Shown: positions 1-64,000 of the stretch, in pieces
Numbering within the stretch: the first letter of the stretch is position 1
Layout of the letters: each line of letters starts with the position of its first letter
Virus record (IMG/VR): IMGVR_UViG_3300033145_003233
Location: 124,001 to 188,000 of that record
Length of the DNA: 64,000 nucleotides
Direction: 5' to 3' (one strand)
The notes under the pieces: generated by a model
The model's database searches: none
Told to the model about the DNA's origin: nothing
Seen by the model: the letters and a program-made list of their open reading frames with translations, nothing else
Made by a program: the position numbers and the translations under genes

Positions 1-144
1 CAAACTGAAGTGCTCCAGCCTGATGCTTTCCGGAGGGGAGAAAACTCTTTCACTAATAATATACAAAGAATCCCCCGAAAAGTCAAGAGAAAAATAAAAA
101 ATATTTAAAATTTTAAGTGCCTATAGAATAAAGAGTTATAAAAA

Positions 145-627
145 TCACAATATTAATATTTCCCATCTATTATGAATCATACTATTTTCAACACATTTTG
201 AGCAAGCATATGCCTTAGGAAAGTTATAGTGATTTTCAATCATTTCCTCGATTAAAAAATACTTTTTACAACTATTACAGAGATCATGATCGGGAGAAAA
301 TTTTTCTGGGTTTAAACCAACACAGGTTTCACAATAATAACCATCATAATCAATCATTTCTTCAATTAAAAATCTCTCTATACAGCTATTACAATACTGG
401 TAATCTGAAGATGATTTTTCTGGCATTAAATGGACACAATCCGAACAATAATAATAACCGTCACAATGATCATAATATAAATATTCTTTATATATTATTG
501 TTCCTCAATTTGAGCAGTCTCCATAATCCTCTATCATAAAAGAGCATCTAAGACAACCATCATCTTTACAATGCCTAATATGTAGTATGTCATCTTCTTC
601 TGAAAGATATCTATCAGGTACTTCCAT
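145..627 (-). CDS. Cys-rich zinc-ribbon repeat protein with in-frame TGA at 505-507 (track ORF 145..426 is its 3' part)
   Basis: ATG 627 preceded by AGGA; frame continues past TGA into 145..426; three CxxC..CxxC repeats; C-terminus HNRWEILIL. Confidence 0.6.
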
Positions 628-952
628 AAGCTTTCATCCTATATATAGCATCATACGTTAATTGATCCTTTATATATTGTCCACAATCCTCCCACTTTGC
701 AACAGAAAAATTGTCAAAATTCTTAATATGATAAAAAGGGTCTACATCGCATTTCATCTCTCCACAAGCTATTTTTATACAAAAAGCATATCCCATGCTA
801 TTATCAAGCAACTCAAAATATATATAAAGAAGAGTTTTATCTTCAACCTGATATACCTCCCACTCTTGCCCTTCGATAAAGAAGCTTGTAAGATATTGAT
901 CTGAAGAAATAAGTTTCAATTCTTCTAAATGCTTTTTAACTAAATTTTCCAT
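614..952 (-). CDS. hypothetical protein
   Basis: 112 aa ORF coupled to neighbours. Confidence 0.7.
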   Translation of the reverse strand: MENLVKKHLEELKLISSDQYLTSFFIEGQEWEVYQVEDKTLLYIYFELLDNSMGYAFCIKIACGEMKCDVDPFYHIKNFDNFSVAKWEDCGQYIKDQLTYDAIYRMKAYGST

Positions 953-1730
953 TTATAAAAGGATTGTCCCTCCATATAACATGATTTTTATCAACTCTAT
1001 CTTTGAAATTTTTAGCCATCTTTTTGTAATCTCCTGGTAATATTTTTTTGGGAAGAATATATGTAATGGGATCACTCACAAAATGGGACCAGACATATTT
1101 GAAATTATCTTTATCTATTTGTTGCAAAAAAGATTCTTTCCATATCTTAGAAAAATATTTATTACAACTAATTCTATCATAATGACCATGATATTTGTTC
1201 ACAAATCCTATTTTATCAACATGTAAGGTATACATGTAAAAAGCATAAAAAAAAGTTAGCATGTGACAAGTTTCTGTCCACCACCATGAAACACGGTCAA
1301 AATTAGTATATACCGGGAAGCACACTTTAAAAGCATCAGAATGAAAAGCTAATAAAATAGTGGTTTGATGTTCTATTTTATTAATAAAGTTATAGTAAAC
1401 AGTTCCAATAGCAGGTTGGTACTCTAATAAAAAATCATCAAATATTTGCCATGGATTCTTTCCCTCATCTTCAGGATATTTATCTTTTCTAATACGTAAT
1501 TCAAGGTCATTCTCCAAACAAACATAATATAAATATTTCTTAGGAACTATCTCTGCTAATTTATTTTTACCTTCCCAGCATGTGCTATTAGGAAAAAATA
1601 TACTATTTTTATACTCTACTGGCTTCTTCCACGATAAAATATATACGTCCCTTCCCATCTCTTCTAATGTTTTAACATATTTAGGGATATAGTCTGAAGT
1701 CTGAACTAGATATGCTATTTCTTTAGCCAT
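936..1730 (-). CDS. GT-A fold (GT2-like) glycosyltransferase paralog 12
   Basis: GKNKL helix, DxD position degenerate (LEND), WRDNPFIN end. Confidence 0.65.
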   Translation of the reverse strand: MAKEIAYLVQTSDYIPKYVKTLEEMGRDVYILSWKKPVEYKNSIFFPNSTCWEGKNKLAEIVPKKYLYYVCLENDLELRIRKDKYPEDEGKNPWQIFDDFLLEYQPAIGTVYYNFINKIEHQTTILLAFHSDAFKVCFPVYTNFDRVSWWWTETCHMLTFFYAFYMYTLHVDKIGFVNKYHGHYDRISCNKYFSKIWKESFLQQIDKDNFKYVWSHFVSDPITYILPKKILPGDYKKMAKNFKDRVDKNHVIWRDNPFINGKFS

Positions 1731-2532
1731 TTATAAAAGGGTTATTCTTCCAAATATTATGATCTTTTTTTACTCTTTTTTTGAAATCCTCTGCTAATTC
1801 CAAATATTCTCCAGGATAAGGTTTTTTATATTTAATACCAGTAGAGGATCTACCATTCCTACATTTAAATCCTTCATCTATTTTTTTCTTATCTTCTTCA
1901 TATAATAAAGAAGTTTTATAGAACTTATCCCAGAAATATCTTCTACGATATTTAACTCTTCCACCTCTATGAAGCCCATTCTCCCAACAGATATCAAAAA
2001 AGCTAAGAATATATTTTTCAAAAGCTAGTCTAAAAGTAACCCAATTTATTTGTTCAGTCCAATCCATATTAATTATATCTAGACGATAGTACATGGGGTA
2101 ACATATTTTCATTGCGTCTCTATGAAAAGCCATACAACCAGTGTCTGGCATCCATGTTGTTTCTATTTCTCCCTTTTTTATTTTCTTTTTGTTAGAACAA
2201 TTAGGAAAACTAGGAGAACCAATAGCTGGTTCATATTCTAATAATAAATTCTCGAATTTCTCCAACGCATTAAGATGAGACAAAGATGGATCTCTCATAA
2301 ATACCTCTCCATCCTCATCCATAAATAAATAATATTTATATTTTCTAGAGACAATCTCCGCTAACTTATTTTTGCCTTCTCCATAGGTACATGGAAAGAA
2401 TATACTATTCTTATATTTTACTGGTTTTTTATAAGATAAGAGATATACATCTCTTCCCATTTTATCCAGTATTTCCATATACTTAGGAAGATAATCTGGA
2501 GTATGAATTAAATATACTATTTCTTTATTCAT
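1723..2532 (-). CDS. GT-A fold glycosyltransferase paralog 11
   Basis: GKNKL, YYLFMDED, EYEPAIG. Confidence 0.7.
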   Translation of the reverse strand: MNKEIVYLIHTPDYLPKYMEILDKMGRDVYLLSYKKPVKYKNSIFFPCTYGEGKNKLAEIVSRKYKYYLFMDEDGEVFMRDPSLSHLNALEKFENLLLEYEPAIGSPSFPNCSNKKKIKKGEIETTWMPDTGCMAFHRDAMKICYPMYYRLDIINMDWTEQINWVTFRLAFEKYILSFFDICWENGLHRGGRVKYRRRYFWDKFYKTSLLYEEDKKKIDEGFKCRNGRSSTGIKYKKPYPGEYLELAEDFKKRVKKDHNIWKNNPFING

Positions 2533-3289
2533 TTATAAAGCGATTTTTCCAAATAACGTGTTCTTTGTCTATCCTATTTTTAAAATTGTCTGACATTTCT
2601 TGATATTTTCCTGGACAAGACATTTTAGAAGAAGGCCTATAATGATGAACCATAAAATTAAAATTATCAATATCTTTTTTCTCTAAAAGAAATCTCTTCC
2701 ATATTTTTTTAAAATATCTATTAAGAGGACGTCTTGGATATTCCCCATCACGCTTATTTATAAACATTAATTTATCACATTGTAATATATACGGTTTAAA
2801 AGCATATGTAATAGTCATTAAATATGAGATACAACTCCAAAACCGAGAAACTTTTTCAAAACCTGTATATGCTGGGAACGATATCTCCATCGCATCACTA
2901 TGAATAGCAAATATAATTGGATCATACACTTCTCTATTAACGCCGTATTTAGAAGAAACTGTTCCTATAGCTGGCGTATTATCTAATAAAAATTCCTCAA
3001 ATATCTCCCAAGGATTTTTATTAATATCTTTAGGGTATTTTTCTTTCTTAATAAATAATCCTAGATCATCATCTAACATGACATAATATAAATACTTTTT
3101 AGGAACTATCTCTGCTAATTTATTCCTACCTTCCCATAGAGTGCTATCGGGAAAAAATATGTTATTCTTGTGAGCTAACGGCTCCTTCCAAGAATGTATA
3201 TAAACATCACTCTCCATATCCTCTAGTACTTTAACATAGTCAGGGATATAATCTGGAGTTTGAACTAAATATACAATTTCTTTACTCAT
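2525..3289 (-). CDS. GT-A fold glycosyltransferase paralog 10
   Basis: GRNKL, YYVMLDDD. Confidence 0.72.
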   Translation of the reverse strand: MSKEIVYLVQTPDYIPDYVKVLEDMESDVYIHSWKEPLAHKNNIFFPDSTLWEGRNKLAEIVPKKYLYYVMLDDDLGLFIKKEKYPKDINKNPWEIFEEFLLDNTPAIGTVSSKYGVNREVYDPIIFAIHSDAMEISFPAYTGFEKVSRFWSCISYLMTITYAFKPYILQCDKLMFINKRDGEYPRRPLNRYFKKIWKRFLLEKKDIDNFNFMVHHYRPSSKMSCPGKYQEMSDNFKNRIDKEHVIWKNRFINE

Positions 3290-4127
3290 TTAATAAAGGA
3301 TGATCCTTCCATATAATATGATTCTTATTTATTCTATTCTTAAAATCCTCTACCATTTCTTTATATTTCCCAGGATAAGGCTTTTTATAGCGACCGTCCA
3401 GGGAATGAACCCAGAAAGGGACTCCTATCAATCTGGCTCTTTCCTTATCTTTTTCATATAACAAAGAAGATTTATATAGTTTATGGAAAAACTGCCTAGG
3501 TTTCCTTTTGGTATATTTTCCTGTCCACCTATGCAATTTATTCTGTAATATTATTTTATTACATTGCAAGACACAAGATTTAAAAGCAAGAGCCACATGT
3601 TCCAAATACAACATTGTAGTCCACCACCAACCAGTCTCGTCAAAACCCGTATATAATGGAGAGAATAATTTTAGAGCATCTTTATGAATAGCAGATATAA
3701 TAGGATCATGTATTTTAATAGTATTAGCATCTTTAGTGTCGTCCACATATAGCTCTATAATTTCTTGCTCTTCAAATATTGGCCAAATATAAATAGCCGT
3801 TCCTATAGCCGGTTCATACTCTAATAAAAAATCTTCAAATATCTTCCAAGGATTCTTGCCGACTTCTTCTGGATATCTTTCATCTCTAATATGTAATTCC
3901 ACATCTTCATCTAAAAATACATAATATAAATACTCTTTAGGGACCATTTCTGCCTGCTTATTTCTACCTTCCCAAACAGTGCTATCCGGCAAAAAGATAT
4001 TATTCTTATGTTCTAATGGCTTTTTCCACGAAAGTATATATACATCTCTTCCCATGTCCTCTATGATTTTAACAAAATCAGGGATATAGTCTGGAGTCTG
4101 AACTAAATATGCTATATCTTTATTCAT
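3282..4127 (-). CDS. GT-A fold glycosyltransferase paralog 9
   Basis: GRNKQ, YYVFLDED. Confidence 0.72.
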   Translation of the reverse strand: MNKDIAYLVQTPDYIPDFVKIIEDMGRDVYILSWKKPLEHKNNIFLPDSTVWEGRNKQAEMVPKEYLYYVFLDEDVELHIRDERYPEEVGKNPWKIFEDFLLEYEPAIGTAIYIWPIFEEQEIIELYVDDTKDANTIKIHDPIISAIHKDALKLFSPLYTGFDETGWWWTTMLYLEHVALAFKSCVLQCNKIILQNKLHRWTGKYTKRKPRQFFHKLYKSSLLYEKDKERARLIGVPFWVHSLDGRYKKPYPGKYKEMVEDFKNRINKNHIIWKDHPLLNE

Positions 4128-4899
4128 TGATAAAAGGATTATCTTTCCAAAAAATATGATTTTTATTTACTCTTTTTTTAAAATCTTCTGCCATTTCTTT
4201 GTATCCATTGGGGCAAATTTTATTATAATATCTCGGAATAATAAAAATGCTATGAACAAGAGAAAATATATAATCTATCGTATTTCTATCTTCTTCTCTT
4301 AATAAAGCATTTTTAAATAATTTACATAAAAATCTAAACTTACCTTTGCGAGGATATTCTCTATGATATTTATTTATCGTTAATAATTCATCACACGATA
4401 ATATGTATGGCTCAAAAGCAAGTATTGTAATAATTAGATGAAAAATAGTAGCCCAAAGCCAGGAAGTTTGATCAAAATCTGTGTACACAGGAAAACAAAT
4501 ATCAATAGTGTCTTTATGCATGCCCATAATAATAGTATCATAGAATTTTTTTACTTTCTTGTCGTGATCGCGAAAAAAAACTGCACCTATAGCAGGTTTA
4601 TATTCCAACAAAAAGTTATCAAATATCTCCCAAGGATTCTTGTTTGTATTCTCGTCCTTGATTCTTAACTCTAAATCATCCTCTGTAAATACGCAATATA
4701 AATACTTCTTTGGAACTATTTCTGCCAATTTATTCCTGCCCGTCCAGCATGTGCCGTTAGGAAAAAATATACTATTTTTATGCTCTACTGGCTTCTCCCA
4801 CGATAAAATATATACGTCCCTTCCCATCTCTTCTAAAGTTCTAACATAATCAGGGATATAGTCTGGTGTTTGAATTAAATATGCTATTTCTTTATTCAT
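4120..4899 (-). CDS. GT-A fold glycosyltransferase paralog 8
   Basis: GRNKL, YCVFTEDD. Confidence 0.68.
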   Translation of the reverse strand: MNKEIAYLIQTPDYIPDYVRTLEEMGRDVYILSWEKPVEHKNSIFFPNGTCWTGRNKLAEIVPKKYLYCVFTEDDLELRIKDENTNKNPWEIFDNFLLEYKPAIGAVFFRDHDKKVKKFYDTIIMGMHKDTIDICFPVYTDFDQTSWLWATIFHLIITILAFEPYILSCDELLTINKYHREYPRKGKFRFLCKLFKNALLREEDRNTIDYIFSLVHSIFIIPRYYNKICPNGYKEMAEDFKKRVNKNHIFWKDNPFINE

Positions 4900-5716
4900 T
4901 TATAAAAGGATGATCTTTCCAAATAACATGATTTTTATCAATTCTATTTTTAAAGTCTTCAGCCATTTTTTTATACTTGCCAGGATAAGGTTTTTCATAT
5001 TCTCCGGCAGGTTCTCGATTAACCCATAACACATAAGCATTATCTTTATCCTCTTGACATAACAAAGATTTTTTACATATATCATACAGAAGCTTATTAG
5101 ATCTGATATGCTGAGATGTTTCTCCTCTGTGAAATTTATTTAGTAATAACAATTTATTACATTGCAATAACGATGATTTTGAAATTGCCGCCATAAAGAG
5201 CAGATGACTAGTACATGTCCAAAACCAAGAAGAATCATCAAATCCAGTATACATTGGAAAACATATGTTCATAATATCTTTATGAATAGCCATTATGATT
5301 ACCTCGAATTCTTTTAAGGTATTTGTTTCTTCATCACTTAAATATGTCAACATAGGGCTATTAGATGTCCCCCTGCCGCAATAAGCTGTCCCTATGGCAG
5401 GCTCATATTCCAATAAGAAATCATCAAATATTTTCCATGGATTCTTTCCCTCATCTTCAGGATATCTCTCTTCCCTAACCAATAAATTTACATCATCATC
5501 TAAAAACACATAATACAAATAGTCCTTTGGAACTATCCCTGCTAATTTATTCCTGCCTGTCGCAAAAGTGCTATTAGGAAAGAAAATGCTATTCTCATGC
5601 TTCACTGGTTCTTTATAAGAAAGTATATATACATCTCTTCCCATATCCTCTAACACTTTAACATAATCAGGGATATAATCAGAAGTCTGGACTAAATATA
5701 CTATTTTTTTATTCAT
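4892..5716 (-). CDS. GT-A fold glycosyltransferase paralog 7
   Basis: GRNKL, YYVFLDDD. Confidence 0.72.
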   Translation of the reverse strand: MNKKIVYLVQTSDYIPDYVKVLEDMGRDVYILSYKEPVKHENSIFFPNSTFATGRNKLAGIVPKDYLYYVFLDDDVNLLVREERYPEDEGKNPWKIFDDFLLEYEPAIGTAYCGRGTSNSPMLTYLSDEETNTLKEFEVIIMAIHKDIMNICFPMYTGFDDSSWFWTCTSHLLFMAAISKSSLLQCNKLLLLNKFHRGETSQHIRSNKLLYDICKKSLLCQEDKDNAYVLWVNREPAGEYEKPYPGKYKKMAEDFKNRIDKNHVIWKDHPFINE

Positions 5717-6590
5717 CTTTTAATAAAGGATGATCTTTCCAAAAAATATGTTTCTTATTTATTCTGTTCTTAAAATTATTAACTATTTTTTTATATTTTC
5801 CTGGATATGGTTTTTTATATACTCCATCACAATACCCTTTTTCGAAAAAACGCCCTTCAGGTCCATATCTAATATTTCCATTATAATCGGGAGGAGGGGG
5901 ATCATTTTGATAAGGGTCTAAAAAGGCACGATCTTGGTCTTCTTTATATAATAAAGATTTCTTATAGATGGCAGAATAAAAACGGGGGGCACGATGCCTG
6001 TCACAATTTATTCTACGACCCTTATTTATAAATGTTAAATTATTATCTTGTAATACACAAGATTGAAATGCTATTTTATGTGTAATTCTGGCAATTGCCT
6101 CTGTCCACCATATCGAAATGTGGTCAAAACCAGTAAACATGGGAAAACATATGTCAAGAGCATCTATATGATATGCCAACATAGCACATTCAGTGCGATA
6201 TGTGGTTTCAGTTTGTTCTTCTATTTCTCTTATCTTTTTATATTTGAGTCTTCCCTCATAATAAACGCATCCTATAGCTGGCTCATACTTTAATAAAAAG
6301 TCATCAAATGTCTTCCACGGTTTTTTTTTAATTAATAGTTTATTTCTTACATATAATTCAACATCATCATCTATCTGAACATAATATAAGTATTTTTTAG
6401 GAACTATTTCTATTAATTTATTTCTGCCAGTAGACCATGTGCTATCAGGAAAAAATATATTGTTTTTATGCTCTACTGGTTTTTTATAAGAAAGGATATA
6501 AACATCTCTTCCCATATCCTCTAATACTTTAACATAATCAGGAATAGTATCTGTTGTTTGAGCTAAATATACTATGTCTTTATCCATCAT
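5709..6590 (-). CDS. GT-A fold glycosyltransferase paralog 6
   Basis: GRNKL, YYVQIDDD. Confidence 0.72.
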   Translation of the reverse strand: MMDKDIVYLAQTTDTIPDYVKVLEDMGRDVYILSYKKPVEHKNNIFFPDSTWSTGRNKLIEIVPKKYLYYVQIDDDVELYVRNKLLIKKKPWKTFDDFLLKYEPAIGCVYYEGRLKYKKIREIEEQTETTYRTECAMLAYHIDALDICFPMFTGFDHISIWWTEAIARITHKIAFQSCVLQDNNLTFINKGRRINCDRHRAPRFYSAIYKKSLLYKEDQDRAFLDPYQNDPPPPDYNGNIRYGPEGRFFEKGYCDGVYKKPYPGKYKKIVNNFKNRINKKHIFWKDHPLLKDE

Positions 6591-7404
6591 TCAATAAAGG
6601 ATGATCTTTCCATATAACATGTTTTTTATTTACTTTATTCTTAAATCCTTTTACCATCTTTTTGTATTTTCCTAGATAAGGTTTTTTATATTCTTTCTCT
6701 GAAAAACGATTCTCCCATGATACATACGCTTCTTTTTTGTCTGCCTCCAATAATAAAGAATCTTGAAACATCTTATATAAGAAGTTAAAATCTACTATTC
6801 TTTTATATTTTTTATGATGCCTGTGAAACCTATTATTTATTATGAGCCTATTACATTGTAATATATAAGGATAAAAAGCTAACATTCTAGTAAGTAAAAG
6901 GGTCCCACCTGTCCAATACCATGTAACCTCATTAAATCCTCCAAATATGGGAAAACATAAATCTAAAGTATCTTTATGAAGGCCAGAAATAATACACTCA
7001 TATTCTTTAACTGTGTTAATTTCCTTGTTATCGTCTAAATATGAGACAAACCCACCATAAGAGCTATTATCACAAGAAACCGTTCCGATAGCGGGCAGAT
7101 GCTCTAATAAAAAATTCTCATATACTTTCCAAGGATGTTTATCATTAGGATATTTATCTTTCCTAATTAATAACTCTAAATCATCATCTAAAAACACATA
7201 ATATAAATATTTCTTAGGAACTATCTCTGCCAATTTATTCCTGCCTTCTGACCATGCACAATCAAACAAGAAGGTGTTATTCTTATGGTTAACTGGTTTT
7301 TTATAAGAAAGAATATAAACGTCTCTACCCATATCTTCTAATACCTGAACGTAATCGGGAATGTAGTCGGGTGTTTGAACTAAATATGCTATTTCTTTAC
7401 TCAT
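6580..7404 (-). CDS. GT-A fold glycosyltransferase paralog 5
   Basis: GRNKL, YYVFLDDD. Confidence 0.72.
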   Translation of the reverse strand: MSKEIAYLVQTPDYIPDYVQVLEDMGRDVYILSYKKPVNHKNNTFLFDCAWSEGRNKLAEIVPKKYLYYVFLDDDLELLIRKDKYPNDKHPWKVYENFLLEHLPAIGTVSCDNSSYGGFVSYLDDNKEINTVKEYECIISGLHKDTLDLCFPIFGGFNEVTWYWTGGTLLLTRMLAFYPYILQCNRLIINNRFHRHHKKYKRIVDFNFLYKMFQDSLLLEADKKEAYVSWENRFSEKEYKKPYLGKYKKMVKGFKNKVNKKHVIWKDHPLLNDG

Positions 7405-8221
7405 TAATAAAAGGATGTCCTCTCCATAAAATGTGCGACTTGTCTATTCTATTTATAAAATTCTTCGCCATTTTTTTATATCTACCATTGCTAGGTTTTT
7501 TATATTCTTTATGAAGACAAGAATTACGAAAATGGAATGCATATGCTAATTTCTCCTTGTCCCCATCCTCCAATAAAGAGTCCTGATATATCTCAATAAG
7601 ATCATGATAATTAATTTCTCTAGGATATTCCCTATGCAATCTATCATTAAAGGTTAATTTATTACATTGTAAGACAAATGGAGATAAAAAAAACATACTA
7701 GTTGTTGAATATATCCATCCAGGCCACCACCAAGAAAAACTATCATAATGAGAACAAATGGGATAACAAACATCTATGACATCTTTATGAGCAGCAGAGA
7801 TAATAGAATTATGGAACCTGACAACATTTATCTCTTTAGTATCATCTATATACGTTGCTGCTCCGCTATTTGAAGCCTTCCCACAATAAACACTCCCAAT
7901 AGCAGGCATATGCTTTAATAAAAAATCTTCAAATATCTCCCATGGATTTTTGTCTATTTCTTCTGGATATCTCTCCTCTCTTACAAATAATTCTACATCA
8001 TCATCTAACAGAACATAATATAGATATTTCTTCGGGACTATCTCTACTAATTTATTTCTACCTTCGGCCCATGTACTATTAGGAAAAAATATATTGTTCT
8101 TGTGATCTATAGGTTTTTTATAAGACAATAAATAAACATCTCTTCCCATATCCTCTAATGTTTGAACGTAATCTGGAATATAATCTGGTGTCTGAACTAA
8201 ATATACTATTTCTTTACTCAT
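7397..8221 (-). CDS. GT-A fold glycosyltransferase paralog 4
   Basis: GRNKL, YYVLLDDD. Confidence 0.72.
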   Translation of the reverse strand: MSKEIVYLVQTPDYIPDYVQTLEDMGRDVYLLSYKKPIDHKNNIFFPNSTWAEGRNKLVEIVPKKYLYYVLLDDDVELFVREERYPEEIDKNPWEIFEDFLLKHMPAIGSVYCGKASNSGAATYIDDTKEINVVRFHNSIISAAHKDVIDVCYPICSHYDSFSWWWPGWIYSTTSMFFLSPFVLQCNKLTFNDRLHREYPREINYHDLIEIYQDSLLEDGDKEKLAYAFHFRNSCLHKEYKKPSNGRYKKMAKNFINRIDKSHILWRGHPFINE

Positions 8222-9044
8222 TTATAAAGGGATGGTCCTTCCAAAGAATATGATCCTTTTTTACCTTATTTTTAAATTCTTCCATTAAATTTTTATATTT
8301 GCCAGGATAAGGTTTTTTGTATTCTCCTGGAATAGGGTCCTTTTTATAAACAAATTCTAAATACACCTCATCCTTATCTTTTTTATTTATTATAGAAGAA
8401 CCAAAAAACCAGAACAAGGTGACTTTAGGAAAAACCCCATATTCAGGCCTGTGAAGATTATTTTTTAATATCAACTTATTACATTGCAATATAGAATTAG
8501 AAGCAAAAGCTATTTTAGTAGTTAAGATATAACAACATGCAGGCCATACCATACTAAATCTATCAAAACCTAAAAATAGAGGAAAGCATAAATCTAAAAC
8601 ATCCTTGTGAATAGCAGATAATATAGGCTCATGTTCTTTAAGAGTATTTATTTCTTTGTCGTCATCCAAATAATGTTTAAACTTGGCTTCAGTTAGCTCG
8701 TTAGAACAATAAACCGTTCCTATAGCAGGTTCGTATTTTATGAGAAAATCCCCAAATATTTTCCAAGGATTTTTATCAACATCTTCTGGATATTTTTTCT
8801 CTCTTACAAATAATTCCACATCATCGTCTATCATAACATAATATAGATATTTCTTAGGGACTATCTCTGCTAATTTATTTCTGCCTGAAGACCATGTGCT
8901 ATCAGGAAAGAATATACTATTCTTATATTCTACAGGCTTTTTCCATGAGAGGATATAAACATCTCCTCCCGCAGCCTCTAACATTTTAACATAGTTGGGA
9001 ATATAATCTGGAGTTTGAACTAAATATGCTATTTCTTTATTCAT
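8214..9044 (-). CDS. GT-A fold glycosyltransferase paralog 3
   Basis: GRNKL, YYVMIDDD. Confidence 0.72.
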   Translation of the reverse strand: MNKEIAYLVQTPDYIPNYVKMLEAAGGDVYILSWKKPVEYKNSIFFPDSTWSSGRNKLAEIVPKKYLYYVMIDDDVELFVREKKYPEDVDKNPWKIFGDFLIKYEPAIGTVYCSNELTEAKFKHYLDDDKEINTLKEHEPILSAIHKDVLDLCFPLFLGFDRFSMVWPACCYILTTKIAFASNSILQCNKLILKNNLHRPEYGVFPKVTLFWFFGSSIINKKDKDEVYLEFVYKKDPIPGEYKKPYPGKYKNLMEEFKNKVKKDHILWKDHPFINE

Positions 9045-9876
9045 TAATAAAAGGATGGTCCTTCCACAAAAAATGATCTTTATCTACTTCGTTTTTGAAT
9101 CTATCTATCATCTTTTTATATTTGTATGGATAAGGTTTCTCATAGTCATCTGGAACAGAATCATTTTCATAACTAAACTCTAAATATGTTTCTTTTTTAT
9201 CTCCTTTATTCAATAGAGAATTAGCAAACATCCAAAAAAGGATATTAGTATCTAACCCTCCTCTATGTCTCTCCCTGTGGAGGCTATTCTCTAATGCCAA
9301 TTTATTACATTGTAATATAGATGCATGAATACCAAAAGCTATCTTTGTAATTAATATGTATAAACTGGCCGTCCAGCACCATGGTTTATGGGCCTCATCG
9401 AACTTTAAACAGACAGGGAAACATAAATCTAAAGCTTCTCTATGGACAGCAGAAATAATAGGCTCATGCTCCTTAATAGTATTGATCTTTTTACTATCAT
9501 CTAAATAATGTCTAAAACGAGCTTTGGGGTGAGTGGAATTACAATAGACTCCCCCTATAGCTGGCTCATGCTTCAATAAGAAATCATCAAATATCTTCCA
9601 AGGATTACTGCTCTCGTTAGGATACCTTTCTTTTCTTATATGTAATTTTATATCATCATCTAGAAAGACATAATATAAATATTTCTTAGGGACTATCTCT
9701 GCCAATTTATTCCTACCAGAATAACATGTACTATCAGGAAAGAATATATTATTCTTATGAGCTATTGGCTTTTTATAAGACAATAAATAAACGTCTCTTT
9801 CCATATCTTCTAATGTTTGAACAAAATCTGGGATATAATCGGAAGTTTGAACTAAATATGCAATGTTATTATTCAT
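9037..9876 (-). CDS. GT-A fold glycosyltransferase paralog 2
   Basis: GRNKL, YYVFLDDD. Confidence 0.72.
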   Translation of the reverse strand: MNNNIAYLVQTSDYIPDFVQTLEDMERDVYLLSYKKPIAHKNNIFFPDSTCYSGRNKLAEIVPKKYLYYVFLDDDIKLHIRKERYPNESSNPWKIFDDFLLKHEPAIGGVYCNSTHPKARFRHYLDDSKKINTIKEHEPIISAVHREALDLCFPVCLKFDEAHKPWCWTASLYILITKIAFGIHASILQCNKLALENSLHRERHRGGLDTNILFWMFANSLLNKGDKKETYLEFSYENDSVPDDYEKPYPYKYKKMIDRFKNEVDKDHFLWKDHPFINE

Positions 9877-10708
9877 TGATAAAAGGATGATTTCTCCAAA
9901 GAATATGTTTCTTATTCACTCTCGTTTTAAAGTCTTCTACCATTTCTTTATATTTGTACGGATAAGGTCTTTTATATTCTTTATCGGGAGAATAGAGCCA
10001 AGAAGGAGAAGACATTAATGTTATTATATCTTTATCTGTTTCTTTTAAAAAAGAAGATTTATATAACTCATGAAAAAACTTTCCAGGATATAATAAATAT
10101 TTTCCAGTATGTCTTAATCTATCTGTGTTTTTTAATACTATTTTATTACATTGTAAAATACAGGACTTAAAAGCAAGTATAATATTTCTGGTGTATATGC
10201 CAGAAGCCCAATATATAGAAATTTTGTCAAAACCAGTATATATAGGAAAACATAGTTTCATAGCATCTTTATGGACAGCAGATAATATGGGTTCATGTTC
10301 CTTAACGGTCATTATGTCCATAGCATCATCTAAATACTTTGGTACAAGATTACCTTTTAATACAGGGTAGAAACAGAAACAGCTTCCTATGGCCGGTTTA
10401 TGCTCTAATAAGAAGTTCTCAAATATTTTCCAAGGATTTTTATTAGCATCTTCTGGATAATTTTTTATCTGGATGTTTAAATCTACATCGTCATCTAAAA
10501 ATACATAATATAGATATTTCTTAGGGACTATTTCAGCTAATTTATTTCTTCCTTCTGTCCATGTGCTATCTGGAAAAAATATATTGTTTTTGTGTTTTAC
10601 CGGCTTCTTCCATGAGAGAATATAAACTTCTCTTCCGATGTCCTCGATCATTTGAACATGATCGGGGATATAATCGGGGGCCTGAATTAAATATACTATC
10701 TCCTCCAT
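9869..10708 (-). CDS. GT-A fold glycosyltransferase paralog 1
   Basis: GRNKL, YYVFLDDD; first gene of array, GGTGGGG RBS. Confidence 0.72.
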   Translation of the reverse strand: MEEIVYLIQAPDYIPDHVQMIEDIGREVYILSWKKPVKHKNNIFFPDSTWTEGRNKLAEIVPKKYLYYVFLDDDVDLNIQIKNYPEDANKNPWKIFENFLLEHKPAIGSCFCFYPVLKGNLVPKYLDDAMDIMTVKEHEPILSAVHKDAMKLCFPIYTGFDKISIYWASGIYTRNIILAFKSCILQCNKIVLKNTDRLRHTGKYLLYPGKFFHELYKSSFLKETDKDIITLMSSPSWLYSPDKEYKRPYPYKYKEMVEDFKTRVNKKHILWRNHPFINE

Positions 10709-10841
10709 ACCCCACCTATTCTTTTAAACTAATAGCTGAATAGTATCTTGAATCGCAGGAAATAAGGAACATAAAGTAGTTGTGTCTAAATTAGTGCTAT
10801 AAATAAGATTGTTGATCTTTATAGCAATAAATGTAAAAAAA

Positions 10842-11144
10842 TTAATCATCGTTTTTCTCTTTCTCTATTTTAGAAATCACTTCGTTTATATCTTCTTTTA
10901 TTCTATCCTCTTGGGGAGATAAATCAGCAGCCCTAATAGCTTCAACTAACATCTCTAGATGTTCTACTGCCTCTTTAGAAGTATCAAACTTCCCCTTGTC
11001 AATGCTAACGATAGGAGTATTAATCTCTTCGTCTTTTAACATATATACAACTCCACCATATTTACCATCTTCAAATGGTCCCATAGAGACGCACTTAACA
11101 TCGTTTCCCCTAATCATTAGTGCTGATATTAGGCTCATTGCCAT
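10842..11144 (-). CDS. hypothetical protein
   Basis: 100 aa ORF, co-oriented. Confidence 0.7.
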   Translation of the reverse strand: MAMSLISALMIRGNDVKCVSMGPFEDGKYGGVVYMLKDEEINTPIVSIDKGKFDTSKEAVEHLEMLVEAIRAADLSPQEDRIKEDINEVISKIEKEKNDD

Positions 11145-11529
11145 AGTCTCTCCTAGCAGAAATTAATTCTAACTTTTTCTTTTTCTTTTCTTCCATATGA
11201 AATTTGGCATGACAATTTAGACACAAAACATCACACTTATCAATTTCATTTTGAAGCCTCTTTAACCCATATCCTCTGTTCACCATATCTGAGATATTGC
11301 CCTCTTTATCTCCGTCTCTATGATGAAAAGACAAACAACAAGTTGTTGTTACTCCACATGGACAAGGGTGATTAATTTTATATGCTTCAACATATTTGCG
11401 ATTTCTTTTAACTACCCTTTTTCTACTTCTTTTAGCCTGTTCTTTTTTCTTCTTTTTATTCTTAGCATACCATTTTTTACTATACTCAGAATTATAATCG
11501 CGTCTTGCCGTTTTGTTTTTTCTTGGCAA
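11110..11529 (-). CDS. HNH endonuclease
   Basis: CxC..LSFHH..KCDVLCLNCHAKFH; TTG start after GAGGGG. Confidence 0.85.
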   Translation of the reverse strand: MPRKNKTARRDYNSEYSKKWYAKNKKKKKEQAKRSRKRVVKRNRKYVEAYKINHPCPCGVTTTCCLSFHHRDGDKEGNISDMVNRGYGLKRLQNEIDKCDVLCLNCHAKFHMEEKKKKKLELISARRDYGNEPNISTND

Positions 11530-11602
11530 AACCTTCCCCTCGTTATTAATATTTCATATTATCTATTTTATCGTCTTATTTATCACTTTTCAATTAGTTT
11601 TT

Positions 11603-11636
11603 AAAAAAAAACCCAGGCTTCCGAAGAAGACTGGGG
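11603..11636 (-). terminator. intrinsic terminator
   Basis: CCCAG-CTTC-TTCG-GAAG-CTGGG hairpin then T run on minus strand. Confidence 0.75.
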
Positions 11637-11745
11637 CCTGATGGCATACCATCAGGGCGGTATCTATATTATACCACATATACTTTCACTTTCCTCTATG
11701 TTTTTAAAAAAGGTAAATTTATTTTTTAATAGAAATAAAACTATT

Positions 11746-11979
11746 ATGGGATGGACATGGGGAGATAATGTAAAGAAGCCAGTAGTGAAGCTCAATGGGG
11801 AATGTATAAACAGATCCCAATGGAAATATTGCCCGTACTGGACTGCAAAACATAGGGTTGACTCAAAAAGAGTTACTGGTTTTCGTTGTTTATTGTTTGA
11901 TGTAGATAAGAATAACGGAATGTTGTCTTTACCACAATGTAATGCACGATATGGCACAACTTATGATGGTGATCCATAA
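11746..11979 (+). CDS. Cys-containing hypothetical protein (start MGWTWGDN)
   Basis: plus-strand ORF between two terminators; start trimmed from track ORF 11641. Confidence 0.6.
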   Translation: MGWTWGDNVKKPVVKLNGECINRSQWKYCPYWTAKHRVDSKRVTGFRCLLFDVDKNNGMLSLPQCNARYGTTYDGDP

Positions 11980-12008
11980 AAAAGACCTCCTATTACAAGA
12001 ATAGGAGG
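11978..12008 (-). terminator. intrinsic terminator, possibly bidirectional
   Basis: CCTCCTATT/AATAGGAGG stem next to A run. Confidence 0.65.
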
Positions 12009-12073
12009 CCTTCGGTTCAGGACTCGATGTTAATCGAATCAGGACAAGATATAAGCATTATACCAGAAATCTT

Positions 12074-12472
12074 TCACTTTTCAAGTGTTTTTATTTTTTC
12101 TTTATTCGGAGTATATATTCCGCCCCCTATTCCAAATCTTTCTTTTAAAACAATTGCCATTTGTTTTGAATCTTCAATAAAACTATCCCAATAATCTTCT
12201 CCAGAAGGAGAAGGAAGCTCTCCTCTTAATCTTCTTATATATCCGAATAATTTACCTATTCTTCCGCTCCCCCATATAAGGCCAGTTATTCTAGTGCTTG
12301 CCAAAAAGTAAATATTATTAAGGTTCCACATCATTTCTATTGAAGTCATTAATCTAAATCTATCTGGGTGTTTAGTTATTCCTATTCTCGTTTCTAATAT
12401 TATCGTAAATAAGATAAGAGGTATTGATATAATTATTAACATAAACATAAGAATGTATTTGAATATTTTCAT
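12074..12472 (-). CDS. hypothetical membrane protein
   Basis: N-terminal hydrophobic helix. Confidence 0.7.
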   Translation of the reverse strand: MKIFKYILMFMLIIISIPLILFTIILETRIGITKHPDRFRLMTSIEMMWNLNNIYFLASTRITGLIWGSGRIGKLFGYIRRLRGELPSPSGEDYWDSFIEDSKQMAIVLKERFGIGGGIYTPNKEKIKTLEK

Positions 12473-12696
12473 AAATCTAAAATGTCAAACCTATTATCTA
12501 TTGGATTATTTATTTTATAATCTAGTATATTACCTTCTTCATCTCTTTCAAATTTATTGAAACAAGATAAACAATATTTAAACTCACATTTTGACTGATC
12601 CTCTGGAGGAAAAAGATCTATTCTTACAGCATATTTATTCCCATCTAAAAGGTTGCCACAATGATCACAATAATATTTTTGTTCTTTTTCAATCAT
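12469..12696 (-). CDS. CxxC protein, tag NRFDILDL
   Basis: CDHC/CLSC; C-terminal tag. Confidence 0.8.
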   Translation of the reverse strand: MIEKEQKYYCDHCGNLLDGNKYAVRIDLFPPEDQSKCEFKYCLSCFNKFERDEEGNILDYKINNPIDNRFDILDL

Positions 12697-13031
12697 AAAT
12701 CTAAAATCTCAAAACGATTATTAATAGGGTCAGGATTAACAATAGTGTTTTTCCCAACCCATATCTGATGTCCAATCGCAGCTTCTTCCCATGTAGAATA
12801 TCTTTCCTGCTCTCCATCGAGGGGGCCTCCAAATACCATAGTTTCAAAAACTATGGGAGGATCACTCTTATAATAATTATGATTCAAACCCAGAAACACA
12901 GTTGAAATCTCAATATCTCCTATCTTAGTTTGCGCAAGTACCCTATCAGCCTTAGCAAACCATTTGCCCCATTCATTAATGTCTTCACACATGACAGGTT
13001 TATGACCTTCTAATATATAATGCTCAGCCAT
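12693..13031 (-). CDS. phage hypothetical protein, tag NRFEILDL
   Basis: ISTVFLGLNH..FETMVFGG; tag. Confidence 0.8.
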   Translation of the reverse strand: MAEHYILEGHKPVMCEDINEWGKWFAKADRVLAQTKIGDIEISTVFLGLNHNYYKSDPPIVFETMVFGGPLDGEQERYSTWEEAAIGHQIWVGKNTIVNPDPINNRFEILDL

Positions 13032-13038
13032 TTCTTAC

Positions 13039-13227
13039 CTATAAATCCAAAATTTCAAATCTACTCTCTATAGGAATAGGAAGTATTCCTTTCATTATTT
13101 CCTCTGTAGGCCAATATTCATCTTTATCATAACAAGTTTGGCAATAAGATGTGGCATGACCCTCAACATAAATAATTGTTTTGTAATACCCACATCGAGG
13201 ACAACGCATTTCATCTATAAAACTCAT
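13039..13227 (-). CDS. CxxC protein, tag SRFEILDL
   Basis: CPRC/CQTC; tag. Confidence 0.8.
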   Translation of the reverse strand: MSFIDEMRCPRCGYYKTIIYVEGHATSYCQTCYDKDEYWPTEEIMKGILPIPIESRFEILDL

Positions 13228-13442
13228 ATATCCAAAATCTCAAATCTATCATTAATTTTAACAATTTTATTTTTGTCTATGTTCTCCGAGACATTCTCTA
13301 AGGGGCAATCCGGAGAAATAAATGAAGAGACATAACTAGAATCAAATCTCTTCTGAGTTTTTTGGCAAACAAAAAAATAAACAACTTTTTCAAGAAAAGG
13401 ACACTCATCACAATATTCGATTAATAAATCTAATTTCTTCAT
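13224..13442 (-). CDS. Cys-rich protein, tag DRFEILDI
   Basis: CDECP..C..CP; tag. Confidence 0.8.
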   Translation of the reverse strand: MKKLDLLIEYCDECPFLEKVVYFFVCQKTQKRFDSSYVSSFISPDCPLENVSENIDKNKIVKINDRFEILDI

Positions 13443-13624
13443 ATATCTAAGATCTCAAATCTGCTATATATTGGCTCTGGAGGAATGTGCCTTCTAGCAC
13501 AAGTTGCACATGCTATAAATACTTTTCCTTCATCATCAGCGGATTCCCATTCCCATACTTCTTTAGCAACAGCAAATCTCTCATAACCTAGCATTATTTT
13601 TCTATTACAAAAAGCGCAATACAC
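13439..13624 (-). CDS. CxxC protein, tag SRFEILDI
   Basis: CAFC/CATC; tag. Confidence 0.8.
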   Translation of the reverse strand: MYCAFCNRKIMLGYERFAVAKEVWEWESADDEGKVFIACATCARRHIPPEPIYSRFEILDI

Positions 13625-13863
13625 TATATATCCAATATTTCAAATCTACTATATATGCCTTCCGGCAATACATATTTACACTCATACCATCCACCATATG
13701 GCATTACATCATTTCTTTCACAACAAATAGAACAATATATTTTCGCTCTTTCATATTTGCCTTTAATCCCGATAGCCCACATCTTTTTATTTAAACGATA
13801 TTCTTTAATAGTTAAATATTTTTCACCTACCCATATCTCCTCACAACAAATATCACAATACAT
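13624..13863 (-). CDS. CxxC protein, tag SRFEILDI
   Basis: CDIC/CSIC; tag. Confidence 0.8.
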   Translation of the reverse strand: MYCDICCEEIWVGEKYLTIKEYRLNKKMWAIGIKGKYERAKIYCSICCERNDVMPYGGWYECKYVLPEGIYSRFEILDI

Positions 13864-14210
13864 TATATGTCCATTATCTCAAATCTATTTTCTATAATAG
13901 TATCTTTTTCTATAACTGTATTGCCTTTTGTAGGAAGAGGAGGTATGGGCATCCAATGAGTTACTGACCAAAATTTCTTTGATAAAGGGTTAAAAAAACC
14001 ATAGAACCTCTTATTTACATCAAACATAAACATTGAGGTGTCTCCTTTGTGAGATAAATGTTCAGGACAAATCCTCAATAGGGCAGAAAAGATTGTGCTG
14101 TCGGGAACTCCATTCTCCATTTTACCACGAACTGGGTCTATATCACAACAGAGAACCGTTTTCCCTATTGGGGGCAATCTCTTTTTAACATTATGCCATT
14201 GTCTTCTCAT
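13863..14210 (-). CDS. DUF551-like protein, tag NRFEIMDI
   Basis: WHNVKKRLP...VTHWMPIPPLP; tag. Confidence 0.75.
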   Translation of the reverse strand: MRRQWHNVKKRLPPIGKTVLCCDIDPVRGKMENGVPDSTIFSALLRICPEHLSHKGDTSMFMFDVNKRFYGFFNPLSKKFWSVTHWMPIPPLPTKGNTVIEKDTIIENRFEIMDI

Positions 14211-14446
14211 TATAAATCCATAATTTCAAATCTACTCTTTATTGGTGATGGTCTAGGAGCTTTTTTTGTCGTATCTATAGAACCATTTACTGCTCTGGCA
14301 TTCATCGAACATCTTCTATGATAACAATATAAACGATGTATCGGTTTCGACATATCAGTTAATCTTGCACTTTCTTCTGATGCCCAGATTTTTTTACCAC
14401 AATAATGACAAATTGTATAAGGAACTTTTATAGATGATGATCCCAA
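14210..14446 (-). CDS. CxxC protein, tag SRFEIMDL
   Basis: CHYC/HRRC; tag. Confidence 0.8.
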   Translation of the reverse strand: MGSSSIKVPYTICHYCGKKIWASEESARLTDMSKPIHRLYCYHRRCSMNARAVNGSIDTTKKAPRPSPIKSRFEIMDL

Positions 14447-14778
14447 TTCTCCCCTGGCCCCTCTCTTCTAAAGCAAGATTTATCTCTTAACATATCTGAA
14501 ATACGAACTGTTGTTCTTTTTGATGTTACCCACTCCTCACCCTCGACTAAATAAAGATCGGTCCATTCAAGTTCTACCTGTGTTCCGTCCTGTTCAGTAT
14601 CTTTTATTATATGTCCGTTAATTGGTATGCTATGTGTCTTTTTAAATTCCTTACACTTTTCATTTAATTCTCTTAATGCCGTGTGGATCTTCTCTCTTGC
14701 TTCATATTGTTTTCTTTTAAGATCCAGTAATTTCTTTTCTAATTGTTCTCTTTGTGTTTTAAGTGTTTTCTTTTTCAT
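14428..14778 (-). CDS. coiled-coil hypothetical protein (untagged)
   Basis: start trimmed to MKKKT after GGAG. Confidence 0.7.
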   Translation of the reverse strand: MKKKTLKTQREQLEKKLLDLKRKQYEAREKIHTALRELNEKCKEFKKTHSIPINGHIIKDTEQDGTQVELEWTDLYLVEGEEWVTSKRTTVRISDMLRDKSCFRREGPGENWDHHL

Positions 14779-14797
14779 TTGTTCTCTCCTATCTTTA

Positions 14798-15067
14798 TTA
14801 TAAATCCATAATCTCAAATCTATTATCTATGGAATCTGATACCTCTTCTATTATTTTTGCAAACTCTTTTATTTCTCTTTCTGACCAATTATAGCCAATC
14901 TCTTCCATCTTATAAATTCTAAACATTTCATGCCCATTTGCGCTCTTTTCTCGAGTAAAATCTTTTATTGTAAATATGTTTTTATGTTTTTTTAATGCTT
15001 CTCGTATGTCTGTATTATAATTATCATGAGCTATTATCTCTACCTTATCTCCTATTTTATATTTCAT
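14798..15067 (-). CDS. MKYKxGD (SH3/KOW-like) protein, tag NRFEIMDL
   Basis: paralog of 22933-24105 genes; tag. Confidence 0.8.
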   Translation of the reverse strand: MKYKIGDKVEIIAHDNYNTDIREALKKHKNIFTIKDFTREKSANGHEMFRIYKMEEIGYNWSEREIKEFAKIIEEVSDSIDNRFEIMDL

Positions 15068-15252
15068 ATATCTAAAATCTCAAATCTACTATATATTGGC
15101 ACAGGTATCGGGAGAGGCTTTGGAACCTGTGGATAACTATATTCGTGCTCACCAGGACATGTCTCACAATAATAGATCACAGCATAATCATCAGGACAAG
15201 TAACAATAGTTTTTAATTTTCCACAACAAGAACAAATTCTTAACACAGCCAT
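15064..15252 (-). CDS. CxxC protein, tag SRFEILDI
   Basis: CSCC/CETC; tag. Confidence 0.8.
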   Translation of the reverse strand: MAVLRICSCCGKLKTIVTCPDDYAVIYYCETCPGEHEYSYPQVPKPLPIPVPIYSRFEILDI

Positions 15253-15254
15253 GA

Positions 15255-15467
15255 TTACAAATCCAGAATATCGAACCTACTAACCACTGATTCTCCTTTT
15301 TCTCCTCCACGTCTTACCCACCAATAACAAGCTGTACAGTAATATTCATAAGAAGATCCCCAAGCAGGATAGACATAATGATATTCTCCAAATGGTTTGC
15401 CCATTAAAGATTTCTCACAACGAAAACATTTTACCGGGTCATCCATACGATAAGTCCAATATCTCAA
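15255..15467 (-). CDS. CxxC protein, tag SRFDILDL
   Basis: CFRC/CTAC; tag. Confidence 0.8.
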   Translation of the reverse strand: MRYWTYRMDDPVKCFRCEKSLMGKPFGEYHYVYPAWGSSYEYYCTACYWWVRRGGEKGESVVSRFDILDL

Positions 15468-15810
15468 ACCGACTTATTATAGGATCAAAAACTTCTTCTT
15501 CTGGTTCTTCTGTTTCTTCTTTATAATTTAATATAAACTGTTTTAATGCACTCTTATTGCAAGAATCATTTGAATCGATATTAAGGTCGAACAAACCCAT
15601 TCTATTTTTCATCAACTTAACTTTTTTATTGCCGCTATTATCAATATACCTATGTGCAATAACGCTCGCCGTGTGTCTCTCTCTCATCCCTAAAACACCG
15701 AATAGAGGACTTTTTAACCTTACTTCCTCCGTAAAAATTTTATTCTTGGCCATATCATCGTCATCAAGAATTATAATTTTTCCATATGTTACATGGTCTA
15801 AAGTTATCAT
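15439..15810 (-). CDS. hypothetical protein, tag SRFEILDLSYG
   Basis: start trimmed to MITLD; KLMKNRMG resembles a DnaB-type C-terminal motif (weak). Confidence 0.7.
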   Translation of the reverse strand: MITLDHVTYGKIIILDDDDMAKNKIFTEEVRLKSPLFGVLGMRERHTASVIAHRYIDNSGNKKVKLMKNRMGLFDLNIDSNDSCNKSALKQFILNYKEETEEPEEEVFDPIISRFEILDLSYG

Positions 15811-16004
15811 ATTCCCTCCCGCTTTATTGCTAACATAATTAATGTTGTTTGAGTACAATTAAACCATCTTTGCACAAAATCTAATGCCAAGTCGTCCTCT
15901 TTATATTTATCTAAAAAATAGAACAATACTTTCTTGTCATAATCTGTAAATTCTTGAGAAGTTCTCTTTTTCTGATCTCCTAATTGTGTTCTCAAGGAAG
16001 TCAT
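15807..16004 (-). CDS. hypothetical protein (untagged)
   Basis: coupled ORF. Confidence 0.65.
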   Translation of the reverse strand: MTSLRTQLGDQKKRTSQEFTDYDKKVLFYFLDKYKEDDLALDFVQRWFNCTQTTLIMLAIKREGI

Positions 16005-16210
16005 AGGTCTAATATCTCGAATCTACTAAATATTGGATCAAAAATTGGTTCCTCATCGAAAATATACACAGAAGGCGAAGAAGATCTTTTTTCGGTACAG
16101 CTATTACAATAAAAATTTTGTGCATTAACCGTATGATTAACAATAGTAAGAGGACCTCCTCCAGGGATAATTATTTTACTACAACTATTACACATATATC
16201 CAGTTGCCAT
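16001..16210 (-). CDS. CxxC protein, tag SRFEILDL
   Basis: start trimmed to MATGY; CNSC x2; tag. Confidence 0.78.
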   Translation of the reverse strand: MATGYMCNSCSKIIIPGGGPLTIVNHTVNAQNFYCNSCTEKRSSSPSVYIFDEEPIFDPIFSRFEILDL

Positions 16211-16211
16211 A

Positions 16212-16388
16212 TTATAAATCCAAAATCTCAAATCTATCATATATAGGAGTTGGAACTAAAACTGCCATACTTCTTTTACATTTTTTCTGAATAACACAGT
16301 CTGTGCAATGAAAATTAGCATCAAAGAAAACAATCTCTTCATTATCTTCTATCTTTTTGCGACAAGCATGACACTTCATTTCTACCAT
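16212..16388 (-). CDS. 58 aa CxxC protein missing from track, tag DRFEILDL
   Basis: translated by hand: MVEMKCHACRKK...CTDC...PIYDRFEILDL*. Confidence 0.8.
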   Translation of the reverse strand: MVEMKCHACRKKIEDNEEIVFFDANFHCTDCVIQKKCKRSMAVLVPTPIYDRFEILDL

Positions 16389-16657
16389 TACAAATCCATC
16401 ATCTCAAATCTATCTATATTTTCTCTTTTCTCTACCTCCTTTTTTAAGGGCCTTCTTACTATATGATCTCCCTTCTGTCTTCCCCAACCAACCACTATCT
16501 CCCATCCATCTGCAAGAAGATAATATATAGATTCCATATTTTGCCCCATATCACCATATCTGCCATAGTCATACTTGTCAAAAAATCCATATTCATAATT
16601 ATCTATTTCCATTCTTTTCGTAATAACATATTTATCTTTATATTTATCTCTAGCCAT
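16388..16657 (-). CDS. LADGWE-family protein, tag DRFEMMDL
   Basis: paralog of 18490 and 18696; tag. Confidence 0.8.
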   Translation of the reverse strand: MARDKYKDKYVITKRMEIDNYEYGFFDKYDYGRYGDMGQNMESIYYLLADGWEIVVGWGRQKGDHIVRRPLKKEVEKRENIDRFEMMDL

Positions 16658-16911
16658 TACAAATCTAATATTTCAAATCTGCTCCCTATCGGAATAAAGA
16701 AAGATTTATTTTCCAAAATCTCAAAATAGCTACTTGATTTAACAGAATCTCCTTCAAAATAAGAGAGAAAACAAATTTCCATTATTTCTGGAATCTCTAG
16801 AATTTCTTCTCCATTAAAAATAAGACGATAACAAGCAGTATGGGTTCCGGAGCAAGCAAATCCAGCACAAGCGAAAGAACGTTGAAAACGATCTTTATTT
16901 CTAACTCTCAT
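16657..16911 (-). CDS. hypothetical protein, tag SRFEILDL
   Basis: tag. Confidence 0.75.
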   Translation of the reverse strand: MRVRNKDRFQRSFACAGFACSGTHTACYRLIFNGEEILEIPEIMEICFLSYFEGDSVKSSSYFEILENKSFFIPIGSRFEILDL

Positions 16912-17348
16912 AAATCCATCATCCCAAAGCGACCGTCCTCAGCATTTATTGGTTTGGGGGTTTTTCTTTCAGGAGGACGAGGATCTAATTCATATCCAGC
17001 ACGTTCTGACTCTCCTATTCTTTTTATTTTTTTCCATTGTCTTCTAGATATTTGAGAAATACTTTTTTTCATACAAGATTGACAAGCACACGTCCATCCC
17101 CAAAAAGAAACTTGTAGAACTACACTGCTTGTAGTCTTGTTCCCAAATTTATCCTTCGTTTTAATTGGGGCCAAGCAAAAACTATGTTTTTCTCTGACAT
17201 CCATACCATGCTCTACATCATAACCAATACTCTGCCATGAATATTTTCCCTCTTCTTTGGTGCTTGTTGTAATCGTTTCTTTTTTCCCGCAAAAATCACA
17301 AATATATGTGCTTGTATGTTTATGACTTTCTTCTTTTTTTACTCCCAT
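16908..17348 (-). CDS. CxxC protein, tag GRFGMMDL
   Basis: CDFC/CQSC; divergent tag. Confidence 0.78.
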   Translation of the reverse strand: MGVKKEESHKHTSTYICDFCGKKETITTSTKEEGKYSWQSIGYDVEHGMDVREKHSFCLAPIKTKDKFGNKTTSSVVLQVSFWGWTCACQSCMKKSISQISRRQWKKIKRIGESERAGYELDPRPPERKTPKPINAEDGRFGMMDL

Positions 17349-17350
17349 AA

Positions 17351-17545
17351 TTATTTCTTCTTCAATTTTTTCAGAGCTTTTTTCGAAGCCACATCAATTC
17401 TTTTAATAATAAAAAATGGTCCCATCTCAGGATATTCAGAAACTATTTCTTCTTCAAAAGGACATTCAGAACAACATACAACTCTGTCTGATGCCAAATT
17501 CTTCTTACATAGTTTGACATGCTTTTTTAGCTTTTTCTTATCCAC
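17351..17545 (-). CDS. basic Cys-containing hypothetical protein
   Basis: coupled ORF. Confidence 0.65.
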   Translation of the reverse strand: MDKKKLKKHVKLCKKNLASDRVVCCSECPFEEEIVSEYPEMGPFFIIKRIDVASKKALKKLKKK

Positions 17546-17754
17546 TATCTCTTTTCCAATTTTGGAGTTTTAAATGATTCTTCATGACACTGTGTTAAAA
17601 TAGTTTTTAAAAGCCTACCAGAACCTTTGCACTTTTTACACGTTTCAGTCCAATGATCATAATGACCATTATGATAATCTGTTAATTCACTTTGATGAAT
17701 TACCCCTTCTCCTTCACATTTGGTGCATAAAATTATTTGCTTTTCTTTATCCAT
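17545..17754 (-). CDS. DnaJ-type zinc-finger-like protein
   Basis: CTKCEGEG and CKKCKGSG (CxxCxGxG x2). Confidence 0.7.
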   Translation of the reverse strand: MDKEKQIILCTKCEGEGVIHQSELTDYHNGHYDHWTETCKKCKGSGRLLKTILTQCHEESFKTPKLEKR

Positions 17755-17959
17755 ATTTATGATCCTCCTTTACTTCTTGAATGCTCCCCACATGATCTCC
17801 ATGGAAATGGACAACACTAAATATGTTCATTAAAGGGTATTTCATAATCAACCCATTCTTGAGTTGAAAACAACAAAACCCACCCTTTGTGTAGATTGCC
17901 TCAACATCTTTTCTCACTAATGGCGTAGACGCTGAGTGAAAAATTATTTCAACTTCCAT
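17747..17959 (-). CDS. hypothetical protein
   Basis: coupled ORF with GGGGG RBS. Confidence 0.7.
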   Translation of the reverse strand: MEVEIIFHSASTPLVRKDVEAIYTKGGFCCFQLKNGLIMKYPLMNIFSVVHFHGDHVGSIQEVKEDHKYG

Positions 17960-17981
17960 TATTTACCCCCCACAATAATTT

Positions 17982-18245
17982 CTACAAATCTATGTCTCTA
18001 TCCCATTGCTGTCCAGGATGAACCCTTGTATATCTCCTGCTAGCACAGCCAGGAGTACTTAAAACATTCTTCCAAGACCAAAGTGCAAAGATCCCCAACA
18101 ACACAGCAGATAGGAGATTCCAAAAAGAAACATAAAACCACAAACAATATAAAGCCCTCAAAAAGAAAGCGCTAAATATTAAGGCCACGACACCTCTCAA
18201 GCTTTTAAACTTAGAGGCATTTCTTTTAATTAGAAACCAACTCAT
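17982..18245 (-). CDS. hypothetical membrane protein
   Basis: two hydrophobic helices. Confidence 0.7.
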   Translation of the reverse strand: MSWFLIKRNASKFKSLRGVVALIFSAFFLRALYCLWFYVSFWNLLSAVLLGIFALWSWKNVLSTPGCASRRYTRVHPGQQWDRDIDL

Positions 18246-18259
18246 CTTTTTAACTCCTT

Positions 18260-18433
18260 CTAAATTTCAAATTCATCTGCTAAATCTAACCACTTAACAA
18301 AAGCTTTAGCAATTTTAACACATCTTCCACATTTTTCAGCTTCTATATCACATAATTCCAGATGACACTTAGAACAAAGCCCATCTGGAGACTCCAACTC
18401 AAGCTCATTTTCACACATTCTACAATTTTTCAT
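18260..18433 (-). CDS. 57 aa Cys-rich protein missing from track
   Basis: hand translation MKNCRMC...CSKC...CGRC; GGGAGGG RBS. Confidence 0.65.
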   Translation of the reverse strand: MKNCRMCENELELESPDGLCSKCHLELCDIEAEKCGRCVKIAKAFVKWLDLADEFEI

Positions 18434-18489
18434 TCTTCCCTCCCATTCCTATATTATACCCGTTTTACTTTCACTTTCTAACTATTTTT

Positions 18490-18696
18490 TTAAACTTGTC
18501 TTCTTACGATGTGGTCATACCCGTATTTTCCCATACAAGCAACAATTTCCCACCCATCTGCAAGAAGGTAGTACCTACTATCTATCAGGCAATTATCACA
18601 TTCATCTTCGTTCTCATCATCTGAAAAATAACCATATTCATACCCTTTGATTATTTTTTTATCAATTATTCTATATTTCTCTTTTTTTTTAGCCAT
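18490..18696 (-). CDS. LADGWE-family protein (untagged paralog)
   Basis: aligns by eye with 16388..16657 but stops before linker and tag. Confidence 0.75.
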   Translation of the reverse strand: MAKKKEKYRIIDKKIIKGYEYGYFSDDENEDECDNCLIDSRYYLLADGWEIVACMGKYGYDHIVRRQV

Positions 18697-18947
18697 TATA
18701 TATCCATCATCTCAAATCTGCTAACTTGTGTCTTATCTTGTCTTATGAGAGGTCTTTTTAAATAAAAATCATCCTTATCTCCAGCAGAAGTGTTAGTAAT
18801 AACTTCCCAACCATCTGCAACAGCACAAAATAATGCTGGTGGTTTATCATTATTAGCAAGAAAACTGTAAAGAACACTATATTCATAGTCATCTATTACG
18901 ATAAAATCTGCCAAAACATATTTTGATTTATTTTTATCTTTATACAT
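18696..18947 (-). CDS. LADGWE-family protein, tag SRFEMMDI
   Basis: VADGWEV; tag. Confidence 0.78.
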   Translation of the reverse strand: MYKDKNKSKYVLADFIVIDDYEYSVLYSFLANNDKPPALFCAVADGWEVITNTSAGDKDDFYLKRPLIRQDKTQVSRFEMMDI

Positions 18948-19262
18948 CTATTTTGTTTCATTTTTACATTCTTTTAAACATATTTTTCCACAATGTCCTT
19001 TATCACCACTCCATAATATATCTAAAGCATTTTGAGCTTCTATCTCTATCATTTGTAAATGACATCTTGAACAAGGACATGGGTCTTTTGTGCAATCTCC
19101 AAAATGAACATCTGCCCCCTCTAAAAACTGTTGGTATCCGAAATAAGAGGTACAAGCTTTTAAATTATCTATTTCAGACAATTTGCAAAACATAATAAAT
19201 TTTAAGTACTCATACATCTCTTCTCTTGTAAATTTTTTAGTCTTCATTATCATCCCTCTCAA
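18948..19262 (-). CDS. Cys-rich hypothetical protein
   Basis: DVHFGDCTKDPCPCSRC. Confidence 0.7.
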   Translation of the reverse strand: MRGMIMKTKKFTREEMYEYLKFIMFCKLSEIDNLKACTSYFGYQQFLEGADVHFGDCTKDPCPCSRCHLQMIEIEAQNALDILWSGDKGHCGKICLKECKNETK

Positions 19263-19461
19263 TTTCTTCTATTTCTATTATCTTTCCTATTGAGAAATGC
19301 CCCATAGCACAATAACAAGTGGTAGGATCACTTTCTGGAAAATAAAATGCCGCACAATTTTCCCTGCATGTCGCAGTTCTATTATAACAACAAATATCTT
19401 TGTTCTCAGCAACTCCATATACGCCGCCATTGTCTCTATCTATCATTACTCTTCTTGCCAT
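19237..19461 (-). CDS. Cys-rich hypothetical protein
   Basis: CCYNRTATCRENCAAF. Confidence 0.7.
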   Translation of the reverse strand: MARRVMIDRDNGGVYGVAENKDICCYNRTATCRENCAAFYFPESDPTTCYCAMGHFSIGKIIEIEEIERDDNED

Positions 19462-19485
19462 TTTTATTTACTCCTGACTTTGTTT

Positions 19486-19731
19486 TCATATATCCATTAT
19501 CTCAAATCTACTAATCTTTTCTATTTTATCTTGTTCTTCATGAAATATTTTACTTATTGCTTTTTCTATCTCTTTCTTAGATTCTCTATATACAGTAGTA
19601 TCATCAGAGTGCATGAAACTAATCTGAATATGAGCCTCATAATCTTGTATCTCAGCTATATTATTAATATTAATCCAGATCTTATTCTCTCCCCAGTCTG
19701 TCAATTCTATAAAAAATCCCATTCTTCTCAT
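19486..19731 (-). CDS. hypothetical protein, tag SRFEIMDI
   Basis: tag. Confidence 0.78.
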   Translation of the reverse strand: MRRMGFFIELTDWGENKIWININNIAEIQDYEAHIQISFMHSDDTTVYRESKKEIEKAISKIFHEEQDKIEKISRFEIMDI

Positions 19732-20042
19732 GATAAATCCAAAATTTCAAATCTATTAATAATTCCTCTTTTAAGCCGCTTTGCACTTGTCCTTCCTTTA
19801 GCTGGCCCAGCGAGACCCAATATAAAAATTATCTCTTCTTCTATTGCTTCGGCATATTTAGGAATTCTTGTTATATTTTCTAAATGTTCCTCAACCTCTA
19901 AAAAAGAACCTTTGTTATCTTTTTGATAATATAGTTCTCTTTCTACGCTTTCTCTAAGAGCTTTAGCATATAATGCTCTTCCTTTAGCAGTTTTTAATCC
20001 TTCTCTTATTGTATCTCTTTGTTTCTTCGTTAATTTTTTCAT
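19728..20042 (-). CDS. hypothetical protein, tag NRFEILDLS
   Basis: tag. Confidence 0.78.
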   Translation of the reverse strand: MKKLTKKQRDTIREGLKTAKGRALYAKALRESVERELYYQKDNKGSFLEVEEHLENITRIPKYAEAIEEEIIFILGLAGPAKGRTSAKRLKRGIINRFEILDLS

Positions 20043-20260
20043 AAATCCATAATGTCAAATCTATCAATTATTGGTTTAGCATTTTTTTCTGATATATCAT
20101 GTTCTTTCCATAAACCACCTATCAATGCTGCAAGCTCATTATTAATTTTTCTTATCTTTTCTTCGGAGTCGGCATAATTGCAACTAAGAGAAGGATCATT
20201 GTTTATAGCATGTATCATGCTAATATGATTATTTAGTAATTTGCGTTCATCTGGTGTCAT
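20039..20260 (-). CDS. hypothetical protein, tag DRFDIMDL
   Basis: tag. Confidence 0.78.
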   Translation of the reverse strand: MTPDERKLLNNHISMIHAINNDPSLSCNYADSEEKIRKINNELAALIGGLWKEHDISEKNAKPIIDRFDIMDL

Positions 20261-20718
20261 TCTATAACTATATCCAGTTCATTGCCTAAATTTGTATCGT
20301 CCATACTTATATCTAATATATCTGATCTATTTGAGATTTCTTCTGATGGCCCTACTGGAGGCGAAAGCAAGTTATCATTTATCTCTTCTATTGCTTCTTC
20401 TGGAGCAATTGAAAATTGAATCCTTCGTGCAGAATAACTATACGAAATACGCCATTTACTATATATCTCAGCAAGTTTTTCTAATAATATCTTTCTGATT
20501 AAACATGGAATAATATCACAATCTTTAATCTTTTTAGTTGATCTTAATACTGATTTGCTTAATTCTCTTTCTGAGATAGAAACTTTACCATCTTGAATTA
20601 AAGTCAAATAATTTTCTCTTAAGTACTCATCTATAAATGATTCAGACCTCGAGACATATTCTTCTGCTATTTTATTAAACTGATTTTCTTCTAAAAGATC
20701 ATTCGGGGTCAATGACAT
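20257..20718 (-). CDS. ITPxD-family paralog, tag NRSDILDI plus tail
   Basis: MSLTPND..LY..W..F.P; tag. Confidence 0.78.
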   Translation of the reverse strand: MSLTPNDLLEENQFNKIAEEYVSRSESFIDEYLRENYLTLIQDGKVSISERELSKSVLRSTKKIKDCDIIPCLIRKILLEKLAEIYSKWRISYSYSARRIQFSIAPEEAIEEINDNLLSPPVGPSEEISNRSDILDISMDDTNLGNELDIVIE

Positions 20719-21115
20719 TACTATCTCCTAAATCCAATATGTCAGCCCTATTAGTTATTTCACTATCTTTTTTAGTCTCCGATGTAGTTTTTTCGAATTT
20801 TTTTATGGGAGAAAACTCTAATACATATTTAGAACTACCTGGCCCACCATATGTAGGACTTGCTTTTTCCTTTACAACCCAAGCAGGATATAGTTTGCCA
20901 AGAGCATCAATAAATTGTTCCCTAATTAGAACGGGGAATCTAGTATCATATGTACCCAATGTATGACCAATCAAATCTTCTTCCTTGATACGTACAAAAC
21001 CTTCCCTCATAAGTTGACTTGTATGGGTTCTTATATAATTATCTATATATGGCTCCGCCAATATAAGAGCACTATTTAATTTCTCTGATAAAATTTGATC
21101 AGGATCAACCGACAA
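20699..21115 (-). CDS. ITPxD-family paralog, tag NRADILDL
   Basis: family motifs; tag. Confidence 0.78.
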   Translation of the reverse strand: MSVDPDQILSEKLNSALILAEPYIDNYIRTHTSQLMREGFVRIKEEDLIGHTLGTYDTRFPVLIREQFIDALGKLYPAWVVKEKASPTYGGPGSSKYVLEFSPIKKFEKTTSETKKDSEITNRADILDLGDSNVIDPE

Positions 21116-21530
21116 TTCCTTCTCCTAAATCTAATATCTCTGACCTATGCTCTATCTGCTCTTCAGGTTGTAACACTTGCTTTTTCTTCTTAAAATTTTT
21201 GCGGGGAATAAAATCTAATGTATAATCAGGCCCATCACTTATTTTGTTAGTATAATTAGTCACTGTTCCCCTCTTTATCTCCCAATCAGGATATAACCTA
21301 ATAAGCTCCGCTATTAACTCCTCCCTAATTAATACGGGAAGTGAGCGACCATAAGTATCATTGTTAGTATGGAATATATGATGATTAAACGAAACTTCTC
21401 TAAAACGTATAAAGCCTGAGGTTAAAAGAGCAATCTCACAAGAAAGCAATGAATTGTCTATATAAGAGACTACACTATCAAGAGCATCTGAAAATCTTCT
21501 CTTTATAATATCATTAGAAGATACAGGCAT
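21105..21530 (-). CDS. ITPxD-family paralog, tag HRSEILDL
   Basis: start trimmed to MPVSSND; tag. Confidence 0.78.
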   Translation of the reverse strand: MPVSSNDIIKRRFSDALDSVVSYIDNSLLSCEIALLTSGFIRFREVSFNHHIFHTNNDTYGRSLPVLIREELIAELIRLYPDWEIKRGTVTNYTNKISDGPDYTLDFIPRKNFKKKKQVLQPEEQIEHRSEILDLGEGIVG

Positions 21531-21732
21531 TCCCACCACCCATGAAATAAAGAAACTCCACCACATCCCCATCATTAAGGTTTGTAGTATCAAAGCCATC
21601 CCTACGAAGTATCTCTCCATTTAACTCAACAGAGACCATATCAGGCATCTTGACCTTCTGCTCAGTTAATAAACCACTTACACTAATACCATCCTTGCTC
21701 TCTATGTATTCACCATTTACAATAAGATTCAT
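21514..21732 (-). CDS. thiS: ThiS/MoaD-family ubiquitin-like sulfur carrier with extension after GG
   Basis: VNGE...VSVELNGEI...GDVVEFLYFMGGG then NACIF. Confidence 0.85.
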   Translation of the reverse strand: MNLIVNGEYIESKDGISVSGLLTEQKVKMPDMVSVELNGEILRRDGFDTTNLNDGDVVEFLYFMGGGNACIF

Positions 21733-22091
21733 GATAAGTCCAAAATTTCAAATCTGCTGATTATAGGTTCCATATAAGTTGCTGTTATAGCATCCACTCT
21801 AGTATCCATTTCTCTAAAATCAAGAATAAGTATGATGTCATTAACATTATTTATTTGACGAAGAGAACAGGCGTAAAATTTACTGTCAATAATAAACCAT
21901 GCTGTACCTAATTCTAATTTAAATATTTCTGAATCCCTTCCAATCCCATAAAATTTATAATATCTTCCTGCACCACCATCGGTTATTAGCCATGGATCTC
22001 CCCTCTCCATATCAAATGTATTGACATTATCTCCCTGATAAACTTTGAGCCGTTGTTGAAGAATTCGTTCTATAATTATCTCATGAGTCAT
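21729..22091 (-). CDS. hypothetical protein, tag SRFEILDLS
   Basis: tag. Confidence 0.78.
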   Translation of the reverse strand: MTHEIIIERILQQRLKVYQGDNVNTFDMERGDPWLITDGGAGRYYKFYGIGRDSEIFKLELGTAWFIIDSKFYACSLRQINNVNDIILILDFREMDTRVDAITATYMEPIISRFEILDLS

Positions 22092-22094
22092 TAC

Positions 22095-22511
22095 TTACCA
22101 TTCTCCATCTGAATCTTCTAAATCTAACAATTCCGACCTATTCTCTACAGGAGCTACAGTCTCCTCTACAGAAGCAACTTCTTCAACTACTTGCTCCCTT
22201 GCTTGAGGATAAAATGCAAAAAAGCATTCACAGTTGCTTGATTGCATTTCTTCTACTATTTTCCAATCGGGATATAAAGGACTAAGACCTGAGAGCACAC
22301 CCAACCTAATAACTTTTGGAAAGTTTTTTTTCTGGCGGAATAAATGAGCATTTAACTTGTGCTCAGAAATCTTTACATATCCCTTCTCTAAAAAACTGTC
22401 ATATCTCGATAGCAATTGAGCATCTATATATATCTCTAACTTTTTGATATACTCATCCATCTTCTTTTGAAATCCATTCCTTTTCATAATCTCTTGTGGG
22501 GAAACTCCCAT
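22095..22511 (-). CDS. ITPxD-family paralog, tag NRSELLDL
   Basis: LYPDW; tag. Confidence 0.78.
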   Translation of the reverse strand: MGVSPQEIMKRNGFQKKMDEYIKKLEIYIDAQLLSRYDSFLEKGYVKISEHKLNAHLFRQKKNFPKVIRLGVLSGLSPLYPDWKIVEEMQSSNCECFFAFYPQAREQVVEEVASVEETVAPVENRSELLDLEDSDGEW

Positions 22512-22933
22512 TATTTATCTCCTAAATCTAATATCTCAGACCTATTCTCTATCTCAGACTCTCCTATATCTACGGTAGTAGGGGGAACAGGAGCAACAGG
22601 TGCTTCTATAACTACTTCTGCTCCCGCATTAGGAGTAAACTTTACCCAAGGTTCTGCTCTGTCAATCTCCCAATATATCGTCCAATCAAAATATAAATTA
22701 CTAATAATGGGGAATAAAGAGTTCCTAAGCAATGCAGGAATCTTTTTCCCCTTCTCTAAAAATTTCTTAGGTAGAAAATCTTTCTCAGATATAGCTATAT
22801 TTCCATCATTAATAAGTTCCTGATAATGAGAACTTATATAAGAGTCGATGCCTTGCTCGGCCGCTATAGCACACTCTTGTACTAAAGCTTCAAAATTATT
22901 ATCTATTAAAACTTGACCTGGAGAAATAGCCAT
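22511..22933 (-). CDS. ITPxD-family paralog, tag NRSEILDL
   Basis: LYFDW; tag. Confidence 0.78.
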   Translation of the reverse strand: MAISPGQVLIDNNFEALVQECAIAAEQGIDSYISSHYQELINDGNIAISEKDFLPKKFLEKGKKIPALLRNSLFPIISNLYFDWTIYWEIDRAEPWVKFTPNAGAEVVIEAPVAPVPPTTVDIGESEIENRSEILDLGDK

Positions 22934-23235
22934 TATTCATTTCCTAAATCTAAAATTTCAAATCTGTTATCTATTGAATTAAATATTGCTTCTTCTACTA
23001 ATTCTTCTATCATCTCATCACTCCAAATCCAACCAATCTCTACCATAGAATAACGAACACCCTCATTGCAAATACCTTTTATTGTAAGAATTCTATTAGA
23101 AATTGATTTTAATGCTTCTTCCATATCAGTTACAAAACGCCCTGGAATTGCAATAGCAAGGCCTGTACTGTCAAACTCCTTTGCCATGTCTACCCATGTC
23201 TTTATCTTTACTCTATCTCCTACTTTATATTTCAT
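22933..23235 (-). CDS. MKYKVGD (SH3/KOW-like) paralog, tag NRFEILDL
   Basis: KVGDRVKIKTW..RILTI..WSDEMIE. Confidence 0.8.
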   Translation of the reverse strand: MKYKVGDRVKIKTWVDMAKEFDSTGLAIAIPGRFVTDMEEALKSISNRILTIKGICNEGVRYSMVEIGWIWSDEMIEELVEEAIFNSIDNRFEILDLGNE

Positions 23236-23519
23236 ATATCTAAGATCTCAAATCTGTTATCTATTTCTTCTGCTAATCCCTCTCCTTCAAATCCTTCTAT
23301 CATCTCATCACCCCATTCATTGTCAGTTCCTTCCATGCGATAAGAATGATCCCCAATATATTGTATTGTAAGAATTCTATCAGGGAGGGATTCTAATAAT
23401 ATTTCCATACAAGTTGTAAAGGATAATGGCACTGCAATAGAAGAACCTTTAAGACCAAATTCTTTCTTCATGTCTACCCATGTTTTTATTTTTACTCTAT
23501 CTCCTATTTTATATCTCAT
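23232..23519 (-). CDS. MKYKVGD paralog, tag NRFEILDI
   Basis: same motifs. Confidence 0.8.
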   Translation of the reverse strand: MRYKIGDRVKIKTWVDMKKEFGLKGSSIAVPLSFTTCMEILLESLPDRILTIQYIGDHSYRMEGTDNEWGDEMIEGFEGEGLAEEIDNRFEILDI

Positions 23520-23815
23520 ATGTCTAAGATCTCAAATCTGTTACCTATTGGTTCGGGCATCTTTATTTCTTTTGCTAATCCCTCTATCATATCGTCAGTC
23601 CATCTCCAATCAATATCTTCCATATAATAATATCCTTTTTCAATGCTTTTTATTATAAGAATCCTGTCAGAATTTAAGTCGCTTTCCATTCTGCTTGTAA
23701 AATTGCCTGATGTTGCAAGAACCCAATCATCTGGCCTGTCCCACCTGTGCCCGAACTCTGCCAGCATCGCTTCCCATGCTTTTATCTTTACCTCGTCTCC
23801 TACTTTGTATTTCAT
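23516..23815 (-). CDS. MKYKVGD paralog, tag NRFEILDI
   Basis: same motifs. Confidence 0.8.
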   Translation of the reverse strand: MKYKVGDEVKIKAWEAMLAEFGHRWDRPDDWVLATSGNFTSRMESDLNSDRILIIKSIEKGYYYMEDIDWRWTDDMIEGLAKEIKMPEPIGNRFEILDI

Positions 23816-24105
23816 ATGTCTAAGATCTCAAATCTGTTATCTATTGGTTCTATTGTCTTTATGTCTTTTGCTAATCCCTCTATCATATCATCAGTCCAAG
23901 ACCAACGAACATTTTCCATCTCATAAAAATCTTCTTTAACTTTTCGTATTATAAGAATCCTGTCAGAATTTAATGATTTTTCCATGTCAGTTATAAAAGT
24001 TTTTGATACTTTAAGAACCCGATCTTCTCCTGGCTGACACCCAAACTCTGCTTTCATCTCTTTCCATGTTTTTATCTTTACCTCGTCTTCTACTTTGTAT
24101 TTCAT
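23812..24105 (-). CDS. MKYKVGD paralog, tag NRFEILDI
   Basis: same motifs. Confidence 0.8.
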   Translation of the reverse strand: MKYKVEDEVKIKTWKEMKAEFGCQPGEDRVLKVSKTFITDMEKSLNSDRILIIRKVKEDFYEMENVRWSWTDDMIEGLAKDIKTIEPIDNRFEILDI

Positions 24106-24326
24106 ATGTCTAAGATCTCAAATCTACTTTCAATTATATCTTCAGAATTTAATCTCTTTGGATTATCATAATCTAAATGACCATACTCCCTATAAAACGA
24201 GGCAGCAGTACATTGCCATTTATTATAATAGTTACATTCAGGCAATCCATCATGGCCAGGTAATTTACAAAGTGTTTTTTTCTCAAATTCACACTCTCTA
24301 CTCATTTTGCCATAAGATTCCTTCAT
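24102..24326 (-). CDS. Cys-rich protein, tag SRFEILDI
   Basis: tag. Confidence 0.78.
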   Translation of the reverse strand: MKESYGKMSRECEFEKKTLCKLPGHDGLPECNYYNKWQCTAASFYREYGHLDYDNPKRLNSEDIIESRFEILDI

Positions 24327-24730
24327 TGCTCATCACCTAAATCCAATATCTCTGCTCTATTCGTGATAACCTCATCAGGAGTTATTTCTTTCTGAACTCC
24401 CTCACCCACACTAGTACCTAATTCTTCTCTATAATTTATCTTAACTTTAGGAGATAATGCCAAATATTGAGAACCAACCGCGAATTTTAAATTCCAGCTT
24501 TTATATATTTTTCGCAATGGAACCATAAGATCATTTTCTGCAAAACCATGACTAGATTCAGTAAGTAGTTTCCATGGAATCCATACATAATTTAATTTAC
24601 ATATCTGCTCTTGTTCATCTACTATGTACCCGTTGATTATTGTTATACATGCACCAACAGCAGCTTCTAACCTTTTTTTCTGCTTACCGATATAAGCTAT
24701 CTTAATATCTTCTGGAGTTATCTCTTCCAC
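24323..24730 (-). CDS. ITPxD-family paralog, tag NRAEILDL
   Basis: MEEITPEDI; tag. Confidence 0.8.
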   Translation of the reverse strand: MEEITPEDIKIAYIGKQKKRLEAAVGACITIINGYIVDEQEQICKLNYVWIPWKLLTESSHGFAENDLMVPLRKIYKSWNLKFAVGSQYLALSPKVKINYREELGTSVGEGVQKEITPDEVITNRAEILDLGDEQ

Positions 24731-24731
24731 A

Positions 24732-25127
24732 CTAATCCTCTAAATCCAATATCTCTGCCCTATGCTCTATCACTTCATTAGGAGCAACAGACTTATTTTT
24801 CTTCTTAATCTGACCAATATTTAAACTAAGCTCATCACTTATTTTTTTGCGGGAAGAAAAACGAATGTGTAATCCATCTTTTCTAATCTCCCAAGCAGTA
24901 TATATCTCTTTTAAGTATTTAAGTATGTCATCATATTCCCTGTTGTTTTCATAATTGATATGGTCACTAGTGATAAAATAGATATATCCATCTCTACATA
25001 TTTGTTCACATCTTTCTAATAATGCATCGTTAAGAGATTCTATAGCTGATTCTATCTTTATTTTTAGTTGCTCTCCATATGTCTCTATATATTTTTTTCT
25101 TACATCATCTGGTGTTATGCCATCCAT
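24732..25127 (-). CDS. ITPxD-family paralog, tag HRAEILDL
   Basis: MDGITPDDV; tag. Confidence 0.8.
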   Translation of the reverse strand: MDGITPDDVRKKYIETYGEQLKIKIESAIESLNDALLERCEQICRDGYIYFITSDHINYENNREYDDILKYLKEIYTAWEIRKDGLHIRFSSRKKISDELSLNIGQIKKKNKSVAPNEVIEHRAEILDLED

Positions 25128-25128
25128 G

Positions 25129-25590
25129 CTATTCCCCTAAATCCAATAACTCAGATCTATTCTCTACTGGACTATCCCTAACAACAATCTCAACCTCACT
25201 ACAATTAGGTTCTTTTTCTTCTTCCGATTTTTCTTCTAAAGTATTATCAAAAGGAGTCTTTGGCCTAAATCTAAAATAATAGTTAGATCCATAATTAGAT
25301 TCAACTATCCAACTAGTAAAAGTATCTTGTACGGCTTTTTTTATGAATTTCCAATTATAACCTAAATTTATCTCTTCTTTTATAAAGGACCGTTTAGGAA
25401 AAATAGATGATTGGTATATATCAATATAACCATCTAATATTAATTGACTCTTATCTTTTGATAATGTTTTATTAATTATCTGTATAGCATGGTTAATAAG
25501 ATTCTCTATTTTTGTCTTATTTACTTTTATATATTGATTTCTAATCATATCAGGTGTTATTTCTTCTTTATTATCACTCCAAACTTTCAT
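25129..25590 (-). CDS. ITPxD-family paralog, tag NRSELLDL
   Basis: start trimmed to MKVWS; EEITPDMI; tag. Confidence 0.78.
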   Translation of the reverse strand: MKVWSDNKEEITPDMIRNQYIKVNKTKIENLINHAIQIINKTLSKDKSQLILDGYIDIYQSSIFPKRSFIKEEINLGYNWKFIKKAVQDTFTSWIVESNYGSNYYFRFRPKTPFDNTLEEKSEEEKEPNCSEVEIVVRDSPVENRSELLDLGE

Positions 25591-25591
25591 A

Positions 25592-25777
25592 TCAACTTTC
25601 CAAAACCTTCTTAATCTTCTCTGCCATGTCCATACCAAGCTCTCTAGTCGCATAGTCTATTATTGCAATATTACATATTGCATTCTTAGAGGAATCTTTA
25701 CATACAACCCATATAGGACGGTCTTTTAACATTCCCGAACCTTTCCATGGCTCTATTTCAACTTTTTCTGTTTTCAT
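25592..25777 (-). CDS. hypothetical protein (untagged)
   Basis: coupled ORF. Confidence 0.65.
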   Translation of the reverse strand: MKTEKVEIEPWKGSGMLKDRPIWVVCKDSSKNAICNIAIIDYATRELGMDMAEKIKKVLES

Positions 25778-26145
25778 TCTCTTAAATCCAATATTTCTGA
25801 CCTATTTTGAACTTTCTCAATTTCTTCTTCTATATCTGAAGAACTGACAGGTTTATCGTCTCTCATAACTTCATTTAAATGAATTTTTAACCCTTCTTTT
25901 AATGTAAAGAGGAGTTTTCCATCATCTTTTGTAACTTCCCAATCTTCATATATTGCATTTAAAGCCTTTATAAGAATTTCAAGATCATTATCATATTTAT
26001 AAGAAATATGACAGCGACCTGTTTGACCTACCTTTTTATAATTAGCCAATAATGTTTTATTAATAACTGTCATGGCCTTTTGTACTTCTTGACCTATAAA
26101 TTCTGTAAATTTTTCTTTAATATCATCTGATGTTACGGGTTTCAT
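25774..26145 (-). CDS. ITPxD-family paralog, tag NRSEILDL
   Basis: PVTSDDI; tag. Confidence 0.8.
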   Translation of the reverse strand: MKPVTSDDIKEKFTEFIGQEVQKAMTVINKTLLANYKKVGQTGRCHISYKYDNDLEILIKALNAIYEDWEVTKDDGKLLFTLKEGLKIHLNEVMRDDKPVSSSDIEEEIEKVQNRSEILDLRE

Positions 26146-26146
26146 A

Positions 26147-26524
26147 CTAAGTCCCTAAATCCAAAATTTCTGCTCTATTATCTATAATATCGTCAGTACT
26201 TACCGGCTTATTTTCTCCTTTAATCTTAACTGAATCTAATTTAATCTCATCTATAGAATCCTTAGCAGAAAAAGTCATAGAAAGACCATTCTTAGTGATA
26301 TTCCAATCAGCATATATCTTTTGTAAATATTCAATAATAGTGTAAATTTCTGTGCTATTAGCATATTCCATTCCACTAATAGGAATATTAACATAACCTT
26401 TCTGACAGATTAATCTATAATTAGCTAATAATGCCTTATTGAAATAAGCTACTGCTATACCAACCTTCTTCTCTAAATCAGCTTTATATGTATCTTTGAT
26501 AGTTTTAATAGTCATACCTTCCAT
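26147..26524 (-). CDS. ITPxD-family paralog, tag NRAEILDL
   Basis: IYADW; tag. Confidence 0.8.
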   Translation of the reverse strand: MEGMTIKTIKDTYKADLEKKVGIAVAYFNKALLANYRLICQKGYVNIPISGMEYANSTEIYTIIEYLQKIYADWNITKNGLSMTFSAKDSIDEIKLDSVKIKGENKPVSTDDIIDNRAEILDLGT

Positions 26525-26979
26525 TATATATCCAATATCTCTGACCTATTATCTATTGAACTATCAACAACAACTTCTTCTTTTTTCTTTTTTTCCGATT
26601 TTTTATCTAATTTCATAGTGAAATCAGAGCCAGGATGAAATCTAAAGTAATATTCTCCACCAGCTCTATTAGATTCTATATTCCAACTTGTAAAAATATC
26701 CTGTACAGCTTTATTTATAAATTGCCAAGTATTTTTTAAATCTAATCTTTTTCCATCAAAGGATTTATTTGGGAAAATATGTTTTTGGCCTACATCAATA
26801 CTGCCACTCTCTATTAATTCTTTAGTTCCTGCTGATAGCTTTCCATTAATTATTTGTACAGTGTGACGAATAAGATTTTGTATCTTTATATCGTTTTTAT
26901 TTATATACTTATTTCTAAGCATATCGGGAGTTATCTCTTCTTCACTATCACTCCATGTTTCTTGAGGTTCACATCTCAT
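26524..26979 (-). CDS. ITPxD-family paralog, tag NRSEILDI
   Basis: EEITPDML; tag. Confidence 0.8.
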   Translation of the reverse strand: MRCEPQETWSDSEEEITPDMLRNKYINKNDIKIQNLIRHTVQIINGKLSAGTKELIESGSIDVGQKHIFPNKSFDGKRLDLKNTWQFINKAVQDIFTSWNIESNRAGGEYYFRFHPGSDFTMKLDKKSEKKKKEEVVVDSSIDNRSEILDI

Positions 26980-26980
26980 C

Positions 26981-27432
26981 TTATTTCTCTAAATCTAACA
27001 ACTCTGACCTACTATCTATCGAAATATCAATAACATCAACTTTTTTTCTTTTGATTTTTTATCCAATGTTGTATCAAGAGGGGTTCTTGCTCTAAAGTTT
27101 AAAGATCTAGTCCGATCAACAATAGATTCAACATTCCAATTTGTAAAAGTGTTCTGTACGGCTCTAACTATAAATACCCAAGTACTGATTAAATCTATTT
27201 CATCTTTTTTAAACATAGGTTCAGGAAAAATAAATTCTTGATTTATTTTAATGCTGTTATTTTTCATTAGGTCTACAGACCCCTGTGATAAACCTTTATT
27301 AACCATTTGTATAGTATGACTAATAAGCTTTTTTATTTTTTCTGAGTTACGCTTTAAATACTCATCTCTGAGCATCTCAGGTATTATCTCTTCTTTATTT
27401 TTACTCCATGTGTTTTGAGGTTCACATCTCAT
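26981..27432 (-). pseudogene. ITPxD-family paralog frameshifted in an A7 run before tag SRSELLDLEK
   Basis: one extra A at 27041-27047 restores VDVIDISIDSRSELLDLEK*. Confidence 0.75.
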
Positions 27433-27433
27433 C

Positions 27434-27895
27434 TTATTTCTCTAAATCTAACAACTCTGACCTGTTCTCTATTGCCTCTCCAGGGACTATTGCCTCTTCT
27501 TTCGCTTCTAATTCTATTTTTATGTTTTTATCAATAAGTTCTTTGGGAGAAAATTTAAAATGAGGGTTTGCTTTATTCTTAACCAGCTTTACGTCCCATT
27601 CTGTGAAAACTCCATAAATAGTTACATAAATAAAATCTATTCTTTCAGATTTTTTCGAAAAATTCCAATTCTTTCCATTTATAGTGATTCTATCAATAAA
27701 AACCTCGTCCCATAAAGAAGCAAAAGTATCTTTATATACTATGATAATAGTGCCATCTTTAACAATAGAATCACTATGATATTTTAAATCTTCATTAACG
27801 ATTTTTATAGTTGAAGAAATAACCTTCTCTATTACAGAAATATGTTTATCCTTATATCCATTCAGGATGTTCTCTGGAGTTATAGGCTCTTCCAT
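27434..27895 (-). CDS. ITPxD-family paralog, tag NRSELLDL
   Basis: EPITPENI; tag. Confidence 0.8.
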   Translation of the reverse strand: MEEPITPENILNGYKDKHISVIEKVISSTIKIVNEDLKYHSDSIVKDGTIIIVYKDTFASLWDEVFIDRITINGKNWNFSKKSERIDFIYVTIYGVFTEWDVKLVKNKANPHFKFSPKELIDKNIKIELEAKEEAIVPGEAIENRSELLDLEK

Positions 27896-28071
27896 TAGTT
27901 ACTCTTCCGCAAATGGAAGGTTCATCCATTCTTCAAAACATTTTGCTTTGCAAAAATCTTTCTTATGGAATCTATCAGGCAATGTTATTCCACTCCTATT
28001 ACCAAGATATCCTTCTAATTTTATTCTTTCTTCCCCACAAATTTCTCCACAAAAATCACATTTTATAATAA

Positions 28072-28275
28072 TCATTTTTCTCCTCCTAAATCTAAAATAT
28101 CTATTCTACTCTCTATCCCTTCATCGAGAATTTCTTCTATTTTCTCTAATTGAGAAAACTGAACGACTTGGAACTTTTTTTGACAATGATCACAAATCTG
28201 TTCACCTGAGATGTCTTTTACCATTTTAAGTTTCTTATCACAATGAGGGCATATCTTACTATATAAATATTCCAT
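28072..28275 (-). CDS. CxxC protein, tag SRIDILDL
   Basis: CPHC/CDHC; tag. Confidence 0.78.
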   Translation of the reverse strand: MEYLYSKICPHCDKKLKMVKDISGEQICDHCQKKFQVVQFSQLEKIEEILDEGIESRIDILDLGGEK

Positions 28276-28697
28276 TACTTTTCTCCCAAATCTAAAATCT
28301 CTGCTCTGTTATTTATAATATCGTTAAGAGTTACTTCTTTCTTCTGTTTCTTGTTAAAATCTACTCGTATTTCTATATCAATAGGAGTTTTAGGTCTAAA
28401 ACAAAAATAGTGACCTCCAGAATAGAAATAAGAACTTACTTTCCAATTCTTATAAAATTTACGTACGTTGTCCGCCAAAACCGTCCATCTACTTTCAATA
28501 GCTTTTGCACAGAATCCATCATTATCAAGATCTCCTCTGGCCTTCACATAAACAAAGCCATCATCTACTATCGCTTGATATCTCTCTTTTAATAATTTGT
28601 TTATAATATCTATAGAATAGGAAACGAGATTTTCCATTATCGGGGTTTCTTTGTCTATATATAATTCTTTAATATTTTCTGGTGTTACTTCTTCCAT
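28275..28697 (-). CDS. ITPxD-family paralog, tag NRAEILDL
   Basis: EEVTPENI; tag. Confidence 0.8.
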   Translation of the reverse strand: MEEVTPENIKELYIDKETPIMENLVSYSIDIINKLLKERYQAIVDDGFVYVKARGDLDNDGFCAKAIESRWTVLADNVRKFYKNWKVSSYFYSGGHYFCFRPKTPIDIEIRVDFNKKQKKEVTLNDIINNRAEILDLGEK

Positions 28698-29110
28698 TAT
28701 ATATCCAATATATCAAATCTGCTCTCTACTGGTTCAGTAGTAATTAAAGGAATATCTTTTTTCTGTTCGGCAGTAGGGGCCATCTCTATTACAATAGGTT
28801 CTTTCGGCATAAATTGAAAATACCGTCCCTTATTTTCACAACCTGAAGCTATATCCCAACTTTTAAAAAATTTGCCTAAACAATCTCCCAAGAGTTCCCA
28901 ACTGGTATCTGTTGCTCTGAAGCCTTTAGGAAGATTTAAATCTGAACGAAGTATGTTAAGATATCCAGATGAGATAATAACTTTATACTTATCTACTAAT
29001 ATCTGATTAATAGTTTCTATACATGGAGACACTAATCCATCTAATAATGGAATCTCTTTTTCCATAAATATATTTTTGATATCTTCGGGAGTTACTTCTT
29101 TCATATCCAT
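28697..29110 (-). CDS. ITPxD-family paralog, tag SRFDILDI
   Basis: KEVTPEDI; tag. Confidence 0.8.
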   Translation of the reverse strand: MDMKEVTPEDIKNIFMEKEIPLLDGLVSPCIETINQILVDKYKVIISSGYLNILRSDLNLPKGFRATDTSWELLGDCLGKFFKSWDIASGCENKGRYFQFMPKEPIVIEMAPTAEQKKDIPLITTEPVESRFDILDI

Positions 29111-29178
29111 TCCCCATAAAATTATCCAAACTTATTATATACTAAATGTTTTCACTTTCAAATGTTTAATTGAGAAAC

Positions 29179-30417
29179 CTAGAGAAGAAATGCTAATTTA
29201 TAGTATTTAGATATGTTGTAGTCTATGTAGGGTAGATAGCTGTTTATGTCTATTTTGAGTGGGGTTATTTTTTTACCTATGTAAGATTCTAGGTGATATT
29301 GAGTAGTTTTAGTCCCGTATGAGTAGTGAAAATCTTCATGACAATTATGGCATAAACAGACAGTTTTTGATAATTCTTTGCTAATTTTACCGCGGCCTTC
29401 TTTGTGCATTATGCTTATTTTTTTATACTTTAAATCACTTTCTACGTGATGGAATAATAAGATAGCAGGATCGTTAATTTTACAATTTATACAAAATAGC
29501 GATTTTTTGAATTCCCAAATCATTAGATGGTTTCTGCATAAAGTTTTCTTATTAGTAGGAGAACGAAGATACCGTTTTATTAAAATATCTTCTCTCTCTT
29601 TAGAAGTTCCTATATGTATAATGGTATGACAATTCTTGCATTTAACCACCCCTTTTTTGAATTCTTTATTTATTCGCTCAATGCTGTGGCTACACATTTT
29701 TCTAATCGAATTATCTTTTTCTAAAGGATTTAAATGGTGGAAAGATAATTTGGTTATTTTTTTTTCTCCACAATCACATCCCTGAGTAGTCATGCGTTTT
29801 TTTATATCTTCCCATTTTATTGCCATTTTTGCTCTTTGGAGAGGCTTCTGTTTGTCCCACCATCTTTTTTTTATGAGTTTACTAACCTTTTCTTCTATTT
29901 GATCAGGAAAAGGAATGATGAAATATCTATATACCTTCTCTCTAGTTTTTTGGTGAATATGACATAAGTATTCTGCTTTCTGGCAAATATCATATGATCG
30001 TATTTTTAAGTATATGGAAGAATATTTTTCCATCCGTATATTATGTTGTTTTTTATTACGATTTTCTACAATTCTTTTTAATATCTTATTATGCTGAGTT
30101 AGATCTGAAGAGTACCAATGCTTGTAATATTTACTTCGTAAATCTCTTTTCTTATTGCAAATTTTTTCTTCTATTTGATCAGAAAAAGGAATGATAAAAT
30201 ATCTATATATTTTCTTTCTAGTTTTTTTATTAACTTCATAAAGAATTTCTGCTTTTACATCTATGTTATAAGATTTTATCTTATTATAAAATGGAGAATA
30301 TTGTTTTAACCATCTTTTGTCATTAGCTTTTTTTATGCTGTTCTTATACTTCTCGGGGTTTTCTTGTTGCCATTTTTTTTTATGTTGTAGTTGTTTTGAC
30401 TTATCTTTATATGCCAT
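29179..30417 (-). CDS. endonuclease with two HNH domains
   Basis: LSFHHL..VKCKNCHTIIH and LLFHHV..CLCHNCHEDFH; duplicated N-terminal segment. Confidence 0.82.
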   Translation of the reverse strand: MAYKDKSKQLQHKKKWQQENPEKYKNSIKKANDKRWLKQYSPFYNKIKSYNIDVKAEILYEVNKKTRKKIYRYFIIPFSDQIEEKICNKKRDLRSKYYKHWYSSDLTQHNKILKRIVENRNKKQHNIRMEKYSSIYLKIRSYDICQKAEYLCHIHQKTREKVYRYFIIPFPDQIEEKVSKLIKKRWWDKQKPLQRAKMAIKWEDIKKRMTTQGCDCGEKKITKLSFHHLNPLEKDNSIRKMCSHSIERINKEFKKGVVKCKNCHTIIHIGTSKEREDILIKRYLRSPTNKKTLCRNHLMIWEFKKSLFCINCKINDPAILLFHHVESDLKYKKISIMHKEGRGKISKELSKTVCLCHNCHEDFHYSYGTKTTQYHLESYIGKKITPLKIDINSYLPYIDYNISKYYKLAFLL

Positions 30418-30630
30418 ATAAATATATCGACATATAGATAAAAAATCTATTAATTATAGAGTGAAAAAATAGGTGGTTGGCAAAATAGGGTCCCAGGAAA
30501 GGATGTTAAGGGTAAGTATAAGTGTTCTCTGAAACTGGACGCCCACGGCACGGGGTAACGTAAAATGATTTTTCTGAGGAGTAATACTCCATTGTTCTAT
30601 CGAAAGTTTCGATTGAGTATATTATCCGTC

Positions 30631-31092
30631 TTATATGAGCATCTCCTGTAACTGCTGTAACCGTAAGTAGAACCCCCTGCAATGTATGGAGTCTATACCG
30701 AACCATGCCGTGTCAAGGTGGTGCATAATCTCATGGAGTAGAGTAGATATAGCCCCTTTGGGAGTTCTTACCTGTCGTCTCTTAGCTGTGAGTCTATATA
30801 CTTCTATCCATGACCTTTTACCCCTTATCCCTCTACTATGATAGACACCTTGAGTTTTTTCTCTCATAGTCTCTTTGCCTCTCTGTTTTTTGTGAGGCTG
30901 TATTCCCTGAAACTTGATAGGAATAGGTAATAAATCAAACCTGTCAAGGATACGGTCGCCCAGGATTTGCAACTGCTCTTCAGTAATAACAGATAGATTC
31001 CTAAATTCGTTATATAATCTCTTAACCAATTCAGAAAATTCTATCTTATCAGGAAGAGTCAATCTATTCGATTTTGTGTAGTTCGTTTCCAT
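30631..31092 (-). CDS. SprT-like zinc metalloprotease-domain protein
   Basis: TLLHEIMHH (HExxH) and downstream HCRGFY. Confidence 0.7.
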   Translation of the reverse strand: METNYTKSNRLTLPDKIEFSELVKRLYNEFRNLSVITEEQLQILGDRILDRFDLLPIPIKFQGIQPHKKQRGKETMREKTQGVYHSRGIRGKRSWIEVYRLTAKRRQVRTPKGAISTLLHEIMHHLDTAWFGIDSIHCRGFYLRLQQLQEMLI

Positions 31093-31230
31093 AATTTATA
31101 GAACCAAAAAACTGCTGGTCTGGAAAATTAAAAGGCTTTTAATTTTCTCCCCCTTATCAGACTACCTATTATCTGTTTTATCTCAACCTGAGCTAATCTG
31201 AGCCGTTCTGAGGCAAATTATAGCAGGTAT

Positions 31231-31527
31231 CTAATCACTTTTCAATATGTCTTTAAGATAAGCAAGGAGGATTTCTCTTGCTGCCTCATGGTCAAAGACT
31301 TCACAATCATTTTCTCCTGCTACAGAGATAACAAAGCAATTTTCATCATCAACGCCGCCTGAGTCGTCTGGAAACGGACGATGGATATGTTTTGCTTTGA
31401 CAGTTCCATAAATTAGAAGTTCATCAGTAGTAGAGATCGAAGTTCCTGTCGCAAAAGACGCTGCTATAGCTGCCTTTTTTAACTCTCCTGCCAATGTCTT
31501 TATTGCTTCTTTTGCTGTTTTGTTCAT
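31231..31527 (-). CDS. hypothetical protein
   Basis: co-oriented ORF. Confidence 0.7.
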   Translation of the reverse strand: MNKTAKEAIKTLAGELKKAAIAASFATGTSISTTDELLIYGTVKAKHIHRPFPDDSGGVDDENCFVISVAGENDCEVFDHEAAREILLAYLKDILKSD

Positions 31528-31736
31528 TTTTTGATTCCCTGTTTTTTCTTTTGTTTGTTTTTAATCCTTCTCATATCAATCGCAAACCGTATTTCGATAT
31601 AAAGATAACAAGCCACCCAAGCTATAATAGTAGCTATAGCAGGCAATGACTTTATGATTATCATGGTTGCAATTACTGTTAATACTACTTCTGAAAAACT
31701 CATTTTTTGATTCCTTATTAGGTTTTCACTTAACAA
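31524..31736 (-). CDS. hypothetical membrane protein
   Basis: hydrophobic segment. Confidence 0.65.
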   Translation of the reverse strand: MLSENLIRNQKMSFSEVVLTVIATMIIIKSLPAIATIIAWVACYLYIEIRFAIDMRRIKNKQKKKQGIKK

Positions 31737-31773
31737 TCTATAGGAAAGAAAAAACGTTGGTCTGGAAAAATAG

Positions 31774-31809
31774 AAAATAGCCTTGCAAGCTGTTTACCTG
31801 CAAGGCTAT
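31774..31809 (-). terminator. intrinsic terminator
   Basis: ATAGCCTTGCA/TGCAAGGCTAT stem then T run. Confidence 0.7.
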
Positions 31810-31824
31810 AGTTCCGTGAAAACC

Positions 31825-32502
31825 TTAGCCCATTTTGTATTGAGCCGTGTTTAGATGTATTCGGGTTATATTGCCGAGCAAATAATCTCTGACAATAATC
31901 GGTTTTTTCAAGCCTTGACGTTCGCCCTCTTTTTTCTTAGGGATAAACGACTTCGCAATTGCAAGGTCTGCGGCTGTGAGTTCGTCGCCCGTATCTTTGT
32001 AACGATAAACGGCGGGTTTCGTTCCCAATATAGCCACTTGCAAATAGTAATTGTGCTGATTGTCTTTGTTGGTATGTTCAACCAAAATTCTTGACAATTT
32101 GCCCGAATAAGGGTCTCTGACATGAGTTCCCCACTGTCGGCTTTTTGCCTTAAACGTCGCGGCTGAGTTTTCTGTCATTTCTTTGACTTCGCCCTCAAAC
32201 TGAGCAAGAATTTCCTCTGACACTCCTGCCTCTAAGCAAGCCTCTCTGACTTCGGCTGTGAGTTCCCTGCCTCTTGCATTGTTGACCATATTGGTATAGG
32301 AAAAACCAACAATACAATTCGTGATGGAGTCTTTGACAACCTGCTTGTGTAGAGGATTTCCCCTTTTGTTCATTTTGAGTTCGGTTGTTGATGACAACTG
32401 AATAAATGTTGTCCCGTTCACTCTGAGCAACCGTTCTCTCAAATCTGCCTGATTGATAACGATTGCAGAGTCTTTTGTTTTTACTGCTGTGATTTCTGCC
32501 AT
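31825..32502 (-). CDS. phage hypothetical protein
   Basis: 225 aa ORF with AAGGA RBS. Confidence 0.8.
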   Translation of the reverse strand: MAEITAVKTKDSAIVINQADLRERLLRVNGTTFIQLSSTTELKMNKRGNPLHKQVVKDSITNCIVGFSYTNMVNNARGRELTAEVREACLEAGVSEEILAQFEGEVKEMTENSAATFKAKSRQWGTHVRDPYSGKLSRILVEHTNKDNQHNYYLQVAILGTKPAVYRYKDTGDELTAADLAIAKSFIPKKKEGERQGLKKPIIVRDYLLGNITRIHLNTAQYKMG

Positions 32503-32758
32503 TTTTTCATTCCTTAAAAGGTTTTCACTTGGTTCTCACTTACTAATCTATAGAAGCTGAAAATCAAAGGTCTGGAAAATTAAATGATAGTATAATTACT
32601 CATTTTCTTCTTCTTGTTCTTTTCTTCCATATTCTGTCAATATGTTTGTTTATTGCTCTGTTTATCCTATTATCACAGAAAATAGGTATTGGAAAACCTT
32701 TTACACATTGCCAAGCATAGAATTTTATTTGTCCGAATGTTAATTTCATTTCTCTATT

Positions 32759-33238
32759 TTACACTTTTTCATTCATTATGTCAAGCCCTAAATTGGGATA
32801 TTTTGCCTCAAGATACTTTTTCACTCCTGCACTATATACAGTGGTTACTATTCTATAACTACCTTCCTTATCCCCTTTTAGACGATAGACGGTTTGAGTT
32901 TTGCACCATCTTTTCACTTGTGCCTTTTGTTTTTTCCTTGCTTGGTCTTGTTCTACTGCTTCTACAAGGTTTGTAACGAATATATCACAATCCGTATCTA
33001 TTCCTTTGGGCATCATTGTTGACGGTTTTCTTGCTTGTGATAATGTTCTGCAATGGGCATCAAGTTTTTCTTTTTCCCCTTGATTGAGATAGAAGTCAAC
33101 CATGCCACCACCTGCCGTATCTGTTACTGTTCCGATTCTTTTACCATCTAACCACAAAGAGCAGGAAAAGCCATAGCCTTCTCTACCTACGAAACTTTTA
33201 ACTGCTTTTACTGTATATCCCATTATTTTTTTACCCAT
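32759..33238 (-). CDS. hypothetical protein
   Basis: downstream of repeat copy 33279. Confidence 0.8.
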   Translation of the reverse strand: MGKKIMGYTVKAVKSFVGREGYGFSCSLWLDGKRIGTVTDTAGGGMVDFYLNQGEKEKLDAHCRTLSQARKPSTMMPKGIDTDCDIFVTNLVEAVEQDQARKKQKAQVKRWCKTQTVYRLKGDKEGSYRIVTTVYSAGVKKYLEAKYPNLGLDIMNEKV

Positions 33239-33288
33239 TGTCTTATCCTTTTTATTCTATCCCGCAGAAAAATCGTTGGTCTGGAAAA

Positions 33289-33483
33289 TTAGGCATCTAC
33301 CACTTCGACATCGCCAGGGTCAGTACCTAAATCTTCGAGTTCTTCGAGTTCGTCAACTATGATAACCGGGTTTCCTTCTGAGGCAAACTGATGGATATTT
33401 TCAGCATCATCTTCTATAGCTGAGGCATCGTCTGCTAGTTTCATCGCATAATAATTGCCGCTCATTCTTGTTACTCTAAACAT
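33289..33483 (-). CDS. acidic hypothetical protein
   Basis: stop TAA is first triplet of repeat. Confidence 0.7.
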   Translation of the reverse strand: MFRVTRMSGNYYAMKLADDASAIEDDAENIHQFASEGNPVIIVDELEELEDLGTDPGDVEVVDA

Positions 33484-33486
33484 TTT

Positions 33487-33741
33487 TTACTCCATTTCTT
33501 TTTTTAACCTGTTAAAAACTCTTACTGAAATATGACTCCAATGCTCTCCGTTCTCTTCTAGGTCGAATAAAATAGCCACATAGTCTGGATATAACGGTTT
33601 GAATTCAGGATCTAGACAATATCCTACAACATTATGTCGTTTTATCCAAGCTAATAATTTATCATCATCTACAAATACTCCGTTAGGTATATCAGCATTA
33701 TAATTTCCATATCTGAAAGCATTTGGTGGTAATTCTTGCAT
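33487..33741 (-). CDS. hypothetical protein (leaderless-type start)
   Basis: ATG 25 nt after CCAGAC. Confidence 0.75.
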   Translation of the reverse strand: MQELPPNAFRYGNYNADIPNGVFVDDDKLLAWIKRHNVVGYCLDPEFKPLYPDYVAILFDLEENGEHWSHISVRVFNRLKKEME

Positions 33742-33776
33742 AATCTATACAAGCTGTTTTTTGTTTGTCTGGAAAG

Positions 33777-34064
33777 TTAAAACCCACTTTTTCTCCAATC
33801 AACAGTAGGTATTGTAATGCTAGTTATTTTCTTTTCAAAATCGAGGTTTATTTCTAAATCATATAATTCTGACCAATAAGATACATATATGCTTTGTCCA
33901 GATGGAAGAGCTGCTTCAGAATAATGGACCATCTGGAAAACTATTCCTGACATATAAAGAAAGTCTCCATTCTTATATTTTTCTTCTAGTTCTTCTGGAG
34001 TTAAAGCCCTGATATGCTTTATAAAATGTGAGGCTAGTTGTCTGGTTTCAATTATCTTTGCCAT
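33777..34064 (-). CDS. hypothetical protein
   Basis: start trimmed to MAKII; stop in repeat. Confidence 0.7.
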   Translation of the reverse strand: MAKIIETRQLASHFIKHIRALTPEELEEKYKNGDFLYMSGIVFQMVHYSEAALPSGQSIYVSYWSELYDLEINLDFEKKITSITIPTVDWRKSGF

Positions 34065-34300
34065 TAGTTTTCCCTTTGCAACCAATGTTGTCTAGGTCGT
34101 CCTTCTTCTGGTAAATCTCCAAATCCCATTCCTTCTGCTGCTGCTCCGATAAGATTACTATTAACTACTGACCTATCTTTCATTTCTTTTGTAAAACGAG
34201 GTGGAGCACTTCGTCTGCATTGCCAGCATAATTCCGAGACAGAAGTAGTGTCTCTTCCACAACCTAAGCAACAAAATATTGGATCTGGTTTCTTACTCAT
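34064..34300 (-). CDS. CxxC hypothetical protein
   Basis: CLGC/CWQC; ATG 25 nt after repeat. Confidence 0.72.
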   Translation of the reverse strand: MSKKPDPIFCCLGCGRDTTSVSELCWQCRRSAPPRFTKEMKDRSVVNSNLIGAAAEGMGFGDLPEEGRPRQHWLQREN

Positions 34301-34335
34301 AATTTATACCAGTTGAAAATTATTTGTCTGGAAAG

Positions 34336-34704
34336 TTAGCTTCCTACATTCGGCATTGGAAATTGTGTATCCCATTTTCTCTTTCTCACAATATCTAACG
34401 GGTCTAAAAGAACATTGCCATTTTGTGTCCAGACATCAATATCACAAAAAGCAGAAGAGGTTACAAGACCTGCTAATCCTACCCCTTCTAGATGATTAGT
34501 TTCTAATACTACATGAGGTCTGAAAAAACAGTCTCCCCAGACAAACTGATGAATCATCTTCGATCCATATTTGATTTTCGTATCCCTTATTGCCCCAACA
34601 AAAGATACTACTCCTTCATCAGCCTTTTGGACAATCATTCTCAGGGGAATATGTATCCCATTTTCCCCTACCATCATTCTAGTTGCTACATCACTTCCAA
34701 GCAT
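34336..34704 (-). CDS. hypothetical protein
   Basis: between two repeat copies. Confidence 0.75.
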   Translation of the reverse strand: MLGSDVATRMMVGENGIHIPLRMIVQKADEGVVSFVGAIRDTKIKYGSKMIHQFVWGDCFFRPHVVLETNHLEGVGLAGLVTSSAFCDIDVWTQNGNVLLDPLDIVRKRKWDTQFPMPNVGS

Positions 34705-34852
34705 TTTTATTCCCTTTTTATTCTATACTTTTAATTTTTCATTTGTCTGGAAATTTGATGAATTAGGTAATATTACTGGTTCTTCTCTATCTTTTCTAGC
34801 TTGTTGTTCTATTTGTTGTTGAGCTAGTTGTATTTCTTCTTCTGGGGTTAAA

Positions 34853-35110
34853 TTATTCATTTGGAAATTTCTTCTTAACTAGTTTATCTTTGTAACAATC
34901 TTCACAAACAGCCACATGACCTTTTTTAACTAGTTCTTGTGCTCTTTTATCATCATAAAAGCCCTCTTGGTCTATCCATAGGAGTTTCTCAGACTGTTCT
35001 ATCTCACCGCATATATCGCAGCAATTAAGACCCATATCTCCCAGGGCATTTCTTTCCTCATCTGTTATATCTTTAATATTAAGATAGATTAGTTCTTTTC
35101 TAGTTCTCAT
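34853..35110 (-). CDS. CxxC hypothetical protein
   Basis: CDIC/CEDC. Confidence 0.72.
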   Translation of the reverse strand: MRTRKELIYLNIKDITDEERNALGDMGLNCCDICGEIEQSEKLLWIDQEGFYDDKRAQELVKKGHVAVCEDCYKDKLVKKKFPNE

Positions 35111-35113
35111 TAG

Positions 35114-35329
35114 TTACCCCGGATGAATTATTATATCGCTTGTGTGTAATACATATTGGAAAGTAAAATCACAACCACAATTTTCACAATACCCTGATAA
35201 ATACAACATTGTCCTATTGTGTTGTAAAGTAGGACGATTTAAGTGTAGGTGTTTATCTTCTGATTTACAAGAGGGACAATTTCTATCGCCTCTTTCGTCT
35301 CTATAAATTTTTATTTCTCTTAATGCCAT
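35114..35329 (-). CDS. zinc-ribbon hypothetical protein
   Basis: CPSC/CENC; ATG 25 nt after repeat. Confidence 0.72.
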   Translation of the reverse strand: MALREIKIYRDERGDRNCPSCKSEDKHLHLNRPTLQHNRTMLYLSGYCENCGCDFTFQYVLHTSDIIIHPG

Positions 35330-35364
35330 AATCTATAGAAAAGATTTTTCATCTGTCTGGAAAT

Positions 35365-35811
35365 TTAGCCAAACTCATAACAGCCATCATCAATCCATCT
35401 TTTTTTAGGAATTTTCCACTTAATATCAGGATTGCCCATAAAAGCAATTACCATCCAAAACCTAACCCACATTCCCACATACATAGCAACCTCTTGTTGT
35501 TTACTGTCTGGATTAAGCCACAAATCCTCCTGAAAGTGTTCATAGGTATAATTTGTTGAGCCATACCATTTCGGCGCAGTGGGTAAATCTAACACTTCTT
35601 TGATTTTCTCCCAAGGGTATCTGACATCACCTATTTCTTTGATAAAGAATTTAGTAGGATCAAAGCCAATTATTTCTTTACCTGCTTTATAGGCTTTTGT
35701 TAACTCGTGTTCATCTACGTTGGATAGAACAACGATAGTTTCATACCTACCATGTCCATCTCCCCATCTATCGCCAACTGTAAATGATATGATAAAGTCA
35801 TCCGTTTTCAT
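35365..35811 (-). CDS. hypothetical protein
   Basis: stop in repeat. Confidence 0.78.
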   Translation of the reverse strand: MKTDDFIISFTVGDRWGDGHGRYETIVVLSNVDEHELTKAYKAGKEIIGFDPTKFFIKEIGDVRYPWEKIKEVLDLPTAPKWYGSTNYTYEHFQEDLWLNPDSKQQEVAMYVGMWVRFWMVIAFMGNPDIKWKIPKKRWIDDGCYEFG

Positions 35812-36166
35812 AATGGTCTATTGCTCCTTCATCACACTTCTGATTACGAATACAGTCTGAGCATTTCGTGATAGGTGCTTTCCCATAATAAATACAATCT
35901 TCCCAAGTGCAAGTAAACCTCATAGCTTTGTGGATAGACTGAACATCTTTTCTCATCTGTTTTATGTCTTTTTCTATTGTTGATACTCTATCTATGTATT
36001 TATCATAGAATACAAATAGTGTAACAACAAAAACTATTGACCCGCAGAGAGAGACATATAAAAATACGTCTACAGGAATAAATGCGATAGGTAATTCTGG
36101 ACATGAGAAAATAGCTAATAAAAGAACAATAGCAAACCACCATTTATATATTTTATCTAAGCTCAT
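35798..36166 (-). CDS. membrane protein with Cys-rich C-terminus
   Basis: two TM helices; C..C..C..C. Confidence 0.75.
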   Translation of the reverse strand: MSLDKIYKWWFAIVLLLAIFSCPELPIAFIPVDVFLYVSLCGSIVFVVTLFVFYDKYIDRVSTIEKDIKQMRKDVQSIHKAMRFTCTWEDCIYYGKAPITKCSDCIRNQKCDEGAIDHYENG

Positions 36167-36206
36167 ATTTTATCTTATTAAAAAACCTTTTGTCTGGAAA
36201 AATAAT

Positions 36207-36480
36207 GCCGGTTGGTGCCCGTTCTCTTAAGGGAGCGCCAGTTACCCCCGAAAAAGCCACTAGCAAGCACCAACCGGCTCTCTAATCGCGGGAGCATTGC
36301 CCCAGCGAGGTTACAATACGACTCTCCCTGCCGACCCATGCCAGCAGGGAGAGTTTCAACTACCTTACGTTTCCAAACGTTTCCGACATTGCTAAGAAGA
36401 GATTATATCGAAGGCCGATTTAATTGACTACAGCTTGTCAGGGGAAATCGACTAAAAAACCATCAAGCCTGCCGAATCTC
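36207..36480. ncRNA. candidate structured non-coding RNA
   Basis: GC-enriched island with perfect 12-bp (36207-18/36267-78) and 11-bp (36321-31/36344-54) stems. Confidence 0.45.
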
Positions 36481-36618
36481 TAATAATATTCTCTAATCAG
36501 TGTAAGAATTTTCGTTTACCGCATCATAGCCTCCTTTCGAGTCCGTTTGAAGTTTCGATATTAACTTGTTATTTGTTCTCTACTCTTTATTGGGTAAAGA
36601 AATTGATTGTCTGGAAAA

Positions 36619-36786
36619 TTATAAATCTTCTCTGATAACTTCTTCTACTTCTTCTTCAGTGTAACCTGTTGCCTGTGCTATAGCTTCTATATACATTGAA
36701 GCAGAATCAGGTATAGACTTTAACATCCACTTTGCTTGTTTATAATCTTTGTGATCTCTTATTTTTTCTTTGTCAAATTTATCCAT
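36619..36786 (-). CDS. 55 aa hypothetical protein missing from track
   Basis: MDKFDKEK..; GGA RBS; stop in repeat. Confidence 0.65.
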   Translation of the reverse strand: MDKFDKEKIRDHKDYKQAKWMLKSIPDSASMYIEAIAQATGYTEEEVEEVIREDL

Positions 36787-36788
36787 TT

Positions 36789-37109
36789 TTAATCCTTCTC
36801 TCTAGGTTTTCCACGACTTATACCTGCTCCTAACATAGCAGCTTCTTTTTGTGGAGAAGTGCCAAAATCCCAACATGCTCTTGAATCACATTCTTTGATG
36901 AGTTTCTTTATTTGTTCCAAGTTAGATACATTATACTCAACATTAAGCCCTCCCTCAGTAATGTTCGCATATATGTTTAACTTGTCCAGTTTTTTCTGGA
37001 GTTTGACAGCATTAAGATATTTTATTCTAGAGACAAAGATTCTCCTTTGTCTCGCCTCTTCCAATATCTCTATTGCTTTGGGATTGATTTTCTTATCTTT
37101 ATCACTCAT
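36789..37109 (-). CDS. hypothetical protein
   Basis: ATG 25 nt after repeat. Confidence 0.72.
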   Translation of the reverse strand: MSDKDKKINPKAIEILEEARQRRIFVSRIKYLNAVKLQKKLDKLNIYANITEGGLNVEYNVSNLEQIKKLIKECDSRACWDFGTSPQKEAAMLGAGISRGKPREKD

Positions 37110-37287
37110 ATTCTATCCCAGTAATTTTTCTTTTGTCTGGAAAATTAGCAGAGGGGCAAGTTTGAGGGCATAAATAAGAGGTTATTCCTTCTTCTGATAT
37201 TAACACTATCATATACCAGCCTCTTTTACATTTTCCATCTTTGATCTCTTTATATCGGCATTCTTTTTCGGTGTCAAAGGTCTCCAT
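37102..37287 (-). CDS. Cys-containing hypothetical protein
   Basis: reads through repeat copy 37135. Confidence 0.6.
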   Translation of the reverse strand: METFDTEKECRYKEIKDGKCKRGWYMIVLISEEGITSYLCPQTCPSANFPDKRKITGIEYE

Positions 37288-37320
37288 AACCTTTGATTTA
37301 ACTTTTTATTTTATATCCCT

Positions 37321-37575
37321 CTAAATTACTTCAAACCAACTACAAAGAACATTAAAAGAACAATGTCCGCTTGTAAATTCCATACATTCAATGAACATTC
37401 CATTACCTGAACACATCTTTTTAACTAATGTCGATGTCTCATCACTGATATAAACTTTTTCGGTGTGGCCTGCTTTTACTACTTCGGTGTAAGGTGCGGT
37501 GGTATCATCGGCTGATTCATAGATGGTCAGTGTTACATCTTGTCTCCATCTTATTCGCATTTTTCTACCTCCCAA
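37321..37575 (-). CDS. hypothetical protein
   Basis: co-oriented ORF. Confidence 0.7.
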   Translation of the reverse strand: MGGRKMRIRWRQDVTLTIYESADDTTAPYTEVVKAGHTEKVYISDETSTLVKKMCSGNGMFIECMEFTSGHCSFNVLCSWFEVI

Positions 37576-37787
37576 TGATTGATTGCCCCGGAAAATTCTC
37601 TATTCATCATATTACAGATTTCACGGGCAAACTCATAAGAGAATTTTGTAGTTCCGTAATCTTTGAACCCTGTCAATTTTGATTCCCAGTATATCCTATA
37701 CATGGGAGGTTTATTCTCTTTCGCCACCCCGATATTAGTCAACATCAGAACAAATATTACTACAAATATTGCTATAAGCCTTTTCAT
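37551..37787 (-). CDS. hypothetical exported protein
   Basis: signal-peptide-like N-terminus. Confidence 0.7.
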   Translation of the reverse strand: MKRLIAIFVVIFVLMLTNIGVAKENKPPMYRIYWESKLTGFKDYGTTKFSYEFAREICNMMNREFSGAINHWEVEKCE

Positions 37788-37822
37788 ATTCTATCCAATC
37801 ATTTTTTTGTTTGTCTGGAAAA

Positions 37823-38029
37823 TTAATCAGGTTCGACTGTTTCTACAAAACTATACTGCTTGCCACCCTTGTAGGTGTCATTACGAGAGGATATAAGAAC
37901 ATGATGTCCTACATATCTTTTATCCAGAGGATTTATAACCTCATAGATATTATATGGAACATCCATTGCATTAGCATAGGTCTGTGCTCTTTTTCTGGTA
38001 GCTGCTAAGGTAGATATAGTAATACTCAT
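37823..38029 (-). CDS. hypothetical protein
   Basis: stop in repeat. Confidence 0.7.
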   Translation of the reverse strand: MSITISTLAATRKRAQTYANAMDVPYNIYEVINPLDKRYVGHHVLISSRNDTYKGGKQYSFVETVEPD

Positions 38030-38124
38030 TTTTTAACTCCCTTTTCTATTTTCTGAAAAATTTTCATGAATATAAAGACCGTAAGGGGCAACCATATATC
38101 TATATCTTTGATTAACATAATTCA

Positions 38125-38535
38125 TCAAAAGTTTTGTTCTATGTCCTTTTCATGGCAGATATGCTGTATATGGTTATAAATTTCATCAGCTATATCATTT
38201 CCCTGTGCAGGGATAAAATCTTGTTTGAAAACTGTTTTGACAATGACTTCAATAGTTGCAAATATTTCTGTTGAAAGTTCTTCCCAAAAATCGTAATGCT
38301 CTCCACCCTCTCCTTCAATAGTAATATCTTTTTCTGCCTTTATTATTGCATAGTCTAAAACTCTGCTTTTCTTCTCACTATCCGACATAGATTCTTTGTA
38401 GAAGATATGAATAGTCATATCATAAGTGGTTTCTTCTCCAGAACCCTGTATTTCAAATGTAAACTGCTGCTCACACTCTCTAAAAACCGAGTGAACTACA
38501 GCATTACATGTACCTTTTGACAATATTTCTAACAT
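38125..38535 (-). CDS. acidic hypothetical protein
   Basis: GGAG RBS. Confidence 0.75.
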   Translation of the reverse strand: MLEILSKGTCNAVVHSVFRECEQQFTFEIQGSGEETTYDMTIHIFYKESMSDSEKKSRVLDYAIIKAEKDITIEGEGGEHYDFWEELSTEIFATIEVIVKTVFKQDFIPAQGNDIADEIYNHIQHICHEKDIEQNF

Positions 38536-38621
38536 TCTTTTTTCTCCATAATCGAATCACTTGCACACATTATAACATTTTTCTACAATGTATGCAAGTG
38601 ATTTTTCATTTGTCTGGAAAA

Positions 38622-38792
38622 TTAGTTTTTGGGGAGAAACGACTTAATAGCTCTCCAGATGACAAACACCTGTAAGGTAACTATGGGCCAGAGAACCATC
38701 CATTTGGCAGTAAAAACTACCGAGTCAAAAGACACCTGTAAACTCAACAGGTTCTTGAGTAATCCTGCTAATGTAGCTTCTGTTCCGTTCAT
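38622..38792 (-). CDS. 56 aa membrane protein missing from track
   Basis: MNGTEATLAGLL..; stop in repeat. Confidence 0.6.
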   Translation of the reverse strand: MNGTEATLAGLLKNLLSLQVSFDSVVFTAKWMVLWPIVTLQVFVIWRAIKSFLPKN

Positions 38793-38846
38793 TTCATATC
38801 TCCAATATTATATTAAGGTTGACAAGTTAAAAAAGGGAGAGGGGGT

Positions 38847-39077
38847 TCAACCCCCCTTGTTTCCCTTAGCGTTTCCCCAAGTCCACACGCTGTTACCATG
38901 ACCGCCTGTGTAACTGGGACCGGCTGCTCTGCTTTTCCACACTTCATTGTTGTTTTCATCTTTGTAGAAAGACTTCGCACTTGCTCCACCATGAAGGTCC
39001 ACTTGACAACCCGAAAATAGACCTATCAGGAGGAACACACAAATCACTACTGCTACTTCCCATAATCTACTACGCAT
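38847..39077 (-). CDS. putative lipoprotein
   Basis: lipobox-like LFSGC. Confidence 0.65.
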   Translation of the reverse strand: MRSRLWEVAVVICVFLLIGLFSGCQVDLHGGASAKSFYKDENNNEVWKSRAAGPSYTGGHGNSVWTWGNAKGNKGG

Positions 39078-39312
39078 TGTTCTAACTCCTAACTGAGTTA
39101 TTTACTTCCCTGTTATTGCTTTAAGAGCAACAATCTTTGTTACTCAACAGGGGATAGGAAGGAAAAACGACTTGTCTGGAAATATAAATGTAAGTTCCGA
39201 TAAGATAAGGACTTATGTATTTTTGGGGTTAAAGAGAGATTATTATGGGACAAAAAAAGAGAGAGGCCATATCCTTATGGACTCTCTGGGGGGGAGAAAA
39301 AAATAGGTTCTC

Positions 39313-39534
39313 TTACTTAATTAACCAGTTTTCTCTTCTACTTATAGTAATGTCATTCGGTGTTGCAGACATAATAATAAAACCTATTGCATCAGTTTTG
39401 ATCAGTTTTTTCTCCACGTGCTCTTTACCACTCTTATCAAGGATAGTCCAGACAGTTTTCCCTTGCTCTTCTGCAATTTTAGCTTTCTCATACTCCGTTA
39501 TTATATCACACTCTATTGAGAGTTTTGCTTTCAT
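39313..39534 (-). CDS. hypothetical protein
   Basis: co-oriented ORF. Confidence 0.65.
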   Translation of the reverse strand: MKAKLSIECDIITEYEKAKIAEEQGKTVWTILDKSGKEHVEKKLIKTDAIGFIIMSATPNDITISRRENWLIK

Positions 39535-39552
39535 CCCACCTTATTTTTAGCT

Positions 39553-39789
39553 TTATCCCTTCTTTACATTATCATTGGCCCACGAAGGTTCAATCCAACT
39601 TAGTTCTTCACAAGCCCTCTTAACAGACCGACCATCTCGTATGTCTGTAAATGTATCATCCATAATACGTTGTGCCATTTTTTTAAGGAGTTTCTTAGAA
39701 GTTCCAGCGGGCACACGGGTGCAATAAGAAGCATCTTCAACTTGTTCGAAAATTCCATCGGGTTCTGTATATACAGTAAATCTTAACAA
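39553..39789 (-). CDS. hypothetical protein
   Basis: co-oriented ORF. Confidence 0.65.
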   Translation of the reverse strand: MLRFTVYTEPDGIFEQVEDASYCTRVPAGTSKKLLKKMAQRIMDDTFTDIRDGRSVKRACEELSWIEPSWANDNVKKG

Positions 39790-39799
39790 CTTGTCTTTG

Positions 39800-40126
39800 T
39801 CATTGTTTTCCCTCTAATAATATATCCGCATCAATTATATTAGTAAAAAGCACTTCTCCGATTTCAGGAGTAATGATTTCTTTTCTCTCAAAACTAATAT
39901 CAGGAATCATATTGGTGCAATATATATTATAACTCTCATCAGCTTCTGCGTTCAAGTTCATAAAATCGCCACGTTCAACTTTTCTAAATATATCATAGGG
40001 AGAATCTGGACCATAGAAAGTGTTGAGACAATGAATAAAAACATCTTGCGGGGATAAAGAATCATTTATAAAATGATGCCCTATCTCATTATGACCATCC
40101 CAAATTGTAATATACCATACGTTCAT
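39800..40126 (-). CDS. hypothetical protein
   Basis: ATG 25 nt after repeat. Confidence 0.72.
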   Translation of the reverse strand: MNVWYITIWDGHNEIGHHFINDSLSPQDVFIHCLNTFYGPDSPYDIFRKVERGDFMNLNAEADESYNIYCTNMIPDISFERKEIITPEIGEVLFTNIIDADILLEGKQ

Positions 40127-40145
40127 AATCTATCCTAATAAAAAA

Positions 40146-40436
40146 TCACTTGTCTGGAAATAAGTGTTTTATTTCTTCCCAATCATAGAAAGTATCGTTG
40201 ATAGTGATACCTTTTTTATGTTCTCTCATAAAATCTAAGAGGTTAGCAATATCTTCTGAATCATCAGGACGATTTATGAGATGTTGGAGTGTGTCCATAT
40301 CATTTTGTGGGATTTCTTCTTCGGAGATATTTATACTGCCATACTCATAACTATCGAATATATCGACCTCATAATATATTTCACCACTACGAAGATTCTC
40401 AACTTTATTGGCATTAGCATATATTCTATTACTCAT
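40146..40436 (-). CDS. acidic hypothetical protein
   Basis: ends FPDK* inside repeat. Confidence 0.75.
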   Translation of the reverse strand: MSNRIYANANKVENLRSGEIYYEVDIFDSYEYGSINISEEEIPQNDMDTLQHLINRPDDSEDIANLLDFMREHKKGITINDTFYDWEEIKHLFPDK

Positions 40437-40639
40437 TAAATCTCCACATCTGCACCCTTATTAGCATCTAAACAATGGATAGTATCTCTCTCTTCTCTAT
40501 CATTCCCATCATCTTGAAACTTTCTAAGTGCTACGTCTCTTATTTCTTCGGTATCGTACGGGCCATATAAGTTTGGTTCTACACAACCCCACATATGTAA
40601 AAAATAGTATTCTCTTTCTTTTTTCTCTTGTTCTGCCAT
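40436..40639 (-). CDS. hypothetical protein
   Basis: AAGGA RBS after repeat. Confidence 0.72.
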   Translation of the reverse strand: MAEQEKKEREYYFLHMWGCVEPNLYGPYDTEEIRDVALRKFQDDGNDREERDTIHCLDANKGADVEI

Positions 40640-40688
40640 TTTTATATCCTTTTTATTCTATACTAACTATTTTTCATTTATCTGGAAA

Positions 40689-41213
40689 TTAGTCAGGCAA
40701 ATATCCTGCAAGTTCCATTCCGGGTTCATTATATAACCAAGAGATAGAAATGTTAGGAAACAACTCTACCAACTTATTATATATACCAGTTGGAGGACTC
40801 CACGGAGTCATAAAGGAAAAATCAACATCACAATCGTATGCTTTACAGACTACATCACTTGCAGACCATTTTACTCCCCAATTATTTACACACCAGTCAT
40901 ACCAATTAGTAGCTCCATAGTCAGCCAAGAAACGCTTCTCCATTTTTTTAGTCATACCTCTTATAAACCAACTGCCGAGTTTTTTTTCCTCTCTTTCCTC
41001 TTTTGAAGCATTTTTCCACACTTCATATCTTTTTTCTTGTTCCTTAAATTGTGCCTCAGTGATAATATCAACAGGACGAGTAAATCCTTTTAACTCTGGA
41101 GGCAAAGAAAGAATCTTATCGAAGTCAAACTCATCAGTAATTAACTCCATAAGTTTCTTAATATCTTCTTCTGAGCCACTAATTCTTACTGTATTCTCAC
41201 ACCAATTAGGCAA
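40689..41213 (-). CDS. YubB/DUF1281-like ferredoxin-fold protein
   Basis: (M)PNWCEN..WYDWCVNNWGVKW..FMTPWSPP; TTG start. Confidence 0.75.
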   Translation of the reverse strand: MPNWCENTVRISGSEEDIKKLMELITDEFDFDKILSLPPELKGFTRPVDIITEAQFKEQEKRYEVWKNASKEEREEKKLGSWFIRGMTKKMEKRFLADYGATNWYDWCVNNWGVKWSASDVVCKAYDCDVDFSFMTPWSPPTGIYNKLVELFPNISISWLYNEPGMELAGYLPD

Positions 41214-41320
41214 AGCACACCTCACTTTCTTTTTCACTTATATTGGGCATTTTATTAAAAGAAAATAGCATAATAATTAGAATAATATGTAATATAAATT
41301 AACTAATAAGGAATATATCT

Positions 41321-41725
41321 ATGAATAAAAAAGACTTAATTTACTCAGCAGGTTTTATTGACGGAGAAGGCTGTCTTACAACAGGGCATAAATTTGCTTT
41401 TCGTCTTACTATTTCCAGTACGGATAAAAGTATTTTAGAATGGTTACAAAGCAAATTCAAGGGTAACATCAATAATCAATGGCTTCCTAAAAACCCTAAC
41501 CATAATATGGCTTGGAAATGGGTTTTATGTAAGAAATCCGATTTACTCACTTTCTTATTAGCAATTATACCATATCTTAAATTGAAAAAGAGCCAAGCTC
41601 AACTTATAATCAATTATATGAAAACCTATCCTAATCGAAGAAAGAAAAATGAAATCTCTAATCGAGAAATAGATTTTCTAAAAATTAAAGAGCTATTGCG
41701 TTATTTGAAAAATGTTCATTCTTAA
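41321..41725 (+). CDS. single-motif LAGLIDADG homing endonuclease
   Basis: YSAGFIDGEGCL..PYLKLKKSQA; opposite strand to neighbours. Confidence 0.88.
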   Translation: MNKKDLIYSAGFIDGEGCLTTGHKFAFRLTISSTDKSILEWLQSKFKGNINNQWLPKNPNHNMAWKWVLCKKSDLLTFLLAIIPYLKLKKSQAQLIINYMKTYPNRRKKNEISNREIDFLKIKELLRYLKNVHS

Positions 41726-41758
41726 ATTATAGAACTAAAAAATCATTTGTCTGGAAAA

Positions 41759-42190
41759 TTATTCCCAAGTGATGGTTGCAGGTATTTCCTGGCAGGTTTT
41801 ACCATCAAAAATCCATCTCCATAAATAACCATCTTCGCCGCTCATCTCAATAAAACTATCCTTTTTAACAAAGAGTGCAATAGCCTCAAAGAGATGTTCA
41901 TCATTTCCCAACTTTTCTCCCTCAAAGTAGATAGAAGTGATATTGCCATCGCCATCGGTTTCAGGATGCCATCGAAAAGCATCTAAAATATCTTCGATAT
42001 TTTGAGCATTATCAAGTTCTGAGTTATCTACCCAAGAATATGACCTAATACATATATCAAACCCAGATCTACCGCCGCCTACTTTGTCTCTTTCGTCAAG
42101 TAATTTTTTATGAACGTGCTTGAATGCCTCTACCTTTTTATCAGCAGAGAGAAAAAAGTCTTGATCTTTTTGTTCCATACAATAACCCAT
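41759..42190 (-). CDS. phage hypothetical protein
   Basis: start trimmed to MGYC; FEGEKLG..GEDGYLWRW. Confidence 0.78.
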   Translation of the reverse strand: MGYCMEQKDQDFFLSADKKVEAFKHVHKKLLDERDKVGGGRSGFDICIRSYSWVDNSELDNAQNIEDILDAFRWHPETDGDGNITSIYFEGEKLGNDEHLFEAIALFVKKDSFIEMSGEDGYLWRWIFDGKTCQEIPATITWE

Positions 42191-42247
42191 TTTGATATTT
42201 CTCCTTTTTATTCTATAAAAGGAATTTTTCATTTGTCTGGAAAATTC

Positions 42248-42760
42248 TTATTTCGGTGGAACATACTCATAAACTACAACATCAATACCATTCTCAAGCC
42301 ATATTTCCCTGATGAGTTCAAGGATGAAGTCCCAGTTGCCCTTTGCCAAATCACTGCCGAATTTAGGACAATGTATGACAGGTTTCGCATCATTTTGGCC
42401 ATAATTATCCTCGCAAAAGAAACGGACTCTTAACATTGCTTCTGATAAAGCCCAATATTTGACGGGTTTAGGATTATCCTGGTGAACTGTTCCGTGTTGA
42501 CCTATCATATTAACTACAACAATCTGATCCTCATTATTCATTTCTTGAACATGAGCAAAAGAAACAAACCCAAGAGTCAAAGATTGCATTTTATAAACAT
42601 CTTCTACTAAAGGCCATTTCTCTTTCAGTGCAAGTGCTACTCCCTTTCCCATAATCCCGAGATCATTACAGCAATGAGGAATGATTACTACTTCATTCTT
42701 ATTTGTGATCCAGGGGTTTGTTACATCACCCTGTACTACTTTTAGTTTTCCTTGTTCCAT
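42248..42760 (-). CDS. macrodomain protein (ADP-ribose binding/hydrolase)
   Basis: VQGDV..IPHCCNDLGIMGKGVALAL..CPKFGSDLAKGNW. Confidence 0.88.
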   Translation of the reverse strand: MEQGKLKVVQGDVTNPWITNKNEVVIIPHCCNDLGIMGKGVALALKEKWPLVEDVYKMQSLTLGFVSFAHVQEMNNEDQIVVVNMIGQHGTVHQDNPKPVKYWALSEAMLRVRFFCEDNYGQNDAKPVIHCPKFGSDLAKGNWDFILELIREIWLENGIDVVVYEYVPPK

Positions 42761-42929
42761 CTTTTTTCTCCTTTTTCATAAGATAACCATAAGACAATGA
42801 CTTACATCACAATCTTCTTCACAGGTTTCACAATCTTCTGTTGTAGAAACCACTTCATTAGAAAGAACTTCATCTTCATAGATATGAAAAAGACTCATTG
42901 GATAACCACAACGAACTCTTTTGCCTTTT

Positions 42930-43127
42930 TTAGTAATTTATCCTACCCCCACAATTAAGACAATATATGCTATGTAAGCCATGACAAATAACATTGGAAA
43001 AATCGAACATAACAGGTTCTTTACAAACACACATATCTTTATGATTACCAAGTTCTACTCTCTTTTTATGAAGTTCAGCAGTTCTTTGGTTTATTTCTTC
43101 TGCAAATTGTCTTATTCTTACTTTCAT
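42930..43127 (-). CDS. Cys-containing hypothetical protein
   Basis: ATG 25 nt after repeat. Confidence 0.68.
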   Translation of the reverse strand: MKVRIRQFAEEINQRTAELHKKRVELGNHKDMCVCKEPVMFDFSNVICHGLHSIYCLNCGGRINY

Positions 43128-43164
43128 ATTCTACACCACCTAAAAATTATTTGTCTGGAAAAAT

Positions 43165-43194
43165 AAAAAAGAGAGTAGAATTGCTCCTACTCTC
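43165..43194 (-). terminator. intrinsic terminator
   Basis: GAGAGTAG/CTACTCTC stem then T6. Confidence 0.7.
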
Positions 43195-43218
43195 TTAGTT
43201 ACTAAATCGGGGGGTCTC

Positions 43219-43812
43219 TTAGACCGCTTCGAGGGTGATTTTGTTAGCCGATACATCGACTGTTACCCGAACCTTCTTAGAGGATATACCTCTTTGAGCG
43301 ACACCGAGTCGGACTCGACCGTCTTTTTCGGGTTTACGGCAATGCAATGTGCCGTTGATTTCGATGTCATAGCTCCCACCTGTAGCATCGACCTTATCCA
43401 ACAGGGTCTTAGCGATGTTTATGCGACCGCCAGCCGCAATAGTATAAACATCGGAGTCGGTGCTGCCTGAGCCGACTGCATCTTCCAACTCATCATCATC
43501 GTCAGCATCGAGTGCGGGTGCGGCAGGTTTGATAGCAAGGGGATGGTCATAAGGGCTTTTGCCATGAGGGTAATACACCAAAACGACAGGGTTATTCGTA
43601 ACGTCCAACTCTACCGGGTCCCTGTTATAATTGCCCATTGCTCCGGTGCGGAACTCATTGACAACTATATCGCGAACGTCTTTGAGCAATACGGTTTCTG
43701 AGGTCGCTTTGCGAGCTGCTAACGTAACATCGAAAGCTGTAAAAATCTCAGAATTAGAGACCTTTACCCCCAAACAATCCAAAGTTTCTTGAGCTACTGT
43801 CACTGTACACAT
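43219..43812 (-). CDS. hypothetical protein
   Basis: 197 aa, GGAG RBS, followed by terminator. Confidence 0.8.
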   Translation of the reverse strand: MCTVTVAQETLDCLGVKVSNSEIFTAFDVTLAARKATSETVLLKDVRDIVVNEFRTGAMGNYNRDPVELDVTNNPVVLVYYPHGKSPYDHPLAIKPAAPALDADDDDELEDAVGSGSTDSDVYTIAAGGRINIAKTLLDKVDATGGSYDIEINGTLHCRKPEKDGRVRLGVAQRGISSKKVRVTVDVSANKITLEAV

Positions 43813-43892
43813 CTGTCTTTTCTCCTAATTTATTAGTTTTTATTCTTTTTTAACGACATTGTATAGTAATGAAAAAACATTTGTCTGGAAAA

Positions 43893-44219
43893 TTAGCCCC
43901 AATATGGGCCTTCAAAAATTTTCAACAACTTTTCATTACCACCACTAGTTAAAACTATTTTAGTATAAGTAGGCTCTAACTTACAATAAAGAGGCCAATC
44001 TTCTGAAAGAACATCTTCAAAATATGTTTTATATTTTATAATAGCTCCATTAGATTGTAACGATGAATGACATTTACAAGGAGGTCTGAAATAACCATCT
44101 TCTAAAGGAGGATCATATAATGGATTAGCTCTTGGATCTGCATATACCTTTTCCTTCTTTTTGCGGAGAAAAAGATAACAAATAAAAACAATTGCTAAGA
44201 TTGCCAGAATCTTAATCAT
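43893..44219 (-). CDS. membrane-anchored hypothetical protein
   Basis: N-terminal TM; stop in repeat. Confidence 0.72.
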   Translation of the reverse strand: MIKILAILAIVFICYLFLRKKKEKVYADPRANPLYDPPLEDGYFRPPCKCHSSLQSNGAIIKYKTYFEDVLSEDWPLYCKLEPTYTKIVLTSGGNEKLLKIFEGPYWG

Positions 44220-44310
44220 CTACATCCTTTTTAGAAATTAACCGATTTAAGGAACAAATAAAGAAGTGTCGGCACTATACAATAACCTATAGTCCCACCT
44301 ATTATACTAC

Positions 44311-44601
44311 TTACACTACGATCTCCTTCGAAAGCATTATAATATTAACTAATAATTTTAAAATCCAAACAATTATTCTTGCTAAAAACTTAAAAACTGA
44401 CTTCCACCATTTTTTACTACCAAATCTTTTGTTACATCCTTCTATAACCTTTTCTCCAATTTCATCTAATATTTCTAACCAATTTTCTTCTTCGATCTCT
44501 TCAGGTTCCTCATCCTCTTTATCCTCTTCTATAAACCAATATCTAAACCACTTTTTTATTGACTCTCCATCCATTCCTGCTCTCTTCTGTATTAATTGCA
44601 T
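44311..44601 (-). CDS. hypothetical membrane protein
   Basis: acidic run and C-terminal TM. Confidence 0.6.
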   Translation of the reverse strand: MQLIQKRAGMDGESIKKWFRYWFIEEDKEDEEPEEIEEENWLEILDEIGEKVIEGCNKRFGSKKWWKSVFKFLARIIVWILKLLVNIIMLSKEIVV

Positions 44602-44654
44602 TAACTTATTTCTCCTTTTTATTCTATATTATCTATTTTCATTTGTCTGGAAAA

Positions 44655-46058
44655 TTATAATTTCCATTTGTATTCCATAGAAGGAACAGGACAACTACCT
44701 ATAATATCATAGAAAAGAGAGGATTGAGATTGATAAACTCTTATTCTATGTCTTTTGTAATATTCTCCCTTATATTTGTAACTATAAGGGAATACTTTAC
44801 ATATTTTACCATATTCTTTATCAATTTTTTCAACAATCATCTGTTGATTATCTTTTGTGAAACATTCACTACATAGAATTATTACAACCTGTTTGGTGCT
44901 ACTATTTTTTCTTCTCTGATAACTCGTTCCATCATCCATAAACCAATTCAACAAAGAAACAGGAGAAATATCTATATCTTCTGGAATCACTTTTTTATAA
45001 TTGTTCCATTCGGGATACCATTTTCTATATAACGGTTTTAATTCTTTATGAGACAAGCTCCTGATAGAGTATGCAGTATAAAATTCTTTTTTAAATCCCC
45101 ATTTTTTACTAGGAAAAGAAATCTCTTTTTTAATCTTCATTCTATTTTTATTAAAAATTTGTTTATAAACATACTCTATATGATCTTTACCAATATTCTT
45201 TTTATAAAAACGAGGATTAGATATATTACTCTTTCTATTATATACCCCTAAACCTGCATCCCCCAATAAAGAACCTTCTATTACAGGAATATTAAAAATA
45301 AAGCCATCTTCTTCTCTATTGCAAGTTAGCCCCTCACTGATATTCCTTACATTAATATTATGACGTAGAAGAGACTGTCTAGCAGAGTTAGGAGTCTTTG
45401 CCCCGCATAACTTTGTTATATTTCTGGTGCTACATTTTTCTTCAACATATTTTTGTTCTAACCATTCTTTATCATTCAATAATTCATAATAAAAAGATTT
45501 AGAAACTACATAGCGACGAGCTTCTCTATTATCTCTGATTTTTATATCAAATTTTCTTAATGCCCTTATTACGTTTCCACTATCACAACCTATCAATTTT
45601 GCCATCTGTTTAGATGATTGAGTCTCTTCAATATATTTTTGACATAACCATTCTCTACTTTCTAGCTCCTTATATTTAGATTTATATTCTTTTAATTTCC
45701 CAGCTTCGCTAATAGTTCTTGTAGAAATATTATGTCTTTTAAGTGCTGTAAATACTGATTTTTGATTAGAATTAGCTAACTCTGCTACTTGATAAGAGGT
45801 AAGTTGCTCTGTTATGTATTTCTGATAAAGCCAGTCTTTGTTATTTAGTTTTTCTGCTTTAAATTTTTTCTTGCCTTTTCTTTTTTTCGCAGCAGAAGAA
45901 CAATTACGAACTTTTATATCAAATTTTCTCAAACATCTTAAAACACTGCTAGGATTAACTCCTATTTCTTTGCCAATATCAACGGTGGATAATTGATCTG
46001 TTGTATACTTTCGAAAGAGCCAATCTTTATCATTTAAATACTTATTTGGTAATGCCAT
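44655..46058 (-). CDS. double-motif LAGLIDADG endonuclease with N-terminal HTH-like repeats
   Basis: IEGSLLGDAGL and LLNWFMDDGT; four LN/ExxxWLxxKY repeats. Confidence 0.85.
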   Translation of the reverse strand: MALPNKYLNDKDWLFRKYTTDQLSTVDIGKEIGVNPSSVLRCLRKFDIKVRNCSSAAKKRKGKKKFKAEKLNNKDWLYQKYITEQLTSYQVAELANSNQKSVFTALKRHNISTRTISEAGKLKEYKSKYKELESREWLCQKYIEETQSSKQMAKLIGCDSGNVIRALRKFDIKIRDNREARRYVVSKSFYYELLNDKEWLEQKYVEEKCSTRNITKLCGAKTPNSARQSLLRHNINVRNISEGLTCNREEDGFIFNIPVIEGSLLGDAGLGVYNRKSNISNPRFYKKNIGKDHIEYVYKQIFNKNRMKIKKEISFPSKKWGFKKEFYTAYSIRSLSHKELKPLYRKWYPEWNNYKKVIPEDIDISPVSLLNWFMDDGTSYQRRKNSSTKQVVIILCSECFTKDNQQMIVEKIDKEYGKICKVFPYSYKYKGEYYKRHRIRVYQSQSSLFYDIIGSCPVPSMEYKWKL

Positions 46059-46125
46059 AATATATATTCCATAAAAATAATGTTTATAGAATATACTTTC
46101 GACATATATTTAGAAAATCCTTTAA

Positions 46126-47430
46126 TTATTTCCCAAATTCTAATAAATATTTAAAATTAGACTGAGAAGGTCTATATACAATAAACTCATCATTTAATAT
46201 CCCACTAACACTAGCTTTAGCCCAAGTGCTATCGTAACCATTTTTAGGAAAGCTTCCCCATCTATCAGTAGGGGTATAGCATTTCCCCATAGCTACATCT
46301 GTAATAAATAAAAAACATCTATTATTATGAGAACCGTCCCAATATCCATAACTATAATTTAAACTTTTAGTTGAAGATGAGGCAAAATAACATCCTCTAC
46401 CAAAAAGGGATCCAGTAACATGGACAGAAGCAGCGGGAGGAATTATTAATCCCTGACGAAGTATACTCAAAATATGATGGCTGCGTGTTCCATGATAAAG
46501 ACTTTTAATATTCCCAACATTTTTCCCATCTCTTTCAAATGCCTCTTCCATTATATTTATAGAAACAGTATAAACAGTTTTTAGTTTTAAATGATTGCAG
46601 GAATGAGATCTTCTACGAGTTTTATTTATTTTTTCACTTATTTTGTCAATAACTTTTTTGTCAGTAACTATTTTCATTCCAACATTAAAAATTTGTGGAG
46701 TATCATCTTTTTTAGTTTTTTTCTTTTTCTTTTTAGGAGCAGCAGCGGTTGTAACTCCTACAAAAGAGGCGTCCAACCCATCTAATAAATCATTCTCTTG
46801 TTGAACAGTTGAAAGGTCAGGGAGTATATCTTCCGGAGACATTCTACTCCTGCCAAAATCTCTTGGAATAAGAGAAAGATACTCATTAAGTGCTTCCTCA
46901 ATATCCCAATTATCATCTGCTATTTCATCGGATATACTGCTTAAAAGACTTCGTGCTCTTGCCACTTGTGCAGGAACAACTACGCCCTGTGTAGTTCTAA
47001 ATTGTGCGGTGCTTGTATCATAAGTAATCCTCCCTTTTGTTGCTGTTAATATATTATGAGCATTAACATCAACTAAGTAATCAACCAGTTTTTGAACAAG
47101 AGGGTTTGAGTGCTTAATCTGCTTGCGTGCTATGGCTTTTATATCACCATTTCTTACTGAGGCTGTAGTAGCTGCTCCTGTTACTGTCCCGCTTCCTTCT
47201 ACAACTTCATTTTCTATGTAACCCTTTTTCTCTTTTGACCTAATCTTAGTCTCCATAAAAGAGCGACCTTCTCCATACCATGTTTTGCTTTGGGTGCTTG
47301 CTGAATGCCCCTGTCTCCCCCACTCACTCATTACATCGTCATTATCATAGAGAGTAACATTCCAATACTTGTTAGCGTTATTCCCTAAATTGGTAAGGCT
47401 AAATTTTTTGTGTTCAACTACTGTCGGCAT
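46126..47430 (-). CDS. WGR-domain poly/mono(ADP-ribose) polymerase (PARP family)
   Basis: NKYW..WGRQG; LYHGT, FGRGCYFA, SLNY, NDEFIVY (H-Y-E triad). Confidence 0.9.
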   Translation of the reverse strand: MPTVVEHKKFSLTNLGNNANKYWNVTLYDNDDVMSEWGRQGHSASTQSKTWYGEGRSFMETKIRSKEKKGYIENEVVEGSGTVTGAATTASVRNGDIKAIARKQIKHSNPLVQKLVDYLVDVNAHNILTATKGRITYDTSTAQFRTTQGVVVPAQVARARSLLSSISDEIADDNWDIEEALNEYLSLIPRDFGRSRMSPEDILPDLSTVQQENDLLDGLDASFVGVTTAAAPKKKKKKTKKDDTPQIFNVGMKIVTDKKVIDKISEKINKTRRRSHSCNHLKLKTVYTVSINIMEEAFERDGKNVGNIKSLYHGTRSHHILSILRQGLIIPPAASVHVTGSLFGRGCYFASSSTKSLNYSYGYWDGSHNNRCFLFITDVAMGKCYTPTDRWGSFPKNGYDSTWAKASVSGILNDEFIVYRPSQSNFKYLLEFGK

Positions 47431-47687
47431 TCTCTGCGTCCTTTAATCTTTGGTTTTCTGTCATATGAGATATTGCTTTTATACAAATTTCATCTGTATC
47501 GGCTGGTAATCCTAAATCTTCGAGCATCGCTGCCCAAATTACCTTACTCTTACAATCTTCTTTATATATTGTTCCATTCATTCCACTTTTCCTTATTATA
47601 ACCTATTTTCTACCTTACGTCAAGAAAAAATTACTTGTCTGGAAATTAATAACTTAATCCTTCTTTCACTTTCAAGTGTTATTTAAC

Positions 47688-47757
47688 AGGTCGCTAGGGG
47701 TACGATCCCTAAACTGAACTTTTGGAGAGTCCTGTGATGCCAATTTCACCAACGACC
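47688..47757 (-). tRNA. tRNA-Trp(CCA)
   Basis: cloverleaf, GGACT-CTCCAAA-AGTTC. Confidence 0.85.
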
Positions 47758-47763
47758 TATAAT

Positions 47764-47836
47764 ATCCCCGGAAGGACTTGAACCCTCACAAACCCAGATT
47801 CGTAGTCTGGTGCTCTGTCCATTTGAGCTACGGGGA
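47764..47836 (-). tRNA. tRNA-Arg(ACG)
   Basis: CCAGA-CTACGAA-TCTGG. Confidence 0.9.
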
Positions 47837-47843
47837 CAATAAA

Positions 47844-47917
47844 CGCCCATAGTAGGACTCGGACCTACATTTTTCGCCTTAGGAGGGCGATACCTTATCC
47901 ATTTAGGCTATATGGGC
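47844..47917 (-). tRNA. tRNA-Arg(CCT)
   Basis: TCGCC-CTCCTAA-GGCGA. Confidence 0.85.
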
Positions 47918-47925
47918 ATATAAAC

Positions 47926-47953
47926 AAAACGCTTCTAGTGACAAACTAGAAGC
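47926..47953 (-). terminator. intrinsic terminator-like hairpin
   Basis: GCTTCTAGT/ACTAGAAGC. Confidence 0.55.
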
Positions 47954-48018
47954 ACATCGTTTGTAGAAGTCCTAATCTCAACCAAAAGGTTGCAAATTAG
48001 CAAATTTTATTAAAAAAC

Positions 48019-48246
48019 CTAGTTACAGGTCTCATCCCCAAATAGTTCTCGATCTTCTGATTCGTCTAAAGTAGCTTTTTGCAAAAAAGCAAAAGCAGCT
48101 AAAATTATAATTGATATCTCTTCATCATTCTTAGCTCCATCTATCAAGATATTTTCTAATCTATCAAGATATTTTCTTGCTTCAGCCCAACTTTCATTGA
48201 CAACTCTTTCACATCTGATCCTATATAAATCTTCTTTTTTAGCCAT
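48019..48246 (-). CDS. hypothetical protein
   Basis: co-oriented ORF. Confidence 0.65.
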   Translation of the reverse strand: MAKKEDLYRIRCERVVNESWAEARKYLDRLENILIDGAKNDEEISIIILAAFAFLQKATLDESEDRELFGDETCN

Positions 48247-48369
48247 CCTTAGATCCCCACAAATAATATAAAAGAACTAGTCAAATATGTAACTATTAAA
48301 AATATAACAACTAATTAAACACTTTCAAGAAAAATCTTATAAATATTATATTTTTTTATATTAGGCCAT

Positions 48370-48403
48370 AAAAAATGCCCAACCTATAAAAAGCTGGGCA
48401 TTT
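48370..48403 (-). terminator. intrinsic terminator
   Basis: AAATGCCCA/TGGGCATTT stem, T run. Confidence 0.65.
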
Positions 48404-48421
48404 GATAGCTCTTAACTAGAG

Positions 48422-48862
48422 CTAAGCAGCGGAGGCAGGGATCTTCCTGCGCTTCCTTTGCCCGCTTTTTTGGAGAACAAAAACTCCTCGACTGGTTTTT
48501 TGTATCTTCCTGTCTCTATTGAGCTTGTTGTTCACCATGGTGTAAAATAGTCGGCTATTCGTGTGGTACAAATCCTGTTTCCGTATTGAAGATAGGACAT
48601 CCTGCATCGTCATCTTCTTACCAGGAACCATACTTTTTCGAATTGCGTCTCTCAAAATGACTGTATTATGCATCCTCGGCACATAACTCTTTATCCCCGC
48701 TGACTTAGAATTACGAGCTAAATAACGGGAAAGCCTTCTTTGCACCTTAGAGATCTGACGATCCATCTGTTCTTTCTGCCTTAGCAAGTCCTGTAAAGTT
48801 TGATAGTAGGCCTCTTCAGTTCTTACCGAGGCGTCCTTTCCCACTTTCTTCGTCTTCGGCAT
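48422..48862 (-). CDS. basic coiled-coil plus winged-helix-like DNA-binding protein
   Basis: start trimmed to MPKTKK; C-terminal MTMQDVL..SRGVFVL. Confidence 0.65.
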   Translation of the reverse strand: MPKTKKVGKDASVRTEEAYYQTLQDLLRQKEQMDRQISKVQRRLSRYLARNSKSAGIKSYVPRMHNTVILRDAIRKSMVPGKKMTMQDVLSSIRKQDLYHTNSRLFYTMVNNKLNRDRKIQKTSRGVFVLQKSGQRKRRKIPASAA

Positions 48863-49122
48863 TTTAAAAACTCCCAAAAAAGAAACTAATTTAGTTAAAC
48901 TATACGATAGTCTAGACAAGTATTAATATAACAGATTCTTGTTAGTAGTTCAACTCTTTTCTCTATTTTTCTATCATAGATTATGGATAGGAAATAAAGA
49001 AAATAGATATAACTTGTTAGTCTATAGGAAGTTATGTAAAATGATAAAAGTGGAAATATATTTTATTTTTTGCTAAAGTTTCTTGACAATAGATCCGAAG
49101 AATAATAAGTTCTAATTAAATA

Positions 49123-49163
49123 TCCCCGGTAGGACTCGAACCTACAACATCCAGCTTAGGAAG
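49123..49163 (-). pseudogene. 3' half of tRNA-Arg(CCT)
   Basis: CCTAA-GCTGG..GTAGG-TTCGAGT-CCTAC-CGGGGA; 5' half replaced by ORF end. Confidence 0.7.
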
Positions 49164-49368
49164 ACATTCTAGTAAGTTTCCATTTTTGAATTTTTTTCTC
49201 CATTTTTTCTTCAGCTTCTTCTTTATCTCGACCCCAAGTTTCTCCGAAATCATCTTCTATTTTAGCATCATTACAATACATAGATTGGACTTTGGTAACA
49301 TAATAATATCTATTGCCAATTGGTGGTAACAATTCTCGACTATCTATATAATATTCATACTTATTCAT
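49156..49368 (-). CDS. hypothetical protein
   Basis: GGGAG RBS; stop lies in tRNA-half anticodon loop. Confidence 0.7.
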   Translation of the reverse strand: MNKYEYYIDSRELLPPIGNRYYYVTKVQSMYCNDAKIEDDFGETWGRDKEEAEEKMEKKIQKWKLTRMSS

Positions 49369-49397
49369 TATGTTCTCCCTTGATTATACAAATGAAA

Positions 49398-49474
49398 CAC
49401 CTCAGGTAGGGATCGAACCCACATGTGTCCATTTACCCTTTCATCTGCTTAGAAGGCAGAGGGGATACTGAGGC
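49398..49474 (-). tRNA. atypical tRNA-Arg(TCT) lacking a normal D-arm
   Basis: acceptor GCCTCAG/CTGAGGT, TCTGC-CTTCTAA-GCAGA directly after a 7-nt connector, T-arm GTGGG-TTCGATC-CCTAC. Confidence 0.75.
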
Positions 49475-49479
49475 AAAAC

Positions 49480-50172
49480 CTAACTTTTTACCCATTTTCT
49501 TATTGAGTTATCAGAAACACCATATTTCCTACCAACAGCACAATAGTTAGTTTCTTCTATTTCTTGTAACAACCGTTCTTTAGACGGTCTATTTTTAACT
49601 TTTCTTTGTTCTATATCGACACAGTTTTTACACATATCTAATATAGAATATTTTTTTATTTCTTTTCCACATTTTTTACAATTATGCTTTTTTCTATTTT
49701 TTCTTCCAGCAAAAGTTTCTTGTTGACTATTGCAATTAGGACATAATAATCTTAAATTTTCTAATCTATGATCATTATTAACTCCATTTATATGATCTAA
49801 AACCATTACTAAATTTTGATTGTTATGAATTGGTAATTGATTACAAATAACACATCTATTTTCTAACATCCCATTTTGTAATAATCTTTTTTTAAGATTT
49901 CCTCTATCATAAGTAGAATTCTCTATCATAGCCTCTTTCAAAGGAAGAGATCTTTCTGGAAATTTTCTGTTTTTATTACTATTTAAACCTAGAGATATAT
50001 GAGAATAATCGATACTTTCTTCATCCAGTCTTTTTTTTAAAGCCTTATAATTACTACCTGCTATAACTAAATCAAAATACCTAATAATGGCAGCAATGCT
50101 ATCACTTTTAGCAACTATATTCTTTAATTCTTCGGTAGATATGCCCCAGATTATACTTGTTCTTTTTCTCAT
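49480..50172 (-). CDS. HNH endonuclease
   Basis: LDHINGVNNDHRLENLRLLCPNCNSQ; C-terminal HTH. Confidence 0.9.
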   Translation of the reverse strand: MRKRTSIIWGISTEELKNIVAKSDSIAAIIRYFDLVIAGSNYKALKKRLDEESIDYSHISLGLNSNKNRKFPERSLPLKEAMIENSTYDRGNLKKRLLQNGMLENRCVICNQLPIHNNQNLVMVLDHINGVNNDHRLENLRLLCPNCNSQQETFAGRKNRKKHNCKKCGKEIKKYSILDMCKNCVDIEQRKVKNRPSKERLLQEIEETNYCAVGRKYGVSDNSIRKWVKS

Positions 50173-50278
50173 CTCATTTTCTCCTATATAAATAACTTCT
50201 ATCTATATATTCGAGATAAAAGCCAGGACTCCTTTAATAAAATATTATATCCTCCTAATAAATAATAGAAATAAAAAA

Positions 50279-50350
50279 TACTCCTACAGAGAATCGAACT
50301 CTGATCTTCAGGGCGAAAACCTAATATCCTAACCGTTAGACGACAGGAGC
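50279..50350 (-). tRNA. tRNA-Glu(TTC)
   Basis: TTAGG-TTTTCGC-CCTGA. Confidence 0.85.
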
Positions 50351-50354
50351 AAAA

Positions 50355-50436
50355 TGCGGCTGAGAGGAGTCGAACCTCCACGCCTTGCGGCACAAGATTC
50401 TAAATCTTGCGTGTCTGCCAGTTTCACCACAACCGC
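50355..50436 (-). tRNA. tRNA-Leu(TAG)
   Basis: CAAGA-TTTAGAA-TCTTG, variable arm. Confidence 0.92.
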
Positions 50437-50441
50437 TTAAA

Positions 50442-50513
50442 TACGGGATACCGGACTCGAACCGATAGCTCCGACTTGGAAGGACGGCATGTTACCAATT
50501 ACACCAATCCCGC
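50442..50513 (-). tRNA. tRNA-Gly(TCC)
   Basis: CCGTC-CTTCCAA-GTCGG. Confidence 0.88.
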
Positions 50514-50520
50514 TTAATTT

Positions 50521-50643
50521 ACAGATAGGTAAGGATTTGCACCTTACAATTCTAATTTAGGGATGTTAGAATCTAACACGGGCAGGATAAATTAACTACC
50601 CCTTAGCACCCACATAATATTTACCTATTTCACCACTACCTGT
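50521..50643 (-). ncRNA. expanded tRNA-like RNA
   Basis: acceptor ACAGGTAG/CTATCTGT, D-like TGGTGAAATAGGTAAA, T-arm TAAGG-TGCAAAT-CCTTA; about 45 extra nt centrally. Confidence 0.6.
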
Positions 50644-50647
50644 CTAA

Positions 50648-50718
50648 AGGCCGATGAGGGAATCGAACCCTCTTACACACTTTTGCAGAGTGCGACCTTG
50701 CCAATCGGACAATCGGCC
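50648..50718 (-). tRNA. tRNA-Cys(GCA)
   Basis: GCACT-CTGCAAA-AGTGT. Confidence 0.88.
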
Positions 50719-50719
50719 A

Positions 50720-50793
50720 TGGGGTGATCGAGGGAATTCGAATCCCTACTCGCAGGATCACAACCTGCTGTGCTGCCATTACACCACGACCAC
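50720..50793 (-). tRNA. tRNA-His(GTG)
   Basis: G-1 and CCA encoded; GCAGG-TTGTGAT-CCTGC. Confidence 0.92.
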
Positions 50794-50795
50794 AA

Positions 50796-50876
50796 TGCCA
50801 GAAGGTGGATTTGCACCACCAAGACCTCTCGGCCACAGTTTTACAGACTGCTTGGCTCACTAATGCCTGCCCTGAC
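50796..50876 (-). tRNA. tRNA-Tyr(GTA)
   Basis: GCAGT-CTGTAAA-ACTGT, variable arm. Confidence 0.85.
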
Positions 50877-50880
50877 GGAA

Positions 50881-50952
50881 TACCCCCACCTGGAATCGAA
50901 CCAGGAACTCAAGGTTAAGAGCCTAGTATTTTCCCAATTAAACTATAGAGGC
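50881..50952 (-). tRNA. tRNA-Lys(CTT)
   Basis: CTAGG-CTCTTAA-CCTTG. Confidence 0.85.
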
Positions 50953-50955
50953 GCA

Positions 50956-51462
50956 TTAAAAGTTAAATAGATTCCTATAATAATTAGGATCCTTCATTTT
51001 TATCTCATCTTCTATTTCTATATGGCAATTTGAACAATACATATCACATTTATTAAATTCTTCAAGTATTGTCTCCCATTTTTTCGACCAAAGATTATTA
51101 ATTGTTAATCCAAAATTCTTTTGAGAAGGATCTCGATGATGAAATACCAATGCTTTAACATTCTTTTTATATCCACATCTTTTACAAGAGCCTCCCGCTT
51201 TTGCTACTAATTCTTGCTTTTTATTCCATCCTCTTTTATATATATTCCCTCTATGTTTTTGTTTAGATTCTTCACTCCAACAATAATAAGGCCCTTTTTT
51301 CTTAGCAGGACGACTAGGATCATCAGATTTTGTATTATGACCTCTATAGGGAGAACATTTTAAACAAAATTTTCTATTTCCAAGGTTCTTATTTTTTCCA
51401 TCAATTTTTGTCCAGTGAGGGATATATTCCCCACATTTTCTGCAATCTCTTTTATTACTCAT
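50956..51462 (-). CDS. HNH endonuclease
   Basis: CKRCGY..ALVFHH..KCDMYCSNCHIE. Confidence 0.88.
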   Translation of the reverse strand: MSNKRDCRKCGEYIPHWTKIDGKNKNLGNRKFCLKCSPYRGHNTKSDDPSRPAKKKGPYYCWSEESKQKHRGNIYKRGWNKKQELVAKAGGSCKRCGYKKNVKALVFHHRDPSQKNFGLTINNLWSKKWETILEEFNKCDMYCSNCHIEIEDEIKMKDPNYYRNLFNF

Positions 51463-51554
51463 TGCATATCTCCTATAAAATAACTCTTATAGAAGATATA
51501 TTCTGTAACTTAATTAAAACTCCTCTTTCTATTTACTTTTTAAGTTACAATGAA

Positions 51555-51639
51555 TGAGGGTAGGAGGATTCGAACCTCCAGCGTCCTTACGGATCCGGGT
51601 TAAAAGCCCGGTGCAGCCTACCGTATCTGCAACACCCCC
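51555..51639 (-). tRNA. tRNA-Lys(TTT) with long variable arm
   Basis: CCGGG-CTTTTAA-CCCGG; 15-nt variable region with TCC-GTAA-GGA hairpin. Confidence 0.85.
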
Positions 51640-51776
51640 TATATTTTACCTGATTTCTCTTGTTTTCGTTTCATGAGAATTTTCCTTTCTATTCTCTTTA
51701 AGAAGAATAATTAAATTTGAACAACTAACTCCTCCAGCCGCAAAACCCATACTAAACCAAAAGAGAGGATGAATTA

Positions 51777-52190
51777 GTCAATTACCTCCACCATAAAGGT
51801 GGAGGCTTGTAATTAGCGTCAGGATGACGCTACTACAATAGGCTGATTGACATCAGCCTTACTAAGGTAACATATAGTATCTTAGTAATGTTCTTTAACT
51901 AATTATAAGGATTCACTAATTACAACCGTTAACTCTAATTTAGAGTGTCTTACCTGCCGTAGGCAGGAAAGTGACTTATAAGGGCCTGTGAGTTTTACTT
52001 TAACAAGATTTGTTAAAAACTCCATACTCTTAACTTTAAAAAGAACTATTATATAATTCGTCAGAAAGTAGTTAAAACCTTTAAGAAAATGATAATTTTA
52101 GAAAAAATAAGTTTTGAGATACTTCGTCAGCCTTTGGCTGACTTAATGTCTCATTCCTCCCCTCCCACAAGAGAAGGGGTTTCCTGAGAC
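51777..52190 (+). mobile_element. non-autonomous IS200/IS605-family (IscB/TnpB-type) remnant
   Basis: starts GTCAATTA-CCTCCACC-ATAAA-GGTGGAGG-CTTG; ends CATTCCTCCCCTCCCACAAGAGAAGGGGTTTCCTG; no ORF inside. Confidence 0.6.
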
Positions 52191-52292
52191 CCGATTAATG
52201 AAGACACAAAAATAGCTGTAACTCCTATTGTAATAAGACTACTAAACATAACAGTACTTATAAATAAAGAAATAATTCGTTTCCGTTCCATA

Positions 52293-52580
52293 CTAATCTC
52301 CTTTCTTCCATAATTTTTGTAAAAATCTTATTATTTTATTAGAAGGTTTTTGAGCTTTTATCACCTCTACTATATCTGTTATATTCTTTTTTTGTCTAAA
52401 AATCTTATCACATTCTGGACAATATCTTTCGTGCAAATGAGTTTTCATTCCCCAACAAGATATAGGGATTTTTGTATGCATAGTATTTTTATTACCACAT
52501 AAAGGAATATTCCCCTCAGCAACATGATAGAAAAAACTGCTATGAATACTTTCTCTTATAACTAAATCTTTTTCACTCAT
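52293..52580 (-). CDS. hypothetical protein
   Basis: H..C..C..C motif. Confidence 0.7.
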   Translation of the reverse strand: MSEKDLVIRESIHSSFFYHVAEGNIPLCGNKNTMHTKIPISCWGMKTHLHERYCPECDKIFRQKKNITDIVEVIKAQKPSNKIIRFLQKLWKKGD

Positions 52581-52759
52581 AGATCTTCTTCTTTAATTTC
52601 TTTGCCTTTACAAGTAAAAATAATTACATCAGTTAATAATGGACAATCAGGAGGAAGATCATTATAGCTAGATGCTGTTTTTGTAATATTACATCTTGGA
52701 CCAGAAACCCCATATCCTTCTAAGAAACATTCTCCACAATTTTCTACTTCTATTTTCAT
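52577..52759 (-). CDS. Cys-rich hypothetical protein
   Basis: CGEC..C..CP. Confidence 0.68.
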   Translation of the reverse strand: MKIEVENCGECFLEGYGVSGPRCNITKTASSYNDLPPDCPLLTDVIIFTCKGKEIKEEDL

Positions 52760-53269
52760 TTATTCTAATCCTTTCTTTACTACATCCCAATCTATATGAC
52801 TCCATTTCTGATCTTTTGATTGTTCTAATAATGACTCAGCTCTTTTATTCCCATATGATAAGATTCTTTCAGCATGTTCTTCCGGTGTTATCTTCTTAGG
52901 TGCTTTATAAGGAGGAAGGCCTAAAGCCCTATTTATCTCAGGTTCTTTTTTGAGAGGTGCTCGTGCCTTTTTTAAGATCTTCTCTTTCTCTTCCTTTTCA
53001 TCTTTTTCTTTTTTCGCCGAAACAAAATCAAAACCACACCCTGGGCATTTCTTTGTAACTCCTCCTATAATGATGTTACATTCTGGGCATTTCTTTCTTC
53101 CTTGTCCCAAAGATGTATAAATTTTAGGGGCTACTACCTTATTCTTTTCTTTTAAAAGATCTTCTCTTATCTGTTTTGTGGGGAAATGATATCCACAACT
53201 ACAAAGAGAACTTCTTGCTCCTAATTCGGTGTGACAATTAGGACAATCTTTTTTACCTCTACCTGACAT
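52760..53269 (-). CDS. double zinc-ribbon protein
   Basis: GRGKKDCPNC..CSCG and GQGRKKCPEC..CPGCG. Confidence 0.8.
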   Translation of the reverse strand: MSGRGKKDCPNCHTELGARSSLCSCGYHFPTKQIREDLLKEKNKVVAPKIYTSLGQGRKKCPECNIIIGGVTKKCPGCGFDFVSAKKEKDEKEEKEKILKKARAPLKKEPEINRALGLPPYKAPKKITPEEHAERILSYGNKRAESLLEQSKDQKWSHIDWDVVKKGLE

Positions 53270-53414
53270 TGTTAATCTCCATTATTATTCGGTGCTAATA
53301 AGATAGATATTAGTCCCTACAGGAATGGTAGTTCATCCTAATATCTACACTATTTCCATTATAACTTGATTGATAGGGGCTATAAGTCCCTAGGTCATAA
53401 TGACCATCTTCAAT

Positions 53415-53924
53415 CTAATATAATGAAAAAACAGTTGTCTGGAAAATAAATGGAAATTCTGCTTTTAAATCGTTTCTAAAAACAGTATTATATTTAAAAT
53501 TAGTGGTAAGAATGATAACAGGTATTATTATGTATATGGATACAAATAGAATAAGAGGAAAAAAGTTGTCTCCTTTCTTTTTTTTATTATCATAACAATT
53601 ATCTCGAAAACATATTATATTCCATAATAATAAAAATACACAAAATATTGTATATAAAACCCAGGCTGTCTCATCGTCCATAGGCAAATCCCCCGGAGAA
53701 TCGATCCAGCTAATAACAGGCAACCAACTCCCACATAAAAAAGATACTATTATAGCTCCTATAATAGATCCCTTAAATAAGCTATAATAGTATTTCATTT
53801 CTCCTTTTACTTCATTAGCCATTATTCTTCTACGTTTGATTTTCTCCGCTTCTTTAAGGATCTTTGCTTCTTTAAGGATCTTTCTAACTTCTCTTACATT
53901 TTTTTCCCACCAGCTCTCACTCAT
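53415..53924 (-). CDS. multi-pass membrane protein
   Basis: three hydrophobic helices; reads through repeat copy 53437. Confidence 0.7.
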   Translation of the reverse strand: MSESWWEKNVREVRKILKEAKILKEAEKIKRRRIMANEVKGEMKYYYSLFKGSIIGAIIVSFLCGSWLPVISWIDSPGDLPMDDETAWVLYTIFCVFLLLWNIICFRDNCYDNKKKKGDNFFPLILFVSIYIIIPVIILTTNFKYNTVFRNDLKAEFPFIFQTTVFSLY

Positions 53925-54011
53925 GCTCTTATCCCCATTAAATTATTATTTCATAAATAGTTATTCATCCTATATAGTTATTATAGAAAAACAATTGTCT
54001 GGAAAATTAAA

Positions 54012-54087
54012 TGGGTCCTCTTGGATTTGAACCAAGGATATCCAAGTTATGAGCTTGGTGCTTTAGGCCAGGCTAAGCTAAGAACCC
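54012..54087 (-). tRNA. tRNA-Met/Ile2(CAT)
   Basis: CCAAG-CTCATAA-CTTGG. Confidence 0.88.
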
Positions 54088-54094
54088 AAAGAAG

Positions 54095-54167
54095 TGGTAC
54101 TCCCCGGAGTCGAACCGGGTCCTCAAGATTTTCAGTCTTGCGCTAAATCCACATCAGCTAGAGCACC
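54095..54167 (-). tRNA. tRNA-Phe(GAA)
   Basis: CAAGA-CTGAAAA-TCTTG. Confidence 0.9.
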
Positions 54168-54630
54168 TTTTTTGTAGATAATGAACTTCTGCATGACAAT
54201 TCTTACAGAGTAAATCACACTTTTTAGCTTCTTTCTCGAGTCTCTCCCATTTCAATAACAAACCCGAATTGCTAATTGACATCTCTTTTTCTTCTGGATC
54301 TCTATGATGAAAATCCATACTAGCAATACATTTATTATATCCACATTTTATACATTTACTTCCCTGTAACTCTATTAGAGCTTTTTTTCTTTCTTCTCTT
54401 TTATTTTTTTGATAAGACCAATATTTTTTTCTATTGTTATCTTTTTTTCTTCTGTTTTTATTGATCTCGAATTCTTGGAAAGTTTCTCCATATCTACACA
54501 GCTTAGCATGATTCCCACTCCCAAAAGGAGAACAATTAAGACAATATTTTCTCCTTTGCATATTCCTTTGTTTTCCATCAATCTTGACTTTAGTTTTAAA
54601 TTCTTCTCCGCATAATTTACATGTTTTCAT
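54154..54630 (-). CDS. HNH endonuclease
   Basis: CIKCGYNKC..MDFHH..KCDLLCKNCHAEVH; stop overlaps tRNA-Phe 5' end. Confidence 0.88.
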   Translation of the reverse strand: MKTCKLCGEEFKTKVKIDGKQRNMQRRKYCLNCSPFGSGNHAKLCRYGETFQEFEINKNRRKKDNNRKKYWSYQKNKREERKKALIELQGSKCIKCGYNKCIASMDFHHRDPEEKEMSISNSGLLLKWERLEKEAKKCDLLCKNCHAEVHYLQKRCSS

Positions 54631-54710
54631 TTTTATACCTAGATTAACAGTCGCTCTAGATATATTCGATATAATAGCTCAAAAACCTTTAATTAATAAA
54701 AACTGTTTTA

Positions 54711-54782
54711 AGCTCCCTGCCGGAATCGAACCGACTTTTCTGGAGTACGAAACCAGTAGATCACCATTTATCCTTAGGAAGC
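54711..54782 (-). tRNA. tRNA-Thr(CGT)
   Basis: CTGGT-TTCGTAC-TCCAG (one mismatch). Confidence 0.75.
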
Positions 54783-54784
54783 AA

Positions 54785-54856
54785 AGCCGATGAGAGGAGT
54801 CGAACCCCCATTCCCTGATTACAAAACAGGTGTCTTAGCCATTAGACGACAGCGGC
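54785..54856 (-). tRNA. tRNA-Thr(TGT)
   Basis: CCTGT-TTTGTAA-TCAGG. Confidence 0.82.
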
Positions 54857-54888
54857 ATGATTAAAAACTTTTACCTTCAGCATATCTT

Positions 54889-55458
54889 TTATAATTTATC
54901 TAGCATTTCTCTTGGAGTTAAATGAAAAAAAGAAAAAACCCATTTTCCATTTTTTAAATATAAATGTCTTTTTACATGACAATTCTTACAAATTATTTCA
55001 AAATTTTCCATAACATTATTTGTTCTATCTTTATCTTTATGATGAACTTCCAAAAGATACTCTTTATCTTCTGAACATCCTTCACAAACAGGATTTATAT
55101 GATTTTTTATTAACTTTCTATATATCTCCCTACCTTGAGATGTTCCATAATGAGAAGGTCTTATTTCAGGACAATTCCCTTTTAGACTTTGTGATTTTTC
55201 TTTACATTTCCTTGAGCAAAAATGGAAACCATATTTTGAATTTTTAAGCTTAGATGGAGGTCTTTCTATCTTATTATTACAATTATAACAATAAACCGTA
55301 ATCCTATTTTTACGACTTATATCATGACATTTTTTATTACAATATTTTTTAGGCTTAGAAGCATTTTTTCTTCTTAAAAATTCTTTTCTACAATATTTAC
55401 AACTATGTTTTTCTGCTCTTCTTTTTTCCCCAGATTCCATAATAAATAATTGTTCCAT
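54889..55458 (-). CDS. HNH endonuclease with CxxC repeats
   Basis: LEVHHKDKDRTNNVMENFEIICKNCHVKRH. Confidence 0.88.
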   Translation of the reverse strand: MEQLFIMESGEKRRAEKHSCKYCRKEFLRRKNASKPKKYCNKKCHDISRKNRITVYCYNCNNKIERPPSKLKNSKYGFHFCSRKCKEKSQSLKGNCPEIRPSHYGTSQGREIYRKLIKNHINPVCEGCSEDKEYLLEVHHKDKDRTNNVMENFEIICKNCHVKRHLYLKNGKWVFSFFHLTPREMLDKL

Positions 55459-55541
55459 TTAAATCTCCTATAAAATAGATATCTAACTATTATATATTCA
55501 ATATAAATGGGAGGAATCCTTCATTGCATTGCAAATTTTAA

Positions 55542-55614
55542 TGGAGACTGAGGGTTATGATCCCTCTACTGAACTTTGCAAGAGTTCTGTGATACCCGAT
55601 TTCACCAAGCCCCC
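55542..55614 (-). tRNA. tRNA-Ala(TGC)
   Basis: G3:U70; GAACT-CTTGCAA-AGTTC. Confidence 0.88.
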
Positions 55615-55645
55615 AAAGTAGCACCGCCTAAGCAGTGCTACGTTT

Positions 55646-55775
55646 GTAGATGTGTGTGAGCAAATAAGGATTTAGCGTGCTGCCATTACACTATAGGATT
55701 GATCTCTCAATCCTAGCAAGATTCGAACTTGCTCTGCTCGTTCCGTAGACGATAACTTATTCACATTCAACCTAC
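55646..55775 (-). ncRNA. circularly permuted tRNA-Arg(ACG)-like RNA
   Basis: order: anticodon arm, T-arm, acceptor 3' strand, GAGA loop, acceptor 5' strand, D-arm; termini complementary. Confidence 0.8.
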
Positions 55776-55779
55776 GTAA

Positions 55780-55854
55780 TCGGAGTATCCGGATTTGAAC
55801 CGAAATTATTCCTGGCCCCAAACCAGGTGCCATACCAAATTAGGCGATACTCCG
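55780..55854 (-). tRNA. tRNA-Pro(TGG)
   Basis: CCTGG-TTTGGGG-CCAGG. Confidence 0.88.
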
Positions 55855-55863
55855 TATAATTAA

Positions 55864-55936
55864 TCTGGGCGGAAGGATTTGAACCTTCACCCCCTGGCTC
55901 CAGACCAGGAATGCTGCCAAGTAACACTTCGCCCAG
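55864..55936 (-). tRNA. tRNA-Pro(TGG), second copy with atypical loop (C33, A37)
   Basis: CCTGG-TCTGGAG-CCAGG. Confidence 0.75.
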
Positions 55937-56002
55937 GACAGACAAAAACTCCATAGCTATGAAACTATGAAGTTTTGTCTAATATTAACATTTGTTTAAG
56001 AA

Positions 56003-56077
56003 TTGCGGGAGGTGGATTTGAACCACCGACCTTCAGGTTATGAGCCTGACAAGCTAACCAAACTGCTCTACCCCGCT
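56003..56077 (-). tRNA. initiator-type tRNA-Met(CAT)
   Basis: 1:72 mismatch, GCGGGGTAGAGCAG, TCAGG-CTCATAA-CCTGA. Confidence 0.9.
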
Positions 56078-56093
56078 ATGTTTTTAATAATAG

Positions 56094-56204
56094 TGTACAG
56101 GGTAGGATTTACACCTACATTTTTTCACAACAACGATAAATCACTACTGCAAAACGTCTTAAATAGAAAGGCGAACCAAACTACTTTATTAAGACCACCT
56201 GAAC
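56094..56204 (-). ncRNA. expanded tRNA-like RNA
   Basis: acceptor GTTCAGG/CCTGTAC, T-arm GTAGG-TGTAAAT-CCTAC, 7-bp D-position stem GTCTTAA/TTAAGAC, GU-rich long stem at anticodon position. Confidence 0.55.
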
Positions 56205-56205
56205 A

Positions 56206-56280
56206 TGGCATCGGGGCATGGACTTAAACCATAGCATCCCATCAGTTAAGCTGATGCGCTTTACATGTAAGCTACCCGAT
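56206..56280 (-). pseudogene. degenerate tRNA, apparent TTA anticodon (probably Asn-derived)
   Basis: CATCA-GCTTAAC-TGATG; G73 and CCA encoded; short acceptor 5' strand. Confidence 0.6.
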
Positions 56281-56286
56281 ATAAAA

Positions 56287-56358
56287 TAGTAGAAACTGGA
56301 GTTGAACCAGTATAATCCTTCTTATGAGAAAGGAGCATTCCCGTTATGCTATTCTACC
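56287..56358 (-). tRNA. tRNA-Met/Ile2(CAT)
   Basis: CCTTT-CTCATAA-GAAGG. Confidence 0.82.
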
Positions 56359-57014
56359 TAGAAAAGCCATTTATCAGAATTATCATTTACATATTCCTTT
56401 ATAGAACCAAAAATTTGTTGAGCAATCTGAGTATTTCCGATAGCAATAGAACAAATACCATAAGGATGTTTAATTTTAGAGGTGCTATAATATTTACTTT
56501 TTAAAGTGCATTTTCTTAAACAACTCTTTGGTAATTTTAATTGATTACACCAATAAGTCTGAATCTCTTCTAAAGTTAAACCATTATCAAGATAATATTG
56601 AAAAGTAAGAGCAACATCTTCATTAGCAACCGAAAAATACTTTCTAAGAAAATTAATAAAAAAAGACATCAGCTTAGGATCGCTATTTACTAACCTTACA
56701 TAATTCTTACATTTACTTCCTTCTCCCCAGAATAAAGCACATCCAAAAGCATAATATTGATCTTCTGTCCTAGCTTTTTCTCTTCCCTGTTGTTGATACT
56801 CTCTTCTTTTATTCCTAAAATTCTCAGAATGATTTATATATGCTTTATCTCTAAATTGTAATTTCTTTTTTTGCTTATTTGTAAGGTCAATATCTCTAAC
56901 CCATATACTAACAGAACCTTTAGATACTTTAATTTGTTTTGAAATATTTCTAAGCGACATTCCTTGTTTGCGAAGTTTCCTACATTCTGCTTTTTCTTTA
57001 ATTTTTGCTTTCAT
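56358..57014 (-). CDS. HTH plus LAGLIDADG-like endonuclease
   Basis: N-terminal HTH; YYAFGCALFWGEGSK..NSDP. Confidence 0.72.
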   Translation of the reverse strand: MKAKIKEKAECRKLRKQGMSLRNISKQIKVSKGSVSIWVRDIDLTNKQKKKLQFRDKAYINHSENFRNKRREYQQQGREKARTEDQYYAFGCALFWGEGSKCKNYVRLVNSDPKLMSFFINFLRKYFSVANEDVALTFQYYLDNGLTLEEIQTYWCNQLKLPKSCLRKCTLKSKYYSTSKIKHPYGICSIAIGNTQIAQQIFGSIKEYVNDNSDKWLF

Positions 57015-57372
57015 AATAGAACCCCTTATATATTCAAACTCTTATTAAGCATTCGAAATAAAAGGGTTCATATCCTTTATTTATTTAAAATATATGAAAG
57101 TTGCGTGATATCCCATTTCACTATATTGCTGTGAAATTATTAAAAATTACGGATGTGTTATTGCAAAAAAGCTGGTTTCGGTTTTGATATCGATAACTTT
57201 TTCACTTCAACCCGTATAAATGTCAATTAAACTTTTCATAGGTCAAGTCTATTTTTATTTTAAAGAACCATAAACTACAGTATATAGCATTATACCACAT
57301 CTGCTTTCACTTTCAAGGACTTTTTTATATTTTTCTGAAAAAAGTTATAAACTCTTTTAAAAAAATGACTTA

Positions 57373-57444
57373 TACCCCTACAGAGAGTCGAACTCTGGTC
57401 TTCAGTTAGAGAGACTGATATCCTATCCACTAGACGACAGGGGC
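57373..57444 (-). tRNA. tRNA-Glu(CTC)
   Basis: TCAGT-CTCTCTA-ACTGA. Confidence 0.85.
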
Positions 57445-57450
57445 AAATAA

Positions 57451-57536
57451 CGGAGAGTAATCGAATCGAACGATCAACCAGTAATAGGTTGGGCCAGTTT
57501 TCAAGACTGGGTGGGAACCATTTCCCCCTACACTCC
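57451..57536 (-). tRNA. tRNA-Ser(TGA)
   Basis: CCAGT-CTTGAAA-ACTGG, long variable arm. Confidence 0.85.
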
Positions 57537-57541
57537 ATAAG

Positions 57542-57627
57542 CGGAAAAGACAGGGAACGATCCTGCACTACCCGAAAGTAGGATAGTTTAGCAAACTACT
57601 TGGCACGCCAACCTTGCCAGCTTTTCC
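57542..57627 (-). tRNA. tRNA-Ser(GCT)
   Basis: GTAGT-TTGCTAA-ACTAT, long variable arm. Confidence 0.85.
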
Positions 57628-57691
57628 AAAAATAGGCAAGAGCCGTGTGTAACCCTTTTACTCCCTAACTCTCCTTGTTAGGGAAACCTAA

Positions 57692-57763
57692 CCCCCTCAC
57701 ACGGTTACGATCCGAGTATTTTTGCTCGACAAGCAAATGTGATAGCCAGTTCACTATAAGGGG
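57692..57763 (-). tRNA. tRNA-Asp(GTC)
   Basis: TTTGC-TTGTCGA-GCAAA. Confidence 0.82.
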
Positions 57764-57775
57764 TTAATGAGAACA

Positions 57776-57848
57776 ATATTCAAGGACGAGTCGAACACCC
57801 ATTTCCGGCTTGTTGGCCGGTGCCCTACCATTAGACGACTAAAGTATC
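57776..57848 (-). pseudogene. degenerate tRNA (Val-like)
   Basis: D and T arms recognisable; 6-nt loop CAACAA; broken acceptor stem. Confidence 0.5.
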
Positions 57849-57890
57849 CTCGATATCGTATCTAGAAAAATATATCGGATAGTTCTCAAA

Positions 57891-57965
57891 TGGGCGAGAG
57901 AGGATTTGAACCTCTGACTATTTCCGTGTAAAAGAAACACTCTATCCAGACTGAGTTACACGCCC
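57891..57965 (-). tRNA. tRNA-Val(TAC)
   Basis: TTTCT-TTTACAC-GGAAA. Confidence 0.88.
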
Positions 57966-58086
57966 TAAAAACTATTCGAACTATTATTTTATTTGATATG
58001 AACCATAAAATAATTTTGTATATAAATTAAAGGTTTTTATAAAAATAGTTCGAATATATAATAGAAACATTTATAGGAGAAATATT

Positions 58087-58707
58087 ATGAATAAAGGTCT
58101 TAAAGAAAAAATAATATCATTAAGAATAAAAGGGACTAGTTATCGTCAAATTGCTAAAAAACTAAATTGCTCTAGAGGAACAATTAGCTTACATTGTTCT
58201 AAATTAGAAGAGAATAAAACAATTGAACAATGTAATAGAAAAATGTTGGCTTTTCACCAAAATGAAAGTCTTAATTTTTCAAAAAAAACAATTAGAATCA
58301 TAAAAATACTTTATAATTACGGAATTCAAACTACTGAAATAGCAGATATCCTTAATATAGATATTAGACCAATTAGATCTTTTTGTATAAAACTTCCTAA
58401 AAAAGATTACTCCTTTTTATCAAACTATGAGAAAGTTAAGAGAAGAAGAAAGAAAATTAAAATATTAGGAGTTATCTATAAAGGAGGCAAATGCCAAAAA
58501 TGCGGTTATAATAAATATTTTGAAAATCTAGAATTTCATCATGTAGATCCTAACAAAAAAGAATTTACAATCGCTCAGAAATGTAACCATAGGTGGTTAA
58601 CTATTAAAAAAGAATTAGACAAATGTGTTTGTTTATGTTCAACTTGTCACAGAGAAGAACATATAAAAAAACATATTACAGATATAACACCCATAGATTT
58701 AGAATAG
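58087..58707 (+). CDS. HTH plus HNH endonuclease
   Basis: GGKCQKCGYNK..LEFHH..KCVCLCSTCHREEH. Confidence 0.88.
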   Translation: MNKGLKEKIISLRIKGTSYRQIAKKLNCSRGTISLHCSKLEENKTIEQCNRKMLAFHQNESLNFSKKTIRIIKILYNYGIQTTEIADILNIDIRPIRSFCIKLPKKDYSFLSNYEKVKRRRKKIKILGVIYKGGKCQKCGYNKYFENLEFHHVDPNKKEFTIAQKCNHRWLTIKKELDKCVCLCSTCHREEHIKKHITDITPIDLE

Positions 58708-58775
58708 GATTAATAGGAGTTGAACCTATATACCCGCCTTATCAGGACGGAGCTTTGCCATTAAGCTATAATCCT
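58705..58775 (-). tRNA. tRNA-Ile(GAT)
   Basis: CCGTC-CTGATAA-GGCGG. Confidence 0.88.
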
Positions 58776-58868
58776 AGAAATGGGGAGTAGGCAAACTCCC
58801 CATGGGAATTTACAAAACTTCATTTGTGGCCCTCTTGGACCCCCTATTAACTTTTTATAGATCATAAA

Positions 58869-58967
58869 TCGTAATATCTTACGACTTATATAATATTTCC
58901 TGCTTAAGTCGTAATATCTTACGACTTATATAATATTTCCTGCTTAAGTCGTAATATCTTACGACTT
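58869..58967. repeat. 40-bp tandem repeat (x2.5) containing palindrome AAGTCGTAA-TATC-TTACGACTT
   Basis: three palindromes separated by identical 18-nt linkers. Confidence 0.9.
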
Positions 58968-58969
58968 AG

Positions 58970-59040
58970 CTCCACCACCTAGATTCGAACTAGGACCGAA
59001 GCATTAACAGTGCTCTATGCTACCGTTACACCATGATGGA
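58970..59040 (-). tRNA. tRNA-Asn(GTT)
   Basis: GAGCA-CTGTTAA-TGCTT. Confidence 0.9.
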
Positions 59041-59047
59041 ATTATAT

Positions 59048-59380
59048 TTATTGGTTATAATCTTCTTTGTCATGTAATTCCATATGACATCTACAACATA
59101 ACAAATCACATTTATCTACTTCTTTTTTAAGCCTCTTAAGACTTTTATCATAACTCTTAGCTATTTGTAATTCTTTTTCTTTTTTATCACGATGATGAAA
59201 AGAATAAGCAGCTGGTATACCTTTATTATATCCGCATTCTTGACACTTACCACCCTTGTAAAGAACAAGCTTCCATTTAGTTCTTTTTCGACAATTAATT
59301 ACATTTCTGGATCTTCTTTGCTTTTGATATTCTTCCCACTTTTCTTCTCCCATCTCTGCTCTGCGTTTAGTGATCCTCAT
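59048..59380 (-). CDS. HNH endonuclease
   Basis: GGKCQECGYNK..YSFHH..KCDLLCCRCHMELH. Confidence 0.88.
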   Translation of the reverse strand: MRITKRRAEMGEEKWEEYQKQRRSRNVINCRKRTKWKLVLYKGGKCQECGYNKGIPAAYSFHHRDKKEKELQIAKSYDKSLKRLKKEVDKCDLLCCRCHMELHDKEDYNQ

Positions 59381-59478
59381 TTTTCTCTCCTATATAGATA
59401 ATTTACTATCTATATATTCGATATATAATGATAAACTCCTTTAGTTAACCAATAAATATTTACTTTTTAAAGATCTAA

Positions 59479-59549
59479 CAGCCCCATCAGGGTTCGAACC
59501 TGAGACGCGAGATTCAAAGTCTCGAATGTTACCGCTACACCACAGGGCT
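59479..59549 (-). tRNA. tRNA-Gln(TTG)
   Basis: CGAGA-CTTTGAA-TCTCG. Confidence 0.9.
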
Positions 59550-59703
59550 ATTCGGTGCTACTATCGTCTTTATTCAATTCTTCAAAAAGTTCTTCTACTG
59601 TATCACAAGTAAAAATATCTTTACCAAGATGAGCATCTTCAAAAGCTTGTATTGTCTCAGCATTCGGTACTAAAAATTTTCTTTTTCTTTTTATAGTTCC
59701 CAT
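59548..59703 (-). CDS. RelB/DinJ-like antitoxin C-terminal domain protein (51 aa)
   Basis: PNAETIQAFEDAHLGK..DTVEELFEELN; start trimmed to MGTIK. Confidence 0.65.
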   Translation of the reverse strand: MGTIKRKRKFLVPNAETIQAFEDAHLGKDIFTCDTVEELFEELNKDDSSTE

Positions 59704-59713
59704 ATCTACCAAT

Positions 59714-59743
59714 AAAAAAAGACGACTGAGTTTTTCAGTCGCC
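59714..59743 (-). terminator. intrinsic terminator-like hairpin
   Basis: CGACTGA/TCAGTCG stem then T7. Confidence 0.6.
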
Positions 59744-60336
59744 TTTGAACGAGAAAATATATATTCAAAAGCGACTATCCAGGGCTTCCTACTGTGAGGA
59801 TAAACCAATTATCCATGTAGGATTGGACTGACGGTTCCGCCGTAGCGGCCGATAAATCCTGCCTACATAGATTGCGTCTATGTTTAGTTATGGCTTCTGG
59901 ATATTTGATTGTGATAGTCATCTTCTGGGACTTTCCCTAATAAATAAATAACGAATTACTATATTATATCATATATAGTCGGCATTTCCTTCTTTTTTCT
60001 TTAATCTTTTCAACTTTTTTTTCAATACTTATAAAAGCTGGGTTAACTACCCAAAAAAGCGATACCCTCTTGAGTAGTTAAACCCAGTCGGAGGAGGCTG
60101 TTTAATTTAAAAAGCGGGAAAAAGGAAAACAGGCCCTTTTAGGTTTTGTCGGCAGACATCCTATCTTCCTATTCCCAATCTTCTTCATCAACTCCATATC
60201 AAAACACATTATACCAGAAATCTTTCACTTTTCAACTACTTTATAAAAAAAACATTTGTCTGGAAAAATAAGACTCCTATAGAAGCACATCTCACAAGCC
60301 CGCCAAAGTTTCTGATCCACACTATCCACAGGAGTC

Positions 60337-61263
60337 TTAGTAATTACCAAACAAACATCTACAAATGAAGCTACGCTCACTCGGTGCTACTTCTTCTTCT
60401 ACAAAGCCACTATAGTCAGGAAGGGAGTTATAATAAACCTCCATATCCCTAACAGAGATACCATGAGTGAGACACCATCTATCATCTTCCAAACTATAAT
60501 CTGAAATACACTCTACACCATTATCAGAATGCTCCCAGATACTATAAAACTCTTTACCAGTTCTACCATATCGGTGCTTGATACCTACACCCAAAACAAA
60601 CAAGTTGCCTCTTTGACCCTGTAGATGTTTGAGATTCAGTGCTATATCTACTAAGTGAGGCAAAGAAGTGCCACCCTTAATAGTACCATCCTGGTTTAAT
60701 TGAGAAAGTAGTATCACATGACACTTAACCTCTAAACAAGCATCCCTAAATCCTTTTTTAATACCACCACCCTCTATAATCAAACGGGCTTGTTTCTTAC
60801 TACCTGTCTCAAATTCTTCTATCTCATTGACACTATCAACAATAACTATGCTAGGATTAACATAGTAAATAGCCTCTATCATCTTTCCCAAGGTCTTAGC
60901 ATCACTACAAATAAAACTATCAAGTTGAGAGCCAGAGAGACCAGACGTTTGTTTTACCCAACCAGCAAAGGTTGAAACATCTACCTCATTTTGAAAATAA
61001 AGAACCTTTACGCCTGCTCTAGCATAACTACCTGCCAACTTTATAGCTGCTCTACTTTTACCTACACCACTCTCACCACTCCACAAGCTAATCTTACCTT
61101 GTGGAATTCCCCATTGGTAAGTTATTTGGCGTCTAGCATGAGTAGCATTAAAAGTGCTACAACCATAAATCCAATCTAACTCTTGGAATCCGGTAGGCGC
61201 TCTTAATACAGGTTTAGCCTCAACCTCTGAGATTTTAAAAATATTATCCATTCCTGTCTCCAT
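60337..61263 (-). CDS. RadA/Sms-like RecA-fold ATPase
   Basis: TGFQELD..GESGVGKS (Walker A), IVIVDS (Walker B), IKGGTSLPHLVD, KHRYG; no N-terminal Zn finger or Lon-like domain. Confidence 0.85.
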   Translation of the reverse strand: METGMDNIFKISEVEAKPVLRAPTGFQELDWIYGCSTFNATHARRQITYQWGIPQGKISLWSGESGVGKSRAAIKLAGSYARAGVKVLYFQNEVDVSTFAGWVKQTSGLSGSQLDSFICSDAKTLGKMIEAIYYVNPSIVIVDSVNEIEEFETGSKKQARLIIEGGGIKKGFRDACLEVKCHVILLSQLNQDGTIKGGTSLPHLVDIALNLKHLQGQRGNLFVLGVGIKHRYGRTGKEFYSIWEHSDNGVECISDYSLEDDRWCLTHGISVRDMEVYYNSLPDYSGFVEEEVAPSERSFICRCLFGNY

Positions 61264-61301
61264 TCTATTATATTGAAAGAGTTTTCCAATTGTCTGGAAA
61301 A

Positions 61302-61778
61302 TTATTTCTTATTTCCCGAAAAAAAGACACAAGCATATAAAATACATATTATAGCAGGACTCCAAAATAGACACGCAGGATGAAATATCCTGGGACTTAT
61401 ATATAAACAAGCTGCTGATTTGTCATGCATAGCAAAAACCCTATGATCTGTATGGTATCCATTAAGAGTATCACCACCAGGCCTCCACATCCTACCAGGT
61501 ATAGTAACACTCATCAAGCTCTTTAGATCTACAGAATGACCATCATTATTGTATACCCTATGAACTAATAGATCTGAACCATCTTCTGCTTTTAAAGGAT
61601 TAGGAGTAGCTACCTCCAGAACAAATAATCCCACTACTGCCAAGACAACAGCTATAAAAGAGCCATTAGGAGACCTAGCTGCCAATATAAAGCAGATTAT
61701 TAGATAAACTATGCCTACAGCACAAAAAGCTGATTTTATGCTCCACAAGCTCACTGGGATGTCAATTTCTGCTAACAT
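61302..61778 (-). CDS. membrane protein
   Basis: three hydrophobic helices; stop in repeat. Confidence 0.72.
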   Translation of the reverse strand: MLAEIDIPVSLWSIKSAFCAVGIVYLIICFILAARSPNGSFIAVVLAVVGLFVLEVATPNPLKAEDGSDLLVHRVYNNDGHSVDLKSLMSVTIPGRMWRPGGDTLNGYHTDHRVFAMHDKSAACLYISPRIFHPACLFWSPAIICILYACVFFSGNKK

Positions 61779-61837
61779 ATAGTTTCCTTTCTATATTAGT
61801 ATAGCATAAAATTGATTGTCTGGAAAATTATTCGGTG

Positions 61838-62449
61838 CTATAGGGTGAAATCCCTACCTTTACAGAAATCAGATATAGCCTGCATTATCTTCTTAATCTC
61901 AACCCTATAGGGACCACCAAACCAATAATTCTGAGTTTTTAGCTCAGTGAGTAGTTTTACTATTAATTCACATAGGTCGAATACATTGCTATAGTTCTTC
62001 TGATTCTTATCTGAAAACCTTTCTAGATTCTCATATTGAGTAGTAAGAGTTTTAAGGTCTTCTGTGATCTGCCCTAACTCTCCATCCATTTCTTTTTTCG
62101 CGGAAAGAAAAGTACTGACACTACTCATTTGTTGTTTCTCTTCAGTCCATCCTCTTACCCACCAATTAGAAGAATCTTGAGTTAAAGAACCACTACCATA
62201 AGGATTATCTTTAAGTTGCTTACCATCCATAAAAGCTATCTTACCTTCTGCATAAGCCTCTGACATATTAATATTGTAGAGAATAAGCTCTTCTGTAGAA
62301 GTTACTGTTTCAGATAGTTCTATTTCGGTGTTACAGTTACTACATTTTATACAACATTTACCATCTTCCCTAGACCCTATAAAAAGAGTATCATGGTAAC
62401 ATTTATTACATTTTAGCATTTTATATCCCCTGCTTAATAACATCGTCAC
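61838..62449 (-). CDS. zinc-ribbon/coiled-coil protein with RMF-like motif
   Basis: CNKC/CSNC; YAEGKIA..NPYG..WWVRGW. Confidence 0.65.
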   Translation of the reverse strand: MTMLLSRGYKMLKCNKCYHDTLFIGSREDGKCCIKCSNCNTEIELSETVTSTEELILYNINMSEAYAEGKIAFMDGKQLKDNPYGSGSLTQDSSNWWVRGWTEEKQQMSSVSTFLSAKKEMDGELGQITEDLKTLTTQYENLERFSDKNQKNYSNVFDLCELIVKLLTELKTQNYWFGGPYRVEIKKIMQAISDFCKGRDFTL

Positions 62450-63107
62450 TAGTTATAATAGTACCAATAAACTTATTACTTACATATTTATTACGGTGCT
62501 TGAGAAATTTAAACCGCTTATAATTTCTTATAGGAAAGGCCTTTGCGGTGTTAGAGTATGTAGATAATCTATAGAAGAAGATACCATTAGATATACCTCT
62601 CTTAGATACCCTCTTCATATCTATAGCAGCACCTACCTGCATTAGTTTGTAGGCATAAGGATGTCTCTCTCCTAGCCTTTGAAAGAATATGAAATTCTCT
62701 TGTATCCTACCAATGTGATCCTTACATTTTACAGCATGGTCTCTCTCTGATTTCCCCTTATATTTCTCCCAAGCATTGAAAAAACCTGGTCCCTTGGCTG
62801 GGATGGCAGACATGATTGCTTCTATCTTTTTAAGAACATCAGATAAACTATGCCATTGATTGCCACCTAACAAGAATAGAGATTGTATTTGATAATAGTA
62901 AATACCTTTTCTATAGGGGTTAAAAAATAACCTACCTGATTTTTTCCTAATTCTCTTATCTACTTTTCTAACATCTAATAACCAGCTTGTTCTAGTAGCT
63001 GTTTTCTCTTCCTCTGTCATGTGATATTTTCTTCTCAATACTAATTTTCCATTCTTACTGATGACTTGCTTCCCTGCTTCTTCCGGGTTGTAAATTATAT
63101 CGGACAT
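62421..63107 (-). CDS. basic hypothetical protein
   Basis: 228 aa ORF, AAGGA RBS. Confidence 0.78.
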   Translation of the reverse strand: MSDIIYNPEEAGKQVISKNGKLVLRRKYHMTEEEKTATRTSWLLDVRKVDKRIRKKSGRLFFNPYRKGIYYYQIQSLFLLGGNQWHSLSDVLKKIEAIMSAIPAKGPGFFNAWEKYKGKSERDHAVKCKDHIGRIQENFIFFQRLGERHPYAYKLMQVGAAIDMKRVSKRGISNGIFFYRLSTYSNTAKAFPIRNYKRFKFLKHRNKYVSNKFIGTIITSDDVIKQGI

Positions 63108-63140
63108 ATTTATATTTCCTTTCTAAAGAACCTATTTTTG

Positions 63141-63272
63141 TAGTCTGGAAAGTTATTTGATAGTTTAATTTTCCAGACTATCGATTTTCTATATCATACT
63201 ACTTTCTAACCAACTTGTCAAGCAAAAAACAGTTGTCTGGAAAGTTATTCGATAGTTTAATTTTCCAGACTA
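63141..63272. repeat. two palindromic copies of the CCAGAC repeat
   Basis: TAGTCTGGAAA-N18-TTTCCAGACTA at 63141-63180 and near-identical copy at 63233-63272. Confidence 0.85.
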
Positions 63273-63637
63273 TTAATTTTTAGATTTAAAATCTATTTTT
63301 ATTTCAAGACAAAAAAGATCCAGTTTATCCATTTCTGTCGATAAACCATTTTTTCTTCCTATTCACTACTCTCTAGTTTTTTTAATCTTTCATTTAAATT
63401 TTCAACATTTTTTCTATTAGTTTGAATGTTACGATCTATTGTGTACAACAATACACCTATTACAACTATCAAAGCAATTCCATAAAATTCCAGCATTTTT
63501 CTTTCTCCTATTGATCTTTCAATTCTCTTATTTTCTTTTGTACATCTCTATGTAATTTTCTCATAAGGAAGAGATGACCACTTATAGCCAACACACATAT
63601 CCCAAAGAACACAACAACTAATATTATCTCATCCTTA

Positions 63638-63850
63638 TTAATAATTAACCTCTTTGAAAGTTTCTACTTCTACTCTATCAAAACTATGATCTTGTCCTAC
63701 TATATCAAATCCCTTTGTTACTATAACTTCTGATTTTTCTTGTCCTTCTACCCCTATATCCGTAATCAACCTTTTTGGTATTAAGCATTTTATTATTTTT
63801 CTACTTGATGAAGTTAAACATAGCCATCGTGTTGCTCCCCCTCTATTCAC
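63638..63850 (-). CDS. hypothetical protein
   Basis: ORF near window edge; start uncertain. Confidence 0.5.
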   Translation of the reverse strand: MNRGGATRWLCLTSSSRKIIKCLIPKRLITDIGVEGQEKSEVIVTKGFDIVGQDHSFDRVEVETFKEVNY

Positions 63851-64000
63851 ATGTAAATGATAATAAGCTATATATGATGTCCATCCTCTTTTTGGAGTAT
63901 CGCACCATGTTATCTCTTTTTTGGAAGTATTACCTTCCCTAGGTTTTTGGAGTCTATTTTTTCTTTTATATGGTTTGCCATCATATATAGGTGGAGAGAA

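Follow-up and report, generated by a model that had tools for sequence, protein, structure and literature searches.

Several groups of viruses carry glycosylation machineries of their own. In the virion O-glycosylation of mycobacteriophages and the glycan clusters of chloroviruses and mimivirus, soluble virus-encoded glycosyltransferases (GTs) are combined with sugar-nucleotide synthesis, operate independently of lipid-carrier export, and have virion proteins as acceptors. Other phage-encoded GTs belong to the DNA GTs (T-even alpha/beta-gt, ba-gt, and TET/5mYOX-associated GT-A enzymes), and DNA is modified by phage GT-A enzymes with R...DDD motifs (Pyle et al., bioRxiv 10.1101/2023.12.21.572611). 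GT75 enzymes are defined by an autoglycosylated arginine ~50 residues after the DxD, namely Arg159 in MtdL and Arg158 in OsUAM1 (PMC9937993). Here, a twelve-gene array in the genome of a tailed megaphage (bacteriophage) of 547,943 bp is compared with these systems. With moderate confidence, it is read as a set of soluble GT-A transferases that are expressed together and differ in their acceptor sites; they probably build glycoconjugates specified by the phage, on candidate acceptors.

Layout and distribution of the array

The window, that is, the whole stretch of 64,000 nt analyzed, contains twelve head-to-tail ORFs of 254-293 aa on the minus strand at 936-10708 (Table 1). All coordinates agree exactly with the initial annotation, and the array is confirmed as real. 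Adjacent ORFs are joined by ten 8-nt overlaps, with the sequences ATGAATAA (six junctions), ATGAGTAA (three) and ATGGCTAA (one), and by one 11-nt overlap, ATGATGGATAA. The FINE* terminus, described earlier as frequent, is present in 7 of the 12 genes, the remaining termini being LLNE, LLNDG, LLKDE, FING, and FINGKFS. The ORFs lie far beyond chance expectation: at this base composition, an open frame of 270 codons would arise with P~2e-11, and the paralog HMM scores range from E 1e-111 to 1e-135. Moreover, G10-G12 are reproduced at 99.96% identity by an independent JGI contig (L045).

Table 1. Features of the array region, with positions in the window.
Feature	Position	Strand	Description
SD-like element AGGTGGGGT	10709..10717	-	immediately upstream of G01 start
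G01	9869..10708	-	first cistron; 279 aa GT-A-like paralog; modelled
G02	9037..9876	-	279 aa paralog; ATGAATAA 8-nt overlap with G01; sister G03
G03	8214..9044	-	276 aa paralog; 8-nt overlap; sister G02, support 97/95
G04	7397..8221	-	274 aa paralog; 8-nt overlap ATGAGTAA; sister G05
G05	6580..7404	-	274 aa paralog; 8-nt overlap; D161 (putative catalytic base) replaced by N
G06	5709..6590	-	293 aa paralog; the one 11-nt overlap, ATGATGGATAA
G07	4892..5716	-	274 aa paralog; 8-nt overlap
G08	4120..4899	-	259 aa short form; variable loop 113-135 mostly deleted
G09	3282..4127	-	281 aa paralog; 8-nt overlap
G10	2525..3289	-	254 aa short form; clusters with remote copy X2
G11	1723..2532	-	269 aa; most divergent paralog, 39-46% identity
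G12	936..1730	-	last cistron; 264 aa short form; sister remote copy X1
112-aa ORF	614..952	-	17-nt overlap with G12 end; no recognisable family

It should be noted that, among the array genes, an SD-like element directly upstream is found at G01 only. SD statistics indicate that a properly spaced site is absent from most internal genes, which is consistent with coupled reinitiation at the overlaps. Together, the stop/start overlaps (ATGARTAA) and the missing internal sites suggest coupled, roughly equimolar translation from one transcript, of which the 112-aa ORF is possibly the 13th cistron.

Two remote copies (X1 and X2), overlapping each other by 8 nt, are located at genome positions 278,856-280,404, outside the window; the family thus totals exactly 14 copies and is the largest in the genome. 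In the paralog phylogeny, which had been proposed as a check, all 14 copies fall into a single clade, the outgroups are single-copy, and neighbouring genes are sisters; the expansion is therefore lineage-specific and tandem. Local tandem duplication enlarged the family within the megaphage lineage, and two copies were dispersed later to the second site. As the initial annotation had supposed, the array is unusual for a phage. No homolog was found in 50,697 phage records, and none of the ~100 related viral and bacterial loci examined holds >2 copies, every other retrieved locus having one or two; among the phage and bacterial loci examined, no other has an expansion of this kind.

Fold, conservation and age of the copies

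AlphaFold (AF2) models were obtained for a typical copy, G01 (pLDDT 79.6, pTM 0.84), and for the most degenerate one, G12 (pLDDT 90.6, pTM 0.90), the latter displaying a confident GT-A fold. All top structural matches of both models were GT-A enzymes, whether in Foldseek/PDB, an unbiased PDB-wide aligner, AFDB, BFVD or ESM Atlas. AFDB cluster matches, named hexosyltransferase or GT92, reached E 1e-15 to 1e-11 and TM up to 0.69, and GT-A-like clusters from phages and bacteria in ESM Atlas were matched at TM 0.70-0.79. Profile searches of the paralogs against Pfam, NCBIfam, and PDB were empty, giving no sequence-level link to a characterised GT, and an hhalign comparison with the GT2 genes of the phage itself was insignificant (profile-profile probability 1.5%). 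The models support the prediction that the paralogs are GT-A-fold glycosyltransferases, and with it the core of the earlier interpretation. The GRN...DxD pattern on which that interpretation was built is an invariant family signature; its label "GT2-like" cannot be demonstrated from sequence.

The wider family, searched for with G09 as the query, comprises 797 representative clusters at E<=1e-3, has no Pfam model, and is widespread, previously unnamed and uncharacterised. Its signature reads Y-L-x-Q ... G-R-N ... D-x-D ... D139 ... H146 ... D161 ... Q-x-N ... N194, with R54, N55, D72, D74, P105, and P155 invariant across 50 family members. The nearest non-self relatives (P0014 and P0015) are 34-39% identical to the paralogs, which among themselves share 39-62% pairwise identity. 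Both ends are conserved, as reported initially, but the N-terminal block extends over ~110 aa rather than 80, and the C-terminal block over ~40 aa. The middle (alignment columns 113-268) is indeed divergent and indel-rich, yet conserved islands lie within it (H146, P155, D161, W167, L-Q-x-N 185-188, N194, and D225). Copies differ mainly in the loop after strand 5 (positions 113-135, 0-24 residues, missing in five copies) and in segment 195-250; in GT-A enzymes, the matching regions fall in the acceptor half. G06 carries ~20 aa inserted in the variable C-proximal region.

The donor site, proposed earlier as conserved, is not uniformly so: family-invariant positions are substituted in 8 of the 14 copies (R54K, D72E, D139N/T, D161N/E, and changes at Q186 and N188). 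G04 has N at D139 and D at N194, G08 has E at D72 with Q186/N188 changed, G10 has E at D161, and G11 has K at R54. G12 has the most such substitutions, six (K54, E72, N73, T139, H186, and D188). Judged from these residues, some of the substituted copies may be inactive or have altered chemistry. D74, H146, N55, and G53 are unchanged in 14/14 copies.

Synonymous sites are saturated equally in all regions (pS ~0.62), and dN/dS is 0.16 in the N-terminal region, 0.54 in the middle, and 0.24 in the C-terminal region. Whole-gene omega of sister pairs is 0.19-0.33, G11 (~0.3) and G12 included, and all 14 reading frames are intact. These patterns indicate that the copies are old and under purifying selection, neither homogenised nor decaying, contrary to the neutral evolution considered at the outset.

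Candidate acceptors and alternative roles

The array would represent twelve soluble, cytoplasmic glycosyltransferases of GT-A fold that depend on nucleotide sugars and are strung together as in an operon. Each copy probably transfers sugar either to an acceptor of its own or to a separate acceptor position. The relatives lie in bacterial glycan gene clusters: some neighbour sulfotransferase, GT2, and Nucleotid_trans genes, others adjoin STELLO-type GT, GT8, GT2, PMT_2, FkbM, and Glyphos_transf genes, and some contain an FkbM, sulfotransferase or sialyltransferase domain as a fusion. Donors are probably supplied by the phage's own sugar-nucleotide/glycan island of ~70 kb, located ~180 kb away, which holds GDP-mannose 4,6-dehydratase, five other epimerase/dehydratases, two NeuB, two CMP-sugar synthetases, GT2s, GT-B genes, and methyltransferases. 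Since neither a lipid-carrier initiating transferase (Und-P machinery) nor a flippase was found in the phage genome, glycans would most likely be built directly on phage-specified cytoplasmic acceptors; use of the host's lipid-carrier genes is also compatible with this result. By analogy with mycobacteriophages and giant viruses, virion proteins are the leading candidate acceptors. The position of the array, far from the island and among tandemly expanded families of small unknown ORFs with an adjoining PARP-like gene, fits a host-takeover region equally well as a structural-glycan role.

An unlikely but weighable alternative is that the paralogs act at the inner membrane face on intermediates of host surface polymers (O-antigen, capsule, teichoic acid), which they would glycosylate, masking receptors and blocking superinfection, with many copies for many host glycan types. 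TarP, a wall-teichoic-acid GT encoded by a prophage, is among the structural matches, as are TarS, RmlT, the O-antigen fucosyltransferase WrtF, and heparosan synthase, and the mostly basic C-terminal tail is compatible with binding of anionic membrane or polymer. Furthermore, cellular relatives are located in surface-polysaccharide clusters. However, no TM-like segment, membrane anchor or amphipathic hydrophobic segment was detected in the paralogs, the large-scale synthesis of rare sugar nucleotides by the phage exceeds the needs of receptor masking, and seroconverting GTs are single genes typical of temperate phages.

It is rather improbable that each paralog instead adds sugar to its own target in the host, whether protein or small molecule (defence proteins, signalling nucleotides, translation factors), the family having grown as a gene accordion in an arms race. 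The expanded small ORF families and the PARP-like neighbour are typical of host-takeover/counter-defence regions, the expansion is lineage-specific, the middle region evolves rapidly (omega up to 0.95 in some pairs), and X1/X2 directly adjoin a PAS sensor kinase gene. Against this, relatives with informative context all lie in glycan-synthesis gene clusters and none in defence islands, and saturated dS points to old duplicates rather than recent amplifications.

DNA hypermodification, listed as an option initially, is disfavoured and very unlikely. Glycosylation of hydroxymethylated or otherwise activated phage bases, possibly into oligosaccharides, would accord with a weak PHROG match to beta-glucosyl-HMC-alpha-glucosyltransferase (E 0.006, 3 of 12 copies), BFVD matches to TET-associated GTs (E 2e-6) and ba-gt (E 6e-5), and the activity of R...DDD phage GT-A enzymes on DNA (bioRxiv 10.1101/2023.12.21.572611). 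These DNA-GT matches are no better than those to any other GT-A enzyme. No thymidylate-synthase-type (ThyS-type) hydroxymethylase was found in the genome, the positive control being valid; a Tet_JBP (TET/JBP) profile gave no match there either, in a search whose control was silent. DNA hypermodification genes normally cluster with a base-activating enzyme, and none flanks the array.

Also disfavoured, and highly improbable, is that the paralogs are not transferases to external acceptors but GT75-like mutases that interconvert the pyranose and furanose forms of nucleotide sugars, or proteins that glycosylate themselves. Weak STELLO matches are seen for two family relatives, and STELLO-type genes adjoin relatives, but the autoglycosylated-Arg position falls in the hypervariable loop missing in five copies, with no conserved arginine there, the Z margin over ordinary GT-A transferases is <1 unit, and there is no rationale for twelve diversified mutases. 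That the array consists of relics or of pseudoenzymes serving only in structure or binding, as the substitutions in 8/14 copies might suggest, is a similarly slim prospect given the intact frames, the low whole-gene omega, the four residues kept throughout and the G12 model confidence.

Comparison with described glycosyltransferases

GT2-type GT-A enzymes (SpsA, TarP/TarS, RmlT, WrtF, and polypeptide GalNAc-transferases) share with the paralogs the order of motifs, an Arg-Asn helix, a hydrophobic strand 4 ending in D-x-D, a later His and then an Asp; this Asp, ~87 residues beyond the DxD, stands where the catalytic base of GT2 enzymes is found. The size is similar to that of single-domain GT2 enzymes. 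In contrast to GT2, beyond the insignificant profile comparisons given above, the base-binding Asp after strand 2 is replaced by Ser/Thr and the conserved basic C-terminal segment of ~40 aa is extra. The best full-length structural matches are GT75 NDP-pyranose mutases/reversibly glycosylated polypeptides (MtdL, plant UAM/RGP) and STELLO-type proteins. MtdL and the paralogs share a DDD motif preceded by an Arg at a comparable distance (R90-D109 and R54-D72, respectively), and a His is available in the paralogs for metal binding; however, no paralog has a Pfam STELLO/RGP match, and all are without the autoglycosylated Arg and the inserted core domain of MtdL, and ~100 residues shorter.

Phage DNA GTs resemble the paralogs in being phage-encoded and, for some, GT-A enzymes with R...DDD, but no base-activating enzyme was found in this genome or beside the array. 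The glycosylation machineries of mycobacteriophages, chloroviruses, and mimivirus likewise pair soluble GTs with sugar-nucleotide synthesis; they employ a few GTs from different families, and in none of them is a dozen paralogs arrayed with coupled translation. True homologs (profile E down to 1e-42, with the full signature in common) belong to the unnamed eukaryotic, giant-virus, bacterial, and phage family (Stylophora LOC111330920; AFDB A0A1S3JTK0 and A0A6C0J651), structurally near Pfam DUF7796, DUF5672, and DUF707. Elsewhere, its members are single-copy, rarely two, and frequently include a methyltransferase, sulfotransferase, TPR or sialyltransferase domain as a fusion, or carry an N-terminal membrane anchor, as in the coral protein, whereas here the family is present as 14 stand-alone soluble copies.

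Array organisation and its place in the phage genome

The twelve tandem, overlapping paralogs described in the initial annotation were recovered at exactly the same coordinates, as consecutive ORFs of 254-293 aa (G01, the first cistron, to G12, the last) with pairwise identities of 39-62%. An open frame of 270 codons would arise by chance with P of approximately 2e-11 at the base composition of the array. Moreover, the last three genes are reproduced at 99.96% identity in an independent JGI assembly (contig L045), implying that the array is not an assembly artefact; the array also occurs in JGI 3300033388. At every one of the 11 junctions the start codon of the next gene lies inside the final codons of the previous gene, by way of ATGAATAA at six junctions, ATGAGTAA at three, and ATGGCTAA and ATGATGGATAA at one each. 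The overlap is 11 nt for ATGATGGATAA and 8 nt otherwise, and approximately half of the 8-nt overlaps in the phage genome fall within this family. Among array genes, a Shine-Dalgarno (SD)-like element, AGGTGGGGT, stands directly upstream of G01 only. A properly spaced close SD was found for none of the 11 internal genes; the core motif is wholly absent in seven, and an SD-like GGA-rich stretch about 14 nt upstream is the sole candidate in four. Genome-wide, the core motif precedes 43% of genes versus 14% of random sites. Such overlap of stop and start without an independent ribosome-binding site defines a coupled operon, and this gene arrangement supports a translationally coupled array for which a single transcript and reinitiation in vivo are predicted. 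Scanning for promoters and terminators gave counts at the background level of shuffled sequence.

The virus record of 547,943 bp, of which the window covers bases 124,001-188,000, is complete by CheckV and is that of a tailed megaphage, with PHROG matches to portal, large terminase and tail fibre. Nearly all genes are located on one strand across more than 400 kb, and the terminase shares only 26% identity with its closest deposited counterpart, which belongs to an uncultured phage of 485 kb. A giant-virus origin was rejected on the basis of the portal, terminase and tail-fibre matches, the single-strand bias and the 27 tRNA genes present in the window alone, which cover most amino acids and all lie on the coding strand. 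An NCLDV capsid profile likewise gave no match in the phage genome, its positive control being silent too. Related ORFs occur at both record ends, possibly because of terminal repeats or because the assembly is circularly permuted.

The GT-A paralog family numbers exactly 14 genome-wide, namely the 12 array genes and two remote copies, X1 and X2, and is by far the largest paralog family of the phage. X1 and X2 may be co-transcribed with the sensor kinase gene that abuts them. The array marks the edge of an accessory region rich in paralogs, tandem families of small ORFs included. An ORF resembling glycoside hydrolase family 15 is found approximately 1.6 kb past the downstream end of the array, on the opposite strand. 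Further along, the phage encodes a protein with the architecture of a eukaryote-type poly(ADP-ribose) polymerase (PARP), adjoined by the gene of a protein with a homing-endonuclease domain, and an ORF with a weak likeness to ribosome modulation factor is also present.

Positions of the array and of other features, in window, genome or locus coordinates (L-numbered loci lie outside the window)
Feature	Coordinates	Strand	Description
Glycosyltransferase array	window 936-10708	-	G01 to G12
G01	window 9869-10708	-	first array gene
X1, X2	genome 278,856-280,404		remote paralogs, overlapping pair
Sensor histidine kinase gene	L010:8405-9547 (genome ~280.4-281.5 kb)	-	PAS-HisKA-HATPase; ends exactly at X1 start
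Glycan island	genome 308-380 kb (L039-L042)		~70 kb, outside the window
GH15-like ORF	L009:14266-15255 (genome ~122.3-123.3 kb)	+	PF00723, E 7e-11
Small-ORF tandem families	window ~14800-29100 (genome 138.8-153.1 kb)	-	several, 3-6 copies each, ~90-170 aa, without recognised domains
Small-ORF tandem families, second region	genome 187.6-196.1 kb		
467-aa protein	window 44655-46058	-	LAGLIDADG_2 (E 1e-18); weak UPF0175 match
434-aa PARP-like protein	window 46126-47430	-	WGR, PARP regulatory and PARP catalytic domains (PF00644, E 1.8e-27)
27 tRNA genes	window 47686-59550	-	
Ribosome modulation factor-like ORF	window 61838-62449	-	PF04957, E 7e-5, below threshold
Related terminal ORFs	genome 99-746; 546363-547815	+; +	

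Fold and family of the paralogs

Pfam returned no match at E <= 1 for the 10 array copies scanned, NCBIfam gave noise only for the paralogs, and the family profile matched none of the PDB chains. In PHROGs there was only a weak match, to phrog_842 (beta-glucosyl-HMC-alpha-glucosyltransferase, ba-gt), for three of the 12 copies with a best E of 0.0057. AlphaFold models were obtained for G01 (pLDDT 79.6, pTM 0.84) and for G12 (pLDDT 90.6, pTM 0.90), the copy with most substitutions at conserved sites, and the order of strands and helices is the same in both. The models display a single Rossmann-like alpha/beta/alpha domain with a central mixed sheet, as in solved GT-A enzymes. Foldseek against the PDB retrieved RmlT, SpsA, AvpGT, STIV A197, TarP, TarS, GlcAT-P and GalNAc-T2, and an unbiased scan of 48,161 PDB representatives gave exclusively GT-A folds for both models. 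Matching AFDB clusters (E 1e-15 to 1e-11, TM <= 0.69) consist of proteins from eukaryotes and giant viruses that are either named hexosyltransferase or GT92 or fused to an FkbM methyltransferase, while the BFVD and Swiss-Prot models present the same generic GT-A picture. In the ESM Atlas, mostly phage-derived look-alike clusters were found at TM 0.70-0.79, being DUF5672-like, DUF7796, DUF707 and a sialyltransferase fusion. The GT-A fold originally proposed is thus borne out, all strong structural matches of the two models being of this type. A D-x-D motif (D72-x-D74 in the alignment numbering) stands directly after the strand at 67-71, and the paralogs are likely to be nucleotide-sugar-dependent transferases.

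GT2 enzymes carry an Arg-Asn helix, a hydrophobic strand and a D-x-D motif, in the same order as the G-R-N...D-x-D block of this family. Furthermore, D161, 87 residues past the DxD, stands at what we take to be the position of the GT2 catalytic base. The description "GT2-like" is matched by the order of motifs but finds no support at the sequence level. Pfam offers no match, and the PF00535 scan of the genome detected eight canonical GT2 genes, none in the array. When the family was aligned by hhalign with these GT2s of the phage itself, the probability was 0.3-1.5% (E 0.033 at 1.5%), an insignificant match in which the GRN and DxD blocks were in register, so that the family was assigned to the GT-A fold and not to GT2. 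Membership of DUF7796 (PF25072) was rejected, with no profile match in the phage genome at E <= 10; in the Atlas its cluster is the nearest by structure (TM 0.77-0.78), and one distant relative matches the profile at 2.6e-4.

When 1.84 billion representatives were searched exhaustively with a profile, 797 clusters passed E <= 1e-3, of which 356 also passed E <= 1e-10. Bacterial members are many, especially in Desulfobacterales, with others in Acidobacteria, Flavobacteriia and cyanobacteria; the family also occurs in giant-virus MAGs and in a coral, whose member (P0013) is a type-II membrane-anchored protein. Across 50 aligned members R54, N55, D72, D74, P105 and P155 are invariant, and Y6, L7, Q9, G53, D139, H146, D161, Q186, N188 and N194 nearly so. 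The gene context of relatives supports glycan chemistry. One is surrounded by a galactose-3-O-sulfotransferase-like gene, two GT2 genes and a Nucleotid_trans gene; others stand directly after a STELLO-type glycosyltransferase, or beside GT8, GT2, PMT_2, FkbM methyltransferase or teichoic-acid glycerophosphotransferase genes, and fusions to FkbM, sulfotransferase and TPR domains are observed.

Divergence and selection among the copies

In the tree, the 14 copies form one clade, to which the single-copy metagenomic proteins P0014 and P0015, the nearest relatives outside the phage genome, are successive outgroups. Adjacent genes are sisters in the cases of G02/G03 (support 97/95) and G04/G05 (94/95). 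A short-form clade unites G08, G10, G12, X1 and X2 (98/98), in which X1 groups with G12 and X2 with G10. This tree implies that the family grew by local tandem duplication and that part of the distal end of the array was copied to a second site.

Synonymous divergence is saturated and uniform along the gene (pS 0.62, dS about 1.25). The dN/dS ratio is 0.16 for the N-terminal 112 codons, 0.54 for the middle and 0.24 for the C-terminal 40 codons. For sister pairs, omega over the whole gene is 0.19-0.33, even with the odd copies G11 and G12 counted, and 0.23-0.95 in the middle region. The neutral evolution that would have counted against a functional array was thus not found, and neither a young nor a decaying array fits these values. 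No two copies share an exact nucleotide match of more than 39 nt, and P0014 has the same C-terminal tail, ending in NPFINA. Gene conversion was rejected as the cause of the conserved ends on account of the uniform, saturated pS, the shortness of identical stretches and the tail of P0014. A requirement of the overlaps was likewise rejected. The uniform pS, the low terminal dN/dS and the P0014 tail indicate instead that the ends are kept by selection at the protein level.

All 14 copies retain G53, N55, D74 and H146, and D74 is also unchanged in all 50 family members. The largest differences between copies are concentrated in the loop after strand 5 (113-135, 0-24 residues, low pLDDT) and in the segment 195-250, presumably both within the half that normally forms the acceptor site in GT-A enzymes. 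The earlier picture of a conserved donor site and a variable acceptor site is roughly right, but substitutions at family-invariant positions render it only approximate. K replaces R54 in G11, G12 and X1; E replaces D72 in G08, G12 and X1, the other 11 copies keeping D; at D139, G04 has N and G12 has T; at D161, G05 has N and G10 has E; and Q186 and N188 are altered in G08, G10, G11, G12, X1 and X2. Judged from these residues, a change of donor or chemistry is probable for some copies, and loss of activity is possible for one or two.

As regards rarity, neither the array by megablast nor G01 by tblastn matched any of 50,697 phage records, and patterns specific to the paralogs found no close relative in IMG/VR. 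Family patterns found 20 distant viral loci there, many of them giant-virus MAGs, each with one copy except for one giant-virus MAG with two. Among 79 bacterial loci, 75 hold a single copy and four hold two. A 12-copy array is therefore as unusual for a phage as had been supposed. Glycosyltransferases are among the commonest structural clusters of huge phages (bioRxiv 10.1101/2025.02.27.640493): the gene class is ordinary there and the expansion exceptional.

Acceptors and comparison with known phage glycosylation

The paralogs are devoid of signal peptides and membrane segments, with pI values of 5.6-9.1 and a mostly basic C-terminal tail. In addition to its GT2 genes, the phage has six sugar dehydratase/epimerase genes, one being a genuine GDP-mannose 4,6-dehydratase with at most 78% identity to metagenomic homologs, from which no host taxon was recovered. 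The glycan island contains these six GDP-mannose-dehydratase/epimerase-like genes together with five GT-B and four GT2 genes. It further encodes two NeuB nonulosonic-acid synthases, two cytidylyltransferases for CMP-sugars, several methyltransferases (FkbM in two cases) and E1/transketolase-like proteins, and two of its genes contain inteins. Initiating phosphoglycosyl transferases of both kinds and a Wzx-type flippase are absent from the phage genome (positive controls worked), as is a PF00303 thymidylate-synthase-type hydroxymethylase (control positive in 10 of 14 genomes). Because the proteins are soluble and the phage has its own sugar toolkit but no lipid-carrier, flippase or hydroxymethylase function, direct cytoplasmic glycosylation of phage-specified acceptors is favoured: soluble transferases would act on such acceptors in the cytoplasm. 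That these are phage-specified glycoconjugates such as virion proteins is a tentative proposal with less than an even chance. Glycan synthesis in giant viruses is one precedent. Virion glycosylation in mycobacteriophages is another (Freeman et al. 2023, as cited in PMC12619734).

The array lies approximately 180 kb from the island, amid small-ORF families and near the PARP-like gene, and a role against host molecules was for that reason kept as a candidate. Modification of the host envelope by the paralogs is a less probable candidate. It is rather improbable that the 14 paralogs, instead of being steps of one glycan pathway, form a target-recognition panel, with a conserved donor module and diversified acceptor-binding loops that would let each copy glycosylate a different host macromolecule (a defence protein, receptor precursor or signalling molecule). 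If true, no glycosylating effector battery of many paralogs would have been described in a phage before this one, its expansion being that of an arms-race accordion. DNA hypermodification, an option in the initial annotation suggested also by the weak phrog_842 match, is disfavoured. Besides the missing hydroxymethylase, PF12851 (TET/JBP) had no match in the phage genome, its positive control being silent. Phage DNA-glycosylating GT-A enzymes normally adjoin a base-activating enzyme (Pyle et al., bioRxiv 10.1101/2023.12.21.572611), but no such enzyme stands beside the array, whose flanking small ORFs belong to no recognisable family. A GT75 nucleotide-sugar mutase, suggested by MtdL and rice UAM2 as the top structural matches and the sole ones spanning the whole chain, is rejected because the defining autoglycosylated arginine about 50 residues after the DDD motif (PMC9937993) is missing, its position falling in the hypervariable, indel-rich loop 113-135, which has no conserved arginine and is lacking in five copies.

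The evidence supports an ancient, lineage-specific, selectively maintained and probably translationally coupled expansion of an uncharacterised GT-A family, whose members in corals, protists, giant viruses and many bacteria are likewise unstudied. Combining a single donor scaffold with many acceptor sites, the array is a natural series useful for work on acceptor specificity. Should its products decorate the virion, the phage would have a complex glycan coat of its own making; should host molecules be their targets, they would represent a new kind of effector family. Known phage glycosyltransferases come singly or in small sets; their targets are DNA, surface glycans of the host and, in a few instances, virion proteins. 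Here, fourteen old, individually selected copies are found, twelve of them in one putative coupled operon, together with an island of sugar-nucleotide and glycan genes that includes nonulosonic-acid genes, implying an investment in glycosylation on the scale of giant eukaryotic viruses. The phage glycosyltransferase as a kind is known; the family, its copy number and its arrangement are new.

What the first reader, a model, noticed from the sequence alone, without database searches (positions are those of the whole stretch)
12469..29110. A shared C-terminal peptide tag (RFEILDL) on 43 otherwise diverse small proteins
Seen: 43 of about 56 consecutive coupled ORFs end in or near (P)-I-x-[NSDH]-R-[FSA]-[ED]-[ILM]-[LM]-D-[LI], usually right before the stop. 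The bodies belong to many unrelated families: CxxC zinc ribbons, DUF551-like, MKYKVGD SH3/KOW-like, LADGWE and ITPxD. The DNA encoding the tag varies synonymously (Arg as AGG, CGT, AGA, CGG, CGC; Leu as TTA, TTG, CTG, CTA; Asp as GAT, GAC), so it is conserved as peptide and is not a DNA repeat. No ORF after 31 kb carries it. Known: short C-terminal peptides dock many clients on one hub, for example T4 gp45 clamp-binding LDF motifs, the SSB C-terminal tail and ClpX C-terminal degrons. Inference: this is a phage library of swappable domains addressed by one peptide to one partner, such as a clamp, AAA+ unfoldase/protease, RNA polymerase, or a virion or phage-nucleus sorting factor. I do not recognise the motif as described.
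Basis: partly seen in the sequence, partly recalled or inferred. Interest (0 to 1): 0.93.

Follow-up and report, generated by a model that had tools for sequence, protein, structure and literature searches.

The report
Shared C-terminal address peptide, huge phage
In an uncultured 548 kb phage, dozens of otherwise unrelated small proteins all end in the same 11-residue peptide (P-I-x-N-R-F-E-I-L-D-L) on a floppy linker; it most likely plugs them all into one still-unknown partner, a much larger version of the "one address label, many cargoes" logic known from phage T4.

Summary
There are 43 tag sites, all on the minus strand, all in 12,472-28,720, and all within 17 aa of a stop; shuffles predict 0.08. 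Selection acts on the peptide: third codon positions vary freely, Arg is encoded by CGN in 16 of 95 tags from other phages, and core pN/pS is about 0.19. The tag DNA also resembles three tandem heptamers and usually fills the ribosome-binding region of the next gene, but neither property is the conserved feature.

The window lies on a 548 kb IMG/VR phage contig that carries at least 63 tagged genes. The same tag ends small proteins in arrays in other huge phage contigs (351, 298 and 219 kb) and in about 25 metagenome contigs, many from Loki's Castle sediment. I found 137 tagged proteins in 78 BLAST-distinct families.

AlphaFold2 gives a folded body followed by a disordered linker and tag. In gp32-like SSB relatives the tag replaces the acidic docking tail. 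My best reading is a tethered docking motif shared by a fast-diversifying set of small phage proteins. The partner was not identified. Candidates are a clamp or replisome hub, T4-CTS-like virion loading, and a protease or unfoldase. I found no description of the motif in the literature.

The parts
12469..29110 (-). Island of 58 tightly packed minus-strand genes, of which 42 intact and 1 frameshifted carry the C-terminal tag.
   Evidence: Core tag codons (R..L/I) lie at 12472-12492, 12696-12716, 13042-13062, 13227-13247, 13442-13462, 13627-13647, 13866-13886, 14213-14233, 14801-14821, 15067-15087, 15258-15278, 15451-15471, 16004-16024, 16215-16235, 16391-16411, 16660-16680, 16911-16931, 18699-18719, 19489-19509, 19734-19754, 20042-20062, 20308-20328, 20729-20749, 21126-21146, 21735-21755, 22119-22139, 22523-22543, 22945-22965, 23235-23255, 23519-23539, 23815-23835, 24105-24125, 24338-24358, 24741-24761, 25138-25158, 25783-25803, 26156-26176, 26527-26547, 26990-27010, 27443-27463, 28087-28107, 28287-28307, 28700-28720.
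20257..29110 (-). Fifteen paralogs of a ~125-175 aa family ('ITPxD' N-terminus). Their tags are of the R[SA]E[IL]LDL type, usually followed by 2-16 extra residues (G-D/E-x) that encode the next gene's GGAG Shine-Dalgarno. Other tagged genes are interspersed among them.
   Evidence: bodies are 16-31% identical to the first member while the tag is nearly invariant. AF2 gives body residues 1-101 pLDDT above 90 and linker plus tag pLDDT about 50; no fold match.
22933..24105 (-). Four tandem 'MKYKVGD...WxWTDDMIEGL' SH3-like paralogs with the tag. A fifth member lies at 14798-15067.
   Evidence: family. (structural neighbours are phage SH3_15-type modules); this is the most widespread tagged family, with 27 tagged members in 16 loci.
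12469..16388 (-). Run of small (58-146 aa) tagged proteins that are mostly CxxC zinc-ribbon-like singletons, plus a marginal DUF551-like protein (13863-14210). Nearly all end exactly at the tag, and the next ATG overlaps the stop.
16388..18947 (-). The LADGWE family, with tagged members at 16388-16657 and 18696-18947 and an untagged, shorter member at 18490-18696 (natural tag loss). This stretch also holds a block of untagged small genes (17351-18433).
26984..27432 (-). A 44th member broken by a +/-1 frameshift in an A7 run. Its tag (SIDSRSELLDLEK) is intact in the other frame.
29134..29161 (-). Best sigma70-like promoter match (TTGAAA-16-TATAAT, 11 of 12), directly upstream of the first tagged gene. 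A second 11 of 12 site at 12057-12084 lies just past the last tagged gene.
   Evidence: This is a consensus match only; the total number of sites is not enriched over shuffles.
145..426 (-). Zinc-ribbon ORF ending in a degenerate tag (IHNRWEILIL). Its homolog in L053 ends in a full tag (VHNRFEILDL).

Best explanation
The tag is a short linear docking motif. It consists of about 11 residues, P-[IV]-x-[NSD]-R-[F/W/L/S/A]-[ED]-[IL]-[LM]-D-[LI], at or within 16 residues of the C-terminus, held on a disordered, charge- and Pro-rich linker. The [NSD]-x-x-E capping-box pattern and the spacing of hydrophobic residues suggest that it folds on binding into a two-turn amphipathic helix (inference). A large, rapidly duplicating and diversifying set of small phage proteins (zinc ribbons, SH3-like, OB/SSB-like and novel folds) carries it, with at least 63 genes in this genome. 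Through it they would all be recruited to one conserved partner. What is shown: peptide-level purifying selection, exclusive C-terminal placement, the disordered tether, modular association with unrelated bodies, clade-wide conservation, and replacement of an SSB's acidic docking tail by the tag. What is inferred: that the tag binds a single partner, and which partner. My ranking of partners is: (i) a DNA-replication-associated hub such as a sliding clamp, about 0.25; (ii) a head or scaffold component, which would make the tag a C-terminal analogue of the T4 capsid-targeting sequence that loads diverse anti-defence proteins for co-injection, about 0.2; (iii) an AAA+ unfoldase or protease, with the tag acting as adaptor docking peptide or timed degron, about 0.15; the remainder is other or unknown.
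For: Peptide-level selection. Third codon positions carry little information. Synonymous codon use at N, R, F, I and D matches genome usage (p > 0.19). In 95 tags from other phages, Arg is CGT or CGA in 16 and Asp is GAT 54 / GAC 41. The seven core codons give pS = 0.69 against pN = 0.13. All tags are in frame 0, although frames +1 and +2 of the same DNA contain stops. Fourteen window tags have S or A in place of F, which breaks the first heptamer yet keeps R, E, I, L, D and L.

Modularity. There are 137 tagged proteins (46-240 aa) in 78 BLAST families. Within families the bodies are 27-37% identical while the tag core is 62-100% identical.

Placement. All 146 core matches in 592 proteins of tag-bearing loci lie within 20 aa of the C-terminus.

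Tether. AF2 gives a confident body and a disordered last ~35 residues. Linkers are enriched in E (1.8x), P (1.4x) and K (1.3x).

Tail swap. The tagged L049 and L123 proteins are homologous to gp32-like SSBs (BLASTP 9e-10; phrog_1607), and the tag sits where those SSBs carry their acidic ...DDWESNF tip.

Replication context. L276 has 11 tags interspersed with DnaB, DnaG and DnaE. In L003 and L034 the arrays abut DnaE and SSB.

Motif class. Phi-acidic-Phi-Phi at a flexible terminus resembles the T4 gp45-binding LDFLF helix (PMC6212786).

Precedent. T-even internal proteins are diverse and share only a capsid-targeting sequence (PMC3012670).
Against: No partner was found. The window and the fetched loci show no clamp, protease or scaffold candidate. 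The only recurrent untagged neighbour family also occurs on contigs without tags. The DnaE polymerases of tag-bearing phages end in ETIDIFG, ETVDLFA or ESFDIFA and not in the tag, and DnaB and SSB use a different acidic tail, so the core replisome does not use this label. An early-type sigma70-like promoter and the replication-module context argue against late, head-assembly loading (weak evidence). There is a residual nucleotide-level signal: GAG over GAA at the tag Glu in this phage (25:10) and in others (56:19), no CTN Leu codons, and lag-7 periodicity. The tag DNA also lies in the initiation region of the next gene at 27 of 42 junctions, so part of the conservation could serve translation. 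AF2 shows only disorder, not binding.
Confidence: 0.6

Rival explanations
1. Virion-loading signal. The tag is a C-terminal counterpart of the T4 capsid-targeting sequence or of encapsulin cargo-loading peptides. It would bind the scaffold or the inner capsid surface, so that a large and variable set of small (anti-defence or take-over) proteins is packaged and co-injected with the DNA.
For: The logic is identical to that of T-even internal proteins, which are diverse and share only the CTS (PMC3012670). The families look like arms-race genes: tandem duplication, fast divergence, tag loss and degeneration. The terminal peptide follows a flexible linker, as in encapsulin cargo (own knowledge). 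The partner would be phage-encoded and conserved, which fits clade-wide conservation of the tag.
Against: The island appears to start at a sigma70-like promoter, and in other phages the arrays sit within replication modules, which suggests early or middle expression. No protease-type cleavage motif is evident. No structural genes are adjacent. No virion proteomics exist.
Confidence: 0.2
2. Degron or adaptor-docking peptide for an AAA+ unfoldase or protease (ClpX, ClpA, Lon or FtsH type, or a phage enzyme). The tag would either give early proteins a limited lifetime or let each body deliver a bound host target for destruction.
For: Placement is strictly C-terminal (146 of 146) and at the end of an unstructured tail, as for ssrA-type degrons and the SspB ClpX-binding tail (own knowledge). 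The context is early-type.
Against: About a third of window tags are followed by 1-16 further residues, so a free carboxylate directly at the motif is not required. The motif is acidic and unlike known degrons. No protease gene was found nearby; an HExxH ORF at 30631-31092 is only a sub-threshold SprT-like hit (E = 0.027).
Confidence: 0.15
3. The tag acts in cis during translation. Either the nascent peptide or the RNA that encodes it (three AGATNTN heptamers directly upstream of the next ATG) promotes termination-reinitiation coupling along the long polycistronic array.
For: Of 42 tagged genes, 27 overlap the next start by 4 or 1 nt and only 9 junctions have an SD-like sequence. In the rest of the window the figures are 4 of 85 and 41 of 85. 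GAG and ATA codon preferences keep an AGA or GGA every 7 nt. Lag-7 self-similarity is 7.95 of 14 against 3.96 +/- 1.73.
Against: The tag keeps its full consensus when the next start is 16 to more than 100 nt away or has its own GGAG. CGN Arg codons and the S/A-for-F variants destroy the heptamers but keep the peptide. Synonymous sites are saturated. Untagged genes within the island are coupled as well. The SSB tail swap and the disordered linker are not explained by a cis role.
Confidence: 0.07
4. It is a DNA repeat (a recombination or cassette-boundary site, or a simple heptamer repeat) that merely happens to be translated.
For: The consensus AGATTTG-AGATWTT-RGATWTA is a 3 x 7 nt tandem repeat. 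The same pattern occurs as untranslated simple repeats in many bacterial genomes.
Against: All 43 window copies and about 100 others are in the one frame that reads R-F-E-I-L-D-L. There are no plus-strand, intergenic or out-of-frame copies. Variation has a 3-nt and not a 7-nt period. Amino-acid replacements are conservative (I/L/M, E/D, L/I). pN/pS is 0.19.
Confidence: 0.02

Closest known systems
T4 / T-even capsid-targeting sequence (CTS) of the internal proteins (IPI, IPII, IPIII and their polymorphic relatives)
   Same: A short conserved terminal peptide is the only thing shared by a diverse, fast-evolving set of small phage proteins encoded in a variable locus, and it addresses them all to one destination (PMC3012670).
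   Different: The CTS is N-terminal, is removed by the prohead protease, has an unrelated sequence, and labels only a handful of proteins per phage. The tag here is C-terminal, shows no evident cleavage site, labels at least 63 genes per genome, and its destination is unknown.
Sliding-clamp-binding motifs (T4 gp45-binding LDFLF at the gp43 C-terminus EKASLDFLFG; bacterial beta-clamp QL[SD]LF type)
   Same: Both are short motifs with a Phi-acidic-Phi-Phi pattern on flexible termini. The T4 motif forms an amphipathic helix that inserts into a hydrophobic pocket (PMC6212786). One hub serves many clients. In some phages the tagged genes lie in replication modules.
   Different: The sequence is not a match (R-F-E-I-L-D-L). 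The polymerases of tag-bearing phages carry a separate clamp-like tail (x-Phi-D-Phi-F-G/A). The client number and client types (tiny zinc ribbons, SH3-like domains) are unlike any known clamp interactome.
SSB C-terminal tip and T7 gp2.5/gp4 acidic tails
   Same: Both are terminal peptides at the end of a disordered linker that dock onto partner proteins. In an SSB-like homolog the tag sits exactly in place of such a tail.
   Different: Those are one protein with many partners, whereas here many proteins carry one peptide. The sequences are unrelated. These phages keep a separate acidic ...DW[EN]NF tail on their SSB and DnaB.
Encapsulin cargo-loading peptides and ssrA / SspB-type C-terminal recognition peptides
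   Same: Both are C-terminal, linker-tethered peptides of about 10 residues that are sufficient to address unrelated cargo to a shell or to an AAA+ machine (own knowledge).
   Different: There is no sequence similarity. No encapsulin-like or protease gene was found nearby. A free C-terminus directly at the motif is not required.

Membership tests
T4-type capsid-targeting sequence | A short conserved peptide shared by otherwise unrelated small phage proteins in a variable locus | tested here: met
   78 BLAST-distinct tagged families; the tag is the only shared element.
T4-type capsid-targeting sequence | N-terminal position with removal by the prohead protease at an (L/I)-x-E site | tested here: not met
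   146 of 146 tags are C-terminal. There is no such site at the tag boundary. Cleavage itself is not testable here.
T4-type capsid-targeting sequence | Cargo found inside the capsid | not testable with these tools
   The phage is uncultured, there are no proteomics, and no sequencing run was listed.
Sliding-clamp-binding motif | Match to the LDFLF (T4) or QL[SD]LF (beta-clamp) consensus | tested here: not met
   The tag is R-F-E-I-L-D-L; only the Phi-acidic-Phi-Phi pattern is shared.
Sliding-clamp-binding motif | Carried by the replicative polymerase of the same phage | tested here: not met
   DnaE-type proteins in L003, L034 and L139 end in ETIDIFG, ETVDLFA and ESFDIFA.
Sliding-clamp-binding motif | Binds the clamp's hydrophobic pocket | not testable with these tools
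   No multimer prediction is available and no clamp gene was recovered.
C-terminal degron (ssrA-like) | Non-polar extreme C-terminus with a free carboxylate that is recognised | tested here: inconclusive
   28 of 43 window tags end at, or one residue before, the C-terminus with L or I. The other 15 are followed by 2-16 further residues.
DNA repeat / cassette boundary site | Nucleotide conservation independent of reading frame and strand | tested here: not met
   Only frame 0 and only the coding strand are used, variation has a 3-nt periodicity, and pN/pS = 0.19.
Translation-initiation or coupling element of the downstream gene | Conservation depends on proximity to the next start codon | tested here: not met
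   The tag is fully conserved at 14 junctions with gaps of 0 to more than 100 nt or with their own SD. It is, however, adjacent to the next ATG at 27 of 42 junctions.
Short linear docking motif (SLiM) on a disordered tail | A conserved island of 6-12 residues within a poorly conserved, disordered region, portable between unrelated domains | tested here: met
   AF2 pLDDT is about 50 for linker and tag against above 90 for the body. Linker composition. Portability.

The most novel reading that the evidence does not exclude
A genome-wide protein 'address code' in huge phages. A single C-terminal peptide wires more than 60 rapidly evolving small binder domains per genome to one effector hub. One version is a PROTAC-like adaptor library that brings many different host (defence) targets to a single phage or host machine. 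Another is a mass-loading signal that packs a variable arsenal of anti-defence proteins into the capsid for co-injection. Either would be a new organisational principle for phage-host warfare and a ready-made modular targeting system.
Probability: 0.3. Interest if true: 0.92.

Novelty: new variant of a known kind. Interest (0 to 1): 0.8.

Why it matters
Most genes of huge phages are small ORFs with no known function. Here a single recognisable label groups more than 60 such genes per genome, and at least 78 unrelated families across a clade, into one functional class. It also predicts that they converge on one partner. Finding that partner would assign a pathway to a large share of this dark matter at once. 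The motif is short, portable and conserved, so it can be tested directly (peptide pull-down, tag-GFP fusions, multimer prediction). If it proves to be a loading or recruitment signal, it could be reused as a modular tag. It would also extend the T4 'one address, many cargoes' principle to a different terminus, a different phage lineage and a much larger scale.

Tried and rejected
1. DNA-repeat reading: rejected by the frame, strand, codon and pN/pS analyses. Hits in bacterial genomes were untranslated heptamer repeats, not tags.
2. Partner in the neighbourhood.
 - The 12 GT-A-like paralogs (936-10708) have no family hits.
 - The ~230 aa conserved neighbour family gave a poor AF2 model (pLDDT 47), no Atlas lead and 65 unnamed relatives. 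It also occurs on contigs without tags, so I dropped it.
 - The embedded ThiS-like gene does not recur near other arrays.
 - The HExxH ORF is only a sub-threshold SprT-like hit.
3. Body function: Pfam and PHROGs are almost empty for the tagged bodies, and the 140 aa family has no fold match in PDB or BFVD.
4. Census of the tag universe. A tag-only HMM against 1.84 billion proteins returned only 10 significant hits because an 11-residue motif sits at the significance limit. A mixed-body profile against 5.8 billion proteins was diluted.
5. Cultured relatives: no megablast, tblastn or short-DNA evidence of tag arrays in 50,697 deposited phage genomes. The nearest SSB relative is Bacillus phage G at 32% identity.
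6. Expression data: no sequencing run was listed.
7. Literature: literal motif strings and 'huge phage C-terminal motif' searches found nothing relevant.
8. 'N-terminal version' of the tag: a Zn-ribbon family with [NSD]RF[DE]LL[IL]FE[DT]A near its N-terminus recurs in three genomes but scores below the tag threshold. I treat it as a resemblance only.

Full report
OBSERVATION. All genes in the window are on the minus strand. A six-frame scan for [RH][FSAIG][EDG][ILM][LMI]D[LI] finds 43 sites, all on the minus strand, between 12,472 and 28,720, and 0-16 residues before a stop codon. A loose DNA back-translation gives 42 matches against 0.08 expected from 100 dinucleotide-preserving shuffles. A position-specific score built from the tags separates cleanly. 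Forty-three sites score at least 17 bits. One degenerate site (IHNRWEILIL, the end of ORF 145-426) scores 9.9. Nothing else in 67,164 positions scores above 8.3. Of 58 predicted genes in 12,469-29,110, 42 intact genes carry the tag. The 43rd tag belongs to a paralog (27,016-27,432) interrupted by a +/-1 shift in an A7 run, with its tag intact in the other frame.

PEPTIDE OR NUCLEIC ACID? Information content drops at every third codon position. Synonymous codon use at N, R, F, I and D does not differ from genome-wide usage (p > 0.19). In 95 further tags from other phages, Arg is CGT or CGA in 16 cases and Asp is GAT 54 / GAC 41. Over all tag pairs, the seven core codons have pS = 0.69 (saturated) and pN = 0.13. 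Replacements are conservative (I/L/M, E/D, L/I). There are no out-of-frame, intergenic or plus-strand copies, even though the same DNA read in the other two frames would simply end the ORF earlier.

The consensus AGATTTG-AGATWTT-RGATWTA is three tandem heptamers, with lag-7 identity of 7.95 of 14 against 3.96 +/- 1.73 for coding windows. The tag Glu prefers GAG (25:10 here and 56:19 elsewhere, against a genomic GAA preference). Leu is almost never CTN. The tag DNA sits directly upstream of the next start codon: 27 of 42 junctions overlap by 4 or 1 nt and only 9 have an SD-like sequence, against 4 of 85 and 41 of 85 for the other genes of the window. However, the S/A-for-F tags and the CGN Arg codons break the heptamers while keeping the peptide. 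The tag is also equally conserved where the next gene is distant or has its own GGAG; the 2-16 residue extensions after many tags in fact encode that GGAG. So the peptide is the constrained object, and translation-related bias is secondary. Hits in bacterial genomes (Microcoleus, Bacteroidota and others) are untranslated heptamer repeats and are irrelevant.

WHERE IT OCCURS. The window is positions ~124,001-188,000 of a 547,943 bp contig (IMG/VR 3300033145_003233, which is JGI Ga0366840_1000004). The contig has 27 tRNA genes in the window and a GC content of about 0.32. The 10 kb on either side of the window have no tags. Eight other, non-overlapping loci of the same genome have 19 more, giving at least 63 in total. 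The same tag ends small proteins, almost always with 0 residues before the stop, in arrays in the following:
- IMG/VR contigs of 351, 298, 219, 65, 33, 31 and 24 kb.
- About 25 metagenome contigs. L118 has 17 tags in 12 kb. Many are from the SDBS/SDBT/SDBU assemblies, which are Loki's Castle deep-sea sediment (PMC6401483).
- Logan and ENA contigs.

In the loci fetched up to I counted 137 tagged proteins of 46-240 aa (median 105) in 78 BLAST-distinct body families. An HMM of the tag against 1.84 billion representative proteins returns only small proteins with the tag at the C-terminus. Three of them carry two tags and look like fused neighbouring ORFs. Two repeat proteins are false positives. 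No deposited phage genome shows a tag array. The nearest cultured relative of the clade's SSB is Bacillus phage G, at 32% identity.

ANATOMY. With the tag removed, the window's tagged proteins form at least 20 unrelated classes:
- A 15-member ~140 aa family.
- Five SH3-like 'MKYKVGD' proteins. ESM Atlas structural neighbours are phage SH3_15-type modules, which elsewhere are fused to enzymes.
- The LADGWE trio, one of which has lost the tag.
- About ten CxxC zinc-ribbon proteins.
- A marginal DUF551 protein and several singletons.

Within families the bodies are 27-37% identical and the tag core is 62-100% identical. AlphaFold2 of the 140 aa family gives a confident alpha/beta body (residues 1-101, pLDDT above 90) with no PDB or BFVD neighbour, followed by about 35 disordered residues that end in the tag. 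The 20 residues before the tag are enriched in E, P, K and D. All 146 core-motif matches in 592 proteins of tag-bearing loci are within 20 residues of the C-terminus. The conserved [NSD]-x-x-E capping box, the preceding Pro, and the hydrophobic positions I(-3), I4, L5 and L7 fit a short amphipathic helix (inference from the sequence pattern).

FUNCTIONAL CLUES.
1. Tail swap. The tagged L049 and L123 proteins (~180 aa) are homologs of gp32-like SSBs found in two other tag-bearing huge phages (BLASTP 9e-10; phrog_1607 at 2e-12 and 6e-14). The SSBs end in a long acidic linker and ...DDWESNF, the classical docking tip. The tagged relatives end in a short linker and PIENRFDILDL.
2. Replication context. 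In L276, eleven tagged genes are interspersed with DnaB, a DnaG zinc ribbon and a split DnaE. In L003 and L034 the arrays abut DnaE and SSB.
3. A separate tail on the core replisome. DnaB (…DEDWNNF) and SSB use a different acidic tail, and DnaE ends in x-Phi-D-Phi-F-G/A. That resembles the T4 gp43 clamp-binding end EKASLDFLFG (PMC6212786). So the tag is a separate label and not the polymerase's clamp motif, although its F-E-I-L core has the same Phi-acidic-Phi-Phi pattern.
4. Promoter-like sites. The best sigma70-like matches on the coding strand bracket the island (29,161-29,134 and 12,084-12,057). This is weak evidence for one early-type transcription unit.
5. No partner nearby. The window and fetched loci contain no clamp, protease, scaffold, PDZ or TPR candidate. 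The one recurrent untagged neighbour family (~230 aa) is unannotated, modelled poorly, and also occurs without tags. The ThiS-family gene embedded in the island (Pfam 1e-12) does not recur near other arrays.

INTERPRETATION. The evidence supports a portable, tethered short linear motif under strong purifying selection, attached to a large and quickly diversifying set of small phage proteins. The most economical mechanism is docking of all of them to one conserved partner; I give this 0.6. The identity of the partner is inferred only. My ranking is:
- A replication-associated hub such as a sliding clamp, about 0.25.
- A head or scaffold component, which would make the tag a C-terminal analogue of the T4 capsid-targeting sequence, about 0.2. 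[quoted passage not shown]
- An AAA+ unfoldase or protease, with the tag as degron or adaptor tail, about 0.15.
- A cis role in translational coupling, about 0.07.
- A pure DNA element, effectively excluded.

NOVELTY AND VERDICT. I found no description of the motif in the literature. The principle of one address peptide on many cargoes is known (T4 CTS, encapsulin cargo peptides, clamp and SSB interaction motifs). The sequence, the terminus, the lineage (uncultured huge phages, many from marine sediment) and the scale (at least 63 genes per genome and at least 78 families) are new. I classify it as a new variant of a known kind, with high interest, because it turns a large block of phage dark matter into one testable hypothesis.

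Noticed in passing
window 936-10708 (-): Twelve tandem paralogs of ~254-293 aa, each overlapping the next by 8 nt and 43-54% identical to one another. They share a conserved 'YYVFLDDDVEL' DxD-like motif that suggests GT-A-type glycosyltransferases. There are no Pfam or PHROG hits. They lie directly downstream of the tagged island.
   Followed up: partly
window 21514-21732 (-): A ThiS-family ubiquitin-like beta-grasp protein (Pfam 1e-12), ending ...FMGGGNACIF, is embedded in the tagged island and overlaps the start of the next tagged gene. It was not found near tag arrays in other phages.
   Followed up: yes
window 46126-47430 (-) and 42248-42760 (-): A PARP-like protein with WGR, PARP regulatory and PARP catalytic domains (1.8e-27), which is an unusual eukaryote-like architecture for a phage. 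A phrog_335 'phosphatase' (possibly macro-like) lies 3.4 kb away, so this could be an ADP-ribosylation writer/eraser pair.
   Followed up: no
window 47686-59550 (-): 27 tRNA genes are interspersed with HNH-type endonuclease-like ORFs (50956-51462, 54154-54630, 58087-58707 on the plus strand, 59048-59380), with a LAGLIDADG endonuclease (44655-46058) just downstream of the tRNA region. Two more members of the same HNH family flank the tagged island (11110-11529 and 29179-30417).
   Followed up: partly
window, all 43 tag sites; genome-contig loci L156-L275: The tag DNA is a 3 x 7 nt tandem repeat (AGATTTG AGATWTT RGATWTA), so one heptamer is read in all three frames in turn. Untranslated (AGATTTN)n repeats are common in cyanobacterial (Microcoleus and others) and Bacteroidota genomes. 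This may be a clue to the tag's origin, or it may be coincidence.
   Followed up: partly
window tag Glu codon (position 6-8 of each core); also loci L003-L139: The tag Glu consistently prefers GAG over GAA (25:10 here and 56:19 in other phages) although these genomes otherwise prefer GAA. CTN Leu codons are almost absent from the tag. Neither is explained; the causes could be initiation-region constraints of the next gene or common descent.
   Followed up: partly
window 26984-27432 (-): A paralog is interrupted by a +/-1 frameshift in an A7 run while its tag stays intact. The cause could be a homopolymer sequencing error, a very recent pseudogene or a slippery-site frameshift.
   Followed up: partly
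L305 (same genome), L005:7847-8668, L022:5694-6342: A conserved Zn-ribbon family carries a tag-like motif near its N-terminus ([NSD]RF[DE]LL[IL]FE[DT]AEE) in all three huge genomes.
   Followed up: partly
L276:687-2285, L003:6529-7230, L034:8942-9637: A second, distinct C-terminal tail class (acidic run followed by DW[EN][SN]NF) is found on the DnaB helicase and the gp32-like SSBs of tag-bearing phages. DnaE-type polymerases end in x-Phi-D-Phi-F-G/A. These phages therefore appear to use several terminal docking peptides in parallel.
   Followed up: partly
P0008, P0010, P0011: These database proteins carry two tags, one internal and one terminal, and look like two adjacent tagged ORFs fused. 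In P0008 a 'Q' follows the first tag, which would fit a TAG stop translated as Gln by a gene caller using an alternative code.
   Followed up: no
L327:7569-8324: A related sediment phage contig encodes an Anti-Pycsar Apyc1-like metallo-beta-lactamase-fold protein (precomputed Pfam) among small genes. This suggests that these small-gene regions hold counter-defence genes.
   Followed up: no
window 30631-31092 (-): A 153 aa ORF with an HExxH motif (LLHEIMHH) and a sub-threshold SprT-like match (E = 0.027) lies just upstream of the island and is conserved in L035 at 61% identity.
   Followed up: partly

What the first reader, a model, noticed from the sequence alone, without database searches (positions are those of the whole stretch)
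20257..29110. Fifteen-member ITPxD paralog family uses its own tag dialect
Seen: 15 genes of 123-154 aa share an N-terminal [IV]TPxD-like motif and a [LI]Yx.W..F.P-like C-terminal core. Fourteen carry R-[SA]-[ED]-[IL]-L-D-[LI], often with a G/E tail, whereas 28 of the other 29 tagged ORFs use R-F. Inference: two tag classes with different affinity or partner, inside a second large gene-family expansion of unknown function.
Basis: partly seen in the sequence, partly recalled or inferred. Interest (0 to 1): 0.6.

Follow-up and report, generated by a model that had tools for sequence, protein, structure and literature searches.

The report
Megaphage protein family with variant C-terminal tag
A 548-kb phage carries 15 tandem copies of a new small protein whose shared C-terminal address tag has serine or alanine where the phage's other tagged proteins have phenylalanine, a difference kept in unrelated metagenomic phages; what the tag binds is unknown.

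Summary
The window (part of a 547,943-bp virus record) has exactly 43 minus-strand ORFs ending in R-x-[ED]-[ILM]-[LM]-D-[LI]: 28 R-F, 9 R-S, 5 R-A and 1 R-I, against 0.3 expected by chance. All 14 R-[SA] tags belong to one 15-gene family. The 15th member has R-F. One R-S tag is separated from its gene body by a frameshift.

Homology of the 15 genes holds with the tag removed. Synonymous codons vary at every tag position, so selection acts on the peptide.

The fold model is confident. It shows a roughly 100-residue, mostly acidic, winged-helix-like core, a roughly 28-residue K/E-rich disordered linker, then the tag.

About 38 relatives elsewhere in metagenomes also prefer small residues at tag position 2. 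Pooled counts are 41 of 53 family tags against 12 of 160 non-family tags. Four independent contigs show the same contrast. F or Y arose at least 9 separate times in the family and never spread.

The "G/E tail" is mostly the Shine-Dalgarno site of the next gene. Some distant members carry an SSB-like acidic ...D-I-P-F tip instead of the tag.

Best reading: tethered proteins that dock on a shared, unidentified hub through a family-specific tag variant. Whether the variant changes affinity or partner was not tested.

The parts
28697..29110 (-). Family member 1 (137 aa), subfamily B. The only member with an R-F tag: P at -4 and no tail.
28275..28697 (-). Family member 2 (140 aa), tag N-R-A-E-I-L-D-L plus G-E-K. 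This is the protein that was folded.
27434..27895 (-). Family member 3 (153 aa), R-S tag plus E-K.
27016..27432 (-). Family member 4 (138 aa as assembled). The body ends untagged. The heptamer A_AAA_AAG lies in frame near 27041-27047.
26981..27058 (-). Out-of-frame tag of member 4 (S-R-S-E-L-L-D-L-E-K), reached by a -1 shift or by one extra A.
26524..26979 (-). Family member 5 (151 aa), R-S tag, no tail.
26147..26524 (-). Family member 6 (125 aa), R-A tag plus G-T.
25774..26145 (-). Family member 7 (123 aa), R-S tag plus R-E.
25129..25590 (-). Family member 8 (153 aa from the ATG at 25590), R-S tag plus G-E.
24732..25127 (-). Family member 9 (131 aa), R-A tag plus E-D.
24323..24730 (-). Family member 10 (135 aa, GTG start), R-A tag plus G-D-E-Q.
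22511..22933 (-). Family member 11 (140 aa), subfamily A, R-S tag plus G-D-K.
22095..22511 (-). Family member 12 (138 aa), subfamily A, R-S tag plus a 7-aa tail.
21105..21530 (-). Family member 13 (141 aa from the ATG at 21530; a 76%-identical relative starts at the same place), R-S tag plus a 6-aa tail.
20699..21115 (-). Family member 14 (138 aa, TTG start), R-A tag plus a 9-aa tail.
20257..20718 (-). Family member 15 (153 aa), R-S tag plus a 16-aa acidic tail.
29134..29161 (-). Best sigma-70-like promoter match of the region (TTGAAA, 16 nt, TATAAT; 11 of 12), in the 69-nt gap just upstream of the first family gene.
   Evidence: Consensus match only; the total number of promoter-like sites is not above the shuffled expectation.
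22933..24329 (-). Interleaved non-family tagged genes: four paralogues of about 100 aa plus one 75-aa ORF, all R-F.
21729..22091 (-). Interleaved non-family tagged gene (120 aa), R-F tag plus S.
28072..28308 (-). Interleaved zinc-ribbon-like tagged ORF (78 aa), R-I tag plus G-G-E-K.

Best explanation
The 15 genes are tandem paralogues of a previously undescribed phage protein family. Each protein has three parts:
- a folded core of about 100 residues, mostly acidic and winged-helix-like. The N-terminal T-P-x-D looks like a helix N-cap (my reading of the model, not tested);
- a disordered, K/E-rich tether of about 28 residues, conserved in length but not in sequence;
- a C-terminal short linear motif.

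The same motif, I-x-[NSD]-R-hydrophobic-[ED]-I-L-D-[LI], ends about 60-75 small proteins of unrelated sequence in this phage and dozens in related huge phages. I infer it is a docking peptide that brings them to one common receptor. The receptor is not identified, and a host protein is as likely as a phage one.

If the tag is read as a helix, I(-3), F(+1) and L(+4) fall on one face, which makes F the central anchor. The family replaces that anchor with S or A, mostly lacks the Pro at -4, and tolerates residues after the tag. I infer a weaker or differently seated docking mode that selection maintains for this family. One possible reason is that the core adds its own contacts.

Shown: the family, the fold model, peptide-level conservation of the tag, and the cross-genome persistence of the variant. 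Inferred: docking, the role of F as anchor, and any affinity difference.
For: Tag is real and C-terminal.
- 43 tags in the window against 0.3 in shuffles.
- 62 of 63 strict matches genome-wide lie at a C-terminus.

Selection is on the peptide.
- Synonymous variation occurs at every tag codon, including the R codons AGA, AGG, CGT and CGG.

The family is homologous without the tag.

Structure.
- AF2 model: pLDDT 88.5, pTM 0.73; the core is well ordered and the linker has pLDDT about 60.
- The best structural matches are almost all winged-helix domains, at Z 5-7.7.
- Median core pI is 5.8; median linker length is 27.5 aa.

The variant follows the family.
- 55 profile hits in 1.84 billion proteins, about 38 of them not from this phage.
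- Position 2 of those relatives' tags: S 16, A 10, T 2, F 6, Y 2, E 2, C 1.
- Pooled: 41 of 53 small in the family against 12 of 160 elsewhere, p = 2e-22.
- In contig L076, one family member with R-A sits among 22 non-family tags that are R-F or R-L. L073, L074 and L075 show the same contrast.
- Aromatic states are nine separate leaves on the tree.

Tips are modular.
- Distant members P0043, P0054 and G000:244860-245387 keep the core but end in an acidic tail with ...D-I-P-F...D-V-P-F or ...D-C-P-F.
Against: - No receptor was found.
- The single complex prediction (the phage AAA ATPase with an R-F tail) gave no verdict.
- The variant is also what inheritance from one S/A-tagged ancestor would give. 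The Fisher tests are not corrected for relatedness, and the quick tree has mostly weak branches.
- S/A/T tags occur on about 5% of unrelated tagged proteins, and F or Y on about 17% of family members. The classes therefore overlap, and either residue may simply be tolerated.
- The helix reading of the tag rests on a low-confidence part of the model.
- Structural matches at Z below 8 may only reflect a common arrangement.
Confidence: 0.5

Rival explanations
1. Neutral dialect. The tag works the same with F or with S/A. The family merely inherited S/A from its founder, and position 2 is loosely constrained.
For: - Both residue classes occur inside and outside the family.
- All 14 R-[SA] tags of the window belong to one tandem family.
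- Tree support is weak.
Against: - Family branch lengths are about 0.5-1.5 changes per site, and the linker next to the tag is unconserved. Even so, position 2 stays S, A or T in 41 of 53 family tags.
- S codons are all TCN, one step from F or L. Such switches happened at least 9 times and each stayed a single leaf.
- Outside the family the same position is hydrophobic in about 90% of tags.
- A loosely constrained site would show a wider mix of residues.
Confidence: 0.27
2. Degron or timer. The tag is a degradation or unfolding signal for a AAA+ machine, either the host's or the phage's own conserved AAA ATPase. The S/A variant sets a different turnover rate for this family.
For: - The tag is terminal, and the tagged proteins are small and lie in early-looking arrays behind a sigma-70-like promoter.
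- The phage encodes classic-clade AAA ATPases that are 66-76% identical across the three tag-rich huge phages.
- The orthologues of one of these ATPases (75-76% identical) all end in [RK]-D-L-D-L.
Against: - The complex prediction gave no verdict.
- That AAA family (phrog_8638) is also found in Corndog-like mycobacteriophages and Rhizobium phages, which have no known tag of this kind.
- No ClpP homologue was found in the genome.
- An acidic residue at -2 is the opposite of ssrA-type ClpX signals (established knowledge: the ssrA-DD control).
- A 33.5-kb phage with two tagged genes has no homologue of the AAA ATPase.
Confidence: 0.12
3. Replisome or SSB-partner mimicry. The tag imitates the C-terminal tip of a DNA-metabolism hub protein. 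Candidates are tips like those of T4 gp32 or of T4 clamp-binding proteins, or an AAA+ arginine-finger strand. The family would then be tethered inhibitors or recruiters at host or phage replication and repair proteins.
For: - Distant family members carry an SSB-like acidic ...D-I-P-F tip in place of the tag.
- T4 gp32 ends ...D-L-L-N-D-L and T4 gp33 ends ...T-L-D-F-L-L.
- The tag profile's best PDB match is the MCM2 arginine-finger strand E-P-I-[LV]-S-R-F-D-I-L.
- The core is winged-helix-like.
Against: - The MCM match has E = 0.09, which is not significant.
- The phage's own SSB ends ...E-E-F-D-S-I, not with the tag.
- No gp32, gp45 or beta-clamp homologue was detected in the genome.
- The tag lacks the Q and the terminal F of QL[SD]LF motifs.
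- More than 60 unrelated proteins all aimed at the replisome seems excessive.
Confidence: 0.08
4. Nucleic-acid signal. The conserved element acts as DNA or RNA, for example in translational coupling, and the peptide is a by-product.
For: - Gene ends overlap the next start (ATGA, TAATG), and the tails encode Shine-Dalgarno sites.
- The commonest DNA form of the tag also occurs as non-coding AT-rich simple sequence in bacterial genomes.
Against: - Third positions and whole codon families vary while the amino acids stay fixed.
- The motif always sits in the frame of the upstream ORF and at its end.
- The tag is kept where the next gene is 176-214 nt away.
Confidence: 0.03

Closest known systems
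Bacterial SSB: OB fold, disordered linker, acidic C-terminal tip (...D-D-D-I-P-F)
   Same: The architecture is the same: folded domain, flexible linker, short C-terminal docking tip. Three distant family members actually end in an acidic tail with ...D-I-P-F...D-V-P-F or ...D-C-P-F.
   Different: The core is not an OB fold. The 15 window genes carry R-[SA]-E-I-L-D-L, not an SSB tip. In SSB one protein's tip binds many partners; here many proteins share one tip.
T4 C-terminal docking tips: gp32 (...D-L-L-N-D-L) and the gp45-clamp-binding tails of gp33 (...T-L-D-F-L-L)
   Same: These are phage proteins that end in an acidic-hydrophobic L-D-hydrophobic peptide used to dock on a hub (sequences read; function from the record's annotation, and established T4 literature).
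   Different: There is no R-hydrophobic-E prefix, and the spacing differs. Only a handful of T4 proteins carry such tips. No gp32 or gp45 homologue was detected in this genome.
SspB-type protease adaptors (substrate-binding domain, linker, C-terminal ClpX-binding peptide)
   Same: The domain-tether-tip logic is the same, and the tip sets how the protein is tethered to a machine (established knowledge).
   Different: The tip sequence is unrelated (L-R-V-V-K type) and there is no fold similarity. No link to a protease is shown here.
Cargo-loading and targeting peptides of encapsulins, and the T4 capsid targeting sequence
   Same: One short terminal peptide is shared by unrelated proteins as an address (established knowledge).
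   Different: Those peptides target a capsid-like shell, and the T4 signal is N-terminal and cleaved. The tagged genes here lie in early-looking arrays, not structural modules. No virion data exist.
Winged-helix domains (kleisin C-terminal WHD, ScpB, ESCRT-II, PurR N-terminal domain)
   Same: They share the helix / strand / helix / beta-hairpin arrangement; Z 5-7.7 over 65-90 residues.
   Different: Foldseek gave no match with E <= 0.001 against either the PDB or BFVD. The core is mostly acidic (median pI 5.8), unlike DNA-binding winged helices. There is an extra long N-terminal helix.

Membership tests
C-terminal R-x-[ED]-I-L-D-[LI] tag class of these huge phages | Motif within a few residues of the stop codon, in the frame of the upstream ORF | tested here: met
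   14 of 15 members as assembled; the 15th only after a -1 shift.
C-terminal R-x-[ED]-I-L-D-[LI] tag class of these huge phages | Hydrophobic residue (F, L, Y, W, I, M) at position 2 and Pro often at -4, as in the majority class | tested here: not met
   Position 2 is S or A in 14 of 15 members. Pro at -4 occurs in 11% of family tags against 36% of others.
Winged-helix fold | Helix / strand / helix-helix / beta-hairpin topology matched to solved winged-helix domains | tested here: inconclusive
   VIA Z 5-7.7, mostly winged-helix domains. Foldseek gave no match with E <= 0.001 against the PDB.
Winged-helix fold | Basic recognition surface for DNA | tested here: not met
   Median core pI 5.8, range 4.4-9.5. 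This is a charge estimate only; no surface was mapped.
SSB-type C-terminal tip | Acidic tail ending in [DE]-[DE]-x-P-F at the carboxyl end | tested here: not met
   None of the 15 window genes has it. It is present in distant members P0043, P0054 and G000:244860-245387.
Bacterial beta-clamp-binding motif QL[SD]LF / QLxLxL | Q at position 1 and a hydrophobic pair at the end | tested here: not met
   The tag consensus has no Q and ends L-D-[LI].
T4 gp45-clamp-binding tail ([ST]-L-D-F-L-[LF]) | L-D-F followed by two hydrophobic residues at the C-terminus, plus a gp45-type clamp in the genome | tested here: not met
   Only L-D-hydrophobic is shared. No PF02916 hit in G000.
ssrA-like ClpX degron | Non-polar last three residues (L-A-A type) with a free carboxylate | tested here: not met
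   There is an Asp at -2, and most family tags are followed by 1-16 further residues.
AAA+ arginine-finger strand (MCM P-I-L-S-R-F-D-[IL]) | Significant sequence match and a location inside an AAA+ domain | tested here: inconclusive
   The tag profile against the PDB gives E = 0.09 to MCM2. The tag is a terminal peptide, not part of an ATPase domain.
dnaX-type programmed -1 frameshift (member 27016-27432) | Slippery heptamer A_AAA_AAG in the zero frame | tested here: met
   Read directly from the sequence. A -1 shift gives the tagged product.
dnaX-type programmed -1 frameshift (member 27016-27432) | Stimulatory downstream structure | tested here: not met
   The fold of 26975-27062 has z = -0.6 against shuffles.
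Pfam / PHROG families | Match above threshold to any curated family | tested here: not met
   No Pfam hit passes its cut-off. Against PHROGs, one member has a weak hit at E 0.006.

The most novel reading that the evidence does not exclude
The heptapeptide is an addressing code that sends roughly a tenth of a megaphage's genes (about 60-75 small early proteins) to a single hub. It would have at least two selected affinity or seating classes. The ITPxD proteins would be tethered effectors whose tips can be exchanged between R-x-E-I-L-D-L and an SSB-like ...D-I-P-F, redirecting the same core to different cellular hubs. That would make this a modular targeting system not yet described in phages.
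Probability: 0.25. Interest if true: 0.85.

Novelty: new variant of a known kind. Interest (0 to 1): 0.62.

Why it matters
Huge phages are full of small genes with no known function. A shared terminal peptide is a handle on dozens of them at once: one pull-down with the peptide could name the hub they converge on. The ITPxD family offers a natural contrast, because the same tag scaffold carries a different anchor residue that has been kept across genomes. This makes the question of what position 2 does directly testable with two peptides. The swap of tips between this tag and an SSB-like tail suggests that phages reuse one effector core with different addresses. That would be a useful design principle and a route to new host-takeover or anti-defence factors.

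Tried and rejected
- **Family libraries.** Pfam and PHROGs scans of the family and of 20 other tagged or neighbouring proteins gave nothing informative. One tagged protein in a related phage has DUF4116 repeats.
- **DNA similarity.** Megablast of the region against GenBank phages found no match.
- **Word-indexed protein search.** It found only the query itself.
- **DNA pattern for the S/A tag in IMG/VR.** No hit.
- **DNA pattern for the R-F tag in bacterial genomes.** 14 hits. Twelve are in frames of 9-25 codons, apparently non-coding AT-rich sequence. Two are at the ends of long, apparently spurious frames in high-GC genomes. None says anything about the host.
- **Bacteroidota-type promoter pattern.** Not enriched.
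- **Literature.** Searches for the motif strings and for jumbo-phage C-terminal motifs found nothing relevant.
- **Structure searches.** Foldseek against the PDB and BFVD, and the ESM Atlas shape search, gave no convincing relative.
- **Candidate receptors in the genome.** Searches for beta-clamp, gp45, gp32, ClpP and PDZ found nothing.
- **Complex prediction.** The phage AAA ATPase with a 40-residue R-F tail gave no verdict. This is not evidence either way.
- **Tag as a DNA or RNA signal.** Rejected because of synonymous variation.
- **ITPxD core as the universal tag receptor.** Set aside, because tag-rich phages G001-G003 have no ITPxD homologue.
- **Genetic code.** No alternative code was used or needed.

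Full report
**Setting**

The window is bases 124,001-188,000 of a 547,943-bp virus record, rated complete, with 33.6% G+C. Nearly all genes of 150 aa or more are on the minus strand, and there are 27 tRNA genes. Table 11 reads the region cleanly. No other genetic code was used.

**The tag**

A scan of all six frames finds 43 ORFs in the window whose last residues are R-x-[EDG]-[ILM]-[LMI]-D-[ILFM].
- All 43 are on the minus strand between 12.4 and 29.1 kb. Codon-block shuffles give 0.3.
- Position 2 is F in 28, S in 9, A in 5 and I in 1.
- Across the whole genome, 62 of 63 strict matches lie no more than 16 residues before a stop. With M allowed at position 5 there are more, so the genome has roughly 60-75 tagged ORFs.
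- Every codon of the motif varies synonymously: R as AGA, AGG, CGT or CGG; F as TTT or TTC; E as GAA or GAG; I as ATT, ATA or ATC; L as TTA, TTG, CTG or CTA; D as GAT or GAC. Conservation is therefore on the peptide, not on the DNA.
- Three other virus records carry the same tag. They are of 351 kb (33 tags), 298 kb (27 tags) and 33.5 kb (2 tags). In almost all of these the tag ends exactly at the C-terminus.
- The small phage shares only two partial, nuclease-like proteins with the huge ones. A host-encoded receptor is therefore at least as likely as a phage-encoded one.

**The family**

Fifteen ORFs between 20,257 and 29,110 align over their whole length.
- An HMM of the core alone, with tag and linker cut off, recovers exactly these 15 from the ORFs of four phage genomes. 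It also finds a 16th, distant member at G000:244860-245387.
- Two subfamilies exist: five genes at 20.2-22.9 kb and ten at 24.3-29.1 kb. They find each other reciprocally, and hhalign gives 97% probability, E 3e-11.
- Member 27016-27432 ends untagged. Its tag sits in another frame just downstream, behind A_AAA_AAG in the zero frame. A -1 shift or one extra A would restore a tagged product. No downstream structure stands out, and reads could not be consulted. An assembly error, a pseudogene and programmed frameshifting all remain open.

**Structure**

With a 52-sequence alignment, AlphaFold2 gives pLDDT 88.5 and pTM 0.73.
- The elements are a long helix (6-38), a short helix, a strand, a helix (68-81) and a beta-hairpin (85-102). 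A low-confidence stretch follows, with a short helix at the tag.
- The conserved N-terminal T-P-x-[DE] sits at the start of helix 1. I read it as a helix N-cap; this is an inference.
- An exhaustive structural comparison returns almost only winged-helix domains, at Z 5-7.7. Foldseek finds no match with E <= 0.001 against the PDB or BFVD, and the ESM Atlas shape search adds no convincing relative. "Winged-helix-like" is as far as the evidence goes.
- Cores have a median length of 98 aa and a median pI of 5.8. Linkers have a median length of 27.5 aa, are rich in K and E, and are unconserved in sequence.
- The architecture is therefore domain, tether, tip.

**Relatives and the dialect**

A profile search of 1.84 billion representative proteins finds 55 hits, about 38 of them not from this phage.
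- Position 2 of the relatives' tags is S in 16, A in 10, T in 2, F in 6, Y in 2, E in 2 and C in 1.
- Four independent metagenomic contigs show the contrast side by side:

| Contig | Family members | Non-family tagged neighbours |
|---|---|---|
| L076 | 1 with R-A | 22 with R-F or R-L |
| L073 | 1 with R-A | 6 with R-F, 1 with R-T |
| L074 | 1 with R-S | 2 with R-F |
| L075 | 3 with R-S or R-A | 3 with R-F |

- Pooled counts, family against non-family:

| Feature | Family (n = 53) | Non-family (n = 160) | p |
|---|---|---|---|
| Small residue at position 2 | 41 | 12 | 2e-22 |
| Tail after the tag | 34 | 20 | 1e-12 |
| Pro at -4 | 6 | 58 | 5e-4 |

- These tests ignore relatedness. On a tree built from core columns only, the nine F or Y members are nine separate leaves among small-residue members.
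- In this phage the S codons are all TCN (TCA, TCG, TCT) and the A codons are GCA or GCT. A single base change would give F or L.
- Together these results say that the small residue is the family's long-kept state, that switches are easy and recurrent, and that they do not spread. That is the signature of constraint, not proof of a different function.

**The tail**

In this phage the residues after the tag (G-D-K, G-E, E-D, G-T and the like) are encoded by GGAG, GAGG, GGGG, GGGA or GGTG, placed 8-12 nt (15 nt in one gene) before the next start codon. They are the ribosome-binding site of the downstream gene.
- The tail goes with the family, not with S/A. Eight genuine non-family S/A/T tags have no tail, and four of nine aromatic family tags have one.
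- The family's tag therefore tolerates not being the very end of the chain, whereas 140 of 160 other tags are exactly terminal.

**Modular tips**

Two database relatives and the 16th genomic member keep the core but lack a proper tag. They end in a long acidic tail with ...D-I-P-F...D-V-P-F or ...D-C-P-F.
- This is the signature of the SSB C-terminal tip (established knowledge).
- The same core is thus found with two different addresses. This supports reading the tag as an address.

**What the tag might bind**

Nothing decisive was found.
- The tag profile's best PDB match is the MCM2 arginine-finger strand, at E = 0.09. This is a lead only.
- T4 gp32 and gp33 end in related acidic-hydrophobic tips.
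- The phage's own SSB ends differently.
- No clamp, gp32, ClpP or PDZ homologue was detected.
- A classic AAA ATPase is 75-76% identical across the three huge phages, and all its orthologues end in [RK]-D-L-D-L. Its family also occurs in phages with no known tag of this kind.
- The one complex prediction gave no verdict.

**Expression context**

The best sigma-70-like match of the region lies in the gap immediately upstream of the first family gene. No minus-strand terminator-like site lies inside the family block. Most gene junctions overlap or are 1-3 nt apart. This fits one long, translationally coupled, early-type operon; that reading is an inference.

**Verdict**

The family and its tag variant are real and conserved, and no matching curated family or paper was found in the libraries searched. 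The functional meaning of the variant and the identity of the receptor remain open.

Noticed in passing
window 936-10708 (-): Twelve head-to-tail paralogues of 254-293 aa. They share a conserved Y-Y-V-F-L-D-D-D-V-E-L stretch (a DxD motif), suggestive of GT-A-type glycosyltransferases. The two copies scanned had no Pfam hit.
   Followed up: partly
window 21514-21732 (-): A 72-aa ThiS-family ubiquitin-like ORF (Pfam E 1e-12) sits inside the tagged-gene array. Its G-G is followed by extra residues (ending ...G-G-G-N-A-C-I-F), as in sulfur carriers that need trimming by a JAMM peptidase.
   Followed up: partly
window 27016-27058 (-): A dnaX-type slippery heptamer A_AAA_AAG lies in frame. A -1 shift joins the gene body to its R-S tag, so tagged and untagged isoforms are possible. 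No stimulatory structure was found, and reads were not available.
   Followed up: partly
window 46126-47430 (-): A 434-aa protein has WGR, PARP regulatory and PARP catalytic domains (Pfam E 2e-27). This is a eukaryote-style poly(ADP-ribose) polymerase in a phage.
   Followed up: no
window 47686-59550 (-): Twenty-seven tRNA genes lie in clusters, interspersed with small ORFs. A LAGLIDADG endonuclease is at 44655-46058.
   Followed up: no
G000:244860-245387 (-), outside the window: A sixteenth, distant family member. It has a degenerate tag (D-R-F-G-N-I-D-L) followed by a long acidic tail ending ...E-D-D-C-P-F, like an SSB tip. It lies next to further tagged ORFs.
   Followed up: partly
G000:417268-418944 (-); orthologues G001:101044-102702 and G002:20755-22440: A classic-clade AAA ATPase (phrog_8638) is conserved at 75-76% identity. 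All three orthologues end in [RK]-D-L-D-L, a short version of the tag, after an unconserved stretch.
   Followed up: partly
window 22933-24105 (-): Four tandem paralogues of about 100 aa begin M-[KR]-Y-K-[VI]-[GE]-D. All carry R-F tags, and their starts overlap the previous stop (ATGA).
   Followed up: no
window 29179-30417 (-): A 412-aa Cys/His-rich ORF that looks HNH-like, with an internal duplication of its N-terminal half. No Pfam hit. It lies just upstream of the array's promoter-like site.
   Followed up: no
L028:16682-17797 (G001:136682-137800): The largest tagged protein seen (371 aa) is built of eight DUF4116 repeats and ends in N-R-F-E-I-L-D-L. The tag is therefore not restricted to very small proteins.
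   Followed up: no
L059-L072 (bacterial genome contigs): The commonest DNA spelling of the R-F tag turns up in Bacteroidota and other MAGs. In twelve loci it lies in frames of only 9-25 codons, that is as non-coding AT-rich sequence, and in one locus in tandem. It is a trap for pattern searches.
   Followed up: yes
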